Shown here piece after piece: positions 1-64,000 of a DNA stretch of 64,000 nt. Positions within the stretch are counted from its first letter, which is position 1. The number at the start of each line of letters is the position of its first letter. This DNA comes from a virus. Lineage: Duplodnaviria > Caudoviricetes. The stretch is from the IMG/VR virus record IMGVR_UViG_3300027804_000063, positions 1 through 64,000 of that record. One strand, 5' to 3'. A model generated the notes under the pieces. That model had not been told where the DNA came from. It ran no database searches and was given only the letters and a program-made list of their open reading frames with translations. A program made the translations under genes and the position numbers.

Positions 1-68
1 AAAGTAGCCAACAAACTTAAGGAAGACGCCATAGTCGGACCTAAAGTAAAAGAACTGCTGGGTCTCAA

Positions 69-194
69 ATGAGTCGCTACGCGCAAGGTGAAGCACAAGT
101 GAAGGAGGTTCGCAACGCTGACTTTCTATCGTCTGTAGTCACCGAAGTTAAGCCAGCCAAAAAGTCAACCGCGAAGAAAAAGAAGCAGAAGTAA
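69..194 (+). CDS. small Lys-rich hypothetical protein (41 aa)
   Basis: ATG 69 overlaps the upstream TGA; MSRYAQGEAQVKEV...KKKKQK; not in ORF track. Confidence 0.5.
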   Translation: MSRYAQGEAQVKEVRNADFLSSVVTEVKPAKKSTAKKKKQK

Positions 195-199
195 AAAGC

Positions 200-424
200 A
201 TGGACGCGACGATGGCTGCTGTTGTAACTGGTGCATTTGGTCTTTTAATGTTCCTTATAGAGCGTGGGCGCAGAGAAAATGTTCGTGATCATGGTTATGT
301 GAAAGAAAAACTTGCAGACCTTAAAGCAGATATCAAAGATATTGACGCAGACATCGCTGTAGTAGAACACAAACTGGATGCACATCTGAACGATCCACGG
401 TCTCATGGCGGGAAAAAGAAATGA
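200..424 (+). CDS. membrane protein with C-terminal coiled coil
   Basis: N-terminal hydrophobic helix, then heptad LKADIKDIDADIAVVEHKL. Confidence 0.6.
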   Translation: MDATMAAVVTGAFGLLMFLIERGRRENVRDHGYVKEKLADLKADIKDIDADIAVVEHKLDAHLNDPRSHGGKKK

Positions 425-651
425 GCAAAAAGCCCGCCAAGAAACGCAATACCGAGTCTGCCGTGCCTGTCAAAAAAATTGATACAGGGTTCAATGTTCG
501 CTATATCGGCTCACAAGGGTGCCATCATGTTTGTCCAGTGTGCAGTAGTAGTCGTGGTAAGGGAATGGTGCGCGAATATAAAAACATTCTTTACTGTGGC
601 GTTGGATGTGTGATGAAACATAAGAAACTTACAGAGGTTGAAACCGTATGA
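421..651 (+). CDS. small Cys-rich (putative Zn-binding) protein
   Basis: CPVC and CGVGC motifs; ATGA overlaps with both neighbours. Confidence 0.55.
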   Translation: MSKKPAKKRNTESAVPVKKIDTGFNVRYIGSQGCHHVCPVCSSSRGKGMVREYKNILYCGVGCVMKHKKLTEVETV

Positions 652-923
652 AAAAAGACTTGGTTGTAAATGTCCTTCTTAGAATTCTTGCTACTTTCGC
701 CGCATCTGGTCTTGGCGTTATCGGTGCAGGAACTATCGCTGGCGTTCCAGTACTCAAGGCTGTCTTCATGGCTGGAATTGCAGGGGTTGCAGTCGTAATT
801 GAAGGTCTCTCACGCGCATTCCTTGAAGACGGAAAACTTTCAAGTTCCGAAATCAATGATGTGTTTAACAAGGTTGACAAAAAAGCACCAGCGAAAGCAA
901 AGGAAAATGATGCCCCCCGGTAG
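648..923 (+). CDS. holin-like two-TM membrane protein
   Basis: two hydrophobic helices and a charged C-terminal tail; holin role is inference. Confidence 0.5.
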   Translation: MKKDLVVNVLLRILATFAASGLGVIGAGTIAGVPVLKAVFMAGIAGVAVVIEGLSRAFLEDGKLSSSEINDVFNKVDKKAPAKAKENDAPR

Positions 924-1016
924 CCACGAAAAGTCTGAGTGCCAATGTGCACATTGCAGTTGTGAAACTTGGTGCGCGAACGATTGTCCTTGCGCCGAAT
1001 TGATGGGTGCCAGTGC

Positions 1017-1253
1017 ATGCACAAGTCAACACGATTAATCAAACTTCTTCCAATCATGCTGATTGCAGTTTCAGCCTGTGGTTATGACGGAAAGTATCGT
1101 TATGAATGTCAAGACCCTGTAAATTGGGGAAAAGAGGAGTGTAATCCACCGATATGCGAAGTAGATGGCGCGTGTACAAAAACGCTTCTTGGATGGGATC
1201 CGAGCGAAACAACCGTAGAAACAATTCCAGTGGAGGAGACAACCGCGCCATGA
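1017..1253 (+). CDS. putative lipoprotein
   Basis: from ATG 1017: MHKSTRLIKLLPIMLIAVSAC lipobox, Cys-rich body. Confidence 0.6.
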   Translation: MHKSTRLIKLLPIMLIAVSACGYDGKYRYECQDPVNWGKEECNPPICEVDGACTKTLLGWDPSETTVETIPVEETTAP

Positions 1254-1537
1254 AAAAGCGTCTTACACCAGCAGAACTAGATGCTCGTCTTAAATTCATT
1301 ATTGGTTGCATGCTTGGTTTCGTATTGATGATTACAACAATCGGAGTGCTCTGGGCACTCGTGTTCGTAACGCAACCAATTGGTGCTCAGGCGGAAAATG
1401 ACAAGATGTTCTTTGGTGTTCTTTCATCTGTTGCGACATTCATTACAGGAACGCTCGCTGGATTGATGATTTCTACAGGTCGTAACGCTGAAGACAAAGA
1501 TGGAAACGGAATTCCCGATCATTTAGAAGGAAAATAA
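1250..1537 (+). CDS. two-TM membrane protein with DKDGNG Ca-binding-like tail
   Basis: ATG 1250 overlaps upstream stop; two TM segments; DxDGNG motif. Confidence 0.6.
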   Translation: MKKRLTPAELDARLKFIIGCMLGFVLMITTIGVLWALVFVTQPIGAQAENDKMFFGVLSSVATFITGTLAGLMISTGRNAEDKDGNGIPDHLEGK

Positions 1538-1785
1538 TGCGAGTCTGGATTGATCAGGACTTATGCACTGGAGATGGACTGTGCGCAGAGATAGCCCCAG
1601 ATGTTTTTCACATGATGCCAGACGGTCTTGCGTATGTAAAAGAAGGGGACAAGATTTATGCGGACGCTGTGGGGAACCCTCAGGGCGCCGCTGGTTTGGC
1701 ATCTTTCAACGAAAATAGACTTGATGATGTTATTGAGGCTGCTGAGGAATGTCCGGGGGAATGCATTTTCTTAGAAGCGGACTGA
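1537..1785 (+). CDS. ferredoxin (Fer4_13/15, actinobacterial type)
   Basis: IDQDLCTGDGLCAEIAPDVF and EECPGECI Fe-S motifs. Confidence 0.92.
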   Translation: MRVWIDQDLCTGDGLCAEIAPDVFHMMPDGLAYVKEGDKIYADAVGNPQGAAGLASFNENRLDDVIEAAEECPGECIFLEAD

Positions 1786-1880
1786 GTGGTAGAATAGAGA
1801 GCAGGAAAGGATCCTTCCCCCTTCTGCGCGTAGGGGTGCTGATTGGGTTTTTTGTAGTTTAAACGAAGTAGTCTTTTTCT

Positions 1881-2216
1881 ATGGTTAATACCGATGAAGA
1901 AATAAAGTGGCACAACGACGGTCATGTTGTCTCATTGCTGTTAAGCAAAGACAAATTGGAAATTGTCGGTACTCAATGCCCGAACAAGGGGGTGACCGAC
2001 TCACCTTGCGCCCATGATGATGCACCGTGTGTGGTTGAGTATTTTCTAACTGTTTACGGTCTTGACTGTAATGTTGGGGTTGTGAGTCCGAGCGCCGAGA
2101 TGGCTGTCGCGTGGGCTTTTATTGGCGATAGACACAAGGATCTTGGTTCTTGTCAGGTTTGGATTATCCCGACAGAGGATGAGGCATTCTCGGCGTGGAT
2201 AGCAACACAAGGCTAA
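1881..2216 (+). CDS. hypothetical protein
   Basis: clean 111 aa ORF in a + strand run. Confidence 0.6.
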   Translation: MVNTDEEIKWHNDGHVVSLLLSKDKLEIVGTQCPNKGVTDSPCAHDDAPCVVEYFLTVYGLDCNVGVVSPSAEMAVAWAFIGDRHKDLGSCQVWIIPTEDEAFSAWIATQG

Positions 2217-2220
2217 TTGT

Positions 2221-2829
2221 GTGGAAGAGAATATTCATATCGTCTCAAATTTTGTTAGTAGAGAGTTTTTAGATGAAATACGACCCTTGTTTGCCGACGG
2301 TCTAGATAGTTTAAATATTGATAATGTAAGTAATCGTGAAGTACTAAGTCCGTTTGAAATAGCAAAACTAGAAGCGGCTAAAGCACACTATGGGAATAAT
2401 ATTTTCAAACTTCCCCATGCAGTAAATGGGGTTAATGCTGAACTTTACGAAATTGTTTCTAAACATATTGTCAAAGATCAAATATGTATAGAAAGTGTAT
2501 TCGGCGACCTTCAACCAGAGACAAAATTTAATATTACGGTCATGCTAAAGGGGAGTTCAGTCCCACCTCATACAGACGAGCAGATATTTCCAGAACATGT
2601 TGGAACAATAAATAAAACTGTTTTACGAGACATAACCTCAGTTTTTTATTTGAATGATGATTTTGATGGTGGAGAGTTATATTTTGATTGTCTTAATAAA
2701 ACAATCAAACCAGAAGCGGGAATGCTCGTGTTTTTCCCTACAGCAAAGATTTACAGGCATGCTGTTTTAACCGTTAGAAATGGTCAAAGATTTTCTGTTT
2801 CGCGGTTTTGGAATTTTAAATCCTCTTAA
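2221..2829 (+). CDS. 2OG-Fe(II) oxygenase (prolyl-4-hydroxylase-like)
   Basis: HTD, YLNDDFDGGEL, HAV...GQRFS. Confidence 0.9.
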   Translation: MEENIHIVSNFVSREFLDEIRPLFADGLDSLNIDNVSNREVLSPFEIAKLEAAKAHYGNNIFKLPHAVNGVNAELYEIVSKHIVKDQICIESVFGDLQPETKFNITVMLKGSSVPPHTDEQIFPEHVGTINKTVLRDITSVFYLNDDFDGGELYFDCLNKTIKPEAGMLVFFPTAKIYRHAVLTVRNGQRFSVSRFWNFKSS

Positions 2830-3499
2830 AATAGAGAATTAAAGACTGATCGTTATAAATATCGTTGTCGTAGATATCTACTGTTTCGGTTGTAAATTCT
2901 GAAATAATACCCGCACAAAATGCGCTTGTTAATCGTTTTTCAAATTCTTCATCCTCATAAACATTCTTTTTTACGGTAACGGCAATTATTCCGTTGCTGA
3001 CTACGCATGGCAGAAGGTTCATTAAATCATTAAATCCTAAATGACCTGTCGTGAAAACCCCTGTGCTCACCATCATGTCGTATCTTTCTTCGTTGATTAT
3101 TCTGAAGTCAGTGGTGAGATCTGTTTTTATTAAAGATCTATAAATCGGTTTCCCTGCGTCTGGTCTAAGACATAGTGGGTCAACTCGTTTTTCTCCAGCA
3201 ATTTTTATCATTTCCAACGAGAAATCTACACCCTCTAAAATGAAATACGGGTTTGATTTATTTAGCAATTCTCCCAACATTCCAGAACCGCATCCAACAT
3301 CAAGTATCCGTTTTTTATTTAACTGTATTTTAGGAAGAAGAAAATTTACAAGGTGATGTGGGAGCGCATACCCTGTTTCTTTAATGTAGTTCTCATATCC
3401 ATTAGCAGTGTCGTCGTAGAACCTTTGAAGGTCAGCGGATTTGGTGTAACCATATGCAGTTTGAAGCCCCAGTTCATTAGGGTCTTTGTTTGCTGTCAT
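2816..3499 (-). CDS. class I SAM-dependent methyltransferase
   Basis: ILDVGCGSG, GVDFSLEM, STGVFT. Confidence 0.88.
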   Translation of the reverse strand: MTANKDPNELGLQTAYGYTKSADLQRFYDDTANGYENYIKETGYALPHHLVNFLLPKIQLNKKRILDVGCGSGMLGELLNKSNPYFILEGVDFSLEMIKIAGEKRVDPLCLRPDAGKPIYRSLIKTDLTTDFRIINEERYDMMVSTGVFTTGHLGFNDLMNLLPCVVSNGIIAVTVKKNVYEDEEFEKRLTSAFCAGIISEFTTETVDIYDNDIYNDQSLILYFKRI

Positions 3500-3501
3500 T
3501 T

Positions 3502-4611
3502 TTAATATTTGTGTATGAACTTGACGAAATCGTCTTCGGTTTCACCTACAGCGTTTTCAAATTCAATGATTCCTAGTTCCTCAAACTTTCTGCGTAAATA
3601 CTTGTTGTTTCCGTCAAGCAACCCAAGTTTTGAACAGTTGGGAACTATTTTTGCGAGAAGCATTTTGCGGATCATGATTTGCCCGGGGTCACGCAAAAGG
3701 ACGGGCGTTATATCTTTTGAAGCAACACCCATCCGTTCATATACTTCCTGCTGAATGAGCCTGTTGTTTAGGTGCACTACTGCTTGTAAAGCAAATTCTT
3801 GGCGTTCCATCATTTCGCTGTCGGATAGTTCGGCGTAAATATCTTTGAGTGCAATAACACCGAATGCAACATGGCGCGCTTCGTCTGCCATCACTCCTTT
3901 TAGGATTGATTTCAATAGCGGTTCGCATGTAATTTCTCGCAGGTAACCGAAGATACCTAATCCTAAGCATTCAATAATGAGTTGCATTCCAAGGTAGGTG
4001 ACATCCCATCTGCTGTCCTCAATGGTGAGATCAACAAGTTGCCTGAAATGCCAGTTTGATTGATACATTCCACCAGTTTTTTCGGTGATGTAGCGGGAGA
4101 AAACATCTGCGTGGCGTGCCTCGTCCAAAGCCTGTGTGGTAGCAAACATTTTCGCATCAAAAGAGGGGGCGGTTTCTATGAGTTTGGCTGCACATATCAT
4201 CGCGGCTTGTTCGCCATGCAGGAAGTTTGAGAGCATCCATCGGCGTGTTTCAAGACCGAAGTCGTTCCACTCTTTATCTTTCCATTTTGCGATAGGAGTG
4301 CCGTCATAGAATGAGTCGTCGCGTGTTTGTCCTAGGTCTGCGCGATCATGGGCAATTACTCTTTCGTTGTCTACATCTATTGACCAGTCAATTTCTGATG
4401 CTAGCCATTGGCTTCGGAGGGCTTTATCGTAAATACGGTTTAGAGCACCGTTGTTTCGTTCGTAATCCCATACAAATAGGTTGTCTACGTTGTTTGTTAC
4501 TGTGTGAAACTTTTCCGAGTCGGGGACTAAGGGCGCGTTAACTATCTCGTCAATTTCGGCTTCATTGACTAGAACGCTTTGATTTTGAAAAGACTTTTTT
4601 GTGAGGGACAT
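3502..4611 (-). CDS. ferritin-like diiron oxygenase (AurF-like)
   Basis: HGEQ...DEARH...IIEC...DEARH diiron carboxylate ligands. Confidence 0.8.
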   Translation of the reverse strand: MSLTKKSFQNQSVLVNEAEIDEIVNAPLVPDSEKFHTVTNNVDNLFVWDYERNNGALNRIYDKALRSQWLASEIDWSIDVDNERVIAHDRADLGQTRDDSFYDGTPIAKWKDKEWNDFGLETRRWMLSNFLHGEQAAMICAAKLIETAPSFDAKMFATTQALDEARHADVFSRYITEKTGGMYQSNWHFRQLVDLTIEDSRWDVTYLGMQLIIECLGLGIFGYLREITCEPLLKSILKGVMADEARHVAFGVIALKDIYAELSDSEMMERQEFALQAVVHLNNRLIQQEVYERMGVASKDITPVLLRDPGQIMIRKMLLAKIVPNCSKLGLLDGNNKYLRRKFEELGIIEFENAVGETEDDFVKFIHKY

Positions 4612-4731
4612 TATCTAATGATATCAAAGGTTAATCGTCGTCTTCCGCGCCCTTATCACCACATTCGGGGTTTTCAGGCACAGGAATGTTGCAAGGACAT
4701 TTGTAATCTCTCACACCGATGACGATCATAA

Positions 4732-5193
4732 CTATTTTTGTGTTTCTTGATATCCCAATACGCGTCCGAGTGTCGGTTCCATGGTTTTATACCATCCGCC
4801 TCGTTTCATAAGCGTTCCTTTGGCGCCCGTAATTTCGCAGATACGGGAAGAAAGTTGTTCATATTTATCTATGATTTCTCTAAACCTGTCTGAGTATTGA
4901 GGTTGTGAAGGTTCGGCATAGTAACGCAGGGTTCCGAATTTTTGTTTAATTTGGAAGATCGTGTAGTTAGGATCCACCGAAAGCAGTTCGCTGTGGCAGT
5001 CGGCGATAATTTCAATCCAACCGTTTTCGCATTCAATTTGTTTCATCCACCCTTTGCCGAAACTTCGGTAGATGTTTTCTTTGATTGCTTCGTTGTCGCG
5101 CATGTATTCGTTTGTGCCTTCTTCTGCTTGTTGCCATTGGGGTGGTGTTTGAGCCACGAATGAGCGGAAAAATTTTTCTATGAGTTTGAACAC
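4732..5193 (-). CDS. hypothetical phage protein
   Basis: QIKQKFGTLRYY and CEITGAKG pattern recalled from phage hypothetical proteins. Confidence 0.65.
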   Translation of the reverse strand: MFKLIEKFFRSFVAQTPPQWQQAEEGTNEYMRDNEAIKENIYRSFGKGWMKQIECENGWIEIIADCHSELLSVDPNYTIFQIKQKFGTLRYYAEPSQPQYSDRFREIIDKYEQLSSRICEITGAKGTLMKRGGWYKTMEPTLGRVLGYQETQK

Positions 5194-5198
5194 GGTTT

Positions 5199-5969
5199 TT
5201 ACAGTTCTGTGATGATGATCATGTGGTCATCGTAGACGTATTGTGTTTCGGGTGGCATTTTGGATATTACGAGCATTCTGAGGAGCCATCTGTCTGTTCC
5301 GTCATATTTTGCTTTAAATGATTTTCTTCCATGAACAAGTTTTCTGTTGTCCAAAATCAAGACATCGCCTGTTTGCAGAACTATTTCTTTGGTGTGTTCT
5401 TTGATGGATTTGAGTAATTTGTCTAGTGCTTCTTGGGCTTGAAAGGTTTTCCCTCGCATGAAGAACTCGTCAAAACAGATGTTGAGACCTTCTGCTGTTT
5501 CAGTCAATATCGGTAAAAGTATATTCTTGTTTGGTTCTCCGTGTGTTCGGAAACTTTCATCAATTGCTGTAACGAACAACGGTTCTTTTAAGTAAAAGAT
5601 TGTTTCTTCGTCTAGAGATGAAACAATGTCGTCTACGGTTGCAAATGTTGTAGCGGCGTTTAGATCTTCCCGTAAGCACATTAGTAATACATGCGATGGC
5701 GAGTAGACGTGGAATGCTGTTTCTGTGTGTAGTTCTAGATCTATTTTAGATGAGGACGATATTTGAGTTGATTCTGTTTTCTGTATAGGGAATATATGTT
5801 GTACGAGTCTGCCTCTTTGTTCTTGTTTGTATGCGGTTGGTAGACCGTGACGGTAGGCGATCTTTTTAAGTTCTTTGTAGGCGTGTGAGAGTTCGGGTAT
5901 TTCGTCTAGGGACGTGGGGGTAGGGGGTATTTCCCCTATGTTTACGCCTTTTATCAATGTCCAACTCAT
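5199..5969 (-). CDS. TauD/clavaminate-synthase-like 2OG-Fe(II) dioxygenase
   Basis: LHTE (HxE), DNRKLVHGR, RWLLR. Confidence 0.85.
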   Translation of the reverse strand: MSWTLIKGVNIGEIPPTPTSLDEIPELSHAYKELKKIAYRHGLPTAYKQEQRGRLVQHIFPIQKTESTQISSSSKIDLELHTETAFHVYSPSHVLLMCLREDLNAATTFATVDDIVSSLDEETIFYLKEPLFVTAIDESFRTHGEPNKNILLPILTETAEGLNICFDEFFMRGKTFQAQEALDKLLKSIKEHTKEIVLQTGDVLILDNRKLVHGRKSFKAKYDGTDRWLLRMLVISKMPPETQYVYDDHMIIITEL

Positions 5970-6409
5970 GGTGATATCACTGTAGACGATGAGGTGGCTT
6001 CTGAAATTGTGCGTATGAGCCTACGTAAGTCGGGGTGATATATCGCGTTATTTAGGTTTATCCGATATTCGTAGCGTCCTTTGACTTTTGTTCTTGTTAC
6101 TAGTTTGTTTTTGCTCAATAAAGATATGGCTTTTATGATTGAGGTGTTCGTTACCCCCAATGTGGTGGCGAGTTCACGGACGGTCAGACCGGGTGTTTGC
6201 ATCAGGTAAAGCAGAACTCTGCCCGGTGGGGTTAACAGATTGACATTGCTTTTAGGTGTGTAAGCAATGATGTTTTGTTCGTCTAGTTCTTCAAGGATTG
6301 CTTCAACAAGTTGTTTGGCGGAAAGGTTCTTTGTTTGGGCGTCTTTGACAACTCTTTCTAGTGGTCCGCGTATCGCATGATCTCGTCTGTTGTCATGATT
6401 GGACGCCAC
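5966..6409 (-). CDS. MarR-like winged-helix regulator
   Basis: LTVRELATTLGVTNTSIIKAISLLSKNKLV HTH. Confidence 0.75.
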   Translation of the reverse strand: MASNHDNRRDHAIRGPLERVVKDAQTKNLSAKQLVEAILEELDEQNIIAYTPKSNVNLLTPPGRVLLYLMQTPGLTVRELATTLGVTNTSIIKAISLLSKNKLVTRTKVKGRYEYRINLNNAIYHPDLRRLIRTISEATSSSTVISP

Positions 6410-6565
6410 ATTTTTTACATTATCACAGTGATATCAGTGACATTTTTTCAAAAAAACCTTTTTTGTTTTATTACTTTACTTTTGTATTTGTTCGCACCGA
6501 ATAACAGTGCTTGACAAAAGAAGAATACTGTAGAAATATGTCATACTAGAAAGACAGGAGAACAC

Positions 6566-6862
6566 ATGACTAGTCCAGATAAGTCAAAGAAAGACCTGCT
6601 CAACAAACTTTCGCAGATGTCTAAAACAGTAAGCGCACCATGCCCAGTAGGCAAAATACACAAGCAATTAGACCCTGAAACACAGATCGCTTTGCTTAAC
6701 GCATTGCAGTCACCAGCATCAAATTCGCAAATACACCGAGCCCTCATTGATGAAGGTTTTTCTATTTCGCGAACAACCATCAACCAAAAACGAGGATGCT
6801 TCAGAGAAGGCGGACATAAAGAATGCCAATGCTTCCCGAACAATCTAGGAGGCTCAAAATGA
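6566..6862 (+). CDS. hypothetical protein (possible DNA-binding)
   Basis: CAGGAG RBS; CPVG and terminal Cys; HTH-like middle. Confidence 0.6.
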   Translation: MTSPDKSKKDLLNKLSQMSKTVSAPCPVGKIHKQLDPETQIALLNALQSPASNSQIHRALIDEGFSISRTTINQKRGCFREGGHKECQCFPNNLGGSK

Positions 6863-8067
6863 GCAAACTTAAAAATACTTTGACTGATATCGCCTTGGAT
6901 GCGGATGGTCACCCGAACGGAGACAAAGCATGGGCGACCGTCTCACCAGACGGCGGAGAGTTATCCACAGGGGCGATGCCGACAGAACTTGGTTCAGATT
7001 GGGACACTGTTCTCAAAGGATTTGGACTAGATCCAAATATTTTTGAAATAGTAGATGACACTGTCAAAATGTCTAAATGGCAGTCATCTAAACGCCTAGA
7101 GAACGGCGACCGCGACTTGATATGGCTTTACTCGTACAAGGCACGATTCCGACGCAAAAGTCTTACAGGTTTAAACGAGGAGCAAGTAAACGAAATCCGT
7201 AATTATGTACAGAAATGGAAACCTGTCAATAAGCCTACGGTTCCTGTCTCCAAGGAGGCGGGCGCAACAATGGTTGTTTGTTGGGCGGATCAACAGTTAG
7301 GCAAATCCGCTGGTGGCGGTGTAGACGCAACGGTTGAAAGAATTCTTGACAGTTACACGGCGACTATTGAGCGGGTTAAGGAACTTCGCAAAATAGGGCG
7401 CAATATAGAGAAGATCGCCATCGTGAACATGGGTGACCCTGTGGAAGGATGCGACGGGCAGTATTCAAGTCAATTGTTTACAGTGGAACTCACTCAACGG
7501 GAACAACTCCTGTTGGCGATAGATCTTTGGTCTCAAGGTTTACGACAACTAGCCCCATTAGCAGAGCAAGCAGAGTTCATTTCTGTTCATTGTAACCACG
7601 GTGAGTGGATGCGTCGTAACGGGAAACAGGTAACTAGTGACTCTGACAATGTGGGCGGGTTTCTTGCTGACACTGTGAAACGGATTGTAGAGGACAGACC
7701 AGAGTTAGATAAACTACAATGGAAAATTCCGCACGACGAGATGGTTATCACCTCCGTGCTATCAGGTGTCAAAGTTGCTTTCCATCACGGTCACAAGATC
7801 AGTGGTAAAGAGGTGGAATGGTTGCGCGGGCAGTCAATCAAGATTCTGCGCGAAGAAGGACGCGAACCCGATATTTGGGTGACAGCACACAGACATCATT
7901 TACAGGTACAAGATTTCGGACCTTGGTACAGGTTTCAATGCCCATCTAATGATGGTGGTTCCAAATGGTATACGGATATGACTGGTAACTGGTCTACACC
8001 GGGAACTCTTACTTTCCTTGTAGGGAAACATGACCCTAAAGGTTGGTCAGATATGGCGGTTCTTTAA
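6859..8067 (+). CDS. metallophosphoesterase-like protein
   Basis: DxQ, GD, NHGE, HHGH, AHRHH metal-binding motifs; start at ATG 6859 after GGAGG. Confidence 0.7.
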   Translation: MSKLKNTLTDIALDADGHPNGDKAWATVSPDGGELSTGAMPTELGSDWDTVLKGFGLDPNIFEIVDDTVKMSKWQSSKRLENGDRDLIWLYSYKARFRRKSLTGLNEEQVNEIRNYVQKWKPVNKPTVPVSKEAGATMVVCWADQQLGKSAGGGVDATVERILDSYTATIERVKELRKIGRNIEKIAIVNMGDPVEGCDGQYSSQLFTVELTQREQLLLAIDLWSQGLRQLAPLAEQAEFISVHCNHGEWMRRNGKQVTSDSDNVGGFLADTVKRIVEDRPELDKLQWKIPHDEMVITSVLSGVKVAFHHGHKISGKEVEWLRGQSIKILREEGREPDIWVTAHRHHLQVQDFGPWYRFQCPSNDGGSKWYTDMTGNWSTPGTLTFLVGKHDPKGWSDMAVL

Positions 8068-9341
8068 TGACGGCACAAATCATTAATGGGGACTGTCGCG
8101 AGGTTTTAAAAACTTTAAAAACAAACTCTGTAGACAGCATTGTTACAGACCCACCATATGAACTGGGTTTTATGGGTAAGTCTTGGGATTCAACAGGGAT
8201 TGCTTACAATATAGAAGTTTGGCAGGAATGTTTACGGGTTCTTAAACCCGGCGGTCATCTGCTTGCTTTTGGTGGTTCTCGCACCTACCATCGTCTTGCT
8301 TGCGCTATTGAGGATGCAGGGTTTCAGATTCGTGATCAGATTATGTGGGTGTATGGGTCAGGTTTCCCTAAGTCGTTGAACATCAGTAAGTCTATTGAAG
8401 GGCTACTGACAACTGGTTCGGCGAACAAAACAGCGTTCAAAAATCTATCTGGTGAGCAGGTAGATCGCGGTAATTGGGGGATTGCTAAACAACAGTTCAC
8501 GCACGGTCAGCGTGACACTAACTATGACGAAACCGCTGGTGGGCAACGGTTAGGGAAACTTGAACCAACCACCGATGAGGCTAAGCAATGGGAGGGTTGG
8601 GGAACTGCATTGAAGCCTGCTCACGAACCGATTGTGATGGCACGAAAACCATTGGAAGGAACTGTGGCACAAACCGTTCTTGAACACGGCACAGGTGGCA
8701 TCAACATAGATGGATGCCGTATCGGATCAGGAACAGGTGAAACAAAAACTGTTCAATACCCAGATATCCGAGGCAACAACTACAACAACGCTGAAGGCAC
8801 AGTTGAATATCAGGTGATATCGCAGGGTCGGTTTCCTGCGAACTTCATTCATGACGGTTCAGACGAAGTACTAGAACTATTCCCCGACAGCAAAGGTGGT
8901 GCTTATCCTGCCAAACGAGGTCAGGCTGTGAACACCTCATTTGCTAGTGGACAAGAAACTGAAGGCGGGTTCAGATCAATGGGCGATTCTGGTTCTGCTG
9001 CACGGTTCTTTTATTGTGCTAAAGCCAGCAAGAAAGATCGCAACGAAGGCTTAGACGGATTTGAGGAGAAACGACCCGATGAGCGCAGCGTGACTGGTAT
9101 GGGAACTTTTGAGGAGAAGGGTGTTGCCAAACAAGCCAATCACCACCCAACGGTGAAACCCACAGACCTGATGCGCTATCTGTGCAGACTGGTAACACCA
9201 CCAAACGGCACAGTCCTAGACCCATTCACAGGATCAGGCTCAACAGGTAAAGCGGCGAAACTAGAAGGCTTCAGTTTTATTGGTATAGAACAATCAGCCG
9301 AATATGTACAGATAGCCACAGCCCGCATAAAAGCCGTATAA
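8067..9341 (+). CDS. beta-class amino (m6A/m4C) DNA methyltransferase
   Basis: TDPPY before LDPFTGSG; long insert between motifs. Confidence 0.92.
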   Translation: MTAQIINGDCREVLKTLKTNSVDSIVTDPPYELGFMGKSWDSTGIAYNIEVWQECLRVLKPGGHLLAFGGSRTYHRLACAIEDAGFQIRDQIMWVYGSGFPKSLNISKSIEGLLTTGSANKTAFKNLSGEQVDRGNWGIAKQQFTHGQRDTNYDETAGGQRLGKLEPTTDEAKQWEGWGTALKPAHEPIVMARKPLEGTVAQTVLEHGTGGINIDGCRIGSGTGETKTVQYPDIRGNNYNNAEGTVEYQVISQGRFPANFIHDGSDEVLELFPDSKGGAYPAKRGQAVNTSFASGQETEGGFRSMGDSGSAARFFYCAKASKKDRNEGLDGFEEKRPDERSVTGMGTFEEKGVAKQANHHPTVKPTDLMRYLCRLVTPPNGTVLDPFTGSGSTGKAAKLEGFSFIGIEQSAEYVQIATARIKAV

Positions 9342-9364
9342 ACCTAAACGACAGGAACTTACAC

Positions 9365-9649
9365 ATGGCATTCAACCCCAACTACACACGAGATGACATC
9401 AACTGGTATTTAGAACAAACAGACCAAACAGCCGTACTCATGGACGGCTTTGAACACGCAATCATCGGTTTCTCCCAACGCATAAACGAACCACTCCTAG
9501 CCGTCTACAACCACGACCTCATGATCCAAACACTCATGCAACGAGACGGCATGACCTACCAAGAAGCCGACGAATACATAGAGTACAACTGCATCGGCGC
9601 ATGGATCGGCGAACAAACCCCCATCATCGTAAAACCCATAGCGATGTAA
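9365..9649 (+). CDS. hypothetical phage protein
   Basis: DGFEHAIIG...YNCIGAWIGEQTP, a pattern recalled from phage hypothetical proteins. Confidence 0.7.
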   Translation: MAFNPNYTRDDINWYLEQTDQTAVLMDGFEHAIIGFSQRINEPLLAVYNHDLMIQTLMQRDGMTYQEADEYIEYNCIGAWIGEQTPIIVKPIAM

Positions 9650-9651
9650 CC

Positions 9652-10275
9652 ATGACAACAATCATCGGAATACAAGGAGACGGATACTGTCTCATAGCAG
9701 GAGACACACGAATAGCATCAGTAGACAGCAACGGTGTCGCCTACCAAATCAACACCCTCAAAACCGAAACCTCCAAAATAGCGGTAAACGGCAAATACCT
9801 GATCGGCACAGCAGGAGACCTCAGAGCCATCAACCTCCTCACCCACACCCTCAACCCACCCGTCTGCCCACCAAACCTCAAAGGCAAAAAACTAGACGAA
9901 TTCATCACCAACAAACTCATCCCCACCATCAAAGAAATGTTTGAAAAAAACGGTTACACCGTCAACGAACCAAACACCAACACAAACAAAGCCGAACACG
10001 ACTCAGAACTACTCGTAGCCATCAACCAAACCCTCTACCTCATAGACGGCGACTACTCATGGTTCACAGACCAAACAGGAATCTACGCCCTCGGCACAGG
10101 AGCAGCCTACGCACTCGGCGCCCTACACAACATGCCAACCCCCAAAAACCCTGCACAAGCCAAAAAACACGCCCTCAAAGCCCTAGCCACAGCATCCAAA
10201 TACGACCCAAACACAGGAAACCCATACCACACCCACATACAACAAACACAACAGAAAACAGATAAACCTAAATGA
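9652..10275 (+). CDS. proteasome-beta/HslV-like Ntn peptidase
   Basis: MTTIIG N-terminal Thr nucleophile, IAGDTR, SKI, GTAG, ALGTGAAYALG. Confidence 0.75.
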   Translation: MTTIIGIQGDGYCLIAGDTRIASVDSNGVAYQINTLKTETSKIAVNGKYLIGTAGDLRAINLLTHTLNPPVCPPNLKGKKLDEFITNKLIPTIKEMFEKNGYTVNEPNTNTNKAEHDSELLVAINQTLYLIDGDYSWFTDQTGIYALGTGAAYALGALHNMPTPKNPAQAKKHALKALATASKYDPNTGNPYHTHIQQTQQKTDKPK

Positions 10276-10586
10276 AACAACAACACCACAAACCCCAAGA
10301 CGATACACAAACAAAACGCTGGCAAACCCACGCAGCCTGCCGCGGAAAAACAAACCTCATGTTCCCCCAACACCACAAAGACATCACCTACATACTCCAA
10401 GCACGAGAAATATGCGCCCACTGCACCGTCAGACCACAATGCCTCAAAGAAGCCCTAGAATACCACCCAATAGACATGCACGGAGTCTGGGCAGGCTTAA
10501 CATCACGACAACTAGCCGCCGAACAAAAACGCCGAGGCATCAAACCAATCCGACCATCAATCAGCCAAATGTGGGATCTATCCTAA
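10272..10586 (+). CDS. whiB: WhiB-family Fe-S transcription factor
   Basis: C...C-x2-C-x5-C and GVWAG. Confidence 0.92.
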   Translation: MKQQHHKPQDDTQTKRWQTHAACRGKTNLMFPQHHKDITYILQAREICAHCTVRPQCLKEALEYHPIDMHGVWAGLTSRQLAAEQKRRGIKPIRPSISQMWDLS

Positions 10587-10877
10587 ACAAACCCCACACA
10601 CATCACAAAAAACAGAACCCAAAACCTCAACAGGCTTCTTACCACAAGACGGCAAACCACAAGGCTCCAACCTACGCTCACCCCGCAAATAAGCCACCAC
10701 CCCCGACAAAGGCTCAACAGGATCCGAAACCTCCAACAAAGCCCGACCCTCACTATCACGCAAACCATTCACCAACAACAAACCCACAAGTTTCTGAAAC
10801 GAAACACCCGAACCCTCAGCCAAATCCACCAAACCATTCTTCAACCACCCCGGCAAAGGAACAGTCACAAAAACCAT
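10578..10877 (-). CDS. RHH-like protein with C-terminal Zn ribbon
   Basis: ATG 10877; VTVPLPGWLKNGLVDLA then CxxxxC and CxxC; the longer track start lies in low-complexity sequence. Confidence 0.55.
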   Translation of the reverse strand: MVFVTVPLPGWLKNGLVDLAEGSGVSFQKLVGLLLVNGLRDSEGRALLEVSDPVEPLSGVVAYLRGERRLEPCGLPSCGKKPVEVLGSVFCDVCGVCLG

Positions 10878-10902
10878 ATCCCCATCCCGAGCACGCCTAG
10901 AC

Positions 10903-11088
10903 CTAAACCCCAACAGAACCACCCCAATCCCGAACCACCAACATCCCCAAATACTCACCAATAGACAAATCAAAAGCATCCGCCTGATCAACCATCAAAT
11001 TCTTGATGTCTGCGTCTATTTTTATGGTTAGGGTTGTTTTTGTGTTTGGTTGTGCGCGGTGTGGTGGGCGTCCGTGTCGTTTTTTCAT
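10903..11088 (-). CDS. ribbon-helix-helix DNA-binding protein
   Basis: GRPP hook, TLTIKIDADIKNLM...LSIGEYL. Confidence 0.7.
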   Translation of the reverse strand: MKKRHGRPPHRAQPNTKTTLTIKIDADIKNLMVDQADAFDLSIGEYLGMLVVRDWGGSVGV

Positions 11089-11202
11089 TTTGGTTTGTCT
11101 CCGGCTGGTGGGTGTTTGGCATTTTTTCGTGCGAGGTATAGTCCGAGGAGGATTCCGTGTGAGAGTCCGATGATGATGCCGTGTATGTATTGGGTCATTA
11201 TG

Positions 11203-11631
11203 TTATTGCTTTGTTATATGTTGGTTGTATGTTTGTTTGAAGTGGTCTCTGTCTGCGCCTGTGGTGAGGTTGAGTCCGACTATTCGTATTACTTGTTGTA
11301 GTTTAACTGGGATTTGGGTGTCGGGTTGTGCTGTTCCTGAGTTGACGGTGTCTCGTATGTGGCAGTACAGGTTCCATGCTTGTGTGGCGGTTGGTTCTGC
11401 GTCTGGTTGGGTTTGTTGCCATTCTTCGTGGATCATGCCGGGTGTGGGGAGGAAGCGTTCTGTTCTGTTTAGTTTAACTAGGATGAGTTCTAGTTGTTTG
11501 TATGGGCAGTCTTGGAGGACAAGATCCCATGCTGTGTAGATGGTTTGTTTTTGTTTGGGGTCGTTGGGGAGTTCTTTGTTCCACATAGAGTAGGCGAGGT
11601 TGACTAGTTCTGTGGATTGTTGTTGATCCAT
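11203..11631 (-). CDS. replicative helicase loader/inhibitor (G39P-like)
   Basis: W..VL.D.PY...FLPTPG...AWN pattern; directly downstream of the rep-like gene. Confidence 0.65.
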   Translation of the reverse strand: MDQQQSTELVNLAYSMWNKELPNDPKQKQTIYTAWDLVLQDCPYKQLELILVKLNRTERFLPTPGMIHEEWQQTQPDAEPTATQAWNLYCHIRDTVNSGTAQPDTQIPVKLQQVIRIVGLNLTTGADRDHFKQTYNQHITKQ

Positions 11632-12053
11632 TATTCGCCTGCTTTGCGTCGTGGGCTGTTGATGAAATCTTGTTGGGCGTCGCGTTTCTCTGATCGTTGG
11701 ATGAAGCCTTCTATTTTGTCGGCGTCTCGGAATATCAAATCTATACCGTTATATTTTTTTTGTTGCGGGTTGTCGCCCATATGGAATGGGGAGGATGCAC
11801 AGCCGTCTATGGCTTGGCAGGATGCTTCTATGCCGTAGTCGTGGATTGATGCGGCGATTTTGACTTTGCGTTCGTGGTCTAGGACGGCACGGGTGGAGCC
11901 CATTGTTTTAACCCAGTAGTCCCATACGATTTTGACTGCTTCGTCGGAAATTTCTTTGGCTTTGGCGTTGCGTTGTTTTGTGGAGATCCGTGGACGGGTT
12001 TGTTTAGGTTTATTTACGCCACCGTTCGGATTGGGAAACAGTTCTTCAACCAT
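11631..12053 (-). CDS. phage replication-initiator C-terminal-like protein
   Basis: VWDYW...AIDGC..SPFHMG.N...YN.IDLIFRD pattern; coupled to the loader-like gene. Confidence 0.55.
   Translation of the reverse strand: MVEELFPNPNGGVNKPKQTRPRISTKQRNAKAKEISDEAVKIVWDYWVKTMGSTRAVLDHERKVKIAASIHDYGIEASCQAIDGCASSPFHMGDNPQQKKYNGIDLIFRDADKIEGFIQRSEKRDAQQDFINSPRRKAGE
12010..12034 (-). repeat. CGCCACCGTT box copy 1 (inside rep-like gene)
   Basis: tattta-CGCCACCGTT-cggattgg. Confidence 0.85.
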
Positions 12054-12317
12054 CGCAGACACTTTACATCCTTTTACTGAAAAGGTCAACATTGGAATCT
12101 ATAAATATCTGGTCCGGCCGGACCGGACGTTGTGGCAGTAATCATCTGTGGTAGCCACGTTGATTTAACTAAAGAGGAAAAACCACTAGTGGGTTTAAAA
12201 CTTTGGAGAGTGTGAGAACCTTTACCAAATCTTTTTTGGCGGACGCGCAGCCGAAACAAGATCCGCGATTTTGGGTAGTCGCAGATTAAGATTTGATTAT
12301 TGATCGCGCGCGAAAGG

Positions 12318-12342
12318 TTGTATACGCCACCGTTGCAGTTGG
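12318..12342 (-). repeat. CGCCACCGTT box copy 2
   Basis: tgtata-CGCCACCGTT-gcagttgg. Confidence 0.85.
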
Positions 12343-12606
12343 GTCACGAACTGCTTTATTGCGCTTACTATTTCATTCGGCGCAGTCCCGATGTGGTTGT
12401 ACAAGATAGCAGACGATCAGTCCCGCTACACGCACATTTAAAAGAAAAACCACTAGTAACGTTATATATCGTTATGTTGTGGTTTTTGTTGGTGTGCGGG
12501 GCTCCCGACCACAATATGTGGGGTAACGCTTATTGGGGGGCGGGACTTGCTAACCTTCCTTGTATCGGCGGGGCTTTGAAGACCCCCATCTAAAAAACTC
12601 GTCGTT

Positions 12607-12665
12607 GTAGTGGAGCGGGACTACGAACCCTTCTGTCGGGTTGGGTGTCGTAGCCCGCTCACTAC
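12607..12665. other. long bulged hairpin
   Basis: GTAGTGGAGCGGGACTACGA pairs with TCGTAGCCCGCTCACTAC with two extrahelical bases. Confidence 0.65.
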
Positions 12666-12728
12666 TTAACCAACTTCAACACAGGTTTTCTGTAGGTCGG
12701 ATGGTTACGCATTGAGCGTGACAGATCA

Positions 12729-12753
12729 TTGTTTCCGCCACCGTTCAGTTTGG
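12729..12753 (-). repeat. CGCCACCGTT box copy 3
   Basis: tgtttc-CGCCACCGTT-cagtttgg. Confidence 0.85.
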
Positions 12754-12770
12754 ATAACTTCGGTTTGGTT

Positions 12771-13115
12771 TTAGAACGGTTCTTCTGTGCCATCTTCATC
12801 ATCTTCTAGTTGATCTATCTTCTGTTGCCATTCCATCAAAATGTAAAACGCATCTGATCGTCGTTTAATTGCGTTACTGGTCATTATCGGCCAGTCTTTG
12901 ATTGGTGTTGCGAAACCTTCAAAGTGTTCTTGCATCCCTTCTTCAGTTCCACAGTCTGAACAGATCTCTATCGGTTTAGAGTGCTTGTCTCGTGTGAGAC
13001 GCGATATTGCGCCCATGTATTGTTTGTGATGTTCGTTGGAGGGAATTAGCCCTTCACATCGTGGGCATACACCCATGTCTATTTGTTTTGAATGGATCTT
13101 GTTAAACGGTTTCAT
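12771..13115 (-). CDS. Zn-finger hypothetical protein
   Basis: CPRC...ALSR-like...ICSDCG. Confidence 0.65.
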   Translation of the reverse strand: MKPFNKIHSKQIDMGVCPRCEGLIPSNEHHKQYMGAISRLTRDKHSKPIEICSDCGTEEGMQEHFEGFATPIKDWPIMTSNAIKRRSDAFYILMEWQQKIDQLEDDEDGTEEPF

Positions 13116-13260
13116 TATGTGTTCTTTCTTCTAGTGGTATATGTGGAGATTTTCTGTTTTCCCATCCGCAGATTTCTTCAAACCATTCATCCATCCATGA
13201 TGTGCGGGATGAATAGTTTACTTCTGTTATTGCCCACCCGCAGTATTTACAAGTTTTCAT
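13102..13260 (-). CDS. small Cys-containing hypothetical protein (52 aa)
   Basis: MKTCKYCG; ATG immediately after the repeat box at 13269. Confidence 0.55.
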   Translation of the reverse strand: MKTCKYCGWAITEVNYSSRTSWMDEWFEEICGWENRKSPHIPLEERTHNETV

Positions 13261-13261
13261 T

Positions 13262-13286
13262 TTATATACGCCACCGTTCAGTTTGG
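13262..13286 (-). repeat. CGCCACCGTT box copy 4 (spans a stop-start junction)
   Basis: ttatata-CGCCACCGTT-cagtttgg. Confidence 0.9.
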
Positions 13287-13469
13287 AATAGGGGTTTGTT
13301 TGAATGTCAGGTATCCGCCGTCGCAATCTGATGCGATTCCTGTTACCCAACATTCTTGTTCGTCGCCGACGATTGCGCGGATCTTCTGTATCGCGTTTGT
13401 CATTGCGTCGGTGTCGTATTCGCCGTCTACATCTGTTGTGACCATGACGGTGACTCTGTAGGTGGACAT
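13278..13469 (-). CDS. hypothetical protein
   Basis: co-oriented small ORF; its TGA lies inside the repeat box. Confidence 0.6.
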   Translation of the reverse strand: MSTYRVTVMVTTDVDGEYDTDAMTNAIQKIRAIVGDEQECWVTGIASDCDGGYLTFKQTPIPN

Positions 13470-13792
13470 TATTGGTTGTTCTCCAAATACTGTTCAACCG
13501 CTTTCAGACCTTTGTTGAGGAGAAGGGAGATTGGGAGGAACGCTGATGCGTGCTTCCCGTAGGTGTCACCGTTCTTCTCAATAGACTCTGCGATCAGTCG
13601 CTCTATGATGTCTTCGTTGAACGCGACACAAATGCTGTTATCGCCAATCCCATACACCAATGGTTCAAGTTCGTCCCTCTGAGGGAATACTTCTGGTGGT
13701 GCTGTCAAGAATGTGACGGTAGTTCCGTCTTCGTGTTGCATACGGATAAGAACATCTTTGTTGTCGTCGTCTGTAAACTCTGTGAAGTCCAT
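13469..13792 (-). CDS. hypothetical protein
   Basis: ORF coupled to neighbour by TAATG. Confidence 0.65.
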   Translation of the reverse strand: MDFTEFTDDDNKDVLIRMQHEDGTTVTFLTAPPEVFPQRDELEPLVYGIGDNSICVAFNEDIIERLIAESIEKNGDTYGKHASAFLPISLLLNKGLKAVEQYLENNQ

Positions 13793-13810
13793 TTTGTTTT
13801 CTTTCTGATG

Positions 13811-13835
13811 GCATATACGCCACCGTTCGGTTTGG
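13811..13835 (-). repeat. CGCCACCGTT box copy 5
   Basis: gcatata-CGCCACCGTT-cggtttgg. Confidence 0.9.
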
Positions 13836-13850
13836 ATAAAGCCACTTCGT

Positions 13851-14375
13851 TTAGAAGTGGTAGTCCACGATCACAATCCACTGCTTGTCAGGATTGGTTT
13901 CTGCTCGTTTGTGAACCCACTCAGGGTTGGGTGTGTATTCCACTGTGTCGTAGAACATGGTGTCTGAGTCGTATTCCCTGTTGAGGACTTTCAACGCTCG
14001 TGTGATCTTGAAGACCGCGAGACTTTCCTTCAGGTATGTGTCACGCTGTTCTTCTGTGAGTCCACCTAAAGGTTGGTTGAAACTTCCGAAAGTGTATTTC
14101 GGGTTGGTGAGGATTTCGCTCAACGGAATATCTCCGTAAAGTTCAACCGCTTTCGTGATCGTTTCTTGTGTCCATCCGCACGCAACCGTTATGAGTTCGT
14201 TGAATGCTTCAGGGTTGTCTTTGTAGTTTGTTGCGATCTTGCCGTCTTGCATACGCGAGTCGTCAGGGATTGAACACCAATCAGACCATCCTTGCGCTTC
14301 CGCAAAATCAAGTGCTATGTGCTTTGCGTCGTCTTCGTTGTCTGCTTCTACTGCTAGTCGGTGATATGTGTGCAT
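13851..14375 (-). CDS. hypothetical protein
   Basis: 174 aa ORF in the leftward operon. Confidence 0.7.
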   Translation of the reverse strand: MHTYHRLAVEADNEDDAKHIALDFAEAQGWSDWCSIPDDSRMQDGKIATNYKDNPEAFNELITVACGWTQETITKAVELYGDIPLSEILTNPKYTFGSFNQPLGGLTEEQRDTYLKESLAVFKITRALKVLNREYDSDTMFYDTVEYTPNPEWVHKRAETNPDKQWIVIVDYHF

Positions 14376-14638
14376 TATTTGTTCTCCTTACTGAGATAAA
14401 CGCGGTGTAGTGCTTCTTCCACGATTTCGTGGAGTTGTTCCCAAATGCCGTCCATGCCCTTGAAACTCATTGCTTCAAGTGCTTTCGCCCAATCTTCATC
14501 AGAGATGAGATATGGTTCTTCGCTCTCAAACATTGGTTCAGGTCGCTCAAAGTCTTCTTTGGTGAGAAACAACCCAAAGATGTCTTGATCGGGAAGTGTG
14601 TGTTCTTGTAGTTTGTTGCTGAAGTCGCGCGCTTTCAT
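14375..14638 (-). CDS. hypothetical protein
   Basis: TAATG overlaps at both ends. Confidence 0.65.
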   Translation of the reverse strand: MKARDFSNKLQEHTLPDQDIFGLFLTKEDFERPEPMFESEEPYLISDEDWAKALEAMSFKGMDGIWEQLHEIVEEALHRVYLSKENK

Positions 14639-15072
14639 TAGATTGTCCTCCCCATGATGTCGCTTGCGTAGTTACGGATACCCGAAACAAGTTCCTCGCT
14701 GTAAACATTCCACAAATAGTCAGATGACAAAATGTATTGCCCCAACTCGTTCAGTTGGTCGTCTGTGAGTTCTTTTGCGAACTGATATTCTTCGCTCCTG
14801 TAACCGCTATCAAGACGATCGTTGATTTCGTCACGCAACGCCTTCACGCTGAACGCGATTGAGTTCGCATAGGTGAGATCGTTGTCGGTGTATCGGTCTA
14901 AGTCCACGCCGTATTTCTCTCCGAGTTCACACGCGGTGCTGTCGTTGCCACCGTTGTTCCACTCCTCTAAGAGTGCTTTGCCTGCGTCGTCTAGGGTTTC
15001 GGTGTCTACGATCACCGTTCCTGCGAGGTCACAAACAGTGCCGTCGTGGGTGTTGATAAGAAACTTACCCAT
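14638..15072 (-). CDS. hypothetical acidic protein
   Basis: GGAG RBS and sigma-A-type promoter upstream. Confidence 0.7.
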   Translation of the reverse strand: MGKFLINTHDGTVCDLAGTVIVDTETLDDAGKALLEEWNNGGNDSTACELGEKYGVDLDRYTDNDLTYANSIAFSVKALRDEINDRLDSGYRSEEYQFAKELTDDQLNELGQYILSSDYLWNVYSEELVSGIRNYASDIMGRTI

Positions 15073-15104
15073 ATTTTGTTACTCCATTTCTAGTAGGTGT
15101 ATTT

Positions 15105-15133
15105 ATTGTAGCGGTTACAAAAATGTTTTGCAA
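15105..15133 (-). promoter_or_regulatory. sigma-A-type promoter
   Basis: TTGCAA-N17-TACAAT. Confidence 0.65.
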
Positions 15134-15151
15134 CCTAAAGCGGTTGGGTTT

Positions 15152-15508
15152 TTACACCCGAACCGCCCTACTAAGGATTTCTGCCTCAATCTCTTTTACA
15201 GGACGAGGACTCCAATGACAATCACGCTCAACCATAGGGATCGTGCCACCGAACCCACAGACTTGCTCTAGTTCTGAATACGAGAAGTATCCATACTCCA
15301 TCTCAAAACCGTCCACGAGACCCCAAAAGGTGTCCTCGCCGTCAAACTCAACCGCATACCAAGTCCATTGGGAATACGGTGAGAAGAACTTGACCATTGC
15401 GATCGCTTCCTTCTCAGGGTGCTTCTCGCTGTTGTAAAGAGGAGGGAGTTTTTCCCTAATCTCTTGTGTCAAGAGTAGGTGCTTCCGTTTTGCTCTTTGT
15501 GTTTCCAT
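15152..15508 (-). CDS. DUF2958-like protein
   Basis: KFFSPYSQWTWYAVE...FWGLVDGFEMEYGYFSYSEL...ERD. Confidence 0.8.
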   Translation of the reverse strand: METQRAKRKHLLLTQEIREKLPPLYNSEKHPEKEAIAMVKFFSPYSQWTWYAVEFDGEDTFWGLVDGFEMEYGYFSYSELEQVCGFGGTIPMVERDCHWSPRPVKEIEAEILSRAVRV

Positions 15509-15660
15509 CAGTTGATCTCCTTGTAGTCGCCGTTCCTGAGTTCCCTCAGGTTCGTGTAAATGATTACTTGTCCCTCGTTATCAACATCCATGTCACAAGT
15601 TGGGATAAGTTTTTCCAACTGCTTACGGAGTTTGTTCCCGTCAATCGTTTTCGTTTTCAT
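15508..15660 (-). CDS. hypothetical protein (50 aa)
   Basis: ATG 15660 coupled by TAATG; MKTKTIDGNKL. Confidence 0.55.
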   Translation of the reverse strand: MKTKTIDGNKLRKQLEKLIPTCDMDVDNEGQVIIYTNLRELRNGDYKEIN

Positions 15661-15767
15661 TATTTTTGCTCCTCGCAATCGTGACCATACCAATAGTCGT
15701 TTGCTTCATCCTCGTCACGCATATCAAATACGCGATCACATTCCTGACACTTCGCAACGGTTTTCAT
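15660..15767 (-). CDS. micro-protein (35 aa, CxxC...HxC)
   Basis: MKTVAKCQECDRVF...GHDCEEQK; TAATG overlaps both sides; not in ORF track. Confidence 0.55.
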   Translation of the reverse strand: MKTVAKCQECDRVFDMRDEDEANDYWYGHDCEEQK

Positions 15768-16102
15768 TACGCCGTCTCAATCGTGTCTGTGTTTTGTTCA
15801 ACGATCATTGCCCAAGTGGTCGCCCACCCTGCAACATCACGCAACCCAACGATCTCGCCTTCGGGTTCACGCTCTAACACATGAAGAAGTGTCGCCATGC
15901 GTGCGGTTGCGACAGAAAGAAGATCAAACTCCTCTTCCCACACATTCGCAACATAGTCGCCCCAAATCAACACAAACTTGTTGAAGTATTCGTCGTCGCG
16001 ATCGGTTGTGACCACATAGACCTCCGCCGAGTCTGCTTGTAACTCAAACAGGATGTCCCCGAGTGGATACTTTTCAATGATCCCTTGCTTTAGTAATGAC
16101 AT
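15767..16102 (-). CDS. hypothetical protein
   Basis: ATG 16102 after AAGGAG leader; the longer track start crosses a promoter. Confidence 0.65.
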   Translation of the reverse strand: MSLLKQGIIEKYPLGDILFELQADSAEVYVVTTDRDDEYFNKFVLIWGDYVANVWEEEFDLLSVATARMATLLHVLEREPEGEIVGLRDVAGWATTWAMIVEQNTDTIETA

Positions 16103-16152
16103 TCTTTTCTCCTTGTTTAGTAGTTCTAGTTTCGGGTTTCCCCTCACCCATA

Positions 16153-16173
16153 AGAATAGGTGAGGGGTGTAAC
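16153..16173 (-). promoter_or_regulatory. ACACC-box promoter P1
   Basis: GTTACACCC-N6-TATTCT. Confidence 0.75.
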
Positions 16174-16178
16174 ACGGT

Positions 16179-16535
16179 TTAGATGTCTTCGTCTTCTTGA
16201 TCTTCGTCGTCTTCGTAGTCTTCCCAATCCGCGCCTTGTGGGATGAGATTTGTGAAACCGTCGTTCGGGTTTTCTTCGTTGGTTTCAACCGCGTGAACGA
16301 AACGCAAACTGCACGACTCGTTATACCACTTGACGATCATGTCATACATTTCTTGCGGTGTTCCCGTGAAGTTGCGATCATCACAACTCACGCCGTTGTA
16401 GTTATCACGAAACCATTGCGCCTGACCTTCGTCCATTGCGACATAGATTTTGTGACAACCATCAAACGCGATCAGTTTCGCGGTTTCGGTTGCCTGTCTG
16501 ACATCCTCAAACAGTTCGGTGAGTGTTGCATTCAT
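16179..16535 (-). CDS. hypothetical protein
   Basis: AAGGAG RBS; FDGCHKIY; acidic tail. Confidence 0.7.
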   Translation of the reverse strand: MNATLTELFEDVRQATETAKLIAFDGCHKIYVAMDEGQAQWFRDNYNGVSCDDRNFTGTPQEMYDMIVKWYNESCSLRFVHAVETNEENPNDGFTNLIPQGADWEDYEDDEDQEDEDI

Positions 16536-16586
16536 TTTCTGCTCCTTTGTTTAGTAGGTTTATTCGGGTGTTTGCCCTTCCCCCAT

Positions 16587-16607
16587 ATTGTAGGGGAAGG
16601 GTGTAAC
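16587..16607 (-). promoter_or_regulatory. ACACC-box promoter P2
   Basis: GTTACACCC-N6-TACAAT. Confidence 0.75.
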
Positions 16608-16615
16608 ACGGTTAT

Positions 16616-17251
16616 TTAGACGGACACTTCCTCGTCTTCCAACATTGCTTTGCATTGCGCTTCAATGCCGTCAAGGACATTCGTGACACGCTCATATTGT
16701 GCGTCATAATCGTCTGCCTCAATCTCTGCGTCGCTCATTGACGGATATTCGCCCTCAATGTCTGCCACGACCACACCGTTGCGGATCGCCACACCACCTA
16801 AGAACGCCATACCGCCCTCCTCGTAAGAGAGAACAAAGTCAAGTGTTGGGAACTGTTTGGACACATTGCGTATGCCCTCACAAATCGGAGACCATGCGGT
16901 CATGAAAGTCATGTTCAGTTCGGTATCTGCGATCTGTCCGAACACACCGTCAAAGTCTGCCCACTTAGAACCGTAGTTCTTGCAGTTCCACTCATACCAA
17001 TCGGGTGCGCCGAACTTTTCCATGTTCTTCTTGTTCATTGCTTCCATCTTGAGTTGCTTTTCTGAACCCTCACCATAGAAACCTTTTGGTGTTGCTGTCA
17101 GTTCCTCAGGTGTCGGGAACAAGTTGTCAAGAATACTGAACTGATTGTATTCCTTGCGTTCGTCCTCGTTCTTGATGATCGCTTCGTGGAAACGCTTGAT
17201 CTCAGTCGCCTCCCCTGAAACGGTCAGGTTGTTAGTGCAATAGTTTGGCAT
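16616..17251 (-). CDS. DUF1281/YubB ferredoxin-like-fold protein
   Basis: MPNYCTN...WYEWNCKNYGSKW...FMTAWSP...YEE.G. Confidence 0.8.
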   Translation of the reverse strand: MPNYCTNNLTVSGEATEIKRFHEAIIKNEDERKEYNQFSILDNLFPTPEELTATPKGFYGEGSEKQLKMEAMNKKNMEKFGAPDWYEWNCKNYGSKWADFDGVFGQIADTELNMTFMTAWSPICEGIRNVSKQFPTLDFVLSYEEGGMAFLGGVAIRNGVVVADIEGEYPSMSDAEIEADDYDAQYERVTNVLDGIEAQCKAMLEDEEVSV

Positions 17252-17292
17252 TACTTCTCCTTGTTTAGTTAGGTTTATTTGCTTGCCCCAAC

Positions 17293-17313
17293 ATTATGCA
17301 TGATGGGTGTAAC
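17293..17313 (-). promoter_or_regulatory. ACACC-box promoter P3
   Basis: GTTACACCC-N6-CATAAT. Confidence 0.65.
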
Positions 17314-17351
17314 ACAGTTATTTTTTAGTAGGTATTTTTTATTACTCTCAC

Positions 17352-17380
17352 ATTATATATCCGACAAAAACAAAAAGCAA
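17352..17380 (-). promoter_or_regulatory. sigma-A-type promoter
   Basis: TTGCTT-N17-TATAAT. Confidence 0.7.
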
Positions 17381-17478
17381 CTATTCCCCAAAACTATTTA
17401 GACCTAAATACGGAGCGATATTTAGAGCGAAATCTAGAGCGATCACTCAGCCCGACCAAATGCGATCCGTATTCAGGT

Positions 17479-17503
17479 TTATATGCGCCACCGTTCAGGT
17501 TAG
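17479..17503 (-). repeat. CGCCACCGTT box copy 6
   Basis: ttatatg-CGCCACCGTT-caggttag. Confidence 0.9.
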
Positions 17504-17574
17504 ATGCGAACAACCAACCATTGCTAACTAACAATCGTTGCAAACTAGTCCCGCATCAACAAAGCCCACCCCAC

Positions 17575-17605
17575 AGCCCCGCCCCCCGCCGCAAGGCGCG
17601 GGACT
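17575..17605. repeat. AGYCCCG dyad 1
   Basis: AGCCCCGC-N15-GCGGGACT. Confidence 0.8.
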
Positions 17606-17610
17606 AATGC

Positions 17611-17639
17611 TTGCGAACGGCTGTTCGCCCTACTACTAT
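17611..17639 (+). promoter_or_regulatory. sigma-A-type leaderless promoter of the HA-HTH gene
   Basis: TTGCGA-N17-TACTAT-N7-ATG. Confidence 0.65.
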
Positions 17640-17646
17640 CGGGGCT

Positions 17647-18033
17647 ATGACAATCTCACGAACAGACAGATGGCAATACCGTTTCAATGCGCTCGTGCAA
17701 TACACCAACAGAACAGGAACATCACTCGTTCCCGCGACACAGGTTGAAGTGTACGAAGGGAAGAATGTCGCGCTCGGCGCATGGGTCGCGTACAACCGTC
17801 AGCAGTATCGCGCAGGAGAACTACCGCTTGAGCGAAAGCAAGCGTTGGAGCAACTCGCAGGTTGGCATTGGGAGAAGCAGAAACCTGGCAGACGCTACGA
17901 CATGACGCGAGACGCAGAGATCGCGAAGCGTTATCAGAGTGGTGAGCGCGTAGGAATGATCGCAGACAGTTTCAATCTGTCACGCCAACGGGTTCATCAA
18001 ATCTTGAAAAAGGTTTCATCACCAAATGTCTGA
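17647..18033 (+). CDS. helicase-associated (HA) domain plus C-terminal HTH protein
   Basis: W...F.AL..Y....G...VP...LG.WV...R...L..ERK..LE.L..W, then IADSFNLSRQRVHQI; apparently leaderless ATG. Confidence 0.75.
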   Translation: MTISRTDRWQYRFNALVQYTNRTGTSLVPATQVEVYEGKNVALGAWVAYNRQQYRAGELPLERKQALEQLAGWHWEKQKPGRRYDMTRDAEIAKRYQSGERVGMIADSFNLSRQRVHQILKKVSSPNV

Positions 18034-18370
18034 TTACGGTCATCAACACGACAAGCGCGATCATAACGCTTGGAAAAAGATGAGCGAATGGTCTCACAGC
18101 GTTCCTGATTACGAACTTGACGCATTGTGGGATGAAGACATTTGGAGCACAAATCTGCCACCTGTTGAGACGGGCGCACAGAAGTTTGGGAAGTTTCTTG
18201 TTGCGACACTCGGTCTCTTTATTGGTATCGCGCTCGTATCGGTTGTTTTCTATCAACTTGTTTTAGCGTTGGGTTTCACTGACATCACTTTCCGTGAAGC
18301 GGTGATCGCAACTGTGTGTGTCGCGTTTATTCGTTACGCCGACGCAGGAGTGATGAAACAACTCCGATAA
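18026..18370 (+). CDS. membrane protein
   Basis: two C-terminal TM helices. Confidence 0.6.
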   Translation: MSDYGHQHDKRDHNAWKKMSEWSHSVPDYELDALWDEDIWSTNLPPVETGAQKFGKFLVATLGLFIGIALVSVVFYQLVLALGFTDITFREAVIATVCVAFIRYADAGVMKQLR

Positions 18371-18499
18371 ACACATCAGGACGCACCCTTGCGAGTGCGC
18401 CCTGAGCGGAGAAGCGAAAGGTGAAAGGAGAAGTCCTTTCGTTCCTCTAGCGATACAGAATAACACATGAGTTATATGTCGTTCTGAAGCGATTAGGTT

Positions 18500-19993
18500 T
18501 TACCCCAATCGCTTTCCATTTAGTTTGAGATATGTTTCCTGCCAACATCTCGGATACCAACGGTTCGGTTTCTTGCCGACTGACAGTTGCTTCAACACCG
18601 CGAGACCGTCAGTGACATTGTGTGCCATAAACACTTTGTGCTTCAAGACTTCTTTTATGCAGTCCATTGCCAAGATGTCGTGGTATCCACCGTATTGACC
18701 ACCTGTGCCAAGACCGTGAACCTTGCCGTCAGTCACCCACACGATCGGTGTGGACGAACGCTTGCGTTGCTTCACTGCCCAACGGATTGCTTCTCCGTCT
18801 ACGCCGTTACCGCCGTTACGCTCGGGAAGTTTGTCAATCATTTTCCCGTTTTGTGCGAGAACGAGAAGGTTCGGTTTGACATTGTTTCGGTCTGCTGAAT
18901 AAACCGCAACCGTGCAACCTGGACTTGCTTCCGTGATGTCAAGGATGTCTTTGTTAGTGAAAGACATTGAACCTGAACCGTCAATCAGAACGATACCGCC
19001 GTTGCCTTTCTTGTATCGGTCAAACACACGCTTTTCGGGATCTGCGAGTGCGTTACCAATCCTGCGAGGGTTGCGACCCATGTTGCTCGCGACACGCTTG
19101 CGACCGAGACCGCCGTGCGCCTTGCGAGTGAGTGGGAGTGTTCCGACAATGAGTTTGCCCCAACTTGGAACAACACCATTGTTGCCCTTGCCGACTTCCG
19201 TAGGTCGTACCTTCTTTGGGTCTGCCTTTGGTTGTGCGTTGGTTGCGCCAACACCGCCCTTCCCGTCTTTCGTTGGGTCGTCCTTCTTTGGTTCGCCTTC
19301 GCCTTCCTTCTGACCGTTAGGTTCGTCCTGTTGCTCGTCCTCATCCTGTTGTGGTGGGTTCGCAAGACGATCTACCCACTCCGCAATACGCTCGGTGTGA
19401 GAGAAACCGAAAGGTGCAAGACCGTGACGAGGGTCTACTTCGGTTGAACCGAGTGTTCCCGTCTTGAACGCCTTGACAAACTCTTTCTCAACCGCCTTGA
19501 TGATCTCGCGCAATGTTTTCGCCCACGCAGGGTTCACACGCTTGACACCCGTGAGAAAATCTTTGCCACCACCACAGATTGAGTAACCGACCGCGATATA
19601 AACCGCCTGTGTCCAATCACCTGCTTCTGCGATACGAACGCCTGACGCTTTCTCACTTCCGTCCGCGAGGAGATCAACATCAAATCCTGCTTTCTTGATA
19701 AGAAAGTTCACGCGCACTTCCTCAACGACAGTCATTGCTTCCTCTGTCGCAATGCCACGCGCAATCCATTTCGGAAAATCATCCGCAGGTGAAAATCGTG
19801 CGTGTGCCATTTCGTGCGCACGGATAACTCGGTCAATCTGCTCGTCACCAACAGGAACAACCATGTGCTTCGTGACGACATTCGTCATTGGTTTGCCACG
19901 CACAGGTGCGCAAGTGTCTACGCGCCATACACCTGCGTCCTTATCTTTACGACCCAACATTTCGGGAAGTGGTCTGATTTCTACTTTCTGCAT
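18500..19993 (-). CDS. HExxH peptidase-like plus VWA domain protein (CobT-like partner)
   Basis: AHEMAH; LIDGSGSM MIDAS; VTDG. Confidence 0.8.
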   Translation of the reverse strand: MQKVEIRPLPEMLGRKDKDAGVWRVDTCAPVRGKPMTNVVTKHMVVPVGDEQIDRVIRAHEMAHARFSPADDFPKWIARGIATEEAMTVVEEVRVNFLIKKAGFDVDLLADGSEKASGVRIAEAGDWTQAVYIAVGYSICGGGKDFLTGVKRVNPAWAKTLREIIKAVEKEFVKAFKTGTLGSTEVDPRHGLAPFGFSHTERIAEWVDRLANPPQQDEDEQQDEPNGQKEGEGEPKKDDPTKDGKGGVGATNAQPKADPKKVRPTEVGKGNNGVVPSWGKLIVGTLPLTRKAHGGLGRKRVASNMGRNPRRIGNALADPEKRVFDRYKKGNGGIVLIDGSGSMSFTNKDILDITEASPGCTVAVYSADRNNVKPNLLVLAQNGKMIDKLPERNGGNGVDGEAIRWAVKQRKRSSTPIVWVTDGKVHGLGTGGQYGGYHDILAMDCIKEVLKHKVFMAHNVTDGLAVLKQLSVGKKPNRWYPRCWQETYLKLNGKRLG

Positions 19994-20054
19994 TTTTCCT
20001 TCTTTCGTTTCTAGGTTTATGTCTCTTGCTTAGGGAGACTTACTTACACCCCCC

Positions 20055-20075
20055 ACTTTAGGTGAGGGGTGTAGT
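20055..20075 (-). promoter_or_regulatory. ACACC-box promoter P4
   Basis: ACTACACCC-N6-TAAAGT. Confidence 0.7.
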
Positions 20076-20083
20076 GGGGTTTA

Positions 20084-20827
20084 TTAGACCGCGACCTTGT
20101 TGATCGCGATTGCGTCCAAGACGCTTTCTGCCTGTCGCCCGAACACCATTCGTGCGCTGTCCTTGTCACCAAGTGTCTTTCGCAGTTGGTCAAATGCGTA
20201 GAAGGTGCGGAGTGAAATCCTGCGCTCTCCTGCGTCTGCCATACGAACCGCATACTCACGCAAGTCTGCCGACAACTTCTTGAGTGCGTCAGGGTGAGGT
20301 TGGTTGATACGGATTGCGACAGGGAAACGGTCTTTCAACGCTTCAGGGAGTTCCTCCATTGTCTCAATGTTTGTAGTCATAACGACACTGAAACCGTCTT
20401 TCGGAGTGATCGTGCGTCCGTTTTCAGGACTTTCCCACTTCGCGCTTTCAGGACTATCGGTGAACGCGAGAAGTGTTGCGAACACATCCGCACCTGCCTT
20501 GTCAATCTCGTCAATGACGAGACGACCACCACGCAAACCGTCACCCTTCCATGCGGACACTGCCTTACCGTCCACCCAAGACCAACCGCCTTCGCCGTTC
20601 ATCTTGTAGTGACCCTCAACTTGCGCATTGGACATATCCTCTGTGCAAATGAGACGGAACGCTCCTGCGGTGACATCACCGTAGTTGAGACCTGCGAAGG
20701 TCTTGCCCGTTCCTGGGGGTCCGAACAGGATGAGACGATCTACTCCTGCCTTGAGTGCGTTCTCAACATCCTTCCAACACTGCGGAAGGTCGTTGCGCAC
20801 CTCTCTCTCTGCGACTTGCTGTTCCAT
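20084..20827 (-). CDS. MoxR/CbbQ-NorQ-type AAA+ ATPase
   Basis: GPPGTGKT, VIDEID, TTN, ALKDRF. Confidence 0.88.
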   Translation of the reverse strand: MEQQVAEREVRNDLPQCWKDVENALKAGVDRLILFGPPGTGKTFAGLNYGDVTAGAFRLICTEDMSNAQVEGHYKMNGEGGWSWVDGKAVSAWKGDGLRGGRLVIDEIDKAGADVFATLLAFTDSPESAKWESPENGRTITPKDGFSVVMTTNIETMEELPEALKDRFPVAIRINQPHPDALKKLSADLREYAVRMADAGERRISLRTFYAFDQLRKTLGDKDSARMVFGRQAESVLDAIAINKVAV

Positions 20828-20899
20828 TACTTTCCTTCTTTCTCCGAACCTTGTTCGGTCTAGTTGCTTATTTCTAGGTTTACTTGCCTTACACCCCCA

Positions 20900-20920
20900 A
20901 CATTACATTGGGGGTGTAAC
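20900..20920 (-). promoter_or_regulatory. ACACC-box promoter P5
   Basis: GTTACACCC-N6-TAATGT. Confidence 0.75.
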
Positions 20921-20929
20921 AGGGTTTGA

Positions 20930-21337
20930 TTACGCGACTTGCGCTTCTGCGTCTGCGTTGCTCTCGGACTTTGCGCCCTTGAGTTCCGTGACACGGATTT
21001 GCTCGTATGCGGTGATCGTGGTTACTGCGTCTGCGACATCTGCCTTGATGACACCGACTTCCACTGCTGACTTGAACTTCTTTCCGTCCACTGCGAACTT
21101 GGTGACAGTCTTGAACACCTTGTCCGAAACGAGACCCTTCAAGAGTTCCACGCTGTATGAAGGACGCTCGCCCCTCACAACCGCGACCTTTACTCCGTCC
21201 ACGACTGCGTAGTCCACGCCTTCCTTTGCGAGTTCCAACTTGAAACTTGCTTCCGCTTGTGCGAGTTCCTGCTCTGCGATCGCCAATGCTTCACGCTTTG
21301 CGAGAACTGACTTCGCTGTTGAGGTGATTAGTGCCAT
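20930..21337 (-). CDS. hypothetical protein
   Basis: AAGGAG RBS, promoter upstream. Confidence 0.7.
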   Translation of the reverse strand: MALITSTAKSVLAKREALAIAEQELAQAEASFKLELAKEGVDYAVVDGVKVAVVRGERPSYSVELLKGLVSDKVFKTVTKFAVDGKKFKSAVEVGVIKADVADAVTTITAYEQIRVTELKGAKSESNADAEAQVA

Positions 21338-21384
21338 TTGATTTTCTCCTTATGTTTAGTTGGTTTATTTGCTTCTTGTCCACC

Positions 21385-21405
21385 ACTCTATATGAGGGGT
21401 GTAAC
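21385..21405 (-). promoter_or_regulatory. ACACC-box promoter P6
   Basis: GTTACACCC-N6-TAGAGT. Confidence 0.75.
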
Positions 21406-21448
21406 ACGGTTATTTCTATTTCGTACTGACTAACTATCTATGATAGAT

Positions 21449-21477
21449 AGTCTAGTACCACTTTTGGGGGATTGCAA
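21449..21477 (-). promoter_or_regulatory. sigma-A-type promoter
   Basis: TTGCAA-N17-TAGACT. Confidence 0.6.
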
Positions 21478-21480
21478 CCT

Positions 21481-21756
21481 TTATTCCAAGATTTTTGAGA
21501 TTTCTTGATCCATATTGGTCACAAACTCCTGAACCACATTTTCCTCATATTCCGCAACGATTTGTCGCGCAATCGGGTTCAAGACCCGTGCGAGTTCCTG
21601 TGCTGTCCCTAACCGTTCTAACAGGGTTTCCTTGCGGTCGCTGTCGGTGTCAGGGTTCGTGGACTCTTTTGCGTCCTTGATTACCTGCCCACCTAATGCG
21701 GTTTGCAGAAGGAATACCTGATCTGCTGTTAGTCGGACTTCGTATCGCTTTGCCAT
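21481..21756 (-). CDS. hypothetical protein
   Basis: ATG 21756 after AAGGA. Confidence 0.6.
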   Translation of the reverse strand: MAKRYEVRLTADQVFLLQTALGGQVIKDAKESTNPDTDSDRKETLLERLGTAQELARVLNPIARQIVAEYEENVVQEFVTNMDQEISKILE

Positions 21757-21838
21757 TCTGTTTCCTTTCGGGTTGTTGTTGTTCATACCTTTATTACGCA
21801 ATGAGCCCCCAAAAGTGTGCGGTGTTTTTTAGAAAATC

Positions 21839-21871
21839 TTTTCCACAGGGTTATCCTCAACCTGTGGATAA
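21839..21871. promoter_or_regulatory. DnaA-box cluster (3 boxes)
   Basis: TTTTCCACA, TTATCCTCA, TGTGGATAA (perfect). Confidence 0.6.
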
Positions 21872-21882
21872 CTCGTTGAGGT

Positions 21883-21907
21883 TTATATACGCCACCGTCC
21901 ATGTTGG
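21883..21907 (-). repeat. box copy 7 (CGCCACCGTC variant)
   Basis: ttatata-CGCCACCGTC-catgttgg. Confidence 0.85.
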
Positions 21908-21981
21908 GAGATCACAGTCAGGATCGCTGATTCGTGCGCGCGCCCGCGCGTGAGCCCCGCATGGTTCTTCGCGAGAAGAAG

Positions 21982-22013
21982 AGCCCCGCACCCGCATCTT
22001 CAAACGCGGGACT
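21982..22013. repeat. AGYCCCG dyad 2
   Basis: AGCCCCGC-N16-GCGGGACT. Confidence 0.8.
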
Positions 22014-22017
22014 AGGC

Positions 22018-22057
22018 AAAAAGAAAGGGGAGGCTTTCGCCCCCCCTCTTATTTTTT
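22018..22057. terminator. intrinsic terminator (bidirectional)
   Basis: purine/pyrimidine stem with TTTC loop flanked by A and T tracts. Confidence 0.7.
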
Positions 22058-22059
22058 GA

Positions 22060-22197
22060 TTACTCCCAAGTAATCATTCCGTTTTCTGAGATGTAGGTTG
22101 GGAGTCCCATACTTTTGAGTTCCTCGTATGTGTAGGGATCTTTTTGGTTTTTGTTGATGTGATCAACATATCCCTTGTTTCTTTCTGCTTCTGTCAT
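22060..22197 (-). CDS. micro-protein (45 aa)
   Basis: MTEAERNKGY...ITWE; AAGGAG RBS, own promoter and terminator; not in ORF track. Confidence 0.65.
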   Translation of the reverse strand: MTEAERNKGYVDHINKNQKDPYTYEELKSMGLPTYISENGMITWE

Positions 22198-22236
22198 TTC
22201 TTCTCCTTGTTTTAGTTGTTCTTCCTTACATATATA

Positions 22237-22257
22237 ACATTACTGTAAGGGTGTTGC
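22237..22257 (-). promoter_or_regulatory. ACACC-box promoter P7
   Basis: GCAACACCC-N6-TAATGT. Confidence 0.75.
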
Positions 22258-22366
22258 ACAGTATTGACGCACGGAGAACCTCAAAATGTGTATGTCACAC
22301 TTTATCTAACTAAGTGCGTTATATGTATGTAGGCAACAACGCCTACCAAAGCGTTAGGAGACGCAG

Positions 22367-22510
22367 TTGGAAATCAACTACGAAGCAATAAAAGAAATGC
22401 GAAAAGCGTTGAAGCAAGAAATTGCAAGAAACGGGATCAACGAAAACAACAGGCAGTGGGTTCACGAACTGCGAGTTGCGATTGAACTTCGCGAAAGCGG
22501 TGTTTACTAA
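22367..22510 (+). CDS. micro-protein (47 aa)
   Basis: AGGAG RBS, TTG start, followed by a terminator; not in ORF track. Confidence 0.55.
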   Translation: MEINYEAIKEMRKALKQEIARNGINENNRQWVHELRVAIELRESGVY

Positions 22511-22517
22511 AACCACA

Positions 22518-22557
22518 AAGAAAACCCCAACTCAGAAATGGGTTGGGGTTCTTTTTT
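22518..22557 (+). terminator. intrinsic terminator
   Basis: AAGAAAACCCCAAC/GTTGGGGTTCTT stem then T-run. Confidence 0.75.
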
Positions 22558-22591
22558 GCGTTAGCCCCGCGTCTGATGCACGCATTCGCGT

Positions 22592-22622
22592 AGTCCCGAC
22601 ATCCGATGCGCGTAACGGGACT
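22592..22622. repeat. AGYCCCG dyad 3
   Basis: AGTCCCGA-N15-ACGGGACT. Confidence 0.7.
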
Positions 22623-22632
22623 GAGACAAAAT

Positions 22633-22671
22633 AAAACCCGCAGAAGATGGCTGAGTTCTTCTGCGGGTTTT
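22633..22671. terminator. intrinsic terminator (bidirectional)
   Basis: AAAACCCGCAGAAGA/TCTTCTGCGGGTTTT. Confidence 0.8.
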
Positions 22672-22674
22672 GAT

Positions 22675-22884
22675 TTAGTTGGTTGTTTCGCGGACTACCT
22701 GAAACCGATCGCCTTCTTCGGTGATCATTCCGAGAGTGCTTCCGTTGTCCCATTTGATGTGAACCGTGCCAAGTCCGTCAATATGGGTGACGACACCTTC
22801 GTCTCCCCACTTCAACTTCGTGTACGGGTCGCCTGACCGCATAAACATTACGCGCTTACCGACATAACTTTCTTTGTCTGACAT
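22675..22884 (-). CDS. DUF4314-like small protein
   Basis: D.Y..L..G..G.V..ID.LG.VH..WDNGS.LG. Confidence 0.75.
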   Translation of the reverse strand: MSDKESYVGKRVMFMRSGDPYTKLKWGDEGVVTHIDGLGTVHIKWDNGSTLGMITEEGDRFQVVRETTN

Positions 22885-23108
22885 TAGTAGACCCCGAACG
22901 ATATTCCGTCTGATGTCAGTCCGAACAACGCACCTGCGTCGTTTCCTTCTGTGTCCATTGACGGGTAAAGAATAGTTCCGCTAGAGAGAACGAGAACCAT
23001 TGGTATCTCATTCTTGCGCCAACCTTCTTTGTCCATTTCTGCTTGTGTCATTGGTCGGATATCAACAACTGTTGATCCGACAATGGTGTCGTCTATTGTG
23101 TCGCTCAT
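22884..23108 (-). CDS. hypothetical phage protein
   Basis: AAGGAG RBS; DTEGNDAGALF. Confidence 0.7.
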   Translation of the reverse strand: MSDTIDDTIVGSTVVDIRPMTQAEMDKEGWRKNEIPMVLVLSSGTILYPSMDTEGNDAGALFGLTSDGISFGVY

Positions 23109-23151
23109 TTACTTTCTCCTTTTGTTTAGGTTTATGTGAAGCGTCTCGCTG

Positions 23152-23406
23152 TTATGCGGACGCTTTTGGAAGTTTGAGACCTTTGAGTTCGCGTTCCAAC
23201 TCTGCGCCCTCAACATTGTTCATTAGGTCAATGAGTTCATCTAACCAAGTCGCAACGGGGATAGGTAGTGGTGTGACACGGAGATAGTCGTCGTACTTGG
23301 TGAGAACGCTATCTATCTCGCTCACTAATCCTGCGCCTTCAACATTGCGAACAATGTCAAAGATGTCGCGCAACAACTGTTTCCAATCTTGGTTTACTGT
23401 TTTCAT
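23152..23406 (-). CDS. hypothetical protein with internal repeat
   Basis: NVEGA(G/E)L repeated; RBS and promoter upstream. Confidence 0.65.
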   Translation of the reverse strand: MKTVNQDWKQLLRDIFDIVRNVEGAGLVSEIDSVLTKYDDYLRVTPLPIPVATWLDELIDLMNNVEGAELERELKGLKLPKASA

Positions 23407-23439
23407 TTGTGCTTCTCCTTTGTCTAGGTTTATATAACT

Positions 23440-23460
23440 ATCTTACTGAAGCGGTGTGAC
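23440..23460 (-). promoter_or_regulatory. ACACC-box promoter P8
   Basis: GTCACACCG-N6-TAAGAT. Confidence 0.75.
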
Positions 23461-23464
23461 AGGG

Positions 23465-23596
23465 TTATCCTGCCATCACCCGACTTGCTCCCACGATCCA
23501 CAACAACGACACTTCCAACGCCCAATCCTTTTCAGGGTTCTGAGTGTAGAACTCGTACCATTGCTTCGCTTCGTTGAGACATTCGCTGACTGACAT
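23465..23596 (-). CDS. micro-protein (43 aa)
   Basis: MSVSECLNEAKQW; TAATG coupling; not in ORF track. Confidence 0.45.
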   Translation of the reverse strand: MSVSECLNEAKQWYEFYTQNPEKDWALEVSLLWIVGASRVMAG

Positions 23597-23736
23597 TATT
23601 GACCATCTCCATTCCATCTGAACCCACGACATTCTTGCTTGTTACGCTTCTTGCGCTTGTCTGCGACACGCTGTGCCTTCAGGATATTCCTATCCGCGAA
23701 CGCTTGACGGTCTGCGTCATTCCATTTCTTATTCAT
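23596..23736 (-). CDS. basic micro-protein (46 aa)
   Basis: MNKKWNDADRQAFADRNILKAQRVADKRKK; TAATG both ends; not in ORF track. Confidence 0.6.
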   Translation of the reverse strand: MNKKWNDADRQAFADRNILKAQRVADKRKKRNKQECRGFRWNGDGQ

Positions 23737-24218
23737 TAGAACCTTCTCCTGTTTCTCCGCCACTCGTGGCAGTCGTGCTTTGCTTGCTCATCTACTTCTG
23801 CTTGCGTCATCTTTGCCGTGATCAACGGACGGTATCCGCACGAGTTACACGCGATACCGAGATATTCGGTGACACCTTGTGCCAACTGATATCCGTGAAC
23901 CGCCGTGTTGCCGTGTGTTCGTTCGTTGAGATAAACCGTGATGAACACTTCACAGTTCGCGCAACCGATGATCTTGACATCTTTGCCGTTTGTCGGTGCT
24001 TGCTTCGTAAAGAAGTCAAACTTGAAGTGCTTACAGGTTTCGCATTTGTCGTCAAGTTTGCGTGACTTGACGATTTCTGTTTTGCCCTCTGTGATTACTG
24101 AATACTCTTGTGGGAGTATTCCTTTCAAGGTCGCTTGATGAATGAGGTGATTTCGCACCAACCATTCCGTGTAAGGCTTTGCAACCTTTGCGACTTTGGT
24201 CTTTCCTTTCTTTGCCAT
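23736..24218 (-). CDS. multi-CxxC Zn-binding protein
   Basis: three CxxC pairs plus HDC; AAGGAG RBS. Confidence 0.7.
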   Translation of the reverse strand: MAKKGKTKVAKVAKPYTEWLVRNHLIHQATLKGILPQEYSVITEGKTEIVKSRKLDDKCETCKHFKFDFFTKQAPTNGKDVKIIGCANCEVFITVYLNERTHGNTAVHGYQLAQGVTEYLGIACNSCGYRPLITAKMTQAEVDEQAKHDCHEWRRNRRRF

Positions 24219-24261
24219 TTCTAGTTTCTCCTTGTTTAGGTTTATCTAACTCGCTACTTAC

Positions 24262-24282
24262 ACTATATACGCACGGTGTCAT
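24262..24282 (-). promoter_or_regulatory. ACACC-box promoter P9
   Basis: ATGACACCG-N6-TATAGT. Confidence 0.7.
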
Positions 24283-24353
24283 ATAGTTTGTGTCATTTAT
24301 AGACCTAATAATAAATATACTTCTAATATATCAGGGGCATAATATACCCACAC

Positions 24354-24374
24354 TTATCCACAGGCTGTGAATAA
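24354..24374. promoter_or_regulatory. inverted DnaA-box pair
   Basis: TTATCCACA (perfect)-ggc-TGTGAATAA. Confidence 0.65.
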
Positions 24375-24420
24375 CTAGATCACCCAACTCCACTTAGCAC
24401 TAAATACAAAAACACAGCAG

Positions 24421-24445
24421 TTATATACGCCACCGTTCAAGTTGG
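24421..24445 (-). repeat. CGCCACCGTT box copy 8
   Basis: ttatata-CGCCACCGTT-caagttgg. Confidence 0.9.
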
Positions 24446-24494
24446 GGTTGATGTCACGACATCACGACAGCAGATCCGCGATCCGCCAGCCCAC

Positions 24495-24526
24495 AGCCCC
24501 GCGCCCATCTTCCGATGCGCGGGACT
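24495..24526. repeat. AGYCCCG dyad 4
   Basis: AGCCCCGC-N16-GCGGGACT. Confidence 0.8.
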
Positions 24527-24801
24527 CACAAGTCTCGGCTTGTTCTTCGGGACTGTAGGATGCGTTTATGCCCCATCCATTCCGTCCGCGTAAAGAATCC
24601 CATAACTTGCAGATCGTTGAGATCATTGACGCGATCGCTCAAACTGAGCCCGAACTATTTGGCGTTGGGACTGCAACACTTATGCCCGTCAAGCACTCCG
24701 CACGGCTCACACTTGCAGACGATCTGCACCCCTACTATCAGCCCCTAACGCAAAATAGCCCGCCTACCGAACGGCAGACGGGCTAATTGTTTGAGTGCTA
24801 G

Positions 24802-25053
24802 TTACTTCGGTTGCGCCTCACTCCATAGGTGTCTAAATACGAACTTCGGAATCGGATGCCCGTCGTTCGTAAAGTAGTAACCATTCTCAAGTGTTGAATG
24901 ATCGGGAATAGTTACGATCTGACGCTTGCTAACACGCCCACCATACCAATACCCAACGATAAAGATATTGTGATCGCTTGTCGTCTCCCATTGCCAACGC
25001 GACTTACCGACATACCCCTTATAGGTAAGTTGAGTGCTCACGACTGCACCCAC
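24802..25053 (-). CDS. hypothetical protein
   Basis: co-oriented ORF; start uncertain (GTG 25041 possible). Confidence 0.5.
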   Translation of the reverse strand: MGAVVSTQLTYKGYVGKSRWQWETTSDHNIFIVGYWYGGRVSKRQIVTIPDHSTLENGYYFTNDGHPIPKFVFRHLWSEAQPK

Positions 25054-25289
25054 CCGTTAGGTGTGCGCATTGCGTATAGATACGGTATGACGCTCAGAAT
25101 GAGATCGGTAAGTGCCTGCGACACTTCATCCCGACTAGTTGCCATACCGTGAATGAAGTCGTCGTCAATGCGCCCATGAATGAGATCATCCACGATCGCG
25201 CCAATAACTCCGATACCTATCGCACCTATGCCGAGATAATTCTCCGCAAGGACTTCGCTAATAGATACCGTCTCCGTAATGTCTGACAT
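25038..25289 (-). CDS. hypothetical protein
   Basis: GAAGGG RBS-like sequence upstream. Confidence 0.55.
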   Translation of the reverse strand: MSDITETVSISEVLAENYLGIGAIGIGVIGAIVDDLIHGRIDDDFIHGMATSRDEVSQALTDLILSVIPYLYAMRTPNGWVQS

Positions 25290-25393
25290 AAATTGCCCTT
25301 CGTGTAGTAGTTGCTTAGTAATCGGCTTACGCCTTGTGCCTAGTTGGAATTGAATCCCACGCCGAACGCGCTAGGCGACTCACCTAGTGAGTG

Positions 25394-25831
25394 TTACGCA
25401 CCGTGTGCGCCGTCTCCACCCATTGAGATAAGTGTCGCACGCTCCCACACTTCACGCACTTGCTCACTCGCACCCGAGAGACCATTGTTGAGATAGTCAA
25501 TGACACGACTCTCAAACTCGCCCAACGCCTTCGCGCTATAACGCGCGATCGGTTGAGTTGCAACCGTGCCACACGGATAGTTCACCGTGTCAAAAATTGT
25601 GAACTTCACGACTTCGTAACCGTTGCCACGATCGTAGTGTGCATAACGGATATGCGCACTGAATTGCTTGCGATCTGAATCATGCGAGATACTCAACTTG
25701 ACTAGTCCGCCAACTTGCTCACCGTCAAACTGAATTGACTGCGAAGGACTGCGCCAAGTGTAAGAGACTTCACGATCGCCCACCTTGCGAGTGGCTTGTG
25801 CGAAGTTCGCACCTTGAGTAATAACCGACAT
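25394..25831 (-). CDS. hypothetical protein
   Basis: AAGGGAG RBS and promoter upstream. Confidence 0.7.
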   Translation of the reverse strand: MSVITQGANFAQATRKVGDREVSYTWRSPSQSIQFDGEQVGGLVKLSISHDSDRKQFSAHIRYAHYDRGNGYEVVKFTIFDTVNYPCGTVATQPIARYSAKALGEFESRVIDYLNNGLSGASEQVREVWERATLISMGGDGAHGA

Positions 25832-25880
25832 TATTTGCTCCCTTGTCTAGTAAATATAAGCGGAATTGCTTATACAAATA

Positions 25881-25901
25881 ACTATACGCAAGGGGTGTTG
25901 C
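25881..25901 (-). promoter_or_regulatory. ACACC-box promoter P10
   Basis: GCAACACCC-N6-TATAGT. Confidence 0.75.
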
Positions 25902-25988
25902 ATAGTGTGACTGCACACGATCAGGTAAATAAGTGAGATATCGCTCATCCGCCATAGCCCGAGATCGGTATCTACGATCGTAGATATT

Positions 25989-26013
25989 TTGTATCCGCCA
26001 CCGTTCAGGTTGG
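25989..26013 (-). repeat. CGCCACCGTT box copy 9
   Basis: ttgtatc-CGCCACCGTT-caggttgg. Confidence 0.9.
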
Positions 26014-26058
26014 GGACTTCAGATCCGCCCCTCCCCGCGACGCGCGTCCGCGCCCGCG

Positions 26059-26090
26059 AGCCCCGCGCGCTGAATTGTTGGCGCGGGACT
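26059..26090. repeat. AGYCCCG dyad 5
   Basis: AGCCCCGC-N16-GCGGGACT. Confidence 0.8.
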
Positions 26091-26139
26091 GATGCGGTTT
26101 ATGCCATCTTCAGACAGTTGATCTTCAGATCAGATCAAA

Positions 26140-26170
26140 AGCCCCGCGCGCGTCTTCGTGTGACGGGGCT
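26140..26170. repeat. AGYCCCG dyad 6
   Basis: AGCCCCGC-N15-ACGGGGCT. Confidence 0.75.
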
Positions 26171-26171
26171 G

Positions 26172-26495
26172 TCAAGTCCAAATGATCTTCGCAACTCCCC
26201 AGCGCTGCAGAGCCGCTTCGCATCTTTTACACGGCTTTGAGTTGGCGGGCAAACCATTGGCAAGAACTCGGGCAACATACACAGTCGCACCCGATATTTG
26301 AGACCCTGCCGATATCGCTCCTGCTATCTCTGCGTGGATATGCGACCTACGCCAAGCGTGGTGAACATCTCCGACACGCTTATTGGTGGCTTTGGCTACA
26401 ACACGCCCGTTACGCACCACAACGCACCCGTGGCGGTGTCTACACCTGCTCTGAAGGGCTGTAGCGACCGCTGTGCGGAGATGATGCTTGGACAT
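26172..26495 (-). CDS. Zn-dependent cytidine/dCMP deaminase-family protein
   Basis: HAE and PCKRC motifs. Confidence 0.85.
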   Translation of the reverse strand: MSKHHLRTAVATALQSRCRHRHGCVVVRNGRVVAKATNKRVGDVHHAWRRSHIHAEIAGAISAGSQISGATVYVARVLANGLPANSKPCKRCEAALQRWGVAKIIWT

Positions 26496-26531
26496 AGGTT
26501 GGCATAGTTTATATGCCGACCCTAGAAACGC

Positions 26532-26567
26532 AAAAAGCCCCCACCCCGACAGAAGGGTGAGGGCTTG
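26532..26567 (-). terminator. intrinsic terminator
   Basis: GC stem followed by TTTTT on the - strand after gene 26582. Confidence 0.7.
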
Positions 26568-26581
26568 CGCCTGTGTGTGGA

Positions 26582-26998
26582 TTACGCCGAGAGTGCTTCC
26601 ACCTTCGCGCGAACATTCGCGATATTGGTGAAATGCTTGTCACCTGCGGGGGTGGTGAAACCGACCTTGATGACACCGTAACCGTCCTCTTGGGGTGCGA
26701 CCCAAAAGACCACGCCGACCGTGCCCTTAGGAACTTTGCGCCCCTTGAACACCTCAACGGTTTGACCCTTGACGATTTCGCCGTTCGCGATCGCCTGTGC
26801 GAGACGCTCCTCGTTGAGACGGACGACTTCCGCCCAACGCGCGACCTGCTCCTCCGTGTGCCTGTGTGGTTGCTTCCAACGACCCACACCACCCTCGTAT
26901 ACCTGACCTGCGCGCTCCGCGAGATAACGCACACCGTTACGGTTAGTGTCCCAAAACACCTCCGCACCGCACCCGCGACAACTGATTACTTTGCTCAT
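26582..26998 (-). CDS. hypothetical protein (CxxC, C-terminal SH3-like)
   Basis: AAGGAGG RBS; own promoter and terminator. Confidence 0.7.
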   Translation of the reverse strand: MSKVISCRGCGAEVFWDTNRNGVRYLAERAGQVYEGGVGRWKQPHRHTEEQVARWAEVVRLNEERLAQAIANGEIVKGQTVEVFKGRKVPKGTVGVVFWVAPQEDGYGVIKVGFTTPAGDKHFTNIANVRAKVEALSA

Positions 26999-27031
26999 AT
27001 GCCCTCCTTAGGGGTCTAGTAGTTACTACAG

Positions 27032-27052
27032 ACATTACGCACAGGGTGTCAC
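27032..27052 (-). promoter_or_regulatory. ACACC-box promoter P11
   Basis: GTGACACCC-N6-TAATGT. Confidence 0.75.
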
Positions 27053-27079
27053 AGAGTGTGACTTGGATAAACCTAAACG

Positions 27080-27174
27080 GCGAAGCCGCTTTGTGACCGT
27101 GCGAAGCCGCTCGGCAGCGTCACCAAGCCGCTCGGCAGCGCTGGCTTTCCGCGTTCCGCAGCGCTGGCTTTCCC
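27080..27174 (+). repeat. overlapping short direct repeats
   Basis: GCGAAGCCGCT x2, AAGCCGCTCGGCAGCG x2, GCAGCGCTGGCTTTCC x2. Confidence 0.75.
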
Positions 27175-27181
27175 TCCTCAC

Positions 27182-27212
27182 AGCCCCGCAAACCGCGTAA
27201 CTACGCGGGACT
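27182..27212. repeat. AGYCCCG dyad 7
   Basis: AGCCCCGC-N15-GCGGGACT. Confidence 0.8.
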
Positions 27213-27289
27213 AGCAGGTTGGCGACAAACAGTAGCGTTTGGGGAGGACCTCCCGCAGGACCTGACGCGGAGGACCCGACGAAACGTTC

Positions 27290-27410
27290 AAAAAACGTCA
27301 GTTTTTGCACGTTTTTGCTGGTTTTAGAAAAACGCGTTTTTACAACTTTTTTTGCGGTTTTTGAAAGCCTTATTTTATAAGGGTTTTACGGAGGGTGTTT
27401 TTGGGAACTT
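27290..27410. other. phased A/T-tract array (intrinsically bent DNA)
   Basis: T-tracts at about 27302, 27312, 27322, 27337, 27347, 27358, 27374, 27384, 27397. Confidence 0.65.
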
Positions 27411-27499
27411 TCCCACCCAACTCAGAAAACCATCAAAAACGTCACTTTTTGATCAACCCGGCTGCCAGGTCCGTCTTCAGCCCGGGAAGATGCGGTTAC

Positions 27500-27530
27500 A
27501 GTCCCGAAGATCTGTCGCTGATGCGGGGCT
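27500..27530. repeat. AGYCCCG dyad 8
   Basis: AGTCCCGA-N15-GCGGGGCT. Confidence 0.75.
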
Positions 27531-27730
27531 CAGAAGAGAGTTGGTGCGTCATCAAACGCGTTACGCGACTCTGTGCAGATGCGGTGGGCGTAACCAAGTG
27601 GGGTTGAAGGGTTGCGAGGTGCGCCAATGTATCTTCCGTCTTTGTGTTCTATCCAAGACAGTATCTTGACGCAGTATTGGGTGTTGAGGGTGTCAAACTC
27701 TATGTTGCAGATGGAGCAGGCGACTTTCAT
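27530..27730 (-). CDS. small Zn-binding hypothetical protein
   Basis: CSIC...HRIC. Confidence 0.55.
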   Translation of the reverse strand: MKVACSICNIEFDTLNTQYCVKILSWIEHKDGRYIGAPRNPSTPLGYAHRICTESRNAFDDAPTLF

Positions 27731-27749
27731 GCCTGTCAGACTAGCGGAT

Positions 27750-27914
27750 TTAGTTTTGTGGTGCGCTGTCTACGGACAGTTCGTTGTGTGACCGTAGGTC
27801 TAACAGCAGATCAACCATCTCTGCGGAGGACACTAGTTCCCGACCCGAGATGGTTTTGATCGCGTTGTCAATGACCTGAACAACTGTGAGTTCTTTTACT
27901 GTATCTGTGACCAT
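27750..27914 (-). CDS. micro-protein (54 aa)
   Basis: MVTDTVKELTVVQVIDNAIK; not in ORF track. Confidence 0.5.
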   Translation of the reverse strand: MVTDTVKELTVVQVIDNAIKTISGRELVSSAEMVDLLLDLRSHNELSVDSAPQN

Positions 27915-28351
27915 TGTTCATCGTCCTCAATGATTTCTGATGCGCTGAGAACCATGCCGTCTAGTTCAAAATCAACACAGTTCAACCAACCATCAACTAT
28001 ACCGTCTCCGTATGCGTAGAGATCAAACCACGCATTATTGACCCACTCAATGCGCTCTGCTTCATCTGCTTCACGCAACTTTTGGTCGGTGTCAATACCT
28101 GCGCGCATGAGACGGTCGCAGTAACGGATAACTTCAGGGTCGTCACCACGCTCTCGTGCTTCTTTGCTTTCCCAAAGGTTGAGACGCATTTCGCCGTCGC
28201 AGAACACTCTGACTTCACGGTCGCCCATTGTGACGGTCGCGATGTGTTGATGTGCGTTTGCGTCCCAAACATAGAACGCAGGGTCTTGTCGGTGCTTCCG
28301 ATCTTCGTCTGTCACCTCATAGGTGATTTTGATGTCGGGTTTAGTTTCCAT
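27896..28351 (-). CDS. hypothetical protein
   Basis: AAGGAG RBS; WVNNAWFDL. Confidence 0.7.
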   Translation of the reverse strand: METKPDIKITYEVTDEDRKHRQDPAFYVWDANAHQHIATVTMGDREVRVFCDGEMRLNLWESKEARERGDDPEVIRYCDRLMRAGIDTDQKLREADEAERIEWVNNAWFDLYAYGDGIVDGWLNCVDFELDGMVLSASEIIEDDEQWSQIQ

Positions 28352-28380
28352 TTACTTCTCCTTGTCTAGTAGTTGATGCA

Positions 28381-28401
28381 AGAATACCCGAAGGGTGTCG
28401 C
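28381..28401 (-). promoter_or_regulatory. ACACC-box promoter P12
   Basis: GCGACACCC-N6-TATTCT. Confidence 0.75.
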
Positions 28402-28405
28402 AGGG

Positions 28406-28561
28406 TTATTCGTAAAAAGGTTCAGCGGGTTTCTGTCTCGGGGTCGGGTTGTTTCGTGCGAGTTTGCGTATCTGATACAACGCAAACAAAATAGGGACAC
28501 CGAAGAACGCCACCAAGATCATCTTGATACCCAAGACGACACCTAAGACACGCTTATTCAC
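28406..28561 (-). CDS. small single-TM protein
   Basis: GTG start; VLGVVLGIKMILVAFFGVPILFALY; not in ORF track. Confidence 0.5.
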   Translation of the reverse strand: MNKRVLGVVLGIKMILVAFFGVPILFALYQIRKLARNNPTPRQKPAEPFYE

Positions 28562-28766
28562 GGACACCAACCAAGTTCAACGCTTCGTCTAGTTGCATTG
28601 TGGTTTTGATGGAGTGATCGCCGTCGTATGCGACTGTCACAAAGTTCGCACCTTGTGACGGGTCTTTCGCTAACGCACAGATTTCTCCGTATGCCTGAAC
28701 GATCGCGTCTAAATGATCGTCTGCCTCATACACCATCTGCCAAGTGACCAAGTATGATTTGCTCAT
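28554..28766 (-). CDS. hypothetical protein
   Basis: ATGA overlap at 28763-28766. Confidence 0.6.
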   Translation of the reverse strand: MSKSYLVTWQMVYEADDHLDAIVQAYGEICALAKDPSQGANFVTVAYDGDHSIKTTMQLDEALNLVGVRE

Positions 28767-28975
28767 ACGCTGAGGTCTGCCTGCCACGCGAACATTGGGG
28801 AAACGCCAAGTTCATCTTTGATACAACGGAGGGTAACTTCTGTATCAACTTTGTACTGTTCCAACAACGCGAGGGTGTCTGCGAGTTTGAGTTTGTCGCT
28901 CTCTATCTGAGAACGAAGTTCATAAACTTGCTTTGACAAACTCTCAAATGTTTGCTTGTTTCTACGGAGTTTCAT
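28763..28975 (-). CDS. coiled-coil hypothetical protein
   Basis: heptad pattern; TAATG coupling. Confidence 0.6.
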   Translation of the reverse strand: MKLRRNKQTFESLSKQVYELRSQIESDKLKLADTLALLEQYKVDTEVTLRCIKDELGVSPMFAWQADLSV

Positions 28976-29361
28976 TACTTGTCTGCCTTTCGGTCTGCTT
29001 GTGGATCTCTTACTTCATACCGACGACCCTCACGCTTGATGAAGATGTCGGGTCTATCTGTAACAACCTTGCGTGCTGTCGCTTCGGATACTTCTCCGAT
29101 TTCTGCGAGTTGCTTGATAGTCACCAACTCAAAGACATTGTCTTTCGCCCACGACAAAATGTCGTTCTTGCCGTCTTGCGCCGTGCGCCAACCTTCGCTG
29201 TGCTCTGCGTTCGCCAACAGTTCCGCTTTGATGTGTGACGGAACAATGTCACGGACACGCTTCGCCACATGTGCAACCCAAACGGGTGTTCCGTATACAC
29301 GGATCGCTTCTGTGACTTCGCGTATCGCGCTGTCAAGTTCTGTGTCTAGTTCGTTACTCAT
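28975..29361 (-). CDS. hypothetical protein with C-terminal HTH-like segment
   Basis: ATG 29361 lies 7 nt after TATAGT (leaderless); TIKQLAEIGEVSEATARK. Confidence 0.65.
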   Translation of the reverse strand: MSNELDTELDSAIREVTEAIRVYGTPVWVAHVAKRVRDIVPSHIKAELLANAEHSEGWRTAQDGKNDILSWAKDNVFELVTIKQLAEIGEVSEATARKVVTDRPDIFIKREGRRYEVRDPQADRKADK

Positions 29362-29368
29362 AGTATCT

Positions 29369-29389
29369 ACTATACGCAACGGGTGTGAC
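29369..29389 (-). promoter_or_regulatory. ACACC-box promoter P13 (leaderless)
   Basis: GTCACACCC-N6-TATAGT-N7-ATG. Confidence 0.8.
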
Positions 29390-29405
29390 AAAGTGTGCGA
29401 TGCCA

Positions 29406-29669
29406 TTAGAACAAGTCCTTTTCGTCTTGAAGAAAGTCAGGAACAACTAGTCCCTTTTGCGCCTCTATACACGCACTCTCCGCTTCGTATATTGACTTCT
29501 TGACTTGCGCCAATGCGTTCTTGTATACCGCACTTTGGTTTGCTTCGTCGGTTCGTAAAAGTTCCGACACAACAAGATCGTATGCAGTATTCAGAGATCG
29601 CAATACCCGACTAAGACTGAGATAGTCCTCGTCAAAGATTTGTTTGATCGTGTTCTGTGTTTCAGTCAC
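29406..29669 (-). CDS. hypothetical protein
   Basis: GTG start below a sigma-A-type promoter. Confidence 0.6.
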   Translation of the reverse strand: MTETQNTIKQIFDEDYLSLSRVLRSLNTAYDLVVSELLRTDEANQSAVYKNALAQVKKSIYEAESACIEAQKGLVVPDFLQDEKDLF

Positions 29670-29716
29670 TATCTTTTTATACCCCTTTCAGAGTTCTAGG
29701 TTTATCTAACACTACC

Positions 29717-29745
29717 ATTATATATACCCCCACAACAAAAAGCAA
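29717..29745 (-). promoter_or_regulatory. sigma-A-type promoter
   Basis: TTGCTT-N17-TATAAT. Confidence 0.7.
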
Positions 29746-29786
29746 CCCCACCCCAAACATTTGTTTGCCCACCTCCCCAAAAACTT

Positions 29787-29811
29787 TTATATCCGCCACC
29801 GTTCGGTTTGC
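29787..29811 (-). repeat. CGCCACCGTT box copy 10
   Basis: ttatatc-CGCCACCGTT-cggtttgc. Confidence 0.9.
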
Positions 29812-29861
29812 AGAACACTTCTGAGATCCCTCCGCGCCCCCGCCCGTCGGCTCAGGCTCAC

Positions 29862-29892
29862 AGCCCCGCGTTTCTCTTCAGATGACGGGGCT
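29862..29892. repeat. AGYCCCG dyad 9
   Basis: AGCCCCGC-N15-ACGGGGCT. Confidence 0.75.
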
Positions 29893-29965
29893 CCCGGGTT
29901 TGATCCCGGCTTGCATTCTGGTTGGGAGTCAGATAAACTACAAGAACTAGAAAAAGGGGGTCGTT

Positions 29966-30565
29966 TTGGCTCAAATTGAGTTAGAAATATTAGAAGAAGT
30001 CAGCAAATATTGGGTTTCCTTCCGCAAAAAGGAAAATATTCAGCAGAACTCGTGCATCTTGGCGTGCAACTTCGTGCGTCAAATCTTGATCCGCATGGGT
30101 GTAGACCACGAGGTTGTCCCCATCGGGACTACGGTCTTCAACCGCAGAGGTTGGGAACTGTTCGGTCTTGCAAACAACCAACTGCCTGACGACGCATGGC
30201 AAGTCCATTGTTCAAGCGCATCTTTGGGCAGAGGTTTCGGTGGTCATGTTGTAATCCAAACGAAGAACTATTTTTTTGATCCGACAGCAGGCGCGTTCTC
30301 CCGACCTGAGCACGGCATGACCGTCCCCGAAACTTTGATAGTCCCGTTGGCGAAGATGGAAGTTCACAAACGGGACTCCAACACTCACCCTGTTCATGTT
30401 GTGTTTCGTACCAACAAGTTTTGGACTTTCCCGATCGGGTCGGGGTTGTATTCGTATTACTTTGAGAAGTGGAACACGATTTATCGTAAGTCACCCGATT
30501 GGCAGGTCTCACCGAAGCAGTTAGGGATACCTGACATAGTTGCGGAGATGCGTAAGGGTTCTTGA
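29966..30565 (+). CDS. transglutaminase/papain-like Cys-His-Asp fold protein
   Basis: SCILAC...GHVV...FDPT. Confidence 0.55.
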   Translation: MAQIELEILEEVSKYWVSFRKKENIQQNSCILACNFVRQILIRMGVDHEVVPIGTTVFNRRGWELFGLANNQLPDDAWQVHCSSASLGRGFGGHVVIQTKNYFFDPTAGAFSRPEHGMTVPETLIVPLAKMEVHKRDSNTHPVHVVFRTNKFWTFPIGSGLYSYYFEKWNTIYRKSPDWQVSPKQLGIPDIVAEMRKGS

Positions 30566-30590
30566 CTTTATAACACCCCACCCATATAAT
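30562..30590 (+). promoter_or_regulatory. ACACC-box promoter P14 with canonical -35
   Basis: TTGACT-N5-ACACCC-N6-TATAAT (17-nt spacer). Confidence 0.8.
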
Positions 30591-30628
30591 GGTACTTGTA
30601 ATATAGAACTACTAAACAAGGAGACGAA

Positions 30629-30961
30629 ATGACCGAGAACACTTACCGAACAGTCAAGACTGTTCTAATCACAGCGACAGTCACTATCGCATCAGTATTC
30701 GCTTTCAGTTATCTGAAAGAACAGAACCGACAAGACAACGAGTTCTTTTGTAACGGAGCACCTATCACCATTGAACAAGGCGACACCTTGTATTGGATCG
30801 CACGCACAAACTGTGAAGGCAACACCATGAATGTTGTGGACGAACTTGTGCGAGTTTACGGAACTGATCTCACGGTTGGTGACACGATCTACCTACCAAC
30901 ACACCCGAACTGCGAACTACGCATGACAGACGGCGGACAAGTAATGGAAGAGTGCAAGTAA
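30629..30961 (+). CDS. membrane-anchored LysM-domain protein
   Basis: N-terminal TM; IEQGDTLYWIA...LTVGDTIYLP. Confidence 0.8.
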   Translation: MTENTYRTVKTVLITATVTIASVFAFSYLKEQNRQDNEFFCNGAPITIEQGDTLYWIARTNCEGNTMNVVDELVRVYGTDLTVGDTIYLPTHPNCELRMTDGGQVMEECK

Positions 30962-31131
30962 TGGGAATAGAGAAACTAGATAACCCATACACAACGGAGT
31001 GTCTTGACTGCGGAATAAACCTGTGGTCACAATACCTGCACTATTTAGGTATGGACAACGACACCGCACAATGCGCAAACTGTCTAACAGCAAACCCTAC
31101 TAAATACGAAAGAGAGATAGAAATAGCGTGA
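30961..31131 (+). CDS. small double-CxxC protein
   Basis: CLDC and CANC; TAATG coupling; not in ORF track. Confidence 0.55.
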   Translation: MGIEKLDNPYTTECLDCGINLWSQYLHYLGMDNDTAQCANCLTANPTKYEREIEIA

Positions 31132-31253
31132 GCGAACAAAACGGACAACTACCGACCTTCGGAGAATGGTGCGACCTGCACCGAATGAACCCCGACAACG
31201 ACGACAACTACGAACTTTATTGTAAGTGGTTAGAAAGAGAGAAAAAGTCATGA
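31128..31253 (+). CDS. micro-protein (41 aa)
   Basis: GTGA and ATGA overlaps; not in ORF track. Confidence 0.5.
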   Translation: MSEQNGQLPTFGEWCDLHRMNPDNDDNYELYCKWLEREKKS

Positions 31254-31435
31254 GCATCACCGAACTAATCCCATCTACCGCCCGAGCGTGGAAAGCAGGG
31301 AAATACATTTACTGTCTTTCACACGGGCGAAGTCAAGTGATTAGCACCATAGAGTTTCTGAACGAAGATAGCGAACACCTATACGACGGCAAGAAATGCG
31401 ATTGGTGCGGAAAGAACTTAGGTAAAAAGTCATGA
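31250..31435 (+). CDS. small Zn-binding protein
   Basis: CLSH and CDWC. Confidence 0.55.
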   Translation: MSITELIPSTARAWKAGKYIYCLSHGRSQVISTIEFLNEDSEHLYDGKKCDWCGKNLGKKS

Positions 31436-31563
31436 GCGACACCGAAGTCACCCTAGAGGACTTAGACGAAACAGTCAGCGAACTAGACCGCCTAATGGCG
31501 TTACTAGCGGAGCGTCTAGGCGCACGACCCGTAACCAAAGCACCTCACTACGAAGACAAATAG
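31432..31563 (+). CDS. micro-protein (43 aa)
   Basis: ATGA overlap; coiled-coil; not in ORF track. Confidence 0.5.
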   Translation: MSDTEVTLEDLDETVSELDRLMALLAERLGARPVTKAPHYEDK

Positions 31564-31576
31564 ATAAACTATCTAG

Positions 31577-33523
31577 GTGTCAGAGAAATATCTTTTCCTA
31601 GCCGACGACCATCTCGTTTCAACCTCGCCATACGACCGAGAAGAAGTTGAACAGATCAAAGCGATTGACGGCGCAAAGTGGGACAAAATCGCTAAAGCGT
31701 GGCGTATCCCAATGTCTTCAGTTGTTGAAGCGCGGGACTTCGCAACCCGAAACGGGTTCACCATAGATCCTCAGGTTCTGACCTTTGATCTTCCCGAGAA
31801 ACTCAACCCAACCAACGGAATAACTTTAGAAAAAGAGTTCATTTACCTGTCTTTTGCTTATGACCCCGTAAAAGTCAAAGCAGTCAAGCAAATCCCGAGC
31901 GTAACTTGGCACGCAAAAACGAAAGCGTGGCGTGCACCCGTAGCAAGCATCACCGAATGTATTGAATGGGCGGAGAAGTTCAACCAACAAGTCCCAACAA
32001 ACCTAAAAGAGATGGCGACCCAACTGAAGGAAGTGCATGATGCGTCCGTGCAACAGTCCCGATCAACAGATGCGGATCTAGAAGTCGCGGGACTGCCACT
32101 TCTTCCATACCAGCGAGCCGGAGTGAAATACGCGTCGGAGGCAAAAAGATGCTTCATCGCAGACGACATGGGGTTGGGAAAAACTTTGCAAGCGATCGCA
32201 ACTTTGGAATATGTGTGGGGTTCCTACCCTGCTGTTGTGGTTTGCCCACCGAACTTGGTGTTGAATTGGCAGAAAGAATACGCCAAATGGCTACCCGAAA
32301 GGACAGTCGTAACGGTTGTAGACCGTAAAACTTTTCCTGAACACAAAGACTTTGATGTTCTTGTTATTGGTTACTCTAACATCTCGCATTGGCAAAAGCA
32401 AATCACCAACCTCAACTTCAGGTCAGTCGTCTTTGATGAGTCACATTATGTGAAATCTCCGACGTCGCAGCGAACCAAAGCCGCGATCAAGATCGCCAGA
32501 ACAGCCCCGCGTGATGGCATCGTGTTGTGTCTGACCGGGACTCCTGTGACGAACAGACCAGCAGAGTACGCATCTCAGTTGGATGTGTTGGGGAAATTAA
32601 ACGCGTTCGGCGGACTTTGGGGTTTTTACCGAAGGTATTGCGGTGCTTTCCGCGACAGATTCGGTCAATGGAACATCAACGGCAACTCAAACTTAGATGA
32701 ACTCAACGAAAGATTGCGTGGGAACTGCTACATCCGAAGAACCAAAGAACAGGTCCTGAAGGATCTTCCTCCCGTGCGGCACGCCAATATCGTCGTGTCC
32801 GGGAGCCCCGCGCAGATGGAAGAGTACCGTAAAGCAGAGCGGGACATCGTGGAATATTTGGTGGAACGCGCCAAACAGATCGCGTTGGAGATCGGTAAAT
32901 CACCCGGGTCCGCTGCGGTTGTTGCACGCATCAAAGCCGAATCAAACGAACATTTGGTTCGTATTTCTGTGTTACGACGGCTAGCAGCAAAAGCAAAAAT
33001 GGACTCAGTTGTTGAGTTTATTGAGGCGCACCGAGACGCAGGTTTGAAAGTTGTTGTCGCAGCACATCACCGAGACGTTGTTGATGAACTCGCAAACAAG
33101 TTTGGGGGACTCAAGATCCAAGGAGGGATGCTGGTCTCAGATGTTGAAGAAGCGAAGTCCCGTTTCCAAGAAGAACCAACCGAAGATGCACCCGTGATTG
33201 TGCTCAGCATCCAAGCCGCCAAAACTGGACACACGTTGACGGCAGCCCAAGACGTTCTTTTTGTTGAACTTCCGTGGACACCCGCAGATGTAGACCAAAC
33301 ATATAGTCGTTGCCACCGCTTGGGACAGCAGGGTTCTGTGACCGCAACATATTTGTTGTGCGAAGGAACTGTTGATGAGGAGATCTACAACCTGATCAGC
33401 CGCAAACGCGGGGTTGTTGATGCGGCGACGGATGGCGGGGCTGTGGAGCGAAAGCAGGAGTCGGTTGGTCAGATGATCGTCGGATTGTTTGCACGGAGGG
33501 GACTTGATGGCATACAGTTCTGA
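31577..33523 (+). CDS. SNF2-family helicase with two N-terminal HARP-like domains
   Basis: LLPYQ, ADDMGLGKT, DESH, LTGTP, QTYSRCHRLGQ; duplicated PYD...K.I....W....KAWR. Confidence 0.9.
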   Translation: MSEKYLFLADDHLVSTSPYDREEVEQIKAIDGAKWDKIAKAWRIPMSSVVEARDFATRNGFTIDPQVLTFDLPEKLNPTNGITLEKEFIYLSFAYDPVKVKAVKQIPSVTWHAKTKAWRAPVASITECIEWAEKFNQQVPTNLKEMATQLKEVHDASVQQSRSTDADLEVAGLPLLPYQRAGVKYASEAKRCFIADDMGLGKTLQAIATLEYVWGSYPAVVVCPPNLVLNWQKEYAKWLPERTVVTVVDRKTFPEHKDFDVLVIGYSNISHWQKQITNLNFRSVVFDESHYVKSPTSQRTKAAIKIARTAPRDGIVLCLTGTPVTNRPAEYASQLDVLGKLNAFGGLWGFYRRYCGAFRDRFGQWNINGNSNLDELNERLRGNCYIRRTKEQVLKDLPPVRHANIVVSGSPAQMEEYRKAERDIVEYLVERAKQIALEIGKSPGSAAVVARIKAESNEHLVRISVLRRLAAKAKMDSVVEFIEAHRDAGLKVVVAAHHRDVVDELANKFGGLKIQGGMLVSDVEEAKSRFQEEPTEDAPVIVLSIQAAKTGHTLTAAQDVLFVELPWTPADVDQTYSRCHRLGQQGSVTATYLLCEGTVDEEIYNLISRKRGVVDAATDGGAVERKQESVGQMIVGLFARRGLDGIQF

Positions 33524-33527
33524 TCTC

Positions 33528-33603
33528 GCCCTCGTATCGGCTCACTCTTATAAGGTGTTGAAACCGTAGCGGTGACACGGTGGTTCAAATCCACCCGAGG
33601 GCA
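33528..33603 (+). tRNA. non-canonical tRNA-Ile(UAU)-like gene lacking a standard D-arm
   Basis: 7-bp acceptor GCCCTCG/CGAGGGC plus A73; T-arm GGTGG-TTCAAAT-CCACC; anticodon loop CT-TAT-AA; 8-nt D region, 20-nt variable region; CCA not encoded. Confidence 0.7.
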
Positions 33604-33741
33604 CAAAACCCTTACCCAGTATGGCGTTCATTGTTTGTTTGCGGTTTGTTTACAATCTTTGCTATACTGGAGATACAAGATTACTTGACATAGACGGGCA
33701 CAAGAGACCCGAGACCTATCCCCAAACCGAAGGACAATCTT

Positions 33742-34308
33742 TTGATACGCAAAGCAACTTTACTTATCATTTCCATATATGCCCTAACCTTCTTTGCCTC
33801 GGTCGCAAAAGCAAGCGCACCAGATGACTCCGTAAAACCGAAGTTCATCGCGTTAGCCCCGCTGTCGTCGGTAACCGCGGATCGCTTCAAAAACCCTGAA
33901 AAACCAGTGGTTTTTAGACATGGAGATATAAGTTGGTTGCCAGAACTGGCTTTGCAAGCCGGTTGGGAGCCGAAGCATCTCAGGAAACTCGGCGAAATCA
34001 TTCTTCGCGAGTCGGGTGGATGCCCGAACCGCATCGGAAGTTCCATCGTTGATGCGAACTGCAACATCACTGGGTACACGAAGGCGACCAACAAGTCCGA
34101 TACGGGGCTGTTGCAGATCAACGGCGTGAACTACAACCCCGAACGAAACAAGTGGGCGATTGCGTGCAGGGAAATGAACATTTGCACCCAAGAGCCTTTG
34201 CTTGACCCGATTAATAATCTCAAGGTTGGGAAGTTGCTGTTTGATGAGGCGGGCTGGGGTCCGTGGAATGTGTGCAACTGGAACCCGAAGGCAAAAGGCT
34301 GTAAATAA
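33742..34308 (+). CDS. secreted lytic transglycosylase (SLT-like)
   Basis: signal peptide; ILRESGG, DTGLLQIN, GWGPW. Confidence 0.85.
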   Translation: MIRKATLLIISIYALTFFASVAKASAPDDSVKPKFIALAPLSSVTADRFKNPEKPVVFRHGDISWLPELALQAGWEPKHLRKLGEIILRESGGCPNRIGSSIVDANCNITGYTKATNKSDTGLLQINGVNYNPERNKWAIACREMNICTQEPLLDPINNLKVGKLLFDEAGWGPWNVCNWNPKAKGCK

Positions 34309-34332
34309 AGGGAAATATTTTATTTTTATAGG

Positions 34333-34361
34333 TTGACATCAACCCTTTCCTCGTATAAACT
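34333..34361 (+). promoter_or_regulatory. sigma-A-type promoter of the DUF932 gene
   Basis: TTGACA-N17-TAAACT. Confidence 0.7.
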
Positions 34362-34399
34362 ATTCTGTATAAACTAAACAGAAGCCGAGGAGGTATCTG

Positions 34400-35425
34400 A
34401 TGGCAGCAAATATAGAAGTAAACAAGGACGGAACAGCACGATTCGCATACGCGGGTCCGCAAACACCGTGGCACCGACTAGGAAAGTCAATGAACGGTCT
34501 CCAAACCATTGACGCAATGTTGGAAGCGGCACAAGCGGACTATCAGGTGTTACTCACCAAGATCGCAGTCGTGGACGACGACGGCAACCTAATCCGAAAC
34601 CCTGACGGCACACCCGTAGTCCTAGAGGACAACAAGGCAACCGTCCGAATGAACGACGACGGTTCTTTCTCCCCATTCGCAACAGTCGGCAATCGTTACG
34701 ATGTCCGACAGAACCGAGAAGTACTTGAGCGTGCGATGGCAGTCGTAGGCGCATCTAGGGGCGACGCAGTGATTGACACTTGCGGTGTTCTCAAGGGCGG
34801 AGCACGATTCTTTGCGGGTATTGACTTGGGAACCCTTGTCATTGACCCAACGGGTGTGAACGACAAGATCGCACGATACCTCGTGGTCTCACACGGACAC
34901 GACGGTTACTGGCCGATTCGGTACGCAAATACCGATGTTCGGGCAGTATGTCAAAACACCGTAATCATGGGTATCAAGAACGCAGAGCGTCTTTTCACCG
35001 CACGACACACCCGTAACGCAGACGAATATCTCAACACCGCACAAGAGGCGTTGCAGATCTCTACCGAATGGGCAAAGAACTTCAAAATCATGGCAGAACA
35101 AATGTTGGCAATCCCCGTCCCTCAAGCATCACAGCGAGTGGACAAGGTTCTCAACACAGTGTTCCCAATCAAAGCAACGGAAACAGATTCTCAGCGACGC
35201 AACCGTGAAGAAATCACAGGAACTATCCGTGCGTTGTACGGTTCACAGAAGAACGCAGGCGGTTACGGTTTCAACGGTTGGAGTATCTACAACTCTGTAG
35301 TTGAATATCTTGACCACCATCGCAAGGGCGACGCAAGTGACCGAGCATTGGCAACCATTGAAGAATATTCTTGGGTGAACAAAGCAAAAATCACAGCACA
35401 GCACGCAGTGTTGGAACTCGCATAA
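34400..35425 (+). CDS. DUF932 (phage/plasmid TIGR03299-like) protein
   Basis: PWHRLG, VGNRY...QN, RAVCQNT, WSIYNSVVEYLDH. Confidence 0.9.
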   Translation: MAANIEVNKDGTARFAYAGPQTPWHRLGKSMNGLQTIDAMLEAAQADYQVLLTKIAVVDDDGNLIRNPDGTPVVLEDNKATVRMNDDGSFSPFATVGNRYDVRQNREVLERAMAVVGASRGDAVIDTCGVLKGGARFFAGIDLGTLVIDPTGVNDKIARYLVVSHGHDGYWPIRYANTDVRAVCQNTVIMGIKNAERLFTARHTRNADEYLNTAQEALQISTEWAKNFKIMAEQMLAIPVPQASQRVDKVLNTVFPIKATETDSQRRNREEITGTIRALYGSQKNAGGYGFNGWSIYNSVVEYLDHHRKGDASDRALATIEEYSWVNKAKITAQHAVLELA

Positions 35426-35451
35426 ATCTCACATCTCCTTGTTGAGACTTG

Positions 35452-35487
35452 GATGCCACCCCTTAATCGGGGTGGTATTCTTGTTTT
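35452..35487 (+). terminator. intrinsic terminator
   Basis: GATGCCACCCC/GGGGTGGTATT stem, T-rich tail. Confidence 0.65.
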
Positions 35488-35934
35488 ATGGACGACGCTG
35501 AGTGGGACGAGTTCAAAGGCGAAAAGATAGAACTCCCACCCGTCGCAATACCCAAAGACCTACTGAAAGAGTTAGCAGAGTTCGTGCAGAACGCTTTAGA
35601 GAAAGAAAACAAAGTGATGAGCCTCACCACCGAAGTATTAGACGAACTATACCGAGAGATACAAGACGAAGATATAGCCGCCTCACACATCATCTCTTAC
35701 ATACAACGCAGACACCATTGGGATATTGAACTGCTCGCCGAACGCCAAGATGTAGACAATATGCTGATGGCACAGTTCAACCTGTTTGATGAACATATGT
35801 GGGATAAAGTGATGAATACCACCGCCATCTCAGATCTACACCACGAGACCTACAAACTGTCCCAAAAATATATTGCACGCGCGATCGCCGAAGTGCTCGC
35901 CAAAGACGGGACTGGCGAACAACCAGCGTTCTAA
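35488..35934 (+). CDS. hypothetical protein
   Basis: 148 aa ORF. Confidence 0.65.
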   Translation: MDDAEWDEFKGEKIELPPVAIPKDLLKELAEFVQNALEKENKVMSLTTEVLDELYREIQDEDIAASHIISYIQRRHHWDIELLAERQDVDNMLMAQFNLFDEHMWDKVMNTTAISDLHHETYKLSQKYIARAIAEVLAKDGTGEQPAF

Positions 35935-36182
35935 GCGAGATCCTCCTCAAGCGGATCGCCGTCAATAATCTCCAAAGAAGCAGTAAACCGAGTTCCTTCT
36001 TCGTTATCTACAGATGTAACCGTAAAACCAAGCGAATCAAGCATCAAATCAGCCACCCCACCCATGTCGTCCTCAAACTGTGCGACTTCTTCGTCGGTGG
36101 TTTCATCATCAACTGCGAGGGACACGAGGATCTCCATCAGCAGATCGCGGACTTTTAGGCGGGTTTCTTCAGGTGTTGGCAT
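35931..36182 (-). CDS. acidic hypothetical protein
   Basis: convergent ORF; ATG 6-7 nt after a TANNNT-like hexamer. Confidence 0.6.
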   Translation of the reverse strand: MPTPEETRLKVRDLLMEILVSLAVDDETTDEEVAQFEDDMGGVADLMLDSLGFTVTSVDNEEGTRFTASLEIIDGDPLEEDLA

Positions 36183-36265
36183 GGTTGCATCATAGTCCCG
36201 CGTCGGCTATAGTGATTGCAACTACCCAACCAAAAGGGTTGGGATTTACACTAGGAGGATCCGAA

Positions 36266-36733
36266 GTGAGTGCATCACCCGTAACGCTGGTTGGGAATCT
36301 AACCGCCGACCCAGAACTGAAGTTTCTACCAACAGGAGTTGGTAAGTTGGCTTTCAGTATCGCAGTAAACCATTATTGGACTGACCAAGATGGTGAAAAG
36401 CAGGAGAAAACCTCCTTTTTCAATGTTGTTGCATGGCGCAACCTTGCCGAAGATGCCGCGAATGTGCTCGCCAAAGGCGTGCGTGTTGTGGTGACGGGAC
36501 GGTTGGAGCAACGCTCGTGGGACGACAAAGAGTCAGGTGCAAAGCGATCAACAGTTGAAGTTCTCGCCGACAACATTGGTTTGTCTGTTGGGAACATTGA
36601 CTCGTTCGTCAGGAAGCAGAAGGCTGAAGGCGGTGCTCAGTTCACCCCGAAAGCAAAGACCGCAACCGCGCCTGCACGCAACAAACCACAGCCGATGGCT
36701 CAAGTCCAACTTGAAGAAGAAGAGGCTTGGTAA
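36266..36733 (+). CDS. ssb: single-stranded DNA-binding protein
   Basis: GTG after AGGAGG; VTLVGNLTADPELKF, KGVRVVVTGRLEQRSW, acidic EEEAW tail. Confidence 0.95.
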   Translation: MSASPVTLVGNLTADPELKFLPTGVGKLAFSIAVNHYWTDQDGEKQEKTSFFNVVAWRNLAEDAANVLAKGVRVVVTGRLEQRSWDDKESGAKRSTVEVLADNIGLSVGNIDSFVRKQKAEGGAQFTPKAKTATAPARNKPQPMAQVQLEEEEAW

Positions 36734-36886
36734 AAGATGCGTCCGCAACCAACTCTTGTGAGTTGGGGTAAACCACGATCCATGTGGCGGAGGACGTTGG
36801 GCGTGCTAGTCCCGTTCGCGTTCTTCTGCTTCGTGTTTGCGCTGGTTATGTGCGCGTGTTTTTTACTTTTGGTGAAGTAAGTCTGT

Positions 36887-36923
36887 CCCCCAATAAACCC
36901 TACCCGTGAGTGGGTTTGGGGGG
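36887..36923. terminator. hairpin between convergent genes
   Basis: CCCCCAA.AAACCC/GGGTTTGGGGGG. Confidence 0.55.
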
Positions 36924-36927
36924 CGCA

Positions 36928-37320
36928 TCAAATGGTTTCAATCTTGAATGATGTGTCAATGCTTTCCATCAACGGTCGGAGGTTTTCTTTTGCCTGTTCG
37001 TTGGTGTTACACCTCGTGTAGAGGTCTATTGTCGCTTCGTCTACTGCGAAGTCCGCTTCGTGTCCGTCTGCTGTTCCGCGACTGAGAACAATGTCGCCGA
37101 CGAGTACTTGGTTGAACAGGTATGTCATCGCGACATTTATTTCCTGCTTGCGAAGTAAACCTTCGTCGTGGACATATGCGTGTAAATCTTTGCGGAGTGG
37201 GTGTCTGACGAGATCAAACCATCCGCCAACCATGTGATGGATCATGATGTGTGCGTCGTCCACGGGGAGTTCAATGTGTCGGACTTCGCCGTTTGCTCTA
37301 ACTAGTAGTGCTGATGTCAT
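36928..37320 (-). CDS. DUF3846-like protein
   Basis: VGGWFDLV...YVHDEGL...N...LVGDIV. Confidence 0.75.
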   Translation of the reverse strand: MTSALLVRANGEVRHIELPVDDAHIMIHHMVGGWFDLVRHPLRKDLHAYVHDEGLLRKQEINVAMTYLFNQVLVGDIVLSRGTADGHEADFAVDEATIDLYTRCNTNEQAKENLRPLMESIDTSFKIETI

Positions 37321-37672
37321 TTGCTGTTTCCTTTATTGTGTGATCGTATTCTTTGTCTAGGTTTTCCATGCGTTCGGGGAGATAGAACTCGTGTGTTGCG
37401 CGCGCAATGTAAGGGTTGCGCAACGGTTGCCATACGAGATGAACGCCTCGTGGGAGATAGTTTTTACACCATTCTGACGCTTCCACGCCGTCTTGGAACG
37501 GACCGTACATTTTCATTGTTCTGTCCATATAGATCAACGCGACTAACGGTATGTCAATGAAATGTTTTGTGAGATGTTCTGTTACGCGTTGTATTACTTT
37601 TTGGTGTTCTGCGAATGTGTCCCATTCATTGAAGTATGTTTCGCTCAGTTCGTCAAAGTATTGGTCGCTCAT
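37298..37672 (-). CDS. hypothetical protein
   Basis: ATGA overlap at 37669-37672. Confidence 0.6.
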   Translation of the reverse strand: MSDQYFDELSETYFNEWDTFAEHQKVIQRVTEHLTKHFIDIPLVALIYMDRTMKMYGPFQDGVEASEWCKNYLPRGVHLVWQPLRNPYIARATHEFYLPERMENLDKEYDHTIKETANDISTTS

Positions 37673-37938
37673 TTGATTGCGTTTGCCCATTCTTCTTCTG
37701 TTGGTGGTTGTGGTGTTGCTATCACAACGGTTTCGTTTTTGAGGTTATGTGCGACTACCCGTTCACGCTGAACAAGCAGTGTGATATCACCCGAGTATTC
37801 GTAGTAGTAGTCACCGAGGTCTACCGCACCGCATTTTGTATCTGCTACAAACTGTGCGTATGCGAGTAGACGATCGGCTTCTGTCTCGTATTCGTCTTTG
37901 GGACGAGCGAGTGGCATCTGCTCTTTTGGTTTACGCAT
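37669..37938 (-). CDS. hypothetical protein
   Basis: ATG 37938 overlapping the upstream stop. Confidence 0.55.
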   Translation of the reverse strand: MRKPKEQMPLARPKDEYETEADRLLAYAQFVADTKCGAVDLGDYYYEYSGDITLLVQRERVVAHNLKNETVVIATPQPPTEEEWANAIK

Positions 37939-38704
37939 ATTCCACTTCGTTGTATGCGTCAAGGTCTGCTTCGCCGAGATCAAAGATGAGAACACTGTCC
38001 TCACCCATTGTGTCGCGTCCGAGAACGCTGACTTCGGTTTCGCCGTCCTTCCAATCAACCCGTGTGTGGTGGTGTCCGCAGATGTGGAACTGTGGTGTCA
38101 CCTTGTCAAGGATTTCTTTTACAAGATGTCGCTGTGCGATAGATACTTGAATGTCGTCCTTGTAGGTGATTTTGTTCCCGTTGTCATACGGTGCTTCGTG
38201 GGTCATCAAGATATCAACGGGTTCGTTGCTGATGAGATCAACATCAAACGGGTTGATGAGTTCGCCACGCCACCACGATTCGCCTTCCACACGGTCTAAC
38301 CAATCAACTGAGTACGCACCTCCGTAACCCATAAAGGTTGTTTCGTTGATTTGGAAACGACATCCACGAGGAATGTACTGTAACCATTCGTTAGGTGTTG
38401 GTATCGGGTTGTTGCGTCCGTTGCAAGTTGTGAGGTCACGAATGATGTCGTGGTTCTCATGGTTTCCGTCAATCCACAGAAACTTGATCTGTGCTTGTTC
38501 TGCGAGTTCTGCGACACGGTTCACGAACTTGCGTCCGAATGGTTTGTGTACCCAATATCCGAAGTCGCCTACCGAGATGATGTGCGTTACTTCGTTCTGT
38601 TGTGCGTGCCTGATTACCCACTCGGCGTGTTCAATGTTGCCGTGGATGTCGCCTGCGAACATTACCCGTTGGTTGTTCTGTTTAGGGTTTAGTAGTTGTT
38701 TCAT
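37931..38704 (-). CDS. calcineurin-like metallophosphoesterase
   Basis: GDIHG, VGDFG, DGNHENH, THEAP, CGHHH; leaderless start. Confidence 0.9.
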   Translation of the reverse strand: MKQLLNPKQNNQRVMFAGDIHGNIEHAEWVIRHAQQNEVTHIISVGDFGYWVHKPFGRKFVNRVAELAEQAQIKFLWIDGNHENHDIIRDLTTCNGRNNPIPTPNEWLQYIPRGCRFQINETTFMGYGGAYSVDWLDRVEGESWWRGELINPFDVDLISNEPVDILMTHEAPYDNGNKITYKDDIQVSIAQRHLVKEILDKVTPQFHICGHHHTRVDWKDGETEVSVLGRDTMGEDSVLIFDLGEADLDAYNEVEYA

Positions 38705-38711
38705 ATATATA

Positions 38712-38740
38712 AGTATATACGGGTACTGTCATATTGTCAA
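38712..38740 (-). promoter_or_regulatory. sigma-A-type leaderless promoter
   Basis: TTGACA-N17-TATACT-N7-ATG. Confidence 0.8.
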
Positions 38741-38805
38741 CCCCATAAATGCCCTATTTTTAGCGGTTTCCCGTGATATATCCACAAGTAAGGTAGTGTA
38801 TTTAT

Positions 38806-39234
38806 ATGGCTGAAACCCCCACCCCCCAAGAACTGATCTCCCGAATGCCCGAGGATTTCGTAGACCTAATCGGAAGATTTATCGGCGACCCCGACATAAA
38901 CACCGACCATCTTGACGTTCAAGAACTGATGCCGTCCCAACCGTGCGTAGCGTTGATCGCCAACCATTTAGGACTAGGAAAAGAACTACTCGGGACTGCT
39001 GAGTTGGATCAAGCAAAAGCATGGCTAGATGAGCAAATCAGTTGGCAAGACAGGTCTGTTGCGGTACAAAAGAAACTCGCAGAAAAAGCCCCCTTCGGTG
39101 AAGAACAAGCAATAAAAGGCGAAATCCCTATGTGGATGAACGCAAAATGGGCTCCGATGCTGTTGTTCCAATGGTCAGACGGCTTGCGTGACGCAGTTCT
39201 CCAAGCAGAAGAATATGTAGAGGAAGTTCTATGA
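38806..39234 (+). CDS. hypothetical protein
   Basis: ATG 6 nt after TAGTGT. Confidence 0.65.
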   Translation: MAETPTPQELISRMPEDFVDLIGRFIGDPDINTDHLDVQELMPSQPCVALIANHLGLGKELLGTAELDQAKAWLDEQISWQDRSVAVQKKLAEKAPFGEEQAIKGEIPMWMNAKWAPMLLFQWSDGLRDAVLQAEEYVEEVL

Positions 39235-39605
39235 GCGACACCCCCGACAACCTAGAAGTAGCAATGAACAAAGTCGCCGAGGACTTGACTCCGACGCGAT
39301 CGCGTGCAGTTGGGAAAAAGAAGAAAAGTGAAGACGGGACTGAACTTTCTTCAACAGCACAAGAACAGGTGTTGTTTCGCGCTTCAACTGAGGACAAACA
39401 GAAATGGGAGGAATGCGCCAAACATTTGGGTATTTCTTTGGCTGAGTTTCTGCGTGTTTCCGCAAACGAAAAGGCTGAAAATGCGATGAAAGGTTGCGAA
39501 CACCCGTTGGCTTTCCGCCGATCTTTCCCGTGGATGGAAGAATGCTTGAAATGCGGTGTACGACTCCGCAACGAAGACAGAACAACTTATCAAAATCGTC
39601 GCTAG
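39231..39605 (+). CDS. RHH-like DNA-binding protein with Zn ribbon
   Basis: VLFRASTEDKQKWEECAKHLGISLAEFLR; CEH...CLKC. Confidence 0.65.
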   Translation: MSDTPDNLEVAMNKVAEDLTPTRSRAVGKKKKSEDGTELSSTAQEQVLFRASTEDKQKWEECAKHLGISLAEFLRVSANEKAENAMKGCEHPLAFRRSFPWMEECLKCGVRLRNEDRTTYQNRR

Positions 39606-39958
39606 TGAAGCCCCGCAAACCGCTCAAACGAACGCCACTCAAACGATCAACTAAACCGATCAAGAAGAAGTCGGCTAAACGGGAAGTCGCTGATGTAGAA
39701 CGACGCATCTTTGTTGCAATGATGCTGAAAAAACACCCGTATTGTGTTGCGTGTCCTGTGTTCGCTGAACATGATGGCTTAGTTGCGTATGTTCGCCGTC
39801 CTTCGCGTGACATTCACGAGTTGGTGCGACGATCTCAGGGCGGATCAGTGGTTAGTGAAGATAACTGTATTGCTGTGTGTCGGGACTGTCACAACAGGAT
39901 CGGCAACTATCCTCAGTTGGCTTTTGATTTGGGGTTAGCGAAACACTCGTGGGAATAA
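39605..39958 (+). CDS. HNH endonuclease-like protein
   Basis: GTG 39605; CVAC...DIHE...SQGG...NCIAVCRDCHN. Confidence 0.8.
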   Translation: MKPRKPLKRTPLKRSTKPIKKKSAKREVADVERRIFVAMMLKKHPYCVACPVFAEHDGLVAYVRRPSRDIHELVRRSQGGSVVSEDNCIAVCRDCHNRIGNYPQLAFDLGLAKHSWE

Positions 39959-40055
39959 CACCCGTAGCGTTATCGGCGGTGACGGCGGTTGTAGCGAACA
40001 CCTTTGTTGTATAGCCACACACCCACTATCACAAGTAGTAAACCCGTCACGAAGT

Positions 40056-40592
40056 TCATTGTGTTTTCCCTCTCTTACAGAACTCTATATATCTAGACAT
40101 TACGAAGTCTACGAACTCAGACTTTACCACTCCGTCCTCAATATCTTTGAGAACAGTGAACTCAGGTAAACCATTGTCATCATAAACATAGGTGACACAC
40201 TTACCTGCGCTACCCCCATCATACCCATAGGTCGCTACAGTCAATGCCTCAGAAACAGGTGCGTTCGGGTTGTTCTTGTACTCACGCTCTAGATCACCAC
40301 GCTTATAACCCGTGACACTATCCACCTTTTTGAGACGAACATAACTATCCACAACGATACTTACAGTGTCAAACTCATCTAAACCATCATTGTATGCGTC
40401 ACTCAACACATCAGGTAACGACTCAAAAGGGTGACCATCTTTACCACTTTGACGACACTCAAACATATCGCCCTTCTGAAACACAACGAAAGACTGCATA
40501 TCGCTAATGCCATTGTCTTCCTTACATATCTCAGTCTTACGAAGTTGTGCGATCTTCGCTATCTTCTCTACCTCTACAAGTACATCTATCAC
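40056..40592 (-). CDS. hypothetical protein
   Basis: 178 aa globular-looking ORF. Confidence 0.65.
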   Translation of the reverse strand: MIDVLVEVEKIAKIAQLRKTEICKEDNGISDMQSFVVFQKGDMFECRQSGKDGHPFESLPDVLSDAYNDGLDEFDTVSIVVDSYVRLKKVDSVTGYKRGDLEREYKNNPNAPVSEALTVATYGYDGGSAGKCVTYVYDDNGLPEFTVLKDIEDGVVKSEFVDFVMSRYIEFCKRGKTQ

Positions 40593-40861
40593 TTTACCCG
40601 TGTGCTCCTTTTTCGTTCAACGCTAAGACACGCTCTCAACGCTTCTTGTCTAGTTTCATGTGTAGACAACGGCATATTGCCACACTGTGTATCTATCACC
40701 AACCATTTAGTAGATGGATATCTATCAGGTGATATGTCGTATCTGTCGTTCATTGTGCTCCTATCAGTAACACGATCAGGCATAGCGTCATTGTCGCTAC
40801 ACCTATCAGTGCGTCTGTGTGTATGTCTAGTAACCAACTCATATGACAAACTATATAACAC
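40589..40861 (-). CDS. hypothetical protein (start uncertain)
   Basis: GTGA overlap with the downstream gene. Confidence 0.4.
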   Translation of the reverse strand: MLYSLSYELVTRHTHRRTDRCSDNDAMPDRVTDRSTMNDRYDISPDRYPSTKWLVIDTQCGNMPLSTHETRQEALRACLSVERKRSTRVK

Positions 40862-40904
40862 TATCAGTCATATGTCAAGTATCACCCGCAAACCACCCGT
40901 AGCA

Positions 40905-41123
40905 CTACCGCTCAACCCTCCACCTCAACCCCAAACCCCTACGCCTCGCATTCGCCTCCAACCTACGAGACCGCTCAGGCTCAGGCAACAACAAATACTG
41001 CGCCACACGCTTAGCATTCTTTCTCTCACGCTCATACTCACGCCTATGCAAACGCTTCGCCTCAGAATCCTCACGATGACACCGTTGCCACTCCCTATGA
41101 TCTGAAATATTTTTGTAAGGCAC
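40905..41123 (-). CDS. Arg/Glu-rich hypothetical protein
   Basis: GTG 41123; PYKN...REWQR...RREYERER. Confidence 0.5.
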   Translation of the reverse strand: MPYKNISDHREWQRCHREDSEAKRLHRREYERERKNAKRVAQYLLLPEPERSRRLEANARRRGLGLRWRVER

Positions 41124-41355
41124 AACACCCCCTATACAAAACAAAAACAATACAAACAATCACAACACTTGCAACAACATTCTCAAAGTTCGTCACAAAC
41201 ACAAAATGCAACAACTGCAACAACCAATACACGGCGACCATCACAAACAACAAAGGCACAAGGACACGCATCACAAAACCCTTACAACATAAGGGTTATA
41301 CGACAACACACACTGCAACAAGATCATAAGCGGGGCTGTCAACCTTTTGAACACG

Positions 41356-41541
41356 TCAGATAGCAGGGGGCGGTGGTGCGACAATTTTTTTGGTCGGGTT
41401 TTGTTTTTTAGGTTTATCTGTCGTGGGGCTGTTTGGTTTTGGTTTGTAGATTTTTTCTAGTTGTTGGATTTCTTTTTGGAGTTGTTGGATTTCTTTTTCT
41501 AGTTGTTTGATTTGTTGGTCTAGGTTTTTTGGTGGTGTCAT
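41356..41541 (-). CDS. coiled-coil micro-protein (or overlap artefact)
   Basis: heptad KEIQQL repeats encoded by a 21-bp tandem repeat. Confidence 0.4.
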   Translation of the reverse strand: MTPPKNLDQQIKQLEKEIQQLQKEIQQLEKIYKPKPNSPTTDKPKKQNPTKKIVAPPPPAI

Positions 41542-41854
41542 TGGGTGTGCTTTCTGTTTGGTGGATCATGTTGATGCAGGTGAGGTAGCCGATGGTGTCT
41601 AGGAGTGTGTCGTAGTGGAGTTTTCCTTGGTCTAGGTTGGTTTTTAGTCGTGCGAGTTTGACGGAGACCATGAAGAGTAGTGCGTCGTTGAGGGTGAGTT
41701 GGTGTCCTGTGAGTGTTTTGTAGATGTTGATGACTTTGGTGTAGTCGTCTTTGGGGTGTCCGTAGGTGTTTTGTCTGTCTTGGTTGACGATTTTGTGGGC
41801 GTGTTGGAGGATTTCGGTTCCGGGGGTGGGTTGTTTTTTATTTGTGTTGGTCAT
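41414..41854 (-). CDS. DUF6378-like protein
   Basis: A..IVN.DRQ..YG.P...MV.VKLARL...H.D...D..GY. Confidence 0.75.
   Translation of the reverse strand: MTNTNKKQPTPGTEILQHAHKIVNQDRQNTYGHPKDDYTKVINIYKTLTGHQLTLNDALLFMVSVKLARLKTNLDQGKLHYDTLLDTIGYLTCINMIHQTESTPNDTTKKPRPTNQTTRKRNPTTPKRNPTTRKNLQTKTKQPHDR
41460..41510 (-). repeat. 21-bp tandem repeat
   Basis: AGTTGTTGGATTTCTTTTT repeated with period 21. Confidence 0.7.
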
Positions 41855-41861
41855 GGTTGTT

Positions 41862-42032
41862 TTAGTTTATCTGTGCTGGGTGTGTTGGGGTGTTTTTAAA
41901 AAATGGGCGCGGCTTTTGTGGGTTTTTTGTTTTGTGTATTGTGCAGTGTTTTTCTGTGGGGGCGGTTTGTCGTCGGCATGGTGTTCCGCTGTATGCGGTT
42001 TTTGCGGTGCATTTTCTGCGGTTTTGGTTCAT
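41862..42032 (-). CDS. small C3H Zn-ribbon protein
   Basis: CTAK...GTPC...HCTIH; ATGA overlap at 42029-42032. Confidence 0.5.
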   Translation of the reverse strand: MNQNRRKCTAKTAYSGTPCRRQTAPTEKHCTIHKTKNPQKPRPFFKNTPTHPAQIN

Positions 42033-42562
42033 AGGTGTGTGAGTTGTTGTTCGTTTAGGGTGAGTCTTGGTCCGTAACCGTAGTCGGTTTTTTGGGCGTT
42101 TGCGAAAAAGTTTTCGCGGGTTGTTCCGCCGATTATTTGGAATTGGGTGTTGGTGCCGATGTTTTCCCATTGGTTTTTGGGTTGGTTGCACCATACGACT
42201 AGGCATTGTTCGGTTTCGGGTTTCCATAAACCGTATTTGCAGTGTTGGGGGTCGTTGATGATCAGGTTTTTTTGGCTTGATGTTTTTATTTCGGTTGTTT
42301 TGCCGTTGATGGTGGTGTCAAAGCCGTGGTCTGCGCCTATATAGATTTCCCAGTCTATTTCGGTGTTGTAGTAGCGGGAGACGATGACTTCTCCTGCTTT
42401 GCCGAGCATGATGATGCCTTTTTCGGTTGCTCCTGCCGTGTATTTTCGGTCGGTTACTTGGTGTTCGTTTTTGTTTGCTTTACATAGGTTGGTGAATTGG
42501 CGTAGTTGTAGTACTTCTCGGGCGGTGAGGTGCATCAACGGATATTTAGTAGCAGTTTCCAT
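42029..42562 (-). CDS. PD-(D/E)xK nuclease-like protein
   Basis: GKAGE...GFD...TEIKT. Confidence 0.55.
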   Translation of the reverse strand: METATKYPLMHLTAREVLQLRQFTNLCKANKNEHQVTDRKYTAGATEKGIIMLGKAGEVIVSRYYNTEIDWEIYIGADHGFDTTINGKTTEIKTSSQKNLIINDPQHCKYGLWKPETEQCLVVWCNQPKNQWENIGTNTQFQIIGGTTRENFFANAQKTDYGYGPRLTLNEQQLTHL

Positions 42563-42588
42563 TGCGTTGTAGTTTATCTAGCGTGGGG

Positions 42589-42858
42589 CTATTTTGTTTT
42601 TGAGATGATCTGGTAACCCTCGTCGGTAACTGCCACCTGCCATTGGACTTCGCTGAATCGTTGACGCAACCCGTACACCTCTATGGTGATTTTGTTGAGT
42701 GGTTGGGTTTGTCCCACGAAATTTTTGTATACGACCCATTGGTTTGGGTTTTGTTTTACTTGTTCTACGAACAGTTGGACTCGTCCTCGTGTTTGTTTTC
42801 TTGTTACGAATGTGGGGTTTTCCACAAATTCAAGTTGGCTGAATGTTTCGGTAATCAT
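42589..42858 (-). CDS. hypothetical protein
   Basis: ATG 42858 after CAGGAG and a promoter. Confidence 0.6.
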   Translation of the reverse strand: MITETFSQLEFVENPTFVTRKQTRGRVQLFVEQVKQNPNQWVVYKNFVGQTQPLNKITIEVYGLRQRFSEVQWQVAVTDEGYQIISKTK

Positions 42859-42900
42859 TGTTATTTCTCCTGTATTTCTAGGTTTATTTATTGTGTGATT

Positions 42901-42929
42901 AGTGTAGCGGGTATTTAAACAAAAAGCAA
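42901..42929 (-). promoter_or_regulatory. sigma-A-type promoter
   Basis: TTGCTT-N17-TACACT. Confidence 0.65.
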
Positions 42930-42932
42930 CTT

Positions 42933-43649
42933 TTATTTGCCTTGTATTTGTGCTTCTTTCACATATTTTTCGTCTATATCGTATCCGATATATTTTCTGC
43001 CGAGTTTTTGGGCGGTTGTTGTGGTTGTTCCGATCCCGTTGAAGGGGTCTAGGACGATGTCGTTGGGTTGTGTGGTGAGAAGGATGCAGTTTTCTACGAG
43101 TTGTGTGGGGAATGGTGCGGGGTGGATTGTTTGCCGTTGTGGGGGGATGTCCCATATTTCGCCAAGATATTTGGGGTCTATGTTGTCACGGAATGTTTTT
43201 GGCTTGTCTTTGGATAGCCAGTAGATGTGTTCGGTGTTTGGAAGCAGATGGTCTTTGCGTATGTTGGGGCTGTTTTTGCGGTTCCAGATGATCAGTTGAT
43301 ATATGTGTGCGTTTGTTTTGTGTATGAATTCGGTGGGTAGCCGTGCTTGGTTGTTGTGTCGGCGTGGTTTGTGGTTGAAAAAGATTGATCCGTCGGGGGT
43401 GATGATTCGGTGTAGTTCGTTGATTATTTCTATTATCCAGTTTTGGTATTCGTTTTCTGGCATGTTGTCGTGGTATTCGTTGTAGTCAATATTGTGTTTC
43501 TGCCAGATTTGGTTGCTGTTTTGTGTTTTGCCGTTTTGGATACCTTTTTTGTTGTATGGCGGTGAGGTGATAATGGTGTTTATGCTGTTATCTGCAAGGT
43601 TTTTGAGTTCTTGTAGGGCGTCACCGCATTTTATGATGTTGGTCTCCAC
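42933..43649 (-). CDS. beta-class amino (m4C/m6A) DNA methyltransferase
   Basis: TSPPYN, HPAPFP, VLDPFNGIGT. Confidence 0.92.
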   Translation of the reverse strand: METNIIKCGDALQELKNLADNSINTIITSPPYNKKGIQNGKTQNSNQIWQKHNIDYNEYHDNMPENEYQNWIIEIINELHRIITPDGSIFFNHKPRRHNNQARLPTEFIHKTNAHIYQLIIWNRKNSPNIRKDHLLPNTEHIYWLSKDKPKTFRDNIDPKYLGEIWDIPPQRQTIHPAPFPTQLVENCILLTTQPNDIVLDPFNGIGTTTTTAQKLGRKYIGYDIDEKYVKEAQIQGK

Positions 43650-43676
43650 GCGGTTTAGTTTATCCAGCGTGGGACG

Positions 43677-44195
43677 TTAGAACGGTTCTCTGTTGACCGA
43701 TTTAGCGTTTCTGGTTGTTTTCTGTATGCGCCAAATTGTGTTGCTAAAAAGCGTTTCGGCTTGATCAGCGTTTTGTCCTGATAAGAGCATAATGTGGTGT
43801 TCTGATGTTTCTGGAAGTGTGTCAAACGGGTACCCCTGTAACGCACCTTCCGCATATTGGCAGTTGGATATTTCCATAAGGAACCGCCAGTCTTTTTCTT
43901 CTTGTGGGGTGTGGAGCGAGTTGAAATCTATGTAGAGACCTTTGAATGATTGAAGCGCTATTTGTGATGCTGTGTTGAATGCGATTCCGCCTGTACCAAT
44001 ACAGATGATTGTGTCGCATTGGTTTTGGAGTGCCGTAATGTCGGGGAGTTCTATGATCCCTGCTTGTTTTGCAAGTTGAACGGTTTCTGTTTTTCGGCTT
44101 TGGCTAGCGAAATAGGTTTTGTGTCCGTTCATGTGAAGGGTGAGCGCAAGTGTGCGACCCATTTTGCCGGGTGAGATTATTCCTATGTGGTTCAT
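43677..44195 (-). CDS. 6-phosphogluconate/3-hydroxyisobutyrate-dehydrogenase-type NAD-binding domain protein
   Basis: IGIISPGKMG Rossmann motif, YIDFNS; appears to lack the C-terminal domain. Confidence 0.7.
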   Translation of the reverse strand: MNHIGIISPGKMGRTLALTLHMNGHKTYFASQSRKTETVQLAKQAGIIELPDITALQNQCDTIICIGTGGIAFNTASQIALQSFKGLYIDFNSLHTPQEEKDWRFLMEISNCQYAEGALQGYPFDTLPETSEHHIMLLSGQNADQAETLFSNTIWRIQKTTRNAKSVNREPF

Positions 44196-44488
44196 CGCCA
44201 AGGTGTTGTGTCGTCTCGTGTTTTTTGTAGCGCTCCGCTTATCGCAAGGTTTTTGCCGAATGTGTTGATGGCGTGTATTACGCCAAGAGGTTCAGGAAAC
44301 CCCAATTTTTTTGTCACAACATCTAAGGTTTTTTGTTCTATTTCTTTCCAAGCGTTGAGTACGGCTTGTGCTCCTGTTGTGTGTTCGTTGTAGTAGTTGT
44401 TGGCGATGATGTCTATGCCTTGTATTTCCCATAGTTCAGGGTCGTGTTTTGTTGCCATTTGTACTCGGGTTATTTTTTCCGTATTCAT
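44192..44488 (-). CDS. hypothetical protein
   Basis: ATGA overlaps both ends. Confidence 0.6.
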   Translation of the reverse strand: MNTEKITRVQMATKHDPELWEIQGIDIIANNYYNEHTTGAQAVLNAWKEIEQKTLDVVTKKLGFPEPLGVIHAINTFGKNLAISGALQKTRDDTTPWR

Positions 44489-45237
44489 CGCGTGTTGCTG
44501 ACTCCTCCGTCAACGATGAGGGTTGATCCTAGGACATAATCTCCAGCCTGAGACGCTAGGTACACGACAGCACCAACGATGTCTTCGGGTGTTCCCGTTC
44601 TCCCAACAGGGATATATTTTGCTGTTTCATATGGGTAGTCGCGCGCGTATTGGTTCATGTTTGACGGGAATGCGCCGGGGCAGATTGCGTTTACGGATAT
44701 TCCATCTTTGATGAGTTCTATTGACATTTGGCGGGTGAGATGCAGTAATCCTGCTTTGCTTGCGTGATATCCGTAAGAATGGTCTTGATCTAAAGTAAGC
44801 CCGTTGATGGATGAAATGTTGATTACTTTTGCTAAACGATTATTTTGCTTGTATGACTTTGTCAACATTTTATAAAATCGTTGTGTAAGAAATAGTGGCG
44901 TTTTCATATTTATGTCTACTGCTGTTTCCCAATTTTCTTCCGCATATTCAGTAAAACTTTTTGCGCCTGCGCTACGACCAGCGTTATTTACGAGGATATC
45001 TATGTGGGTTTCTTTTTCTTCTATTTGTGAAACAGCCCGATCTATCCCGTCAAGGGTTGAGAGATCTTCTTTTATGTAGGTCACACTTGTTCGCTCTTGC
45101 AGAGGGTCATGAACGGAAATGTTGTAGACACGAGTGCACCCGAATTTGACTAGTCCCCTCGTAATCATTTCGCCAATTCCGCTTGAACCCCCTGTTACGA
45201 CGGCTACGCGACCTTCAAGAGAAAATAGATTTTTCAT
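44485..45237 (-). CDS. classical SDR oxidoreductase
   Basis: TGGSSGIG, NNAG, ISS, YHASK. Confidence 0.92.
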   Translation of the reverse strand: MKNLFSLEGRVAVVTGGSSGIGEMITRGLVKFGCTRVYNISVHDPLQERTSVTYIKEDLSTLDGIDRAVSQIEEKETHIDILVNNAGRSAGAKSFTEYAEENWETAVDINMKTPLFLTQRFYKMLTKSYKQNNRLAKVINISSINGLTLDQDHSYGYHASKAGLLHLTRQMSIELIKDGISVNAICPGAFPSNMNQYARDYPYETAKYIPVGRTGTPEDIVGAVVYLASQAGDYVLGSTLIVDGGVSNTR

Positions 45238-46028
45238 CCTCTGATCTCTGAAACACCACCATCTAGAACGATGTGTGTGCCCACACAGTAATCACCTGCT
45301 CGTGACGCAAGATAGGTGATTGCCGCGACGATGTCGTCTTTATGTCCAAGTCGTTTTGCGGGGATTCGTTGTGTAACTTGCAGACGGTTTGCGGGGTTGA
45401 CTTCGTTTGGGGTGGTGTTAAACAATCCAACGGTTATAGATGAGGCAACTATTTTGTGGCGGATGTATTGTACGGCGAATGATTTTGTTGCGTGATTTAT
45501 TCCCGCGTTGCTTGAACTGAAGGCGAAGTTGGATATTTGTGGAGGATTGATTCCGTCAACGGTAGAGATGTTGATTATTTTTCCGTAAAGTTGTTCAGTT
45601 GAAATGCTTGTTCCTTCATCTGGGTTAGTTGATGCTTTCAGTAGCGGAAGGAATTTTTCGGTGAGTTTGATTGGGGCTTCCAAGTTGTATTTGATTACCT
45701 GATCCCAATCTTCGGCGTTGTAGAGCGATGAGTTGACAAGAATATTAATGAATGGTTCAAGGGTGCTGATTTCGCAGAATAGTTTTTCTCGTCCTTCTTC
45801 TGTGGTTATGTCGCACTCTATGTGGATAATGTTTTTGTAAATATCGTTCAGTTTGGCTTGTTCTTCTTCGTCTATGACTGTCCGAGGGGTGAACGCTTCT
45901 TTATCGGCAACATATACGCGAGCAACACCTTGCTCTACTAAGCCCTCAGCGATCATCCATCCGTAACCAGTAAATCCACCAGTCAGCAGGGCTATACGGT
46001 TATCTAATGAAAATAGCGTGCTCATCAT
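45234..46028 (-). CDS. degenerate SDR paralogue (probable pseudo-enzyme)
   Basis: TGGFTGYG; YxxxK replaced by FSSSN; NNAG replaced by NSSL. Confidence 0.75.
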   Translation of the reverse strand: MMSTLFSLDNRIALLTGGFTGYGWMIAEGLVEQGVARVYVADKEAFTPRTVIDEEEQAKLNDIYKNIIHIECDITTEEGREKLFCEISTLEPFINILVNSSLYNAEDWDQVIKYNLEAPIKLTEKFLPLLKASTNPDEGTSISTEQLYGKIINISTVDGINPPQISNFAFSSSNAGINHATKSFAVQYIRHKIVASSITVGLFNTTPNEVNPANRLQVTQRIPAKRLGHKDDIVAAITYLASRAGDYCVGTHIVLDGGVSEIRG

Positions 46029-46033
46029 TTCTC

Positions 46034-46447
46034 CTATTTGGTTTGTATCTGAAATCCTAATACTTTTTGCTCACCCCTCCAGCGAGACAGACCGTTGTTG
46101 TATGCGCTTTGTTTTCTGATCTTTTCTTCACGCATACGCTGACTTCTGCCAAGAACCATCAAAGCGTGGCTCCCGTTCAGCGTTATTTTGTAAAGATATT
46201 TGGCAAAACCGTATGTGTTTGTTATCTGCGGGTTGGGGTGTGCGACCTTTTCTAGGTACCCAATTTTTGTCAGGAATAAGAGATTGGCGTCTAGCCTTTT
46301 GCGCGAAACATTACCTAGAACAAAGTTTCGGTAATCAACCGAAGTGAAGGCTTGGTCTTTTCTGAAACGGGCATAACACAAAATTTTGTAAGCACCTGAT
46401 CCGTAGCGAAGGTATTTTGTTGGGCTGTTTAAGGGTGTACTTTCCAT
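46034..46447 (-). CDS. winged-helix-like hypothetical protein
   Basis: LLFLTKIGYLEK...YKITLNG. Confidence 0.5.
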   Translation of the reverse strand: MESTPLNSPTKYLRYGSGAYKILCYARFRKDQAFTSVDYRNFVLGNVSRKRLDANLLFLTKIGYLEKVAHPNPQITNTYGFAKYLYKITLNGSHALMVLGRSQRMREEKIRKQSAYNNGLSRWRGEQKVLGFQIQTK

Positions 46448-46479
46448 GCCGTAAAGATATCGGGTGGTAGCCTATTTTC

Positions 46480-47409
46480 ATGGAGTTTTCTTTGGAGTCA
46501 CACGAAATTTTGCCTTATGTTCGTGTGTACACAGGCGCATTTCCTGATATTGAAGAAATGCTATCGGTGTTATTTGAACACGAAAAAACAACAACTGAAG
46601 ACCCCGAAGCACCACACCTATTTGAGCCTTACAGACCTTGGTATACCTTCGGTCGGGTTACTGATGTTTTAAGAACTCCAGACGACTCTTCCCACGAATA
46701 TATTCGTAAACAAACATATTTTTTTGATCGGGTGATGGATGTAAGAAAAGCAGTTATCGCAGATTATTGCGATAAATATAAGGTTTTTGATTTTATAAAT
46801 ACGGAGACTTGGATCCAATCGTCTGTGAATTTAGCAGAATACTTTGATGGCGCGTCAGTTTTAAGTCCGCAAATAGACGGTTTAAATATTTCATTAAAAC
46901 CAAAAGCAATGAATTACCATACGGATTTTGAAATAAAAAAAATGTGTGAAGATTCAGATAATTTTGTTCTTACTTGCAACATTTACTGGAATGACGACTA
47001 TGACAGCGGAGAGGTAGTTTTTTTTAATTCAGATCAATTGCTTCCATATAAACCCAAACGAGGCGAAGTGCTTATTTTCCCGTCTGGATCCCCCTTCTTC
47101 CCCGAAGACGGACAAGCGTTTTATCATTGCGCAAATACTGTATTCAAGGGGAAAAAGTATTTTTCAAGAAATTATTTGCAATACAAGCATGTGCCGACTG
47201 AGGAAATGCGTGAAGCACGAGGAGATTATCCTAGTGGTGATCGCGTGAAGGGGGATCACCACTATGACTCCCTATTTAATCAAATGATTGATATAAGCAC
47301 CGGCGGTGAAAAAAAATTTCTTGTTCACCCAATTGCAAAAAGGTTTTATAAAAAACTTGGTGAATCTATTTGTGTGAACGATTTCAGCAAAAACGATTTT
47401 TTTCAGTAG
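46480..47409 (+). CDS. 2OG-Fe(II) oxygenase
   Basis: YHTD, YWNDDYDSGEV, YHCA...GKKY. Confidence 0.85.
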   Translation: MEFSLESHEILPYVRVYTGAFPDIEEMLSVLFEHEKTTTEDPEAPHLFEPYRPWYTFGRVTDVLRTPDDSSHEYIRKQTYFFDRVMDVRKAVIADYCDKYKVFDFINTETWIQSSVNLAEYFDGASVLSPQIDGLNISLKPKAMNYHTDFEIKKMCEDSDNFVLTCNIYWNDDYDSGEVVFFNSDQLLPYKPKRGEVLIFPSGSPFFPEDGQAFYHCANTVFKGKKYFSRNYLQYKHVPTEEMREARGDYPSGDRVKGDHHYDSLFNQMIDISTGGEKKFLVHPIAKRFYKKLGESICVNDFSKNDFFQ

Positions 47410-48179
47410 TTGGCATGTGCGTCAACAAAATTAAGTACGCGTTCCGCTGTCGTATCACCATCTGTGCCGGGATCTGTTTTTAGCCAACGAATAAAGTCAT
47501 ACCATTTACGCTGTTGATCAGGGCTATCAAACACGAGCGTGTATTGCACAATTGTTTTTGACCCGTTGGCAACCACCGAAGGTGCTCCCTGTGTGACTGC
47601 TTGTTGCGTGTCTGTTCCTTGTGGGGCACTTAAAACGGTTTCACCGTTTTCAAGTTGAACACTTACTGCTTGCGGTGCTGTCTTTATCGGATCAGCGGTT
47701 AACGGCGTTATGGGCTGTATTACTGGTGGTTCGTATGGTGTGTCGTCTTCCTGATAGTAGTCGCCTTCCATAGCGGCTAAATCAAATTCGTCCCATCCAA
47801 GTGCGTCTATGAGCGTGTCGTATTGTTCGCCGACCTCTCCTAGTAGTTCAAAAATTAGGTTGCTGTCAGTTGTTCCGAGTTCATTGGTTCGGTTATCTGC
47901 TAGGGCATAGGCGATCGCGCTTTCAAGATCGCCTTCAAATTTTACGCAAGCAATTTTTTCCCAACCAAGTTTTTTCGCGGCTTCGTATTGGTGGTTCCCT
48001 GCGATTATGGTTGATGTTCCGTCGCCGTTATCTTTGATAACAATCGGTTTTACTTGCCCGAATTCTTTGTAGGAAGCGACGATTGCGTCTATGTTGCCCT
48101 TGCGTGGGTTGTTTTCTAGGTGGACAAGTTCTGTAAGTGGAACAGCCAAATGTTCAATGTTTTTATGAATATTAGACAT
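47403..48179 (-). CDS. ParB/Srx N-terminal domain protein
   Basis: NPRK...FGQVKPIV...IIAGNH...ADNRT. Confidence 0.85.
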   Translation of the reverse strand: MSNIHKNIEHLAVPLTELVHLENNPRKGNIDAIVASYKEFGQVKPIVIKDNGDGTSTIIAGNHQYEAAKKLGWEKIACVKFEGDLESAIAYALADNRTNELGTTDSNLIFELLGEVGEQYDTLIDALGWDEFDLAAMEGDYYQEDDTPYEPPVIQPITPLTADPIKTAPQAVSVQLENGETVLSAPQGTDTQQAVTQGAPSVVANGSKTIVQYTLVFDSPDQQRKWYDFIRWLKTDPGTDGDTTAERVLNFVDAHANY

Positions 48180-48524
48180 CTACGGTCCTGTCTGTATACG
48201 AACATTGGCGTTCAATGTTCTGAGTGCGTCCAATGATGTTCGCACGGTCAATAGTTTTTCTCGTTTGGATTTAACTAACGCCTCGCTGATCTTATATGAG
48301 TATGCTTCGTCGGAAAGTTTGTAGTCCGCCCACGCTTCACGCTCCTTGATGGATCCCTTGGCGGCTAGGTACTCTTTAGCCCAATTACTTTTCATTAGGG
48401 CATCTTTTTTGGCTGCGTCAACCGAAAGGACTTCAAATGCCTCGGTTTCTTCTTCAAGCATTCCCAATAAACGCATAATTTCAGATTCAATTTCAACTTG
48501 AGATATCGGTTGCGACCTAGCCAT
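48180..48524 (-). CDS. helical protein, UvsY-like
   Basis: all-helical; SLDALRTLNANVR; next to RuvC-like gene; UvsY similarity is tentative. Confidence 0.45.
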   Translation of the reverse strand: MARSQPISQVEIESEIMRLLGMLEEETEAFEVLSVDAAKKDALMKSNWAKEYLAAKGSIKEREAWADYKLSDEAYSYKISEALVKSKREKLLTVRTSLDALRTLNANVRIQTGP

Positions 48525-49044
48525 TTTGTTCCTTTTCTAATTCTGAGAAATCACATTTTTTGAGAGCCAACATTTGATCGTGTGTCCAAGTATAGGTTGA
48601 TAATCCCAAATATGTGAGCGTCATTTGTTCAAGGATCCACGCATCGCACCTGTCGTTGCCGTCGGCACTAGTAAAAGTTATTCCCGTTTTGGTGGTTATG
48701 GCGTTTATGACATCTGTTTTACCAGAGTTCCCTTTACCTGTGGCGAATTTTGCTCTACAGGTTGGCGGGATAATTACTATTTTTAGCCCAAGTTCTCTCA
48801 TGGCGACTTTTACGATTCCGCCAAGTTCTCCGATGGAGTGGGCTTGAGAGTATTGGGAAGCATACGAATATCCTTCTATGGCGACGATTTCTATCTGCTT
48901 TGTTTTGGCTATGGCGACTATTAAATCGCGTATTTCAATGAGGCGGGCTATGCTTTTTTGCTTGGATCGGATACTCGTCGTATCCCCGTCCACACTCACG
49001 CCAGTGCTTGTGAGCGAAAGATCCAAACCCATTATTTTCGCCAT
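48517..49044 (-). CDS. ruvC: RuvC-like Holliday junction resolvase
   Basis: GLDLS, AIEG, KFATGKG, DRCDA. Confidence 0.85.
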   Translation of the reverse strand: MAKIMGLDLSLTSTGVSVDGDTTSIRSKQKSIARLIEIRDLIVAIAKTKQIEIVAIEGYSYASQYSQAHSIGELGGIVKVAMRELGLKIVIIPPTCRAKFATGKGNSGKTDVINAITTKTGITFTSADGNDRCDAWILEQMTLTYLGLSTYTWTHDQMLALKKCDFSELEKEQNG

Positions 49045-49067
49045 TCCGTTGAGGTTACTATATTTTT

Positions 49068-50021
49068 ATGTCTCGTATTTTTATTGCTATCCCATCCTTT
49101 CAGGAAGAAGATTTACAAAATACAGTTGACAGCATTTTTTTGAATGCTTCAGATCCAAGCCGAATATTTGTTGGTATTTGCAATCAAAGAACGGATGGGC
49201 GCATGTTTGAAACATTTCAACGCTATGGCGATCATGTTCGTTCCGTAAACGTAAGTTCCCCACACCCGCTAGGTCTCGGTTTTGCGTACTATTCGGCATC
49301 ACGATTGCTTTCGGATGAAGAATTCGTTTTACGCATAGATGCCCATACAAGAATGAAACCTAATTGGGATGAAACATTGATCGCTCACTACGAACTAATT
49401 GCGTCAAGCGAAAACACGAAAAATATTATCATTAGTCAATTAACAGGCGGATTTTTAAAAACTAATCCAAATAAAGAAGACTTTTTAAAATCAGACAAAG
49501 AAGACATATGGCTTCACGAAAAAGAACCGCCTAATACAAATGAGTGGGTCAACGAACTTGTGCGCCAATTTAAAAAACACGTTTTAGGCTCCAACCATCA
49601 ATTTGCCGATAACTACTCGTGGACAGAAATTGATTTAGAAAAAGGTTATAAAGAAGTTCCCGTTATTTCTGGCTCATTTCATTTTAGTATTAACAAATTT
49701 TGGTTTGATTGTAGCCCTGACCCAAGAATAGAATTTTGGGGGGAGGAGCAGATCCTCGCCTTACGCGCATGGACGCGAGGGTATAAAATATTTTCCTTGA
49801 ATACAAACACCCAGTTCACTAGCGGGAAACCCGATGATTACCTGAAAACAATAGGGGGCTCAGATTGGAGAAACAGTCAAACAACTTTTAGCAATACCAC
49901 AGCCATCAGTATTCTTGGCGGTTGCGAAATTGGCTATTACGGAGCAAAAAACATAAACCTATACACAGAATTCATTAAAAAGTTAGGTCTTGAAGGGATT
50001 GAGAACAGTGTCGGTCAATAA
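49068..50021 (+). CDS. GT60/GT2-like glycosyltransferase (Skp1 GlcNAc-transferase-like)
   Basis: IFIAIPSF, RIFVGI, LRIDAH, WGEE..LALRAWTRGY. Confidence 0.75.
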   Translation: MSRIFIAIPSFQEEDLQNTVDSIFLNASDPSRIFVGICNQRTDGRMFETFQRYGDHVRSVNVSSPHPLGLGFAYYSASRLLSDEEFVLRIDAHTRMKPNWDETLIAHYELIASSENTKNIIISQLTGGFLKTNPNKEDFLKSDKEDIWLHEKEPPNTNEWVNELVRQFKKHVLGSNHQFADNYSWTEIDLEKGYKEVPVISGSFHFSINKFWFDCSPDPRIEFWGEEQILALRAWTRGYKIFSLNTNTQFTSGKPDDYLKTIGGSDWRNSQTTFSNTTAISILGGCEIGYYGAKNINLYTEFIKKLGLEGIENSVGQ

Positions 50022-50445
50022 AAAATCTGCACCGCAAAAAACAGTTCTTTCCATTGAAAGACAAGGGGCGTGGGGGGATGTTTCGTATTACCATAGGCTT
50101 GAGTGTGGACACATTGAGGTAAGAAAACGGGCTTCTCCAAAACCAAAGATTGCATGTGCTTGGTGTGTGGTCGGCGAAGAAAAAGGCAAAGAACTTAAAG
50201 CGCTGACACTAATACAGCCCCCGACCGTTGAAGAGGTATGGGATTTCTATGACGATTTCAGCAACGAAGAAGTTGATGTTGCCCAATTACGAGCAGGTGT
50301 TGCCAGCGCAATTGGTTGTCCACAGGACAGTATTGAAGTGATATCCGAGGTCGGTGAAGACAATGTGTTGCGTGTCAACTATGTGAGAATTTTCTTGGAT
50401 ATTGAGTTGGCGAAAAAAATCGGTAAATACTCAAAGAATATTTGA
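49990..50445 (+). CDS. hypothetical protein
   Basis: LECGH...CAWC; start uncertain. Confidence 0.6.
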   Translation: MKGLRTVSVNKKSAPQKTVLSIERQGAWGDVSYYHRLECGHIEVRKRASPKPKIACAWCVVGEEKGKELKALTLIQPPTVEEVWDFYDDFSNEEVDVAQLRAGVASAIGCPQDSIEVISEVGEDNVLRVNYVRIFLDIELAKKIGKYSKNI

Positions 50446-50509
50446 AATTTCAATATTCTGGTTGTAGCGTAAGGCAGACATCGGACGACCAAAATAGATC
50501 GGGGGAATT

Positions 50510-50863
50510 TTGAAGACTAAAGAAATTGACGATTTTTTTGATACAAAAAAAGCCGCGTGTAGAGGAGAAGACATTACCTTGTTTTTTCCTAATTTGCCTG
50601 CTGGTCAAACTCGTAAAGATGTTCAGTTGGCAAAACAATTGTGTGATCAATGTGAAGTTGTTGAAGGCTGTTTAGAGTATTCACTTCACTTTGAGCCAAT
50701 GGGTTTTTGGGGCGGCAAAACTGAAGTAGAGAGAGAAGTTTTACGAAGAAGTAAAAATATTTCTTTACCAATGGATCGCCGACCCTCGCCCTCTGCTCGC
50801 AGAGCCGCCAACGCAGGACGATTGCGTAAAACCGCGAAACGACTAGACTTAGCGAATGGGTAA
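50510..50863 (+). CDS. whiB: WhiB-family transcription factor
   Basis: C...C-x2-C-x5-C, GFWGG, basic tail. Confidence 0.9.
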   Translation: MKTKEIDDFFDTKKAACRGEDITLFFPNLPAGQTRKDVQLAKQLCDQCEVVEGCLEYSLHFEPMGFWGGKTEVEREVLRRSKNISLPMDRRPSPSARRAANAGRLRKTAKRLDLANG

Positions 50864-52610
50864 TGTTTCAGTCCCACAGCATGTTGACAAATTCCTTTCT
50901 AGATTAAACGGGGTTCGTCCAACTAGTAACGGGTGGGAAGCACGATGCCCATGTCGCAACGACGACGAAAACCCTTCCCTGTCTGTGGGACTCGGCAACG
51001 AAGAAAAGATTTTAGTTACCTGCCACCGCGGTCAGGGTTGCTCGGTTGATGAGGTTTGTAAATCCGTTGGATTGCAATTGTCTGATTTGTATCCACCTAA
51101 AAAAGAAGAACGAAAATTATCTCTCGTCGCAACATATGACTATCGCGACGAGCGTGGGCAACTTCTTTTTCAGAAACAGCGATTCGTGGATCAATGGGGT
51201 AAGAAAACTTTCCGCCAACGACGTCCAGACCCTGTCAATAAGGGTAGATACATTTTTTCTCTTGATGACACACCGAAAGTTTTATATCGCCTTCCCGATG
51301 TTCTTCATGCCAAAGCGAACAACGAAGTTATCTGGCTTGTGGAGGGCGAGAAAGATGCGGACAATTTAGTCAAGTTGGGTATCTGCGCCACAACCCCTCC
51401 GAACGGTGCGGGGAAGTGGCTTGATATTCATACGCGCGCTCTTGAGGGCGCCCATGTTTACATCATTGCGGACAATGACGCCGTTGGTCGTGAACACGCA
51501 CAGATGGTATCTCGGACACTTGAACAGAACGGTTGCACTGTAGTTAGTTGGGTTCCGCCTAATGGTTTTAAAGATGTTTCGGATTTGTTGGCTGCTCGCG
51601 GGTCAATTGATGACCTTGTGGAAATGAAATTTGCTGAACCGCTAGATGACATAGTTGATCATGAGGAAGAGGAACAGCAAACTGACGCAATCATTGAGGC
51701 GACAACGCCACTAAGTGCTCTTGCTGAAAGAATAAGTGACCTGCTTCAGCGAGAAGATATTTCCGAAAATGTGAGGCTTACGAAAGCATCAATGCTTATC
51801 GGCTCATTCGGACATGAAGACGAGATTGACCGAGGCAGGCTAGTTAATTGGTCGGATTTTCTTCTTGAAAACGAAAACGATGAATACGATTGGGTTATCC
51901 CAAATGTTTTGGAGCGTGGAGAGCGTGTAATTGTTGTTGCTGCGGAGGGTGTGGGTAAAACCATGCTTGCAAGACAGATAGCGATTTGCAGTTCTTTTGG
52001 TATTAACCCGTTCAATTTCTCGCGGATGAAGCCGATCAGAACATTAACTATTGACCTTGAAAACCCTGAGCGAATTATTCGCAGGACTTCAGCAAACATT
52101 ATGGGCGCAGCCCGTAATCTCGGCTACCTGCAAGGCGACCCAGAGTGCCATATTTTGATAAAGCCGTCAGGTGTTGACTTGATGCGTGCATCTGATAGGT
52201 CAATTATTGAAGAGGCAGTTGAGACGGTGAAACCAGATTTAATCCTTCTCGGTCCTATTTATAAGTCTTTTGTTGATCCCGGCGGAAGAACTTCAGAATC
52301 AATCACTGTTGAAGTAGCCAAATATTTTGACATGCTACGCGACTACTATAACTGTTCCCTTTGGCTTGAACACCACGCCCCTTTAGGCACATCTTCATCA
52401 ACACGAGATTTACGACCTTTCGGTTCCGCTGTTTGGTCACGCTGGCCGGAATTCGGTCTCTCTCTAACTCCCGACCCAACGGCGGTGGGTGAATATGTTT
52501 ATGATGTGCGCCATTTCCGCGGTGCGCGAGACCTCCGTGCTTTTCCGACTAAAATGAGAAGAGGGAAAGTGTTCCCATTTGAAGTTATTGAATTTATGAA
52601 AGCGTCCTGA
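50856..52610 (+). CDS. primase-helicase (Zn-binding, TOPRIM, RecA-like AAA_25)
   Basis: CPC...CH..C; VEGEKD; ADND; AAEGVGKT. Confidence 0.88.
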   Translation: MGNVSVPQHVDKFLSRLNGVRPTSNGWEARCPCRNDDENPSLSVGLGNEEKILVTCHRGQGCSVDEVCKSVGLQLSDLYPPKKEERKLSLVATYDYRDERGQLLFQKQRFVDQWGKKTFRQRRPDPVNKGRYIFSLDDTPKVLYRLPDVLHAKANNEVIWLVEGEKDADNLVKLGICATTPPNGAGKWLDIHTRALEGAHVYIIADNDAVGREHAQMVSRTLEQNGCTVVSWVPPNGFKDVSDLLAARGSIDDLVEMKFAEPLDDIVDHEEEEQQTDAIIEATTPLSALAERISDLLQREDISENVRLTKASMLIGSFGHEDEIDRGRLVNWSDFLLENENDEYDWVIPNVLERGERVIVVAAEGVGKTMLARQIAICSSFGINPFNFSRMKPIRTLTIDLENPERIIRRTSANIMGAARNLGYLQGDPECHILIKPSGVDLMRASDRSIIEEAVETVKPDLILLGPIYKSFVDPGGRTSESITVEVAKYFDMLRDYYNCSLWLEHHAPLGTSSSTRDLRPFGSAVWSRWPEFGLSLTPDPTAVGEYVYDVRHFRGARDLRAFPTKMRRGKVFPFEVIEFMKAS

Positions 52611-52611
52611 C

Positions 52612-53253
52612 ATGGCAGAAAAAGGGTTGACACGAGAGTTTCTTGCTGAGCGGGATTTGCGTATCTTCAAGATGCGTCAGGCTGGTGTGCCGATTGCGGA
52701 GATCGCACGTCGTTTCGGTATAGGAACTTCTAATGTCTCGCACTCTATTCGTAGACAGTTGGGGAAATTGAATCAAGAGGCTTTGCTTGCCTACCCTGAG
52801 GTGTTGCAAATGGAACTTGAACGATTGGATGCTTTGCAGTCCGCGATCTGGCCGCTAACGCAACATAGAAAACAAAAGATGGATGATGGGACAGAGGTTT
52901 CCATAGAGCCAGATATCAAGGCTGTGTCTACCGTTTTGTCAATTATTGATCGTCGCGCAAAACTTCTTGGCATGGAACAAACAAATGTCAATGTTCAGAT
53001 GGATGTTCGTGATTCTTCCCCAATTCGTGCCGTGTTGGCAGGTGCTCCCGGTGTTGTTCAAACAGAAAAATTTGATTCAGAGGCTGAAGCCAAAAAACTT
53101 TTGATGTTGATGGGTGATGCGGGGATCATGCCGAAAGAAACAATTAGGGAATTGCTTGGAGATCTTCCTGCGTTGAGCGACGGTGAAGATGACATTGAGG
53201 ATGGGGAGATTGTGGAGACGGAAAAATCTCCCACAGAGATAGAACCCATCTAA
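52612..53253 (+). CDS. HTH protein, terminase-small-subunit-like
   Basis: IAEIARRFGI HTH; IIDRRAKLLG. Confidence 0.6.
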   Translation: MAEKGLTREFLAERDLRIFKMRQAGVPIAEIARRFGIGTSNVSHSIRRQLGKLNQEALLAYPEVLQMELERLDALQSAIWPLTQHRKQKMDDGTEVSIEPDIKAVSTVLSIIDRRAKLLGMEQTNVNVQMDVRDSSPIRAVLAGAPGVVQTEKFDSEAEAKKLLMLMGDAGIMPKETIRELLGDLPALSDGEDDIEDGEIVETEKSPTEIEPI

Positions 53254-53488
53254 TTTCGTGAAGTGATGGTTTCGTTCAGATCATCACAAAAAAAGATGGC
53301 ATTATAGGTGCATGATTTTTTCACTTATTATAATTCTAGTTCTTGCCGTTTCCCTCCACCTGTTTGTCATGCGATCCATTGATTCGTTTGAAGGCTATGG
53401 CGGTGGCGGATCATTCCGCGAGTGGGAACAATTTGAGGCTAAATATCGGACATACCTCAACGACAATCATTCGTCACTGATTTAGTAT

Positions 53489-54247
53489 CTACCGAAAATC
53501 AAAATAGTATTTTCCATTCCATTGTTTTATTTTTGGGTTAGCGGCTAATTCAACCATCGTGTTGAAATATGTTTCGTCTTTAGCCTGCTCATTGTGAAGC
53601 GTATTTGTGTAGTGACCGATAATCGCTCGCCTCAAGATTGATGTATCAGTTGGTATTAGCGCACGGTGAAGCAGGTTTCCGTGCCATATCAATACGTCGC
53701 CTTTTTCGCCAAGAAAAGTGAATGGTTCTATATCACTATGATCTTGTATGGCTTGTTTAATGTATTTATTTACCCACCGCCCATCTATGATTTCGCCGCT
53801 ATCCTCCCCAAAGTAGGTGGAATATTTATCTAGTTCCCAGTTATGTGATGTCGGGATAAGTTGAAATGGTCCTGCTTCGGGATGTATTTTTTCTGAAGCA
53901 ACCCAAGCGCCAATGTAATTGTTGTATGCGGTCGGGTTTGAGAAAACCGAGTCTTGATGCCAAGGTTTTTGGCTACTTGTTCCCCATGTGTCAACTCTAT
54001 GTAAAGCAACAGCGAGTTGAATTTCATCAAAAAAGTTGTAGATGCTGTGGTGACACATTACATCCATGATTTCGGGATGGTTGAGATATTCAAACTCGTT
54101 TTTCCAGCCAAAATTGTTGCCATGTTCGTCAAAGTTGGAGGAGTTATCCCTATTCCACGCATCAAGGTATTTATCTAACAGTTCATGTTCTATTGCTTGT
54201 TTTAATACGACATAACCATTTGTTTTAAAAAATTCAAAGTGGTTCAT
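53489..54247 (-). CDS. phytanoyl-CoA dioxygenase-like 2OG-Fe(II) enzyme
   Basis: WHQD, GPFQLIPTSH, KGDVLIWHGNLLH. Confidence 0.88.
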   Translation of the reverse strand: MNHFEFFKTNGYVVLKQAIEHELLDKYLDAWNRDNSSNFDEHGNNFGWKNEFEYLNHPEIMDVMCHHSIYNFFDEIQLAVALHRVDTWGTSSQKPWHQDSVFSNPTAYNNYIGAWVASEKIHPEAGPFQLIPTSHNWELDKYSTYFGEDSGEIIDGRWVNKYIKQAIQDHSDIEPFTFLGEKGDVLIWHGNLLHRALIPTDTSILRRAIIGHYTNTLHNEQAKDETYFNTMVELAANPKIKQWNGKYYFDFR

Positions 54248-54249
54248 CG

Positions 54250-54447
54250 TTATTCTTCTCGTTTTTTGCGATTCTTCTTTCCGACTGGTCCGTGGATGTC
54301 GTGTGTGCGTAATGGGTCGTTTGGCGCTGTGCGTACACGCTTTTTCCCTGCTTTTCTTCCGGGGATCGTTTCCTGTTGTTTGGTGATCGGGTTTATACGG
54401 GTACGCTGATTACCACCAGATTTGCTTTTGTCACCAGATTTTGCCAT
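54250..54447 (-). CDS. small basic protein
   Basis: K/R-rich; TAATG coupling. Confidence 0.55.
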   Translation of the reverse strand: MAKSGDKSKSGGNQRTRINPITKQQETIPGRKAGKKRVRTAPNDPLRTHDIHGPVGKKNRKKREE

Positions 54448-55079
54448 TAAACATCGTCCCTATAGAAAATTTCAAATCCGCAGTGCATAACTGCTGATGC
54501 AAGTGTACCAAAGTACACTTCTCTGTCTATTGAGGTATCCAATGGTTCTGGTGGAAGTTTGAGTGATGCTTTAAGGGCTGCGGGATATTCAATGTCTCTC
54601 ATAACTTTCCCACCGTTGAACCAAAGGGCATCGCCAAAGTCAACTTTTCTTCCAAGTTTAACTTTGTATGGGAGTGCAACGAATATGTGATCATCAACTT
54701 TGAGATGGGTGAAAGATACACATTCGGTAACTGGTGAATTCGCTGATGCAAACAGATGGGCGAGGTTTTCCCCATAGGTTTGGGCTGGCGCCATTGAGCA
54801 GTACCCCTCGGCGGCGAGCGTGTATTCGGTTATGCCCCATCCTCGCCTCATGATTACTGAAGCCTCTATTACTGATTTTATGCGATCGTCTTTGGGGATT
54901 GAAAAGGTATCTTTAAGTTGAACAATTGTAGCCAACTCATTATCTTTCCACCCAAATATATTAATATTTAAATCAGAGCCAATTCCATCTTCTTCTATTA
55001 ATGATGCTTTAGCAGTTTTTATAGATTCGGCGCAGAGGGCTATTTTGTCCAAATCTGTTTCATAAAAACCTGTGTACAT
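54447..55079 (-). CDS. hypothetical protein
   Basis: 210 aa ORF. Confidence 0.65.
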   Translation of the reverse strand: MYTGFYETDLDKIALCAESIKTAKASLIEEDGIGSDLNINIFGWKDNELATIVQLKDTFSIPKDDRIKSVIEASVIMRRGWGITEYTLAAEGYCSMAPAQTYGENLAHLFASANSPVTECVSFTHLKVDDHIFVALPYKVKLGRKVDFGDALWFNGGKVMRDIEYPAALKASLKLPPEPLDTSIDREVYFGTLASAVMHCGFEIFYRDDV

Positions 55080-55161
55080 GTAAGGTAACCCTACCTTATT
55101 TGATGCGGGTCAAAATAAAGGGGTTGCATTTTGGCGTACGTCTTTGTACTAGGGTTTTTTT

Positions 55162-55473
55162 ATGGCAACAAAACAACCTAAAAAATCAAATAAAAAGAAG
55201 GCTCCTGTGACCAATAAAAAGAAGGCTCCTGCCAAGAAGGCTCCAGCAAAGAAGGCTCCAGCGAAGAAGGCATCTGCACCTAAAACCAAGGGGAAGGTTG
55301 CCTCTGTGGATCCATTTTTATTGGAAAAAGCCGTTGAAACTAAGCCTCAATTTGCTACCGCTGAGAAGTTAATGAAGACCATTGCACAGCAACCTACTGT
55401 TGTTCGCGCAAACGATCTGAAATCGTCTTCACTTCGTAAACGAATGCTTGCGTGGTTTAAACTTTCCAAGTAG
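55162..55473 (+). CDS. histone-H1/HlpA-like PAKK-repeat protein
   Basis: KKAPAKKAPAKKAPAKK encoded by 15-bp tandem repeats. Confidence 0.65.
   Translation: MATKQPKKSNKKKAPVTNKKKAPAKKAPAKKAPAKKASAPKTKGKVASVDPFLLEKAVETKPQFATAEKLMKTIAQQPTVVRANDLKSSSLRKRMLAWFKLSK
55219..55270 (+). repeat. 15-bp coding tandem repeat (KKAPA)
   Basis: AAGAAGGCTCCWGC repeated 3 times plus a partial copy. Confidence 0.8.
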
Positions 55474-55506
55474 TCTTTACCCCAATGTGGGGTCTACGAA
55501 AGGATA

Positions 55507-56889
55507 ATGATGAATGAGGCTGATAGTGGGCTGCGCATAGATATTGACAAGAATATTCTTCTCGGTGATGTCCGCGAAACATTGGCTTCACTGCCGGACA
55601 ACAGCGTTCATTGCGTTGTTACCTCCCCACCATATTGGGGTTTGCGGGATTACGGAACCGCAACTTGGATTGGCGGGGATCCGTCATGCTCTCATAAACG
55701 AGATAGTAAATTCAGTGAAAGTTGCTCCACTGGACAAAAACTTTTAGAGGGTGCAATCGGCGACGGTATATATAAAGTTCAATGCCCTCGTTGCGGTGCG
55801 ATGCGTGAGGATAGCCAACTCGGTCTTGAGCCAACTGTTGATGAATATGTTGAACACATGGTTCAAGTATTTCGTGAGGTTAGACGAGTTCTACGAGATG
55901 ATGGGACTCTTTGGTTGAATCTAGGCGACTCATACGCTGGTAGTAACGGCAACGGGTGGAAACAAAGCATTGCTTCAACCAACGCTTCAAATGCTGGCGG
56001 GGAGAATGAAGATTTTCGTGCCAAAATCGGCAGAGATGATGGAGATCTAAAGCCAAAAGATTTAGTCGGTGTGCCGTGGCGTGTTGCTTTTGCTCTGCAA
56101 GCAGATGGGTGGTATTTGCGTCAAGACATTATTTGGGCTAAACCAAACCCAATGCCAGAGTCTGTGCGCGATAGATGCACCAAAGCCCATGAATACATTT
56201 TTCTATTAACGAAGAAATCTCACTATTTCTTTGATAGTGAGGCAATCAAGGAACCAGCAAAATATGCTTACGATGACAGGGGGTCTCGTGCGGATAGCCG
56301 TAAGGAAGCAGGGATATCAAACGCGATGCACGGGTCAACTGGTGCATTCAAGAACAAGAGGTCGGTATGGACGGTAACAACGAAGCCTTTCAAGGGCGCA
56401 CATTTCGCTACATTTCCACAGGACTTGATAGAGCCTTGTATTGCTGCTGGTACGAGCGAGAAGGGGTGTTGTGCGCAATGTGGCTCACCAGTGGTGAGAC
56501 AAGTGTCAAGGAAACGGATCGCACGGAACGAGTTGCCGACGGACGATCCGAGGTATCGCCCAAACGATTACAACGGCGCGTATGGAGAAATCAATGGAAA
56601 AGGCGACGCAGGGTTTTCTCAGACCGAAACAGTGGGTTGGGCTAAAGAGTGTAAATGTGAAACAGAAGAGATTGTTCCGTGTACTGTATTAGATGTGTTT
56701 TTTGGTGCTGGTACTACAGGGGTTGTCGCGCAGAGGCTTGGTCGGGCGTATCTTGGGTGCGAACTAAACCCTGAATATGCGCAAATAGCCACAAATCGTT
56801 TGGTTGATGAGAAAGAAAAAAATCGGCTCCTGATTCTCGCGCGAGAAGCACAACAGTCTTTGTTTGAGGTTTCTTTTGATGGGCGATAA
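55507..56889 (+). CDS. beta-class amino (m4C/m6A) DNA methyltransferase with Cys-rich inserts
   Basis: TSPPYW, HFATFP, VLDVFFGAGT. Confidence 0.92.
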   Translation: MMNEADSGLRIDIDKNILLGDVRETLASLPDNSVHCVVTSPPYWGLRDYGTATWIGGDPSCSHKRDSKFSESCSTGQKLLEGAIGDGIYKVQCPRCGAMREDSQLGLEPTVDEYVEHMVQVFREVRRVLRDDGTLWLNLGDSYAGSNGNGWKQSIASTNASNAGGENEDFRAKIGRDDGDLKPKDLVGVPWRVAFALQADGWYLRQDIIWAKPNPMPESVRDRCTKAHEYIFLLTKKSHYFFDSEAIKEPAKYAYDDRGSRADSRKEAGISNAMHGSTGAFKNKRSVWTVTTKPFKGAHFATFPQDLIEPCIAAGTSEKGCCAQCGSPVVRQVSRKRIARNELPTDDPRYRPNDYNGAYGEINGKGDAGFSQTETVGWAKECKCETEEIVPCTVLDVFFGAGTTGVVAQRLGRAYLGCELNPEYAQIATNRLVDEKEKNRLLILAREAQQSLFEVSFDGR

Positions 56890-56948
56890 ATGATGTATTA
56901 TTTATTCCTGTAGTAAGCAACTAGTTTTAATTGACTTGGAGGTCAATA

Positions 56949-57380
56949 ATGTCAGCATCAGCCCCTCTTCTTCTCCCAATGACAGTTAACGGCGTTGTTG
57001 CAACGACCTCAACTGTTGTCGCTCGCACTCCTGTCGCAGGTCGTGTTCGTGGCATCACCGTTGCTGTTGGTACCGCACCTGCTGGTTCGGTTCTCAGTGG
57101 AACTGTCCGCAAGACTTCATCTTCGGGAACTGTTATCGGAACTTGGTCAATCGCAGCCGCTGGAACTTCAGCAGTAGCAACCATGTCGTCAACTGATGGC
57201 GCCGACGAACTTGCCGCTGACGATCTCATCGTGTTGGTTGTTGGTGCAGTCGGTTCGGGAACCGCTGGTTCAAACCTCACCGCACTTCTTCAAATTGATC
57301 AATCAGCCGACCAAGATGGTTCGGATGTTGTTTCAGTAGCAACACTTCGCGGTTCACACCCAGGTGGCGTTGTAGCCTGA
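56949..57380 (+). CDS. Ala/Gly/Thr/Val-rich putative virion (capsid decoration-like) protein
   Basis: strong GGAGG RBS, biased composition, own terminator; function is inference. Confidence 0.5.
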   Translation: MSASAPLLLPMTVNGVVATTSTVVARTPVAGRVRGITVAVGTAPAGSVLSGTVRKTSSSGTVIGTWSIAAAGTSAVATMSSTDGADELAADDLIVLVVGAVGSGTAGSNLTALLQIDQSADQDGSDVVSVATLRGSHPGGVVA

Positions 57381-57410
57381 TAATTAAGTAAGTAAAAATT
57401 TAAACCCGAC

Positions 57411-57460
57411 AAGTAGTTGGTCCCCCACATCCGTGCAGGTCTGTGGGGGATCAACTATTT
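57411..57460 (+). terminator. long intrinsic terminator hairpin
   Basis: AGTTGGTCCCCCACA/TGTGGGGGATCAACT. Confidence 0.75.
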
Positions 57461-57521
57461 ATGGCGTTAAAACTTGCGCAGATTGCAAGTTTTATGCCTT
57501 TAAAACCCATTAACGCAAGTT

Positions 57522-57914
57522 TTATGGTTTTAAAACCGTTATTGCGACTCTATCGCTTGCCTTCTTCAGAAGAGAAATTGCTTCATCTTTAGTATGAGCA
57601 TTACACCACTCTGCTATTTCTTTATTGATTATTAGTTCTAGATATTCACAAAAAAATCTTGCCCTTCCACACATAAATGGTGGGACACCGCATTCTTCGG
57701 GTTCTGTAAGACCTTCTGCAAGCAGTTTTTCTTTTGCTCCGCAGGCAAGAAGTATCGCACCCCAAATATCTATCTCTTTGGTGTATGGATCGTATGTATT
57801 GTGTTGGGAGAACCCATTTACCAATATGAGTTTAGATGCTTTGTCGTAGATGCGATGAGCGCCTAAATCTTTCAGTGTTGGAAACATTATTGCTGTAATC
57901 CATTTTTGAAACAA
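57522..57914 (-). CDS. hypothetical protein
   Basis: 130 aa ORF. Confidence 0.6.
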   Translation of the reverse strand: MFQKWITAIMFPTLKDLGAHRIYDKASKLILVNGFSQHNTYDPYTKEIDIWGAILLACGAKEKLLAEGLTEPEECGVPPFMCGRARFFCEYLELIINKEIAEWCNAHTKDEAISLLKKASDRVAITVLKP

Positions 57915-58141
57915 AGGTCGGCGTATGCTTCGTTAGGGTTCGCCCCTATGCCTACAGTTTGTTTGTACTCGTCGGTGAACAGATCATATGCTTCACAGTC
58001 ATCACCTTCAAAATAGTTAATCATCGGCTCGGTGAATTCATTGCATTCAGGGAATGCAATCCACTTGCCCCCCTCGTATATGCCCCCATACCGTGCTTCT
58101 CGTATAACAACTGGGTAAAGGTCAATAAGTTTTTTGGTCAT
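57887..58141 (-). CDS. hypothetical protein
   Basis: EARYGGIYEGGKW. Confidence 0.6.
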   Translation of the reverse strand: MTKKLIDLYPVVIREARYGGIYEGGKWIAFPECNEFTEPMINYFEGDDCEAYDLFTDEYKQTVGIGANPNEAYADLCFKNGLQQ

Positions 58142-58150
58142 GCGACTACT

Positions 58151-60106
58151 TTATTTTATTGGGCATGCTCCAGTTGCACAATTGTCAAGGTCAAGGTCAA
58201 TTCCGCTCGCTTGGCTCAATGGAACAGATGTATCAATTTTTTTCACAAGAGCCTCATAGTCGCTTTGCGAGATTTGCTCATACGGAGGAAGCGGGAAGTT
58301 GTGGTCAGCGTGCAAGAGGAAAGACACAGACTTCACTCCCGTATCGTAGTTTTTGGACAACCATTCACGGATGGAGTCAAGTTCTTCTTTACGGTAGTAG
58401 ACGGTAACCGAAACGGCATTATCCGCCCATTCGGTCTGCATCTTCTTAACCCATTCCAATTGTTCAACTGCTGTCATGTTTTCGGCGAGAACAGCGTTGT
58501 CTGGTGATTTACAAGGGAATTCAACGACATAGCGTGTGTGATCCTCTCTGCCATCAATGCCGATGTCCCATATAACCCTATGTCCTCGTGCCCGCAGACC
58601 AGCCACAAGCGCGTCAGATGCGCCGAAACGCACCCGACGGATGTAATACGGAGCGAACGCTGGATGAATGCCCGGTGTGATGCCGGGAAGCAATGAGAGG
58701 GTTCCTGACGGCTGAACAGTAGTGAGACGAACCGAACGAGGGAAACCCTTTTCCTTTGAGTAAGAAACATCAAACTCGTCTAGATTGCGATACACCTCAT
58801 CTAGCCATGAGACCTGCTCTTCTGAAGCCTGTAAAACACCTGAAATGCTTTGACCCAATCGTGCGTTCTTAGCGACGATTGTGTTCGTTTTTGCATATGG
58901 GTAAGAAAGTCGTGTTATTTGCTTCTGAACCATGTAAAGAAGTTGTGATAATTCTTTGAATTGTTCAATACTGCAAATATTGGGAAGAAAGATGGTGGAA
59001 AGATTGCAGGACTCACCATCACCTAAACCGATCTCTGCGCAAGGGTTGAAACCCTCAATTGATTTGTCGGCTCTTTCTTCTTTAAGTCTTCCGAACTTTC
59101 GTGCAAGACGGCGGTTGACAAGCCCGTATGGTTCTCCGCCTCCCGTGTAGCCCTTCCACAGTTCTGGCATGATGTGGTCGTAGTAGTCGGCGTAGATGCT
59201 GTTGTTTGAGTTGGCGCGATACCCCGGTATGTCTCCCGATGCCCAGTTTTTTGCACGCAGGAAAAGGACATCGTCTGGATCGCCAATAGCAATCTGTGCC
59301 GAGCGACGTGATGAGCCTGACACAACGATGCGCCCAATAATGTTGCAGATGTCAAGAACATCAATAGAACGAAGTTTTTTTCCTTCTCGTGCCTCCATTA
59401 CTTTGCAGATATCTGCAATCCCGTCAACGAGCGCACCGGGTCCGCTTGCCGTACCACCGAATGTCTTGAGCGGTGCACCGAATTCGCGGATGAGAATTGT
59501 GGAGTACGAGAAAGACTTTCCTGTATCAAAGTAAGACTTCAAGACGCTATGCAGTAGTCGCCTCCACCCTTGACGCGAGTCAGGGACAATGATGTCCGCG
59601 TCATTTGTTCGTTCATGTGTGATACGCACATTTGGAAGAACTTTTGGTAGATCATGGATTTTTGCTCGCTCTACAGAAAAACCAACACCGCCACCAAGCA
59701 TTAGGTGGTCAAAAAGAAATTCAAAATCTTCTACTTTTTCTATGTTGACGAAGTAACAATTATTTAATGAAGCGGCGTTGAATTGTTTGATAAGTGGTGT
59801 TCCTAGTTGCCAAAGAGCGCGACCAGAAAATGAGCCACGAAGATTAAATACATGATCAAAAAGTTTTTCCGCTTGCTCTGTGGTAAGTGGAGTACCAATA
59901 TCTATTGCTCCATTGACGCATCGTTGAACAGTCTCTACCCATGTTTCGTTACGGTTTAGTTCATCTATGCGACGCGAGTAGGTTCGCAAATAAACAACCT
60001 CACCTAGACCACTAAATCCCCATGGGGGTGTTTGGGTCTTGTATTGGTCTACAAATTCTTGAGATAGGTGAGCAGTCACTGAATCCTCTTTCGGCGCACA
60101 AGGCAA
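58151..60106 (-). CDS. nrdJ: class II adenosylcobalamin-dependent ribonucleotide reductase (monomeric RTPR type)
   Basis: SGRALW, NNC, NPCAE, QPSGT, C-terminal CATGAC; no intein evident. Confidence 0.93.
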   Translation of the reverse strand: MPCAPKEDSVTAHLSQEFVDQYKTQTPPWGFSGLGEVVYLRTYSRRIDELNRNETWVETVQRCVNGAIDIGTPLTTEQAEKLFDHVFNLRGSFSGRALWQLGTPLIKQFNAASLNNCYFVNIEKVEDFEFLFDHLMLGGGVGFSVERAKIHDLPKVLPNVRITHERTNDADIIVPDSRQGWRRLLHSVLKSYFDTGKSFSYSTILIREFGAPLKTFGGTASGPGALVDGIADICKVMEAREGKKLRSIDVLDICNIIGRIVVSGSSRRSAQIAIGDPDDVLFLRAKNWASGDIPGYRANSNNSIYADYYDHIMPELWKGYTGGGEPYGLVNRRLARKFGRLKEERADKSIEGFNPCAEIGLGDGESCNLSTIFLPNICSIEQFKELSQLLYMVQKQITRLSYPYAKTNTIVAKNARLGQSISGVLQASEEQVSWLDEVYRNLDEFDVSYSKEKGFPRSVRLTTVQPSGTLSLLPGITPGIHPAFAPYYIRRVRFGASDALVAGLRARGHRVIWDIGIDGREDHTRYVVEFPCKSPDNAVLAENMTAVEQLEWVKKMQTEWADNAVSVTVYYRKEELDSIREWLSKNYDTGVKSVSFLLHADHNFPLPPYEQISQSDYEALVKKIDTSVPLSQASGIDLDLDNCATGACPIK

Positions 60107-60153
60107 TATGGGTAAAGAACCATATTACAACACCGCGGATTTTAAGTAAAATG

Positions 60154-60453
60154 CTAATTACGTGTAAGGTTATATTTTCTCGCTTCGGATAGCGGTATTA
60201 CTTGTCCGACAGCAAACTTGCGTACTTTGGTGAAAATACCAGCAGATACTTCTTCGTCAACAAAAAAATCTTCTTCAACGCGAAATGTTTGTTTGTCGTC
60301 TAACGATTTGAATATGCCCAAACCAAAGATTTTGTTTGGTGGCTGATGCCCCTCAGGTATGCAGTTTCCTGTTGGATCGCCACAGACTATGCACGGTTCT
60401 GATGATGCGCGCAATATTTCTATGTCACCGAAAATGTATTCAGGCATAAGCAA
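60154..60453 (-). CDS. hypothetical protein
   Basis: CIVCGDPTGNC. Confidence 0.6.
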   Translation of the reverse strand: MLMPEYIFGDIEILRASSEPCIVCGDPTGNCIPEGHQPPNKIFGLGIFKSLDDKQTFRVEEDFFVDEEVSAGIFTKVRKFAVGQVIPLSEARKYNLTRN

Positions 60454-60469
60454 TTGTACATCAAGCCGT

Positions 60470-60517
60470 AAAAGGAAAAGGAGCGCTCAATGGCGCTCCT
60501 TTCCTTCTATGCGGGGG
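60470..60517 (-). terminator. intrinsic terminator
   Basis: AAGGAAAAGGAGCGC/GCGCTCCTTTCCTT. Confidence 0.7.
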
Positions 60518-60540
60518 GCATAGATCTTGTGCCCCAAGTA

Positions 60541-60786
60541 TTAGTTCTTGGGGGCGAACTTATTCTCCAATTTCATTGCCTTCATTTCCTCGGCAAAAAG
60601 TTCGTCAAATTCTTGACTGTATCTCGTCTGCAAGACAAAAGATGCTCGGCGCTTAGCCTCATTGCGACGCTTTGCCTCAATCTTGCGGAGTTCGGCTCGT
60701 CGGGCACGCTCTTCTGCGGGGAGTGGCTTACGCCCACGGGTGACCCCGAGTTTCTTCTTTAGTTGCTGATAAGTGGTTGTAGCCAT
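60541..60786 (-). CDS. basic helical protein
   Basis: RGRKP hook; AGGAG RBS; terminator downstream. Confidence 0.65.
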   Translation of the reverse strand: MATTTYQQLKKKLGVTRGRKPLPAEERARRAELRKIEAKRRNEAKRRASFVLQTRYSQEFDELFAEEMKAMKLENKFAPKN

Positions 60787-60955
60787 TATGGGCTCCTATT
60801 TCTGTCTAGTGGTTTATATCTTCTTGGATCAGAGAGTAACTACTATTTGAGGATAAAACAACCCCTGCTAATAAAAAAACCTAAACTTTATTTCTTTCTA
60901 TTTAAAGGGTTTGGGCGGGTTGCCAAACCTCCCCCTAGGGGACTACACTTACGGT

Positions 60956-61483
60956 ATGAGTAATATAACTACAAATACTAAAGAAAGTGGAAATATGGAA
61001 ACATCCCTGATAGCCCTACCAACCGTTAGAAACCTTAAAGAAGCACGATCTGAGTGCCTCTCGTATGATGCCGTTATAACCGCCGGTCCACACAAAGACG
61101 AGGTGCGCGATTTCGGTCACCCATGCCATAAGGTCGTTCAGTTCAGCGACACCATGTTTGAGCAAAATGGCGGACCGACCTATGGAGAAGTGGTTGAACT
61201 TATTGAGTTTGGCACAGGTGTGCCAAAACTACTAGTTCACTGCCATGCGGGTATCTCTAGGTCAACCGCAACAGCGTGGGGAGTGGCGATTGCCAATGGT
61301 TATGACCCACTTGAATCATTCCTACAGTTACAGGAAAACCACCCTATTGAGCATGGGTTGTTTCGTGGCGCGAAACGAACATTCGCACCAAATATTCTTA
61401 TCGTCAAGCATCTTGACAAGTATTTCAATCTGGGTACAACCCTCCTAGAAATACGAAGCAAGCACACCGAGATGGGTTGGTAA
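60956..61483 (+). CDS. protein-tyrosine/dual-specificity phosphatase
   Basis: VHCHAGISRS (CX5R), PN; leaderless ATG. Confidence 0.88.
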   Translation: MSNITTNTKESGNMETSLIALPTVRNLKEARSECLSYDAVITAGPHKDEVRDFGHPCHKVVQFSDTMFEQNGGPTYGEVVELIEFGTGVPKLLVHCHAGISRSTATAWGVAIANGYDPLESFLQLQENHPIEHGLFRGAKRTFAPNILIVKHLDKYFNLGTTLLEIRSKHTEMGW

Positions 61484-61487
61484 GAAA

Positions 61488-62438
61488 ATGCGCATATTTT
61501 GGAACGAAAACTACACGAGCATCAAACACAACTTTGATACTTCGCGCAAATCCAACAACATTATTGAGATGATTCAATCAGATCAAAACGACACCCCTAA
61601 TAGGGTTAAGTTGTTAAAAGATATCCCGAGTGTTCAGATCGTCAACCCTGAGCAAACAACGGATATTTCTATTACTGAACGACTTATTTCCAAATGGCTT
61701 GATTCGGAATATGTTGAAGCATTAAAAACAAACAACAACAGGTACTTGGCTGAAAGTCAAGGTTTCCCGTGGTGCACAAACACATACAAGTTTGCGCGCG
61801 CCCATACACACGGCTTGATCGCGTCAGTTGACGAAATTAAGGCTGGCGCAAAAAGGTGCGGGAGTTTGTCCTCAGGTCTACACCACGCCTCACGAAGCGG
61901 TGGTATGGGGTTCTGTACTATCAACGGGGTTGCGTTGTCTGCCATATATGCGTATGAGCAGGGATTTGAGCCAATTATTCTTGACTTTGATGCCCATTGT
62001 GGTGGCGGAACAATGGATTTCTTGAAGGCATTCAACAGCACATTTCAAACCTCTGAAAAACCAATACGCCACATTGATTTATCAACCAACGGATTTGACT
62101 CATATAACCCAACACAGACAGATCATTGGTCATATCTACACATCCTTGAACGCAACGAAAATTATTTGGAAGCGATCAGCAGGGCGTTGGCGGAAGCCAA
62201 ACCCTTCATTACCGATAAGACTTTGTTTATCTACAACGCAGGCATAGACCCAATAGGATCCCATGGGATAGATGACGATGTCATAGCGGATAGGGAAAGA
62301 ATGGTTTCTAGTTTTATAGGCGACAGTAAGGCTATTTTTGCTTTGGCTGGCGGATATTCTGGTAGAACTGTGTCGCGAGACGATGTCGCACGAACACACC
62401 TCAAAACGATTTACGGTTGGTCATGTCAGACGAAATAG
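61488..62438 (+). CDS. histone-deacetylase-family (class I/II/AcuC-like) protein
   Basis: GLHHA, GFC..N, DFDAHCG.GT, AG.D, GGY. Confidence 0.88.
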   Translation: MRIFWNENYTSIKHNFDTSRKSNNIIEMIQSDQNDTPNRVKLLKDIPSVQIVNPEQTTDISITERLISKWLDSEYVEALKTNNNRYLAESQGFPWCTNTYKFARAHTHGLIASVDEIKAGAKRCGSLSSGLHHASRSGGMGFCTINGVALSAIYAYEQGFEPIILDFDAHCGGGTMDFLKAFNSTFQTSEKPIRHIDLSTNGFDSYNPTQTDHWSYLHILERNENYLEAISRALAEAKPFITDKTLFIYNAGIDPIGSHGIDDDVIADRERMVSSFIGDSKAIFALAGGYSGRTVSRDDVARTHLKTIYGWSCQTK

Positions 62439-62689
62439 AACATGGGCTTTACGCCACATACACCAACATTAAATGCAGATGCGAATTGTGCAGGAAAGCC
62501 GCTGCGGAATATATGCGCAATTACAGGAAAACATCTGTTGGTAAATCGCAAGCGCGTTTTCATCAGGTCGTAGCAAATAAGCGATCACAAATTGCTATTC
62601 AATGGATCAAAGAAAACCATCCTGAGCAGTGGGATAAAATATGTTCACGCGCAATCAAACTCGTCAAAAAACAAGAAAGCGAAGATTAA
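62423..62689 (+). CDS. small Zn-binding protein
   Basis: HG.Y..Y....CRCELC. Confidence 0.65.
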   Translation: MSDEIEHGLYATYTNIKCRCELCRKAAAEYMRNYRKTSVGKSQARFHQVVANKRSQIAIQWIKENHPEQWDKICSRAIKLVKKQESED

Positions 62690-62690
62690 T

Positions 62691-62921
62691 ATGCCCTATG
62701 AAAGAAATGATTTAGAGGCTCGGTTTGATGATTTCGTTGAAGAAACAAATCAAAAAATTAAAGAACTTGAGTCAGTTATTCGCATTCTTCAAAATGAACT
62801 GAGTTTGACCAAAAAAGAAACAACTAAAATCAATATCACAAACCAAGACATAAAGTCATCGCTCGGAGCAACAATCAAAACAGTTGGCGATATTGTCAGA
62901 AAAAATGGATACCGTAAATGA
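62691..62921 (+). CDS. coiled-coil protein
   Basis: heptad repeats. Confidence 0.55.
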   Translation: MPYERNDLEARFDDFVEETNQKIKELESVIRILQNELSLTKKETTKINITNQDIKSSLGATIKTVGDIVRKNGYRK

Positions 62922-63505
62922 GTAAATATCAAGGCTCAAGCAACCAAGAGGCATTCGTTCTAGAACTTCTTGACTATAAAAGAGCAGGCTTCTATGTTGA
63001 ACTTGGGGCTTTCCATTCATCCGAAGGCAGTAATACCAAGATCTTGGAACAAGATTATGGATGGCAAGGTGTTTCCTTTGAGTTGGTTGATGAGCGCCGT
63101 TCCGAGTTCATTGAAAATAGGTTTAATCCATGTATGGGCGATGCTCTAAATTTTGATTATTTAGGCTACTTCCGCGACAATTTTTTCCCTAAGCAAATTG
63201 ATTATCTACAGGTAGACATAGATACGGGATATGACAGGGCGACAAGACCTAACGGAAATCACTACACAACCCTTCTAGGTTTGATTACCGTTCCGCTAAC
63301 CCAATATAGGTTTTCAATTATCACCTTTGAGCATGATGCAAACATGTACTTCCGCAACACTGGTCAAAGAGATGCGCAACGAGAAATCCTTGACTGCCTC
63401 GGCTATACATTGGTGGTGAGAACTATTCATGAAGATTGGTGGGTTGACCCAACAGTCATTAGCCCTGATGTCTATAAAAAGCACATGAGATGGGAAACCC
63501 TTTAG
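62918..63505 (+). CDS. FkbM-like methyltransferase
   Basis: FYVELGA, SNT..LE...WQG..FE, IDYLQVDID, ITFEH. Confidence 0.82.
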   Translation: MSKYQGSSNQEAFVLELLDYKRAGFYVELGAFHSSEGSNTKILEQDYGWQGVSFELVDERRSEFIENRFNPCMGDALNFDYLGYFRDNFFPKQIDYLQVDIDTGYDRATRPNGNHYTTLLGLITVPLTQYRFSIITFEHDANMYFRNTGQRDAQREILDCLGYTLVVRTIHEDWWVDPTVISPDVYKKHMRWETL

Positions 63506-64000
63506 TGGGTAGCAAAAAATTTTATCCGTTTGTTTATCTGACAGATTTCCTGCCAAAAACAGACCACGAAACGCTTCTGAATCAAGCACTACAAAGCGAA
63601 GGTAGTTCTGATCCGCAAACCACTCATTTGATAAATCTAAGAAACTTGAACACATGGTCTGTGCGTGAGAAAATAATTGAAATATATCCACGCCATTTCG
63701 GTGAAAAATTACTCAAGATAAAAGGCGGTAATGTTCTTGCGTTTTACGATCAAAGAGGCATGGATTATCATCAAGATTCGGTGCCGAATAAAGATTATCC
63801 TGATGATCCAGAAGTTGGTTTTCCGCCCAACGCATCAGCCGTGTTTTACCTTAATGACAACTACGAAGGTGGGGAAGTCTGTTTTTCAACCTCTCAGCCG
63901 TCTGAACCACAGCCACGAATCGGCGACGCGAACATTACGCATTTGATTACTATAAAACCAAAAGCGAATTCATGTCTGTTTTTTGACGCCGACATATGGC
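63490..64000 (+). CDS. 2OG-Fe(II) oxygenase, truncated by window end
   Basis: open frame from ATG 63490 or GTG 63505 with YHQD and YLNDNYEGGEV; absent from ORF track because there is no stop. Confidence 0.82.
   Translation, partial: MGNPLVGSKKFYPFVYLTDFLPKTDHETLLNQALQSEGSSDPQTTHLINLRNLNTWSVREKIIEIYPRHFGEKLLKIKGGNVLAFYDQRGMDYHQDSVPNKDYPDDPEVGFPPNASAVFYLNDNYEGGEVCFSTSQPSEPQPRIGDANITHLITIKPKANSCLFFDADIW

Follow-up and report, generated by a model that had tools for sequence, protein, structure and literature searches.

Regions of intense, correlated GC and TA skew (GRINS) are described in bacterial PKS genes (2021, PNAS; PMC8256042). Their skews (G+T versus A+C) are strongest at third codon positions, and both signs occur on one strand within 1 kb. 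Amino acid content shifts accordingly (Gly/Val/Cys/Trp versus Pro/Thr/His/Gln), while functional genes are retained. GRINS are commonest in Actinobacteria, have no known cause, and are defined as duplicated regions (>500 bp, >80% identity) spread by gene conversion within PKS clusters. In vertebrate mitochondrial DNA, one strand is G/T-rich and the other A/C-rich, near-saturated at fourfold sites and graded along the genome. This asymmetry is attributed to time spent single-stranded during strand-displacement replication; it is genome-wide and unipolar, and C>T and A>G behave differently. At bacterial oriC the top strand switches from A/C-rich to G/T-rich, but the skews are weak (typically below 0.2) and extend over whole replichores. 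In nucS-deleted Streptomyces the leading strand gains A>G (3x) and C>T (2.6x) over their complements (PMC11109965). The NucS/EndoMS enzyme cuts G.T, G.G, and T.T but not A.C, C.C, or A.A mismatches (PMC11109965; PMC6159521). That bias is about 3:1 and chromosome-wide in mutants, and no local or phage effect has been described. Error-prone Pol I leaves a mutation footprint that decays over ~1–3 kb downstream of the ColE1 origin, and strand-coordinated mutation clusters occur at resected breaks. Both are kilobase-scale, strand-specific, distance-decaying mutagenesis that starts at a defined DNA-synthesis or break site. These are laboratory or somatic phenomena, either unidirectional (ColE1) or of the opposite strand polarity (C>T on 3′ tails), and are not fixed evolutionary composition.

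The sequence analyzed here is a 64,000-nt window (positions 1–64,000) of IMG/VR record IMGVR_UViG_3300027804_000063, from a large freshwater phage whose host is almost certainly an actinobacterium. At two points, one strand is written almost only in A and C on the left and almost only in G and T on the right for 1–3 kb, whatever the gene direction. A replication start site is only one candidate cause. Like GRINS, these islands exceed the 0.15 threshold for mean absolute GC and TA skews: GC skew reaches −0.64 and +0.44, AT skew reaches +0.72 and −0.62, and the two always change together. Position 3 skew is 0.7–0.9, against 0.1–0.5 at positions 1 and 2, and the amino acid shifts match those of GRINS. 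Unlike GRINS, neither island has a second copy in the 74-kb genome or in G001, a 97%-complete 138-kb relative, and a GRINS-type repeat was rejected. The islands are anchored to a conserved point with fixed AC-to-GT polarity, occur exactly twice per phage genome, and decay with distance from the point. Compared with mitochondrial DNA, the bias is local (1–3 kb), bipolar around a point, and equal in its two components. Compared with oriC, the skew reaches 0.9 at neutral sites but fades within 1–3 kb, and classical origin elements are absent. Literature searches for local amino/keto skew in phages found no precedent in the library searched. The features are as follows.

9300–10999, no strand: island 1, left arm, + strand A/C-rich (ramp from ~9.0 kb, plateau +0.5).
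10999–11003, no strand: flip point 1, an amino-to-keto switch within about 10 nt, at the same homologous nucleotide in relatives L002, L005, L010, L011, L013, and L066.
10960–11050, no strand: conserved core around flip 1, including the 6-bp inverted repeat CATCAA-ATTC-TTGATG and the string GGTTGATCAGGCGGATGCTTTTGAT on the minus strand.
11004–12050, no strand: island 1, right arm, + strand G/T-rich.
11011–11041, plus: motif shared by both flips (TGCGTCTATTTTTATGGTTAGGGTTGTTTTT); in minus-strand orientation it ends 11 nt from the switch.
10903–11088, minus: RHH-type gene straddling flip 1, N-terminal half in A/C codons and C-terminal half in G/T codons.
10578–10877, minus: gene with an RHH-like N-terminus and a Cys-rich C-terminus; its coding strand is G/T-rich, the opposite of its co-oriented neighbors.
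9365–9649, plus: gene of unknown function (phrog_13182), A/C-coded.
9652–10275, plus: HslV/Ntn-hydrolase-like gene, A/C-coded.
10272–10586, plus: WhiB-family regulator gene (Pfam E = 1e-14), A/C-coded, Cys motif kept.
11203–11631, minus: gene of unknown function (phrog_9804), coding strand A/C-rich.
11631–12092, minus: O-like replication-initiator-related gene (phrog_16167, E = 1e-17; phrog_18020); the true start is probably near 12056, since homologs are 137–141 aa.
40900–41365, no strand: island 2, left arm, + strand A/C-rich, with a weaker tail to ~40.05 kb.
41360–41366, no strand: flip point 2 (change point 41365).
41323–41351, minus: conserved element at flip 2 (AAAAGGTTGRCAGYCCCGYTTATGA), promoter-like (TTCAAA-N17-TATGAT) and pointing left.
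41377–41408, plus: flip-2 copy of the shared motif (TGCGACAATTTTTTTGGTCGGGTTTTGTTTTT).
41366–44500, no strand: island 2, right arm, + strand G/T-rich (−0.6 to −0.7, decaying over ~3 kb); all genes are on the minus strand, including an NTP-pyrophosphohydrolase-like gene, a 177-aa gene, and a DNA methyltransferase.

The first-pass annotation reported a sharp AC-to-GT inversion near 11,003, and this observation was confirmed. In 300-nt windows the amino/keto skew (A+C versus G+T) is +0.33 to +0.53 from ~9.3 kb, ramping up from ~9.0–9.1 kb. The strand is G/T-rich from 11.0 to ~12.0 kb (−0.45, fading to −0.28), so the right arm reaches about 12.05 kb rather than the 11.65 kb first given. Change-point analysis placed the flip at 10,999–11,003. 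Background 300-nt windows have a mean of −0.04 (sd 0.10), placing island windows at z = 4–5.7. The left-minus-right contrast is 1.10 at 10,999, against a maximum of 0.38 anywhere outside the two islands. Loss of the skew at fourfold-degenerate sites had been named as a refuting outcome, but the skew is strongest there. The + strand reads A100 C90 G2 T5 in the left arm and A12 C7 G59 T50 in the right arm, against A66 C51 G49 T95 in control genes. Pooled A+C versus G+T counts are 190/7, 19/109, and 117/144, respectively (Fisher P = 2e-36 and 2e-9). The WhiB-like gene has A22 C21 G0 T0. On their coding strands, gene 10578–10877 has A1 C0 G18 T33 and gene 11203–11631 has A29 C28 G1 T4. The RHH gene and gene 10578–10877 are real genes, as differences among relatives fall mainly at codon position 3 and least at position 2 (19/10/39 over positions 1–3 for gene 10578–10877).

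Several details of the annotation were revised. The gradient described along gene 8067–9341 covers only its last ~300 nt. The rep-like label of the neighboring gene is supported by the PHROG replication-initiator matches, but the helicase-loader-like label for 11203–11631 is not supported. The feature is not unique, as a second island of the same polarity flips at ~41,365. G001 has exactly these two islands and is otherwise flat. Island 1 is conserved in at least 9 independent assemblies and island 2 in 23; all 23 relatives with enough sequence past flip 2 show it at the same conserved element. An assembly chimera, inverted duplication, sequencing-chemistry effect, or recently acquired foreign DNA of odd composition is for practical purposes refuted, and nothing beyond the oddity itself speaks for one. 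No inverted duplication was found between the arms, intact genes span the flip, and a contig from another run bridges it. The DNA is present in metagenomes of at least 14 studies, codon position 3 is far more skewed than positions 1 and 2, and orthologous genes in relatives show graded skew.

The skew follows distance from the flip, not gene identity. An exonuclease gene has a position 3 skew of +0.63, rising toward the flip, where it lies 1 kb away, and ~0 where it lies 1.7 kb or more away; the gradient is seen within the exonuclease gene of lineage L015. In L015 the flip sits ~420 nt away, at a gene boundary, and the same RHH gene and its neighbor are written in opposite alphabets. Lineage-specific inserts inside the island-2 arm are only partly skewed. 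The skew is not a property of the HslV and WhiB genes, as the annotated phage DSL-LC01 has both genes adjacent and no island. The collapse goes through transitions: fourfold-site GC rises from 0.38 to ~0.5, and purine and pyrimidine components shift equally, also in the unsaturated relatives L005 and L013. Transversions toward A/C (G>C and T>A) are also asymmetric, while A<->C and G<->T remain free to change. The ratio of transversion-type to transition-type differences in the arms equals the background ratio (~0.4); this is equally explained by relaxation in the weak-skew lineages and does not separate fixation bias from mutation bias. Hypermutation in the sense of faster divergence was rejected, as fourfold divergence inside the islands (0.14–0.33) is not above that of control genes (0.35–0.47).

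The core at flip 1 has an identity peak of 0.89–0.90, against 0.72–0.80 in the flanks. It is among the longest identical runs even in 72–73%-identical pairs. It is also the center of a 212-nt tract (10918–11129) identical to G001, the longest in 55 kb aligned, although so long a tract is seen in only one pair and flip 2 is not a conservation or recombination peak. The motif shared by both flips is suggestive only (local alignment P about 0.02 against shuffles and 0.001 against real island DNA). Its 17-mer GCGWCWATTTTTWTGGT is found only at flips, at up to 2 mismatches. No promoter, terminator, or hairpin above chance was found at flip 1, and the 6-bp palindrome there is what any A/C-to-G/T junction can produce. 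GATC occurs at both flips but is common (4.5 per kb) and not conserved at the flips in relatives, so it was rejected as a signal. No Rfam match was found anywhere in the window. Sensitive searches for the small proteins around flip 1 found nothing, and homologs of the O-like protein are confined to this clade.

The annotation attributed the inversion to a cryptic bidirectional origin with unusually long local ssDNA exposure, and this interpretation is only partly supported. The skew does follow position rather than transcription, and it is a substitution pressure filtered by selection. The polarity is the one expected if synthesis runs outward from the flip, with the keto-rich strand running 5′ to 3′ away from it. 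The O-like initiator-related gene lies 0.6–1.1 kb from flip 1, but nothing comparable lies near flip 2, and island 2 has no replication genes nearby. However, no iterons, DnaA boxes, AT-rich unwinding element, promoter, or hairpin was found at either flip. Repeat searches gave only low-complexity matches and one coding repeat. No DnaA box lies within 2 kb, and perfect boxes lie elsewhere, at 21.9 and 24.4 kb. GC content is 0.455–0.475 in 200-nt windows across flip 1 and 0.51 in the 100 nt holding flip 2, close to the window average of 0.46, with only a T-rich stretch to the right of flip 2. In G001 the skew returns to about 0 within 1–3 kb, with no genome-wide replichore skew. Equal loss of A and C from the keto strand fits simple cytosine-dominated deamination poorly, as spontaneous hydrolytic deamination strongly favors C, although decay over 1–3 kb on both sides does resemble an ssDNA gradient. 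The same signature occurs in PKS genes (PMC8256042), where no origin can be invoked.

The analysis itself establishes two position-anchored, mirror-image zones of strand-specific base substitution. Around each anchor, the strand running 5′ to 3′ away has lost A and C in favor of G and T for 1–3 kb on each side, at essentially every site where protein function allows. The process acts slowly and in place on whatever DNA lies there, and purifying selection filters it. The mechanism, in contrast, is inferred. The preferred but tentative reading is that DNA synthesis repeatedly starts at the anchors and runs outward in both directions, from an origin-like initiation zone or by nick-primed patch synthesis. 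Outward nascent strands would accumulate uncorrected G.T-type mispairs (G for A, T for C), and alternatively or additionally the displaced strand would lose A and C while single-stranded. This would be a locally amplified form of the keto enrichment of leading strands measured in Actinobacteria lacking NucS, where both components are also about equally strong (PMC11109965). The limited reach would reflect the length of a low-fidelity or uncoupled initiation patch before normal replication takes over. Besides the missing origin elements, the required bias (at least 30:1 at neutral sites) far exceeds the measured 3:1. No family-A polymerase, Prim-Pol, or CDA-type deaminase was found in G001, and Pfam searches of its largest proteins found no polymerase, so no local mutator is identified. 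The flip moved ~420 nt in one lineage, and a pure transition mutator explains the transversion asymmetry only through two-step changes.

The main rival, considered less likely, is break-initiated recombination with biased heteroduplex processing. A site-specific double-strand break or end at the flip would be resected 5′ to 3′, and the 3′ tails (+ strand on the left, − strand on the right) would anneal to or invade sibling genomes. Host NucS/EndoMS, which recognizes only keto-keto mismatches (PMC11109965), would reject G/T alleles on the incoming tail while A/C alleles pass, and over time this biased gene conversion would drive the tail strand to A/C. The polarity fits canonical resection, and the model predicts equal purine and pyrimidine effects and the observed G>C and T>A asymmetry with A<->C neutral, although that asymmetry may simply reflect relaxation in the weak-skew lineages. 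A fixation bias would explain near-100% saturation without raised divergence, the 1–3 kb decay resembles conversion-tract lengths, and GRINS are associated with gene conversion. The WhiB gene, and exonuclease homologs found almost only in actinophages, point to an actinobacterial host. The phage encodes an Mre11-like nuclease and an SSB, an HNH nuclease lies 1.4 kb from flip 2, and the 212-nt identical tract is centered on flip 1. However, neither a break nor a cognate endonuclease has been shown, no change in the closest relative occurs at the flip, and the strand-specific outcome of NucS on recombination heteroduplex is inferred here rather than published. Divergent transcription or persistent R-loops exposing the non-template strand are unlikely. 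The leftward promoter-like element sits exactly at flip 2, a related string sits at flip 1, and left-arm minus-strand genes downstream of it have a keto-rich non-template strand. However, the right arms would need strong rightward antisense transcription, no rightward promoter was found, and the left arm of island 1 continues for 1.2 kb through convergent plus-strand genes; RNA-library contigs give no strand information. Direct selection for two-letter composition, removing palindromic restriction sites and hairpins or deaminase or alkylation targets from a strand exposed during infection, is equally unlikely. In its favor are near-complete saturation, asymmetry in both transitions and transversions, and a depletion of 6-bp palindromes of about 3-fold in the arms (3.3–4.0 per kb against 10–13). 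However, per-site selection coefficients would be tiny, and selection does not predict a mirror flip inside a gene, a distance-dependent gradient, a moving flip point, or partly skewed inserts.

A more speculative and unlikely possibility is that phages of NucS-bearing hosts carry cis-anchored two-letter zones, written by strand-specific handling of keto-keto versus amino-containing mismatches at a site opened or broken in every infection cycle. Base composition alone would then mark initiation points, programmed breaks, and genome ends, and the islands would be a simple, anchored model for the unexplained GRINS of actinobacterial genomes. Whatever its cause, the process rewrites kilobases of working genes and is far stronger than any replication skew described in bacteria. 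Its fixed polarity, decay with distance, occurrence twice per genome, and graded strength among relatives constrain the mechanism to outward synthesis or 3′ tails from a break and make it testable. If the anchors prove to be initiation or break sites, composition alone could locate them in uncultured phages. Phages of 'Ca. Nanopelagicales' have been isolated (PMC10202952).

Six-frame openness free of stop codons was expected in the islands, but stop-codon depletion is only modest. Protein sequences are dragged along, and orthologs differ wholesale in amino acid content: RHH orthologs show Val/Gly/Met/Ser in the G/T-coded copy where the A/C-coded copy has Ile/Thr/Gln. The composition also confuses gene callers, as the same DNA was called on opposite strands in two records.

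The sequence is the first 64 kb of a 74-kb IMG/VR viral contig and was judged about half complete. A 138-kb relative (G001) is 97% complete and collinear with it. The host is almost certainly an actinobacterium. The phage encodes a WhiB regulator (Pfam E = 1e-14), homologs of its Mre11-like exonuclease are found almost only in phages of Actinobacteria, and near-identical DNA occurs in freshwater metagenomes from at least 14 studies.

The strand-skew inversion described in the first-pass annotation is confirmed. In 300-nt windows, the amino/keto skew (A+C versus G+T) of the + strand rises from ~0 at 9.0 kb to +0.53 at 10.2–10.8 kb, switches to -0.45 at 11.1–11.7 kb and fades by ~12.05 kb. Change-point analysis placed the flip at 10,999–11,003. 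The rest of the genome has a mean of -0.04 and an sd of 0.10, and the left-minus-right contrast is 1.10 at the flip, against a maximum of 0.38 outside the islands. Fourfold-degenerate sites, proposed beforehand as a test, show the strongest skew: pooled counts are A100 C90 G2 T5 in the left arm, A12 C7 G59 T50 in the right arm and A66 C51 G49 T95 in control genes (Fisher P = 2e-36 and 2e-9). Codon positions 1 and 2 are much less skewed. This is therefore a substitution pressure filtered by selection on proteins, not a sequencing or assembly effect. The two arms are not copies of each other, and a contig from another run bridges the flip.

The skew follows position, not genes. The genes of island 1 that show this are:
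9365–9649, plus strand, left arm, gene of unknown function, A/C-coded
HslV-like gene, plus strand, left arm, A/C-coded
WhiB gene, plus strand, left arm, A/C-coded
10578–10877, minus strand, left arm, G/T-coded
10903–11088, minus strand, RHH gene that changes alphabet in mid-gene

Both minus-strand genes are real, as differences among relatives fall mainly at codon position 3 and least at position 2. In relative L015 the flip lies ~420 nt further left, at the convergent gene boundary, and the RHH and 10578-like orthologs are A/C-coded throughout (position-3 skew +0.81 and +0.89, against mixed and -0.94 here). The protein follows the DNA: the C-terminal half reads ...KNLMVDQADAFDLSIGEYLGMLVVRDWGG here and ...KNLIIELADGYDMTITEYLTLLIQRD in L015. 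The exonuclease gene is strongly skewed, with a gradient rising toward the flip, where it lies 1 kb away (+0.41, +0.73, and +0.76 by thirds in L015), and is unskewed where it lies 1.7 kb or more away. An annotated, more distant phage, DSL-LC01, has adjacent HslV and WhiB genes and no island.

The feature is not unique. A second island of the same polarity, at 40050–44500, is A/C-rich at 40.9–41.36 kb with a weak tail to 40.05 kb, flips at ~41365, is G/T-rich from 41.37 kb (-0.6 to -0.7) and decays over ~3 kb. It is stronger and longer on its right side than island 1, and all its genes are on the minus strand. G001 has exactly these two islands, about 30 kb apart, and nothing comparable in the other 130 kb. 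Island 1 is present in the relatives L002, L005/7/16, L010, L011, L012, L013, L015, and L066, and island 2 in all 23 relatives that extend far enough past the flip. Strength varies between lineages, and L005 and L013 are about half as skewed. Lineage-specific inserts within the island-2 arm are skewed to different degrees, with a 1.4-kb insert in relative L055 showing only +0.1 to +0.3, as expected if resident DNA acquires the skew gradually in place.

Between equally skewed relatives, synonymous divergence inside the islands (0.14–0.33) is not higher than in control genes (0.35–0.47). Nearly all of it is A<->C in the A/C-coded genes, or G<->T in the G/T-coded gene 10578–10877, so the sites are confined to a two-letter alphabet rather than hypermutating. 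Compared with weaker relatives, the sequence has A or C where they have G or T, mostly through transitions (47–73 against 5–12 in the reverse direction), and G/C and T/A transversion differences are also asymmetric. Fourfold-site GC rises from 0.38 to ~0.5, as expected if purines stay purines and pyrimidines stay pyrimidines. The purine and pyrimidine components are equally strong, also in the unsaturated relatives. This argues against plain hydrolytic deamination, where cytosine dominates, and fits G.T-type mispairs or a process that discriminates keto from amino bases.

No sigma-70-like promoter, terminator, significant hairpin, iteron, DnaA box, AT-rich element, or Rfam family was found at flip 1. 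Flip 1 lies in a ~60-nt stretch that is a local conservation peak (0.90 against 0.72–0.80), and its ~30-nt core is among the longest identical runs even between pairs that are 72–73% identical. A 212-nt tract perfectly identical to G001 (10918–11129) is centered on it and is the longest identical run in 55 kb aligned at 80% mean identity, twice the runner-up; it reflects either recent gene conversion or exceptional constraint. L066, a lineage whose O-like protein is only 62% identical, flips at the same site. Flip 2 coincides in all relatives with a conserved element, AAAAGGTTGRCAGYCCCGYTTATGA, which is promoter-like and points left. The two flips share a ~32-nt block that ends 11 nt from the switch in each (P about 0.02 against shuffles and 0.001 against real island DNA). 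This is suggestive, not proven, and L015 keeps a similar block inside its RHH gene but does not flip there.

The compositional signature is that of GRINS (PMC8256042), which show intense, correlated GC and TA skews, strongest at position 3, with both signs on one strand within 1 kb. GRINS show the same amino-acid shifts, are commonest in Actinobacteria and have no known cause. However, GRINS are defined as repeats, and these islands are single-copy. What is described here is a conserved, point-anchored, bipolar form of the published but unexplained intense-skew phenomenon, in a phage and twice per genome. The polarity is that of leading strands leaving an origin and also that of the mitochondrial heavy strand. 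Actinobacteria lack MutS/MutL and use NucS/EndoMS, which cleaves G/T, G/G, and T/T mismatches but not A/C, C/C, or A/A. Without it, Streptomyces leading strands gain A>G (3x) and C>T (2.6x) over their complements (PMC11109965). Both the error spectrum and the repair enzyme of the presumed host group thus work along the amino/keto axis.

The islands, their polarity and their conservation are shown by the sequence comparisons, whereas every mechanism is inferred from them, and the reading of the first-pass annotation, a replication origin with deamination, is only partly supported. The polarity is compatible with two families of model. Outward DNA synthesis from the flip, from an origin-like site or by nick-primed synthesis, is tentatively preferred, though it falls short of being likely. 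In this view, the outward nascent strand gathers G.T mispairs, or the displaced strand is damaged. It is favored by the O-like initiator gene beside island 1, the equal A>G and C>T effects and the kilobase-scale decay. It is weakened by the absence of classical origin features, of replication genes at island 2, of replichore-wide skew and of any phage mutator among the genes searched, by a required bias of at least 30:1, and by perfect DnaA boxes elsewhere, at 21.9 and 24.4 kb. Perfect E. coli-type DnaA boxes (TTATCCACA) lie at:
6961–6969, plus strand
21863–21871, minus strand
24354–24362, plus strand
45821–45829, minus strand

Two of these boxes (at 21.9 and 24.4 kb) lie in the intergenic modules between the islands, far from either flip, and a classical origin, if there is one, may lie there.

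The alternative, a site-specific break whose 3′ tails recombine with sibling genomes while NucS rejects keto-keto mismatches, would give biased conversion toward A/C on the tail strand and is possible but less likely. It has the correct polarity under canonical resection and accounts for saturation without raised divergence and for asymmetric G>C and T>A changes with A<->C neutral. GRINS are linked to gene conversion, the phage has its own Mre11-like nuclease, SSB, and an HNH nuclease near flip 2, and an identical tract is centered on flip 1. However, the break and its endonuclease remain hypothetical, flip 2 is not a conservation or recombination peak, and the biased outcome is our inference. 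Divergent transcription or R-loops explain the left arms but not the right ones. Direct selection for composition does not predict the geometry, although 6-bp palindromes are 3-fold depleted. Both of these explanations are considered improbable.

Other features lie in or near the islands:
8067–9353, DNA methyltransferase gene, an insertion/deletion polymorphism
11631–12092, gene for the O-like protein
39494–39958, HNH endonuclease gene (Pfam E = 2e-4), 1.4 kb left of flip 2
41255–41290, minus strand, conserved perfect 8-bp hairpin
41356–41541, small ORF just right of flip 2
41452–41516, three tandem 21-nt units

A contig in run X16 joins 8067 to 9353 with 34 other letters in between, and relatives L010, L011, L013, and L015 lack the methyltransferase gene. 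Homologs of the O-like protein are called at 137–141 aa, and its real start is therefore probably near 12056, which is also where the right arm of island 1 ends. In HK97-like phages HNH genes sit beside the cos site, but here the terminase-size gene is ~9.5 kb away. The hairpin, AACCCTTA-TGTTG-TAAGGGTT, lies just downstream (leftward) of the flip-2 element, is followed by T residues, and is also found in relatives L052 and L061–L064. It could be an attenuator or terminator in the leftward transcript. On the minus strand, the tandem units encode a heptad-like QQLEKEI repeat in the small ORF.

The word (C)AGATAAACCTAAA recurs 13 times at up to 2 mismatches, against 0.5 expected, at 6051, 9335, 10259, 12003, 17268, 17472, 23125, 24235, 27064, 29695, 41407, 41860, and 47045. 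It mostly lies at gene junctions, just before start codons or over stop codons, and may be a phage-specific translation-initiation or gene-junction signal in genes that, being A/C-coded, cannot carry a G-rich Shine-Dalgarno sequence. Two-letter DNA also misleads gene callers. Relatives L066 and L067 have the same skew profile and the same sequence at the flip but are annotated differently inside the island (7324–8243), one with WhiB and HslV-like genes on the minus strand and the other with a 168-aa ORF on the plus strand. The sequence studied here itself shows spurious long ORFs, such as 10412–10900 on the plus strand and 10107–10439 on the minus strand.

Follow-up and report, generated by a model that had tools for sequence, protein, structure and literature searches.

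The closest described systems in form are the stoperators of mycobacteriophage L5 and other Cluster A phages, which are asymmetric sites of ~13 bp bound by a monomeric repressor of the gp71 type in temperate phages (PMC9283540). More than 20 such sites occur throughout the genome, in an orientation correlated with the direction of transcription. One is a true operator over the early lytic promoter, and bound sites block elongation in an orientation-dependent manner (PMC9283540). The boxes described here share with L5 stoperators their asymmetry, a conserved 13-bp heart, many copies in one orientation relative to the local genes, and several sites in very short intergenic gaps. The box heart contains GGTGGC, as does the L5 consensus, and a two-domain monomeric reader is plausible for the boxes too. 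In contrast to the L5 sites, there are only 10–11 boxes, confined to 17–18 kb of genomes of 138–145 kb; none lies over a promoter, and half are upstream of promoters. Immunity systems diversify their site specificity, whereas that of the box is frozen across the family. In a tblastn search of genomes G000, G001, and G003 with L5 gp71, no homologue was found (best E-value 0.98), and no integrase (PF00589 or PF00239) was matched in relatives that are 97 and 100% complete; the two absences indicate that the phage is probably lytic. The first-pass annotation had called the sites stoperator-like. This description holds for their asymmetry and co-orientation, and a polar block is among the two best mechanisms considered below. 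Membership of the L5-type system was rejected, because the sites are not genome-wide, do not overlap promoters, and are accompanied by neither a gp71-like repressor nor an integrase.

A second parallel is provided by the PeSL (promoter-early stem-loop) cassettes of T4-type phages, in which co-oriented modules of a stem-loop and a conserved promoter region are interspersed through a plastic block of small, uncharacterized early genes, with shuffling of modules. The boxes are likewise part of repeated, co-oriented composite modules in a block of this kind. They differ in that the box is not a host-type promoter and that the module has three parts: a dyad, the box, and a separate sigma-A-type promoter.

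Occurrence and conservation of the box

The window analyzed here is a stretch of 64,000 nucleotides from an uncultured freshwater actinophage of ~140 kb. When the 74-kb contig was scanned, nine exact copies of CGCCACCGTT were found on the + strand, at positions 12017, 12325, 12736, 13269, 13818, 17486, 24428, 25996, and 29794, together with a single-mismatch copy with full flanks at 21890, so that all ten lie between 12.0 and 29.8 kb. The opposite strand and the 10 kb of the contig outside the window contain no exact copy. This recovers the ten co-oriented 10-mers of the first-pass annotation, and the flanks that it described reappear in the consensus given below. With one mismatch allowed, 13 matches to CGCCACCGTT were counted, against 3.8 ± 1.8 in shuffled sequences, and none of 100 shuffles reached 13. 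The one-mismatch matches at 9730 (−), 14181 (+), and 14946 (+) lack the flanks and were rejected as chance matches. The box extends over ~26 bp; a position weight matrix (PWM) built over 34 nt gave scores of 40–45 for the ten sites and < 12 for the next best. CGCCACCGTT is given as + strand text, and the boxes are annotated on the (−) strand, i.e., read leftward like the surrounding block. Read in this direction, the consensus is yCCAAmyTG-AACGGTGGCG-kAwAyR, of which ACGGTGGCG-k-A-w-A forms a 13-bp asymmetric heart that is invariant in 105 lineage-A and 16 lineage-B sites.

Two near-complete relatives (138 and 145 kb) contain 10–11 boxes, all on one strand and only inside one leftward block of 17–18 kb composed of small early-type genes. 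The numbers of sites by strand were 10/0 in G000, 11/0 in G001, and 10/0 in G003, each set within 17–18 kb, and in 44 of 44 related loci with a PWM match, the boxes on any given locus were all co-oriented. All sites are also co-oriented with their flanking genes, but the block is uniformly leftward, so there is no independent control, and an orientation "with transcription" is inseparable from one absolute orientation. The phylogenetic footprint consists of an unchanged box between varying flanks. For example, two syntenic loci (L141 and L143) whose HA proteins are 53–61% identical carry 7–9 co-oriented copies of ACGGTGGCGGA(A/T)A with different flanks, and the heart is unchanged in syntenic relatives at ~50% protein identity. 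The tail differs between lineages: in lineage A it is an AT-rich kAwAyRAA with an invariant purine 6 nt past the core, whereas in lineage B it is GGAAAGC, in GC-rich DNA (AT 0.46 and 0.38) with no easily melting region. One lineage-B box has a stop codon on one side and a strong terminator on the other, and a strong terminator starts within 12 nt after one box. Among 185,579 prokaryote genomes, a single, chance-level match was found; the box was not enriched in cultured relatives, and a literature search returned nothing relevant to it. The box is phage-specific and is shared, in conserved form, by a large family of uncultured actinophages. Its asymmetry, strict co-orientation, and strong purifying selection suggest that the boxes are very probably protein-binding sites.

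Positions of the ten boxes

The boxes, all on the (−) strand and numbered leftward, lie at transcription-unit boundaries, directly ahead of small genes, or within genes. Boxes 1 and 5 occupy divergent regions, where they are the first elements of leftward units and have no upstream promoter on the same strand. Box 1 (29786..29811, core 29794-29803) lies between the + strand gene 29966-30565 and the leftward gene 29669-29406; a dyad precedes it, and a sigma-A-type promoter follows after 48 nt. Box 5 (17478..17503, core 17486-17495) adjoins the rightward HA-HTH operon and has two promoters on its downstream side, a sigma-A one (17352-17380) and one of the ACACC type. Boxes 2–4 have terminators or dyads before them and sigma-A or ACACC-type promoters after them. 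Two dyads precede box 2 (25988..26013, core 25996-26005), and an ACACC-N7-TAnnnT promoter (25881-25898) lies ~110 nt further downstream. Box 3 (24420..24445, core 24428-24437) is preceded by a terminator (24756-24785) and a dyad (24495-24526), and has an inverted DnaA-box pair, a conserved AT-rich stretch, and a promoter (24262-24279) on its downstream side. Box 4 (21882..21907, core 21890-21899), the single-mismatch copy GACGGTGGCG, has terminators before it (22024-22049 and 21982-22013) and DnaA boxes after it.

The remaining boxes are more closely associated with single genes. Box 6 (13810..13835, core 13818-13827) begins 6 nt past a hairpin (13842-13860) that spans the upstream stop codon, and is the sole conserved element between this hairpin and the ATG at 13792, which comes 25 nt after the end of the core. 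The stop codon (TGA) of gene 13469-13278 falls within box 7 (13261..13286, core 13269-13278), and 7–9 nt separate the end of the core from the conserved ATG at which a 52-aa CxxC protein (13260-13102) starts. The first-pass annotation had placed its copy 4 (13269) across the stop codon of one gene and against the start of the next, and this copy does contain the upstream TGA and ends 8 nt before the ATG. Box 8 (12728..12753, core 12736-12745) lies within the gene of a conserved 45-aa basic protein (12799-12662), where it is translated as K-L-N-G-G-G. Box 9 (12317..12342, core 12325-12334) is located in a stretch of ~400 nt with no convincing gene and has a conserved hairpin upstream. Box 10 (12009..12034, core 12017-12026) occupies codons 6–12 of a leaderless gene for an O-like replication-initiation protein (11631..12053, (−); phrog_16167, E 1e-17), and the earlier statement that the copy at 12017 is inside a coding region is therefore correct for a real gene. 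Relative to the start point of the sigma-A promoter of this gene (12061-12089, (−); TTGACC-17-TAAAGT), box 10 lies at +20 to +45, as do its orthologues relative to their conserved sigma-A start point.

No box overlaps a −35 or −10 element; boxes close to a recognizable sigma-A-type or ACACC-type promoter are 20–160 nt upstream of it or at +20 to +45 downstream. The gap between a box and the next sigma-A promoter was 48, 39, and 20 nt among relatives, and this variability speaks against a fixed-geometry activator. In several cases a start codon occurs 7–31 nt past the core, and for the genes after boxes 6–9, no Shine–Dalgarno sequences and no other promoters were detected. Three boxes overlap coding sequence in different frames, and the signal therefore resides in the DNA rather than in a peptide. 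Ten dyads of the form AGYCCCG-N16-18-CGGGRCT are present. One (17575..17605, (−)) adjoins the −35 of the HA-HTH promoter, and others (~29862-29892, 26140-26170, 26059-26090, 24495-24526, and 21982-22013, the last being listed also as a terminator ahead of box 4) each lie 55–85 nt upstream of a box. Box spacing within the block ranges from 300 bp to 4 kb.

Candidate mechanisms and rival explanations

From the arrangement of the sites, we give roughly an even chance to the view that a regulator encoded by the phage recognizes the boxes as polar sites and through them controls host RNA polymerase at unit boundaries. Such a factor would bind the box strand-specifically in the leftward early-gene block, the boxes would mark the boundaries of transcription units, and the bound factor would act on host RNA polymerase in an orientation-dependent manner. 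Two forms of this action can be considered. Tentatively, the factor may act as a protein-dependent polar block or insulator, by which read-through polymerase from the preceding unit would be stopped or terminated and the small-gene cluster damped; this would be a stoperator-like action, not stoperator ancestry. We counted in its favor the location of box 10 downstream of a start point, the short distance from the box 7 core to the ATG, the lineage-B box flanked by a stop codon and a strong terminator, and the GC-rich surroundings in lineage B. More doubtfully, the box may serve for factor-dependent restart, as a second-wave promoter or activator site, for which boxes 1 and 5 at the heads of leftward units and box 6, alone between its hairpin and the ATG, were counted. 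Each form leaves some sites unexplained. At box 1 there is no obvious polymerase for a roadblock to stop, and at box 5 there is little for it to stop; a promoter is senseless at position 2639 of L143, inside the 45-aa gene, or 7–9 nt before an ATG. Restart would also need an unfamiliar sigma-like factor, because 90 of 90 sites carry a purine where any −10 reading would put position −7. The first-pass annotation had proposed polar sites for a repressor, roadblock, or replication protein; of this, the asymmetric, co-oriented, and conserved form stands, and a polar block is retained as one of the two best mechanisms.

A sigma-A promoter was rejected: TAnnnT is absent and the would-be −7 is not T in any register, whereas in the same phage the 13 listed ACACC-N7-TAnnnT promoters and the located sigma-A-type promoters keep TAnnnT. 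With the T4 MotA box and Mu Mor/C, the boxes share an early phage HTH protein (with a Mor label in some records) and a box without a −35. They differ from these systems in having no −10 at a fixed downstream distance, in their asymmetry (Mor/C sites are dyads), and in that some boxes lie within genes or too near start codons. The MotA/Mor-type arrangement of an activator site and a −10 at fixed spacing was not found, with no TAnnnT at any fixed distance and, at several sites, start codons 7–31 nt past the core. Repeated co-oriented motifs of 20–30 bp in phage early regions are most commonly explained as promoters, and each box could be the core promoter of an autonomous phage-specific class, used by a dedicated form of polymerase with T7-like geometry; the start would lie in or just after the tail, giving tandem promoters at unit heads. 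The boxes that come after terminators, boxes 1 and 5 leading leftward units, and the genes after boxes 6–9 with neither Shine–Dalgarno sequences nor other promoters agree with this, as do the T7-like traits of lineage A, namely an AT-rich melting end and a purine start. We nevertheless consider it quite improbable: the lineage-B tail lacks these traits, TAnnnT is absent, one box runs into a strong terminator, two boxes are inside genes, and neither an RNA polymerase nor a sigma factor was detected in the phage. The search for a single-subunit RNA polymerase (PF00940) gave no match, but its positive control was also silent. All G003 ORFs of at least 800 aa lack a polymerase signature and are structural, secreted, tail, or without a family match (paralogues of 931, 955, and 890 aa).

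An explanation outside transcription is unlikely, although better placed than a promoter class. The boxes would then be polar sites of DNA transactions, for which sites of the O-like initiator (iteron-like), polar fork barriers, strand-specific nicks, and T5-like stepwise entry signals are candidates. The origin of lambda lies inside the initiator gene O, and T5 DNA enters its host stepwise. The absolute orientation on one strand over the whole block resembles such systems, box 10 lies inside the O-like gene, and conserved DnaA-box pairs and an AT-rich stretch occur shortly downstream of boxes 3 and 4. However, intervals of 300 bp to 4 kb are unlike those of iterons, the sites closely follow gene boundaries and dyad modules, which such a signal would not need, and the O-like protein has no tie to the box. 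No nicking enzyme was flagged by the Pfam and PHROG scans, which targeted other families. Lambda-O-type iterons in particular were rejected, because the O-like gene contains a single box, whose neighbors, 300–550 bp apart, form no tight cluster. It is very improbable that the elongation complex or the RNA is where the boxes act, either in the manner of ops or nut, by loading a factor for processivity or antitermination, or as the operator of a translational repressor near ribosome-binding sites. In the same orientation, the core and the Escherichia coli ops element agree at 8 of 12 positions, a similarity within chance for the number of comparisons tried, and natural variants (CGGTAGCG) are nearer still. 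The ops/RfaH system also shares orientation dependence and genes without Shine–Dalgarno sequences, and many boxes lie 7–30 nt ahead of start codons. It differs in that the phage has no NusG paralogue (no match to PF02357) and the host belongs to another phylum. Moreover, boxes 1 and 5, without an upstream same-strand promoter, are apparently untranscribed, and boxes 1–5, in long intergenic modules, lie upstream of their accompanying promoters. Least probable of all, the boxes may be mainly recombination scaffolds, with box and dyad modules flanking variable cassettes and mediating their shuffling. The cassettes between near-identical modules do vary in relatives (e.g., tblastn with 26172-26495 found nothing in G001 or G003), but homologous recombination requires neither an invariant 13-mer nor a fixed strand, and shuffling more likely arises as a side effect of a regulatory module that is conserved.

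A candidate reader of the box

Returning to the regulator of host RNA polymerase, we infer that the reader of the box is an early phage protein, for which the best candidate is the 128-aa HA-HTH protein (17647..18033, (+)), composed of an HA domain and a sigma-4/Mor-like HTH (HTH_7/sigma-4 matches). Its gene and that of a 114-aa partner (18026..18370, (+)), which has no family match and is conserved in synteny, are the only two rightward genes within the block. The sigma-A promoter of the HA-HTH gene is located at 17611-17639, and its transcript is predicted to be leaderless. An alignment of 24 homologues shows no variation in the recognition helix, which is thus as constant as the box, and the residues L-S-R-Q-R-(V)-H-Q are unchanged down to 50% identity. 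The fold matched generic HTH domains only, and some homologues carry the JGI label Mor family. Its assignment to the box instead of the dyad is a guess, the neighboring dyads being an equally possible target.

The complete reading, in which a 13-bp box, often with a dyad at fixed geometry, is read by a minimal HA plus sigma-4-like protein, is doubtful as a joint claim. As part of it, and just as doubtfully, a protein-read code of polar punctuation would have arisen in the first-expressed gene block of a lytic actinophage family, independently of the Cluster A mycobacteriophages. If so, the protein would stop incoming host polymerase or permit restart, depending on context, and each small early cassette would be an insulated, exchangeable unit. 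The first-pass annotation had listed 17647-18033 among its candidate regulators, along with both WhiB; the gene at 17647-18033 is no WhiB gene but encodes the HA-HTH protein, and the two WhiB genes are located elsewhere, at 10272-10586 and 50510-50863.

The box and the phage family that carries it

The element under study is an asymmetric box of about 26 bp that reads leftward. Nine exact + strand copies of its core 10-mer, CGCCACCGTT, were found in the window, at 12017 (box 10), 12325 (box 9), 12736 (box 8), 13269 (box 7), 13818 (box 6), 17486 (box 5), 24428 (box 3), 25996 (box 2), and 29794 (box 1), together with a tenth copy at 21890 (box 4), which had one mismatch and complete flanks. When one mismatch was allowed, 13 matches were obtained, compared with 3.8 ± 1.8 in shuffled sequences, and the remaining three had no flanks. 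The consensus in the leftward reading was yCCAAmyTG-AACGGTGGCG-kAwAyR. With a 34-nt weight matrix, the ten sites scored 40–45 and all other sequences ≤ 12. These motif and weight-matrix scans reproduced the copy number, strand, and flanks given in the first-pass annotation, whose description of the boxes was accurate. The final 10 kb of the contig, beyond the window, contained no copies, and Rfam and tRNA scans returned no match in the window. Coding sequences overlap the boxes in more than one reading frame, which places the signal in the nucleic acid and not in a peptide repeat; a coding repeat (N-G-G) was ruled out by these overlaps and by the indels adjoining the boxes. A hairpin was also rejected, because the pairing of CCAAC with GGTGG leaves an invariant A–G mismatch and covariation is absent.

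A pattern scan of IMG/VR detected many contigs with several copies of the box. The two near-complete relatives, G001 (138 kb, 97% complete) and G003 (145 kb, 100% complete), contained 11 and 10 matrix sites, respectively, in each case on one strand and within one 17–18 kb segment, and the best non-site score in these genomes was 13.9. Matrix matches occurred in 44 loci, with uniform orientation within every locus. In alignments of orthologous sites, the box was constant and the flanks and adjacent genes diverged, i.e., the box left a footprint; the proteins of the region were 36–89% identical between our contig and its relatives. In a set of 90 unique sites, the two As of the tail and nine positions of the core were invariant or nearly so. 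In the more distant syntenic relatives L141 and L143, ACGGTGGCGGA(A/T)A was present in 7 and 9 co-oriented copies, but the flanks differed: the CCAA element was absent, the tail was GGAAAGC, and the surroundings were GC-rich. The AT content of the tail region was 0.46 in this lineage vs. 0.64 in the lineage of our contig; the TATA-like, promoter-resembling tail is therefore limited to the latter, and the universal element, judged by sequence comparison, is a 13-bp asymmetric heart. The genes between the conserved modules vary: for one cassette flanked by two box modules (26172–26495, − strand), tblastn found no counterpart in either G001 or G003.

Beyond the family, a 19-position pattern scan of 185,579 prokaryote genomes gave one match, which is chance level and rules out a host regulon motif. 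No megablast match to the region was found among 50,697 cultured phages, and the core 9-mer was not enriched in Cantare and GMA6, cultured phages related by their capsid protein. A literature search for the core string yielded unrelated papers only, with no phage or regulatory context among the matches listed. We regard the box as genuine: it is a cis element with strong conservation across a widespread family of uncultured phages and has not been described before. In kind it is an ordinary phage regulatory box; its architecture and the absence of a recognizable reader, i.e., a protein that recognizes it, are unusual. This phage family is abundant in lakes, and none of its members has been cultured; the box delimits a complete regulon across the family from sequence alone, providing a cis code and a short list of candidate readers.

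The contig (74,185 bp, of which the window is the first 64 kb) is rated 52% complete in IMG/VR. It encodes two WhiB proteins, a primase-helicase, ribonucleotide reductase, SSB, DNA methylases, a SNF2 helicase, and a MoxR-type ATPase, and the major capsid proteins of Brevibacterium phage Cantare and Gordonia phage GMA6 share 47% identity with its own. The WhiB genes and the capsid kinship indicate an uncultured actinophage. The G+C content of the genome (∼46%) agrees with the values for cultured ‘Ca. Planktophila’ (46.5%) and for its phages (PMC10202952), which points weakly to these dominant freshwater Nanopelagicales as the host. Two leaderless genes with −10/N7/ATG geometry, those of the protein HA-HTH (17611–17649, +) and an O-like replication initiator (12051–12089, −), are in keeping with an actinobacterial host. 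The phage is probably lytic, because neither a tyrosine nor a serine integrase was found in the contig or in the two near-complete relatives.

Arrangement of the boxes and neighboring elements

All genes adjoining the boxes run leftward, except those of the HA-HTH operon. Boxes 1–5 occupy long intergenic modules in which, in the direction of transcription, a dyad is followed by a linker of 55–85 nt (GC-rich in modules 1–4), the box, and a further 20–160 nt. All of these modules except the fourth then have a host-type promoter; behind box 4, no convincing one was located. Boxes 2, 3, and 4 are preceded by strong leftward terminators. The intergenic regions of boxes 1 and 5 separate divergent genes, the rightward one beside box 5 being that of HA-HTH. 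The + strand gene beside box 1 (29966–30565, 199 aa) showed 69–70% identity to relatives vs. ∼45–53% for the antisense frames and is real by this measure. The spacing from box 1 to the sigma-A promoter varied among relatives (48, 39, and 20 nt).

The dyad, AGYCCCG-N16–18-CGGGRCT, has ten copies, including those at 29862–29892, 27500–27530, 27182–27212, 26140–26170, 26059–26090, 24495–24526, 22592–22622, 21982–22013, and 17575–17605. Its geometry is fixed and its inner sequence variable, often with GAAGAkG, and it is kept in L141 and L143. The dyad hairpins are stable (−15 to −24 kcal/mol) yet mostly without T tracts, and may thus serve as operators for a protein instead of as terminators. Two classes of host-type promoter were recognized. 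The first is TTGnnn-17-TAnnnT, e.g., at 29717–29745 and 17352–17380. The second, (TGTn)ACACC-N7-TAnnnT, occurred in 13 copies (1.5 expected by chance), of which 12 are leftward, at ∼16.1–29.4 kb (16153–29386, − strand), and one is at 30573–30590 (+); these promoters usually lie 15–40 nt ahead of a ribosome-binding site. In mycobacterial PafBC-type promoters, the −26 element is placed where ACACC sits relative to the −10 element. Conserved, inverted pairs of DnaA boxes (TTATCCACA) were observed directly downstream of boxes 3 and 4 (24354–24374 and 21839–21871); in module 3, the pair adjoins a highly conserved AT-rich segment (∼24290–24350), with which it may form a DnaA-dependent replication origin. 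A leader element, TAAACCTA(A/G)AC or ACTA(A/G)AC, was observed immediately 5′ of AAGGAG ribosome-binding sites on both strands, e.g., at 24238–24244, 23426–23432, 23128–23134, 17271–17277, 16556–16562, 10263–10269 (+), and 9339–9345 (+). The 9-mer, with 15 copies in the contig, may be a translation enhancer or RNA-processing signal.

Boxes 6–10 are packed into 1.8 kb that contains no ACACC-type promoter, and the genes there have no Shine–Dalgarno sequence. Box 6 starts 6 nt past a hairpin that spans the stop codon of the upstream gene; 25 nt separate the end of its core from the next ATG. Box 7 holds the TGA of the upstream gene, with 7–9 nt between the core end and a conserved ATG, and box 8 lies within the gene of a conserved 45-aa basic protein. 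Box 10 covers codons 6–12 of the leaderless O-like gene; its position relative to the promoter of that gene, a conserved TTGACC-17-TAAAGT, is +20 to +45. In L143, one box follows a stop codon and is itself followed, 12 nt on, by a strong terminator, and another lies directly upstream of a canonical AAGGAGG ribosome-binding site. The 45-aa gene is followed by a long hairpin (12600–12660, − strand) with compensatory changes between relatives (GGGCTACGA/TCGTAGTCC vs. GGGCTGTG/CACAGCCC) and then by ∼300 nt without a convincing gene. This hairpin had no match in Rfam and may act either as a structured RNA or as a terminator of elaborate form.

Possible functions of the box

Several promoter readings were rejected. 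A sigma-A promoter does not fit, because TAnnnT appears in no register and all 90 sites have a purine where the −7 position would fall. The spacings misfit ECF, SigF/SigB-type, sigma-54, and PafBC-type promoters in by-eye comparison. A promoter for a phage polymerase was discarded, because the phage has no PF00940 or sigma region-2 match: searches with PF00940, PF04542, and TIGR02937 and Pfam/PHROG scans of the large ORFs revealed no phage polymerase or sigma factor, the sole TIGR02937 result being a generic N-terminal HTH in a 213-aa protein (52612–53253). No large ORF of the complete relative G003 had a polymerase signature: those assignable encode structural, tail, or secreted proteins, and the others had no family match. 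Three to four paralogous proteins of 890–1,140 aa were observed beside the portal gene (79960–89037 in G003, L122/L123; 68962–72384 in our contig); their N-terminal ∼150 residues are shared (75–93% identical among copies), their C-termini are divergent, and they may be exchangeable receptor-binding or ejection proteins.

The first-pass annotation had likened the boxes to mycobacteriophage L5 stoperators. The L5-type system comprises > 20 13-mer sites genome-wide, in promoters and short intergenic gaps, which are read by the monomeric immunity repressor of a temperate phage (PMC9283540). In contrast, our boxes are limited to about one-eighth of the genome, none overlaps a promoter, and neither a homologue of gp71 (best E-value, 0.98) nor an integrase was found. 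Membership in the L5-type system is ruled out on these grounds, and the label survives as a possible mode of action. The argument from orientation in that annotation presupposes a genome-wide comparison with the direction of transcription. Co-orientation with transcription was observed, but every gene of the box-bearing block runs in the same direction, save the two box-free genes of the HA-HTH operon, and no natural inversion was found in any relative, so co-orientation is not independently informative.

We consider the chances about even that the boxes are polar docking sites at which a phage-encoded factor would control the host polymerase at the boundaries between transcription units in the early block. 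Such a factor might, tentatively, act as a polar block or insulator. This would suit boxes 2–4, immediately past terminators or dyads, and boxes 7, 8, and 10, the lineage-B box ahead of a terminator, and the GC-rich contexts; at box 6, a stalled polymerase would rest on a weak terminator. However, box 1 offers nothing obvious to block, and box 5 little. If the block is true, stoperator-like control is a convergent solution that extends to lytic phages, beyond the temperate Cluster A mycobacteriophages. A factor-dependent restart site is a slightly more doubtful form of docking: it would suit boxes 1–6 and 9 and would provide the promoter otherwise missing behind the hairpin at 13.85 kb, but it is senseless at several other sites and requires a sigma-like activity with no recognized source in the phage. 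If true, it would be a new way to redirect actinobacterial RNA polymerase without a recognizable sigma factor. On either reading, the invariant 13-mer is a metagenome marker for the phage family and its early block.

It is unlikely, although with some evidence in its favor, that the boxes serve a DNA transaction instead, as initiator sites, fork barriers, strand-specific nicks, or T5-like entry signals. The sole property tested was orientation, which is single and absolute, precisely as in such systems, and DnaA-box pairs and a conserved AT-rich stretch lie beside boxes 3 and 4. An RNA-level or ops-like signal is a weak alternative: the box matches ops at 8 of 12 positions, but no NusG paralogue was found in the phage, and transcription apparently does not cover boxes 1 and 5.

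Candidate readers

For docking by a phage-encoded factor, the candidate reader considered most closely was HA-HTH, a 128-aa protein whose gene (17647–18033, +) heads a rightward operon within the leftward block and has a leaderless ATG and a promoter at 17611–17639. It combines an HA domain (E = 1.5e-15) and a C-terminal HTH with weak matches to HTH_7 and sigma-70 region 4. All of its 52 homologues are metagenomic, several of them labeled ‘Mor family transcriptional regulator’ or carrying PF08765, and tblastn found none in the 50,697 cultured phages. L141 and L143 encode homologues with 53–61% identity and keep the gene order DUF1281_C, HA gene and partner (opposite strand), ∼500-aa protein, and AAA_5 ATPase. 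The helix L-S-R-Q-R-(V)-H-Q was invariant in an alignment with identities as low as 50%; the box heart is likewise invariant, and so, no less, are the half-sites of the dyad. Since a dyad adjoins the −35 element of its promoter, HA-HTH could read the dyad and not the box. Its AlphaFold model, although confident (pLDDT 85), matched only generic HTHs in Foldseek, among them the DNA-binding domains of resolvases and of LuxR-type proteins; Mu C and Mor ranked far lower, and neither HA-HTH nor the O-like protein had a significant match among solved structures. Other candidates are the 114-aa partner, a small protein of 61 aa (10903–11088), the O-like protein, and the WhiBs.

Beside the HA-HTH operon, the genes of a MoxR-type AAA_5 ATPase and of a ∼500-aa protein form a pair (18500–20827, − strand) that is syntenic in all relatives. 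The ∼500-aa protein (18500–19993; 497 aa in our contig) was rejected as a polymerase; its nearest named neighbors in an atlas search were, weakly, VWA/CobT-like, and a VWA/CobT-like partner of the MoxR-type ATPase is weakly indicated instead.

Follow-up and report, generated by a model that had tools for sequence, protein, structure and literature searches.

In mycobacteria, PafBC is a WYL-domain heterodimer which is always present and is activated by single-stranded DNA; it acts by 'sigma adaptation', inserting between region 4 of sigma-A and the DNA (PMC8635444, PMC5656591, PMC11804915). This mode of activation has been described at mycobacterial repair genes. The motif of PafBC was published as tGTCgg(N10)tA(N3)T, of which the 5' part lies at -23 to -28 and which has no -35 (PMC8635444). 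The G and C of its GTC triplet are read by two arginines of PafB, the C being almost invariant in the recA promoters of Actinomycetes. The RecA-NDp motif was given as tTGTCRgtg-8nt-TAnnnT (PMC5656591). Among phages, the middle promoters of T4 are served by the host polymerase with its primary sigma factor, with a box read by an adaptor in place of the -35 and at constant spacing to the -10 (MotA box with AsiA, 'sigma appropriation'). The PeSL cassettes of T4-like phages spread many near-identical promoters, some with stem-loops, across a plastic stretch of the genome with small orphan genes; these promoters are close to the sigma-70 consensus, and the terminator stem-loop stands apart, upstream of them (PMC2839356, PMC4122927). 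Phage promoters with a LexA box (SOS-linked) couple phage expression to DNA-damage signalling of the host by derepression, mostly in temperate phages. In our literature search, no paper was found on phage use of PafBC promoters. A 2025 paper reportedly links pafBC to mycobacteriophage resistance.

The window, the whole stretch of 64,000 nucleotides of phage DNA that was analysed, contained 14 copies of AAC-y-n-TGY-n-ACACCC-N6-TAnnnT at 16153-30590, 13 leftward and one rightward. The AAC was located at -33 to -31, the TGY at -28 to -26 and the ACACCC at -24 to -19. A gene lay downstream of every copy, and all 14 were oriented toward their own downstream genes, as listed here.

Promoter 1 (-36 to -7), 16153-16182, minus strand: AAC, TGTT-ACACCC, N6, TATTCT; gene 15767-16102 downstream; strong hairpin across the -10.
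Promoter 2, 16587-16616, minus strand: TGTT-ACACCC, N6, TACAAT; gene 16179-16535 downstream; strong hairpin across the -10.
Promoter 3, 17293-17322, minus strand: TGTT-ACACCC, N6, CATAAT; gene 16616-17251 (DUF1281_C/Api92-like) downstream.
Promoter 4, 20055-20084, minus strand: CACT-ACACCC (CAC for TGY), N6, TAAAGT; gene 18500-19993 (497 aa) downstream; hairpin.
Promoter 5, 20900-20929, minus strand: TGTT-ACACCC, N6, TAATGT; AAA_5 ATPase gene 20084-20827 downstream; hairpin.
Promoter 6, 21385-21414, minus strand: TGTT-ACACCC, N6, TAGAGT; gene 20930-21337 downstream.
Promoter 7, 22237-22266, minus strand: TGCA-ACACCC, N6, TAATGT; small gene 22060-22197 downstream.
Promoter 8, 23440-23469, minus strand: TGTC-ACACCG, N6, TAAGAT; gene 23152-23406 downstream.
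Promoter 9, 24262-24291, minus strand: TATG-ACACCG, N6, TATAGT; gene 23736-24218 downstream.
Promoter 10, 25881-25910, minus strand: TGCA-ACACCC, N6, TATAGT; gene 25394-25831 downstream.
Promoter 11, 27032-27061, minus strand: TGTG-ACACCC, N6, TAATGT; gene 26582-26998 downstream.
Promoter 12, 28381-28410, minus strand: TGCG-ACACCC, N6, TATTCT; gene 27896-28351 downstream.
Promoter 13, 29369-29398, minus strand: TGTC-ACACCC, N6, TATAGT; leaderless gene 28975-29361, ATG at 29361-29359.
Promoter 14, 30561-30590, plus strand, the sole rightward copy: TTGACT as -35 at 17 nt, TATA-ACACCC, N6, TATAAT; gene 30629-30961.

The original prediction of a 14-copy promoter class with a constant gap was borne out. 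With TGYNACACCS-N6-TANNNT and at most one mismatch, 13 matches were obtained in the window compared to 1.00 +/- 1.01 in shuffled sequences (largest 4), and the copy at 20055-20084, in which CAC replaces TGY, brought the total to 14. When a weight matrix was derived from the 14 sites, it recovered the same 14 alone on both strands of the whole 74,185-bp contig, with scores from 25.8 to 35.7 and the score range of 10-25 empty. The gap from ACACCC to the -10 was 6 nt in all 14 copies, the distance from TGT to TA was 13 nt in all copies, and the -10 read TAnnnT in 13 of 14, promoter 3 (CATAAT) being the exception. A generic sigma-70 scan showed no enrichment (19 found, 19.7 expected), with promoter 14 as the sole standout. 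Promoter 14, with TTGACT, a 17-nt spacer and TATAAT, matched the consensus at 11 of 12 positions, and its gene 30629-30961 was followed by an operon toward the SNF2 helicase and DUF932 genes. At promoter 13 the ATG stood 7 nt past the end of the -10 without a Shine-Dalgarno sequence; this layout was kept in two relatives. The -10 assignment first made from it held.

Four related phage genomes conserved the motif, with 11-27 copies each, grouped in one region. Over the five genomes, ACACC was present in 64/64 copies and the -10 was nearly as strict (T(-12) 61/64, A(-11) 64/64, T(-7) 64/64), while the TGY element was kept at G(-27) in 57/64 and T(-26) in 49/64. Of the -35 region, A(-32) (59/64) and C(-31) (64/64) alone were kept, in line with the degenerate -35 described before, of which AC alone remained. 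In 6/64 copies TTGAC(A/T) preceded the -10 by exactly 17 nt, which fixed the sigma-A register, as had been proposed from promoter 14. These results supported the reading of the 14 sites as putative sigma-A-type promoters in which the -35 is weak and a further, apparently obligatory element lies between -35 and -10.

The pattern of conservation also bore on whether any factor is needed at all. Similarity through cassette duplication and recombination between promoter repeats, as in the PeSLs, would account for copies in a plastic orphan-gene region, of which about 30% have a stem-loop as PeSLs do (PMC2839356, PMC4122927). However, the copies were conserved by position and not by block, with the N6, -25 (T in 33 and A in 12 of 64 copies, varying among T, C, G and A) and -10 to -8 varying freely, and the same positions were conserved in host chromosomes. 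The host occurrences largely refuted this reading, which we consider very unlikely. Different from PeSLs, the candidate host activator box here replaces the -35, and the hairpins cross the -10 without a U-tract. Strong hairpins of this kind were present in about 28% of the promoter copies, and that of promoter 5 had 10-13 bp with compensatory changes among relatives. Their interpretation as classic terminators was rejected, since the U-tract is missing, whereas canonical U-tract terminators occur nearby in the region.

A box within the spacer might also be the operator of a phage or host repressor, SOS-box-like, which keeps ordinary sigma-A promoters off until a signal comes. A protein bound there could block RNA polymerase, and the box also accompanied a consensus -35 in promoter 14 and in three copies of the genome G004. 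On the other hand, the box stands at a constant 6 nt from the -10 (64/64 phage copies and all host copies), and this, with the systematic loss of the -35, fits a joint reading of box and -10. No DNA-binding domain was detected in the 20 proteins from the window that were scanned with Pfam, and the promoter region held no candidate repressor. The actinobacterial LexA box is unrelated to the phage box, which also counts against an operator, and we regard this possibility as quite unlikely. LexA-box promoters are likewise tied to host damage signalling, but here the coupling would be by activation, in a phage in which no integrase or resolvase was found.

The motif was then found outside phages. 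When 185,579 species genomes were scanned with the strict motif, 17 loci matched; Actinomycetota MAGs accounted for 11 of these, mostly from Ilumatobacteraceae or Acidimicrobiales. The core pattern occurred 33 times in five of these MAGs and 4 times in the reversed control, and the genes behind it encoded RecA (3 MAGs), a RadA-like protein, UvrD, Lhr, GyrB, S6, Uma2 and many DUF222/HNH proteins. Leaderless starts, with the ATG 6-7 nt past the -10, were seen in about a dozen of these MAG genes, and the leaderless repair genes shared the geometry of promoter 13. In the class of the MAG G006 the motif was present in 57/81 sampled genomes (266 matches, 15 in the reversed control), many of which had the site TGTC-ACACCC; in the order of the Nanopelagicales-labelled MAG it was present in 6/41 genomes (16 matches vs 8). 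The host logo (A(-33) 0.78, A(-32) 0.83, C(-31) 0.83) agreed with the phage logo at positions that the search had left free. Against such hosts stood the G+C content, which was 47% in the phage and 53-69% in the motif-bearing MAG loci. The phage motif is identical to that in front of the host repair genes, and its position there suggests that it would regulate them. Host-type genomes repeat the full, asymmetric motif together with its AAC at -33 to -31, and the TGTnACA mini-palindrome was not supported as the functional unit.

Phages often encode their own middle-gene activators, and two WhiB genes were conserved in all five phage genomes, so the box could be read by an activator or sigma factor of the phage, or in a WhiB-dependent manner, much as MotA reads its box in T4. 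This is highly improbable in our view: an identical motif stands before core host repair genes in many phage-free genomes, and the same box occurred in several phage contigs without protein similarity to this phage in the stretches compared. Moreover, no WYL, Sigma70_r2, integrase or resolvase domain was detected by Pfam in the five phage genomes, three of which are 97-100% complete; such a Pfam-based absence leaves room for a divergent phage sigma factor or activator. Because the phage genomes lack a WYL protein or detectable sigma factor, the adaptor is most likely host-encoded. In this way, the activator- or repressor-dependent class proposed before kept its architecture, which is of the kind known for activator-dependent promoters, but its phage HTH/WhiB factor was not supported, given the motif before host recA, radA, uvrD, lhr and DUF222/HNH genes. 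The analogy with MotA was close in function and has also been drawn in the PafBC paper, but T4 adaptors are phage-encoded and remodel sigma region 4, while here no phage adaptor was found in the WYL and sigma search, and the box belongs to a regulon of the host.

The candidate hosts encode a plausible reader. Every motif-bearing host MAG examined had one adjacent WYL gene pair, the sole WYL pair there. In G006 the pair consisted of HTH_PafC+WYL+WCX and WYL+WCX proteins, one of which matched the PafBC structures 6sj9, 7p5x and 9fnd at about 1e-18. This G006 homologue also kept the stretch that corresponds in the alignment to FERDK, an arginine-bearing segment of the mycobacterial HTH in the recognition-helix region of PafB. 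The promoters resemble PafBC-dependent ones (RecA-NDp / recA P1) in the sigma-A -10 TAnnnT, the absence of a -35 consensus and the -26 element, with TGT at -28 to -26 and 13 nt from the -10, and in both cases the motif precedes recA and other repair genes in hosts encoding the PafB/PafC pair. They differ in the core, which is tGTC-gg/RGTG in mycobacteria and TGY-n-ACACCC here, and in the conserved AAC at -33 to -31, an extra compared with mycobacterial PafBC promoters.

Some weight is left for another host activator (e.g. ClgR-like, or an unknown damage-regulon regulator) that reads TGYnACACCC in this host class and is co-opted by the phage. The mycobacterial PafBC motif has no equivalent of the invariant ACACCC, the C of GTC varies here, and binding of ClgR to the RecA-NDp motif was reported at one time (cited in PMC5656591). 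Yet TGT and the -10 are spaced as in the PafBC motif, the genes of the regulon (recA, radA, uvrD, lhr) are typical of PafBC, and PafB/PafC is the only WYL pair per host MAG, with the recognition-helix-aligned segment conserved; a different activator is thus unlikely. As ACACCC has no mycobacterial counterpart and -25 is free, the specificity of the reader would differ, or another domain or protein would read that part.

Judged from sequence, the phage probably co-opts PafBC-type damage promoters of its host in a lineage-specific ACACCC variant, the form found in Acidimicrobiia-type hosts. They would belong to the LexA/RecA-independent type of DNA-damage regulon, with a TAnnnT -10 and a '-26 element' in place of the -35 box. 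PafBC as the reader, single-stranded DNA as the trigger and the time at which these genes are expressed are our inferences. Single-stranded DNA arising from infection (genome entry, replication, nuclease action) would activate host PafBC, which would recruit host RNA polymerase to the 14 phage promoters. Leftward, 14 kb of small genes, mostly orphans, would be switched on, and rightward the first replication-module operon. Against this, a good -35 in promoter 14 and in five further copies might let these fire with no activator. Mycobacterial PafBC promoters serve repair genes; here 14 stand in a row on a large, apparently virulent and uncultured actinobacterial phage from a lake. The genes behind the promoters were mostly without Pfam and PHROGs matches, and the region had no megablast match among 50,697 phage records.

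Opinion is evenly balanced for us on a wider proposal, that large virulent phages of freshwater Acidimicrobiia-type actinobacteria, and several phage contigs without protein similarity to them in the stretches compared, run a class of infection genes without a transcription factor of their own by copying the PafBC-type promoter of the host, with the single-stranded DNA alarm, meant to let the cell survive damage or attack, as ignition switch and the box AAC / TGY / ACACCC marking host range. If so, sigma adaptation would reach another actinobacterial class with a distinct box (extra upstream AAC, invariant ACACCC), and virulent phages would have copied a PafBC-type promoter many times (11-27 per genome) for a plastic, probably early, gene block. 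Takeover would proceed via a host activator and not a phage-made sigma factor or MotA-like protein, and infection-generated single-stranded DNA would be linked to phage gene timing. The promoter type could then predict hosts of uncultured phages, and a host could hardly silence such promoters without crippling its own damage response.

Several other readings were set aside. Sigma-54 (-24/-12) promoters read TGGCAC-N5-TTGC, with GG at -24 and GC at -12. A sub-group of copies looks similar with TGTCAC-ACCCG-TTGC, but GG was never present and TTGC was confined to that sub-group; to our knowledge, sigma-54 is absent from actinobacteria. A single-subunit (T7-like) polymerase promoter was out by architecture (variable N6, TAnnnT hexamer, TTGACA at 17 nt in some copies), and an ECF-type reading, with AAC as the -35, was set aside since any CGT lay too far off. 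A phage sigma factor was rejected as no Sigma70_r2 was detected in the five phage genomes. The GACAC box of WhiA was dismissed, since the WhiA box stands upstream of -35 in the known complex. A WhiB7-type AT-hook was also rejected, as both phage WhiB proteins had basic tails without a clear AT-hook. A second repeated box (AACGGTGGCG-n-ATA) was not enriched in host genomes (18 matches vs 20 in the control).

The pattern TGYNACACCS-N6-TANNNT was searched in the window with at most one mismatch tolerated and 100 shuffles as control, and 13 matches were obtained, compared to 1.00 ± 1.01 in the shuffles (largest 4). Twelve matches lay on the minus strand (16153-29390) and one on the plus strand (30569-30590), and a 14th copy, with CAC replacing TGY, was located at 20055-20084 on the minus strand. 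When a weight matrix derived from the 14 sites was run over both strands of the full 74,185-bp record, the same 14 sites and no others were recovered, with scores of 25.8-35.7 and none in the range of 10-25. The 14 sites formed a discrete class limited to 14.4 kb, and all copies (P1 to P13 on the minus strand, P14 on the plus strand) were oriented toward a downstream gene. As in the original prediction, the 6-nt gap was invariant in all copies, P3 carried CATAAT, and P14 carried TTGACT with a 17-nt spacer, its -10 being TATAAT. The P13 hexamer was also found to end 7 nt from an ATG without a Shine-Dalgarno sequence, and the same arrangement was present in two relatives.

The exact-pattern scan of IMG/VR detected the motif in 36 stretches on 28 contigs. 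Four large relatives, with genomes of 101-145 kb, were used for comparison and contained 11-27 copies each, compared to 0-2 for the reversed control (at most one mismatch), in one cluster per genome and nearly all on the same strand. In the logo of 64 sites from five genomes, whose fixed columns were partly circular because the sites were chosen by matrix, the -35 side kept A(-32) in 59/64 and C(-31) in 64/64. The box upstream of the -10 kept T(-28) in 62, G(-27) in 57 and T(-26) in 49 of the 64, followed by ACACC(-24 to -20) in all and C(-19) in 58, and the -10 kept T(-12) in 61 and both A(-11) and T(-7) in all 64. Positions -25, -18 to -13 and -10 to -8 were variable. The sigma-A register was fixed by six of the 64 copies, in which TTGAC(A/T) stood exactly 17 nt 5' of the -10. 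Among the IMG/VR stretches compared, the same box also preceded genes in viral contigs with little or no protein similarity to the phage (loci L015, L019, L020, L026, L032, L034 and L039).

The strict motif was then sought in bacterial genomes. Across 185,579 species, one genome per species, 17 loci were found, of which 11 were in Actinomycetota MAGs labelled mostly as Ilumatobacteraceae, Acidimicrobium or Acidimicrobiales. The MAG loci were judged chromosomal and not phage-like because of their G+C content of 53-69%; that of the phage was lower (47%), and the MAGs are candidate hosts only. In five of these MAGs, the core pattern TGYNACACCC-N6-TANNNT occurred 3-10 times per genome, 33 times in total compared to 4 for the reversed control. 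The gene directly 3' of the motif encoded RecA in three different MAGs, and elsewhere in the five MAGs a RadA-like protein, UvrD helicase, Lhr helicase, GyrB, ribosomal protein S6 or Uma2 nuclease. The damage-type promoter of Acidimicrobiia-type MAGs was most often followed by genes for DUF222/HNH endonucleases, most of them leaderless (loci L079, L083, L085, L087, L089, L090, L092, L098, L103, L104 and L105). These endonucleases are related to the mycobacterial 13E12 repeat family. About a dozen motif-led MAG genes were leaderless, with the ATG 6-7 nt 3' of the hexamer, in the same geometry as P13.

In the class of the Acidimicrobiia-type host MAG G006, the motif was present in 57 of 81 sampled genomes (266 matches compared to 15 in the control), in many as TGTC-ACACCC, while in the order of a Nanopelagicales-labelled MAG it was found in just 6 of 41 (16 compared to 8). 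The AAC at -33 to -31, positions outside the genome-wide search pattern, was common to the phage and 36 distinct host sites, with frequencies of 0.78, 0.83 and 0.83. At the level of sequence, the phage promoter motif is the host motif. One 2.5-Mb genome of the G006 class contained 21 copies of TGTC-ACACCCC-TGTTT-TATAAT-like sites, which could reflect either the expansion of the regulon or the presence of a repeated element.

The promoter of the mycobacterial LexA/RecA-independent damage regulon is tTGTCRgtg-8nt-TAnnnT (PMC5656591, citing Gamulin 2004), or tGTCgg(N10)tA(N3)T as derived by ChIP-seq, with the 3' part being the sigma-A -10, the 5' part lying at -23 to -28, and no -35 (PMC8635444). 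Its activator is PafBC, in which two HTH-WYL-WCX proteins form a heterodimer. PafBC is activated by single-stranded DNA and acts by "sigma adaptation", being wedged between DNA and sigma-A region 4 with the -26 element read by PafB (PMC8635444, PMC11804915). The phage/host motif matched this promoter in the position of TGT, 13 nt before TA, in its -10, in the lack of a -35 and in the kind of regulon. Differently, the C of the GTC triplet, described as nearly invariant in Actinomycetes, varied in the phage and some host lineages, and ACACCC and the upstream AAC had no counterpart in the mycobacterial motif. Some reader of ACACCC and AAC must therefore operate in this class, whether the wing of PafB, PafC or another protein.

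In each host MAG, two adjacent WYL genes formed a single pair. The pair of G006 comprised HTH_PafC+WYL+WCX and WYL+WCX, and one member matched the PafBC structures 6sj9, 7p5x and 9fnd at about 1e-18. In this homologue, the stretch aligned to the mycobacterial FERDK segment of the HTH, a segment in the area of the two-arginine recognition helix, was kept. Literature searches on PafBC and phage found no phage promoters of this type. A 2025 paper, referenced by PMC12848934, reportedly deals with pafBC and mycobacteriophage resistance.

The viral contig had an estimated completeness of 52%, and its major capsid protein shared about 47% identity with the corresponding proteins from Brevibacterium phage Cantare and Gordonia phage GMA6. 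Genes for replication and nucleotide metabolism included an SNF2 helicase, DUF932, a primase/helicase, ribonucleotide reductase and methyltransferases. Two WhiB-like genes were kept in all five related phage genomes, which indicated an actinobacterial host; both proteins had a basic C-terminal tail without a clear AT-hook.

WhiB-like genes in the window
10272-10586, plus strand, WhiB-like gene
50510-50863, plus strand, WhiB-like gene

Three phage genomes with 97-100% completeness yielded neither an integrase nor a resolvase, so the phage looks virulent. Neither a WYL domain nor Sigma70_r2 was found in the five phage genomes. The leftward block behind P1-P13 consisted mostly of orphan genes; it also encoded an AAA_5 ATPase and its 497-aa partner, as well as an Api92-like protein and a dCMP deaminase. 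An operon leading to replication genes ran rightward from P14.

In hand are the promoter class, its register, its identity with the host damage-regulon motif and the PafBC genes of such hosts, with no phage equivalent. We propose that single-stranded DNA made during infection would activate host PafBC, which would adapt the sigma-A polymerase to the 14 phage promoters, and that the leftward block and the rightward operon would thereby be turned on. Where a good -35 is present, as in P14 with its orthologues and in three copies of the related phage genome G004, the promoter may fire without the activator.

Strong hairpins (-12 kcal/mol or stronger) around the -10 were found at about 28% of the 64 sites, compared to 14% of chimeric controls (Mann-Whitney p = 0.004).

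Hairpins enclosing the -10 in the window
16153-16182, hairpin
16587-16616, hairpin
20055-20084, hairpin
20900-20929, hairpin
29340-29385, hairpin

The hairpins had the C-rich N6 as left arm and the G-rich start region as right arm, and compensatory double changes were observed at orthologous promoters of related phages. These hairpins had no U-tract; canonical U-tract terminators were present nearby. They may protect RNA 3' ends, act in processing or occlude the promoter.

An RBS was present 25-60 nt 3' of every promoter copy except P13, mostly inside a conserved leader, AACCTACTA-A/G-ACAAGGAG, that lay directly 5' of start codons (ACTACTAGAAAGG in G004).

Conserved leader in the window (others also present)
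16100-16130, leader
16540-16560, leader
17255-17275, leader
24222-24245, leader
30600-30628, leader

The distance from leader to promoter was variable; the leader was linked to the ribosome-binding site, partly extending Shine-Dalgarno pairing, and resembled the sequences associated with starts in some mycobacteriophages. Another box with the same orientation, AACGGTGGCG-n-ATA-y-AA, occurred in about 10 copies at 12017-29803 in minus-strand sense. Since AACGGTGGCG-n-ATA was not enriched in the candidate host genomes (18 matches compared to 20 in the control), the reader of this box is probably a phage factor. Two sigma-A promoters close to consensus and nearly identical to each other, TTGCTT-17 nt-TATAAT, were located within larger composite intergenic modules.

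Consensus-like sigma-A promoters
about 29700-29745, minus strand, sigma-A promoter
about 17350-17390, minus strand, sigma-A promoter

Both were without the ACACCC box, and thus the region has at least two promoter types.
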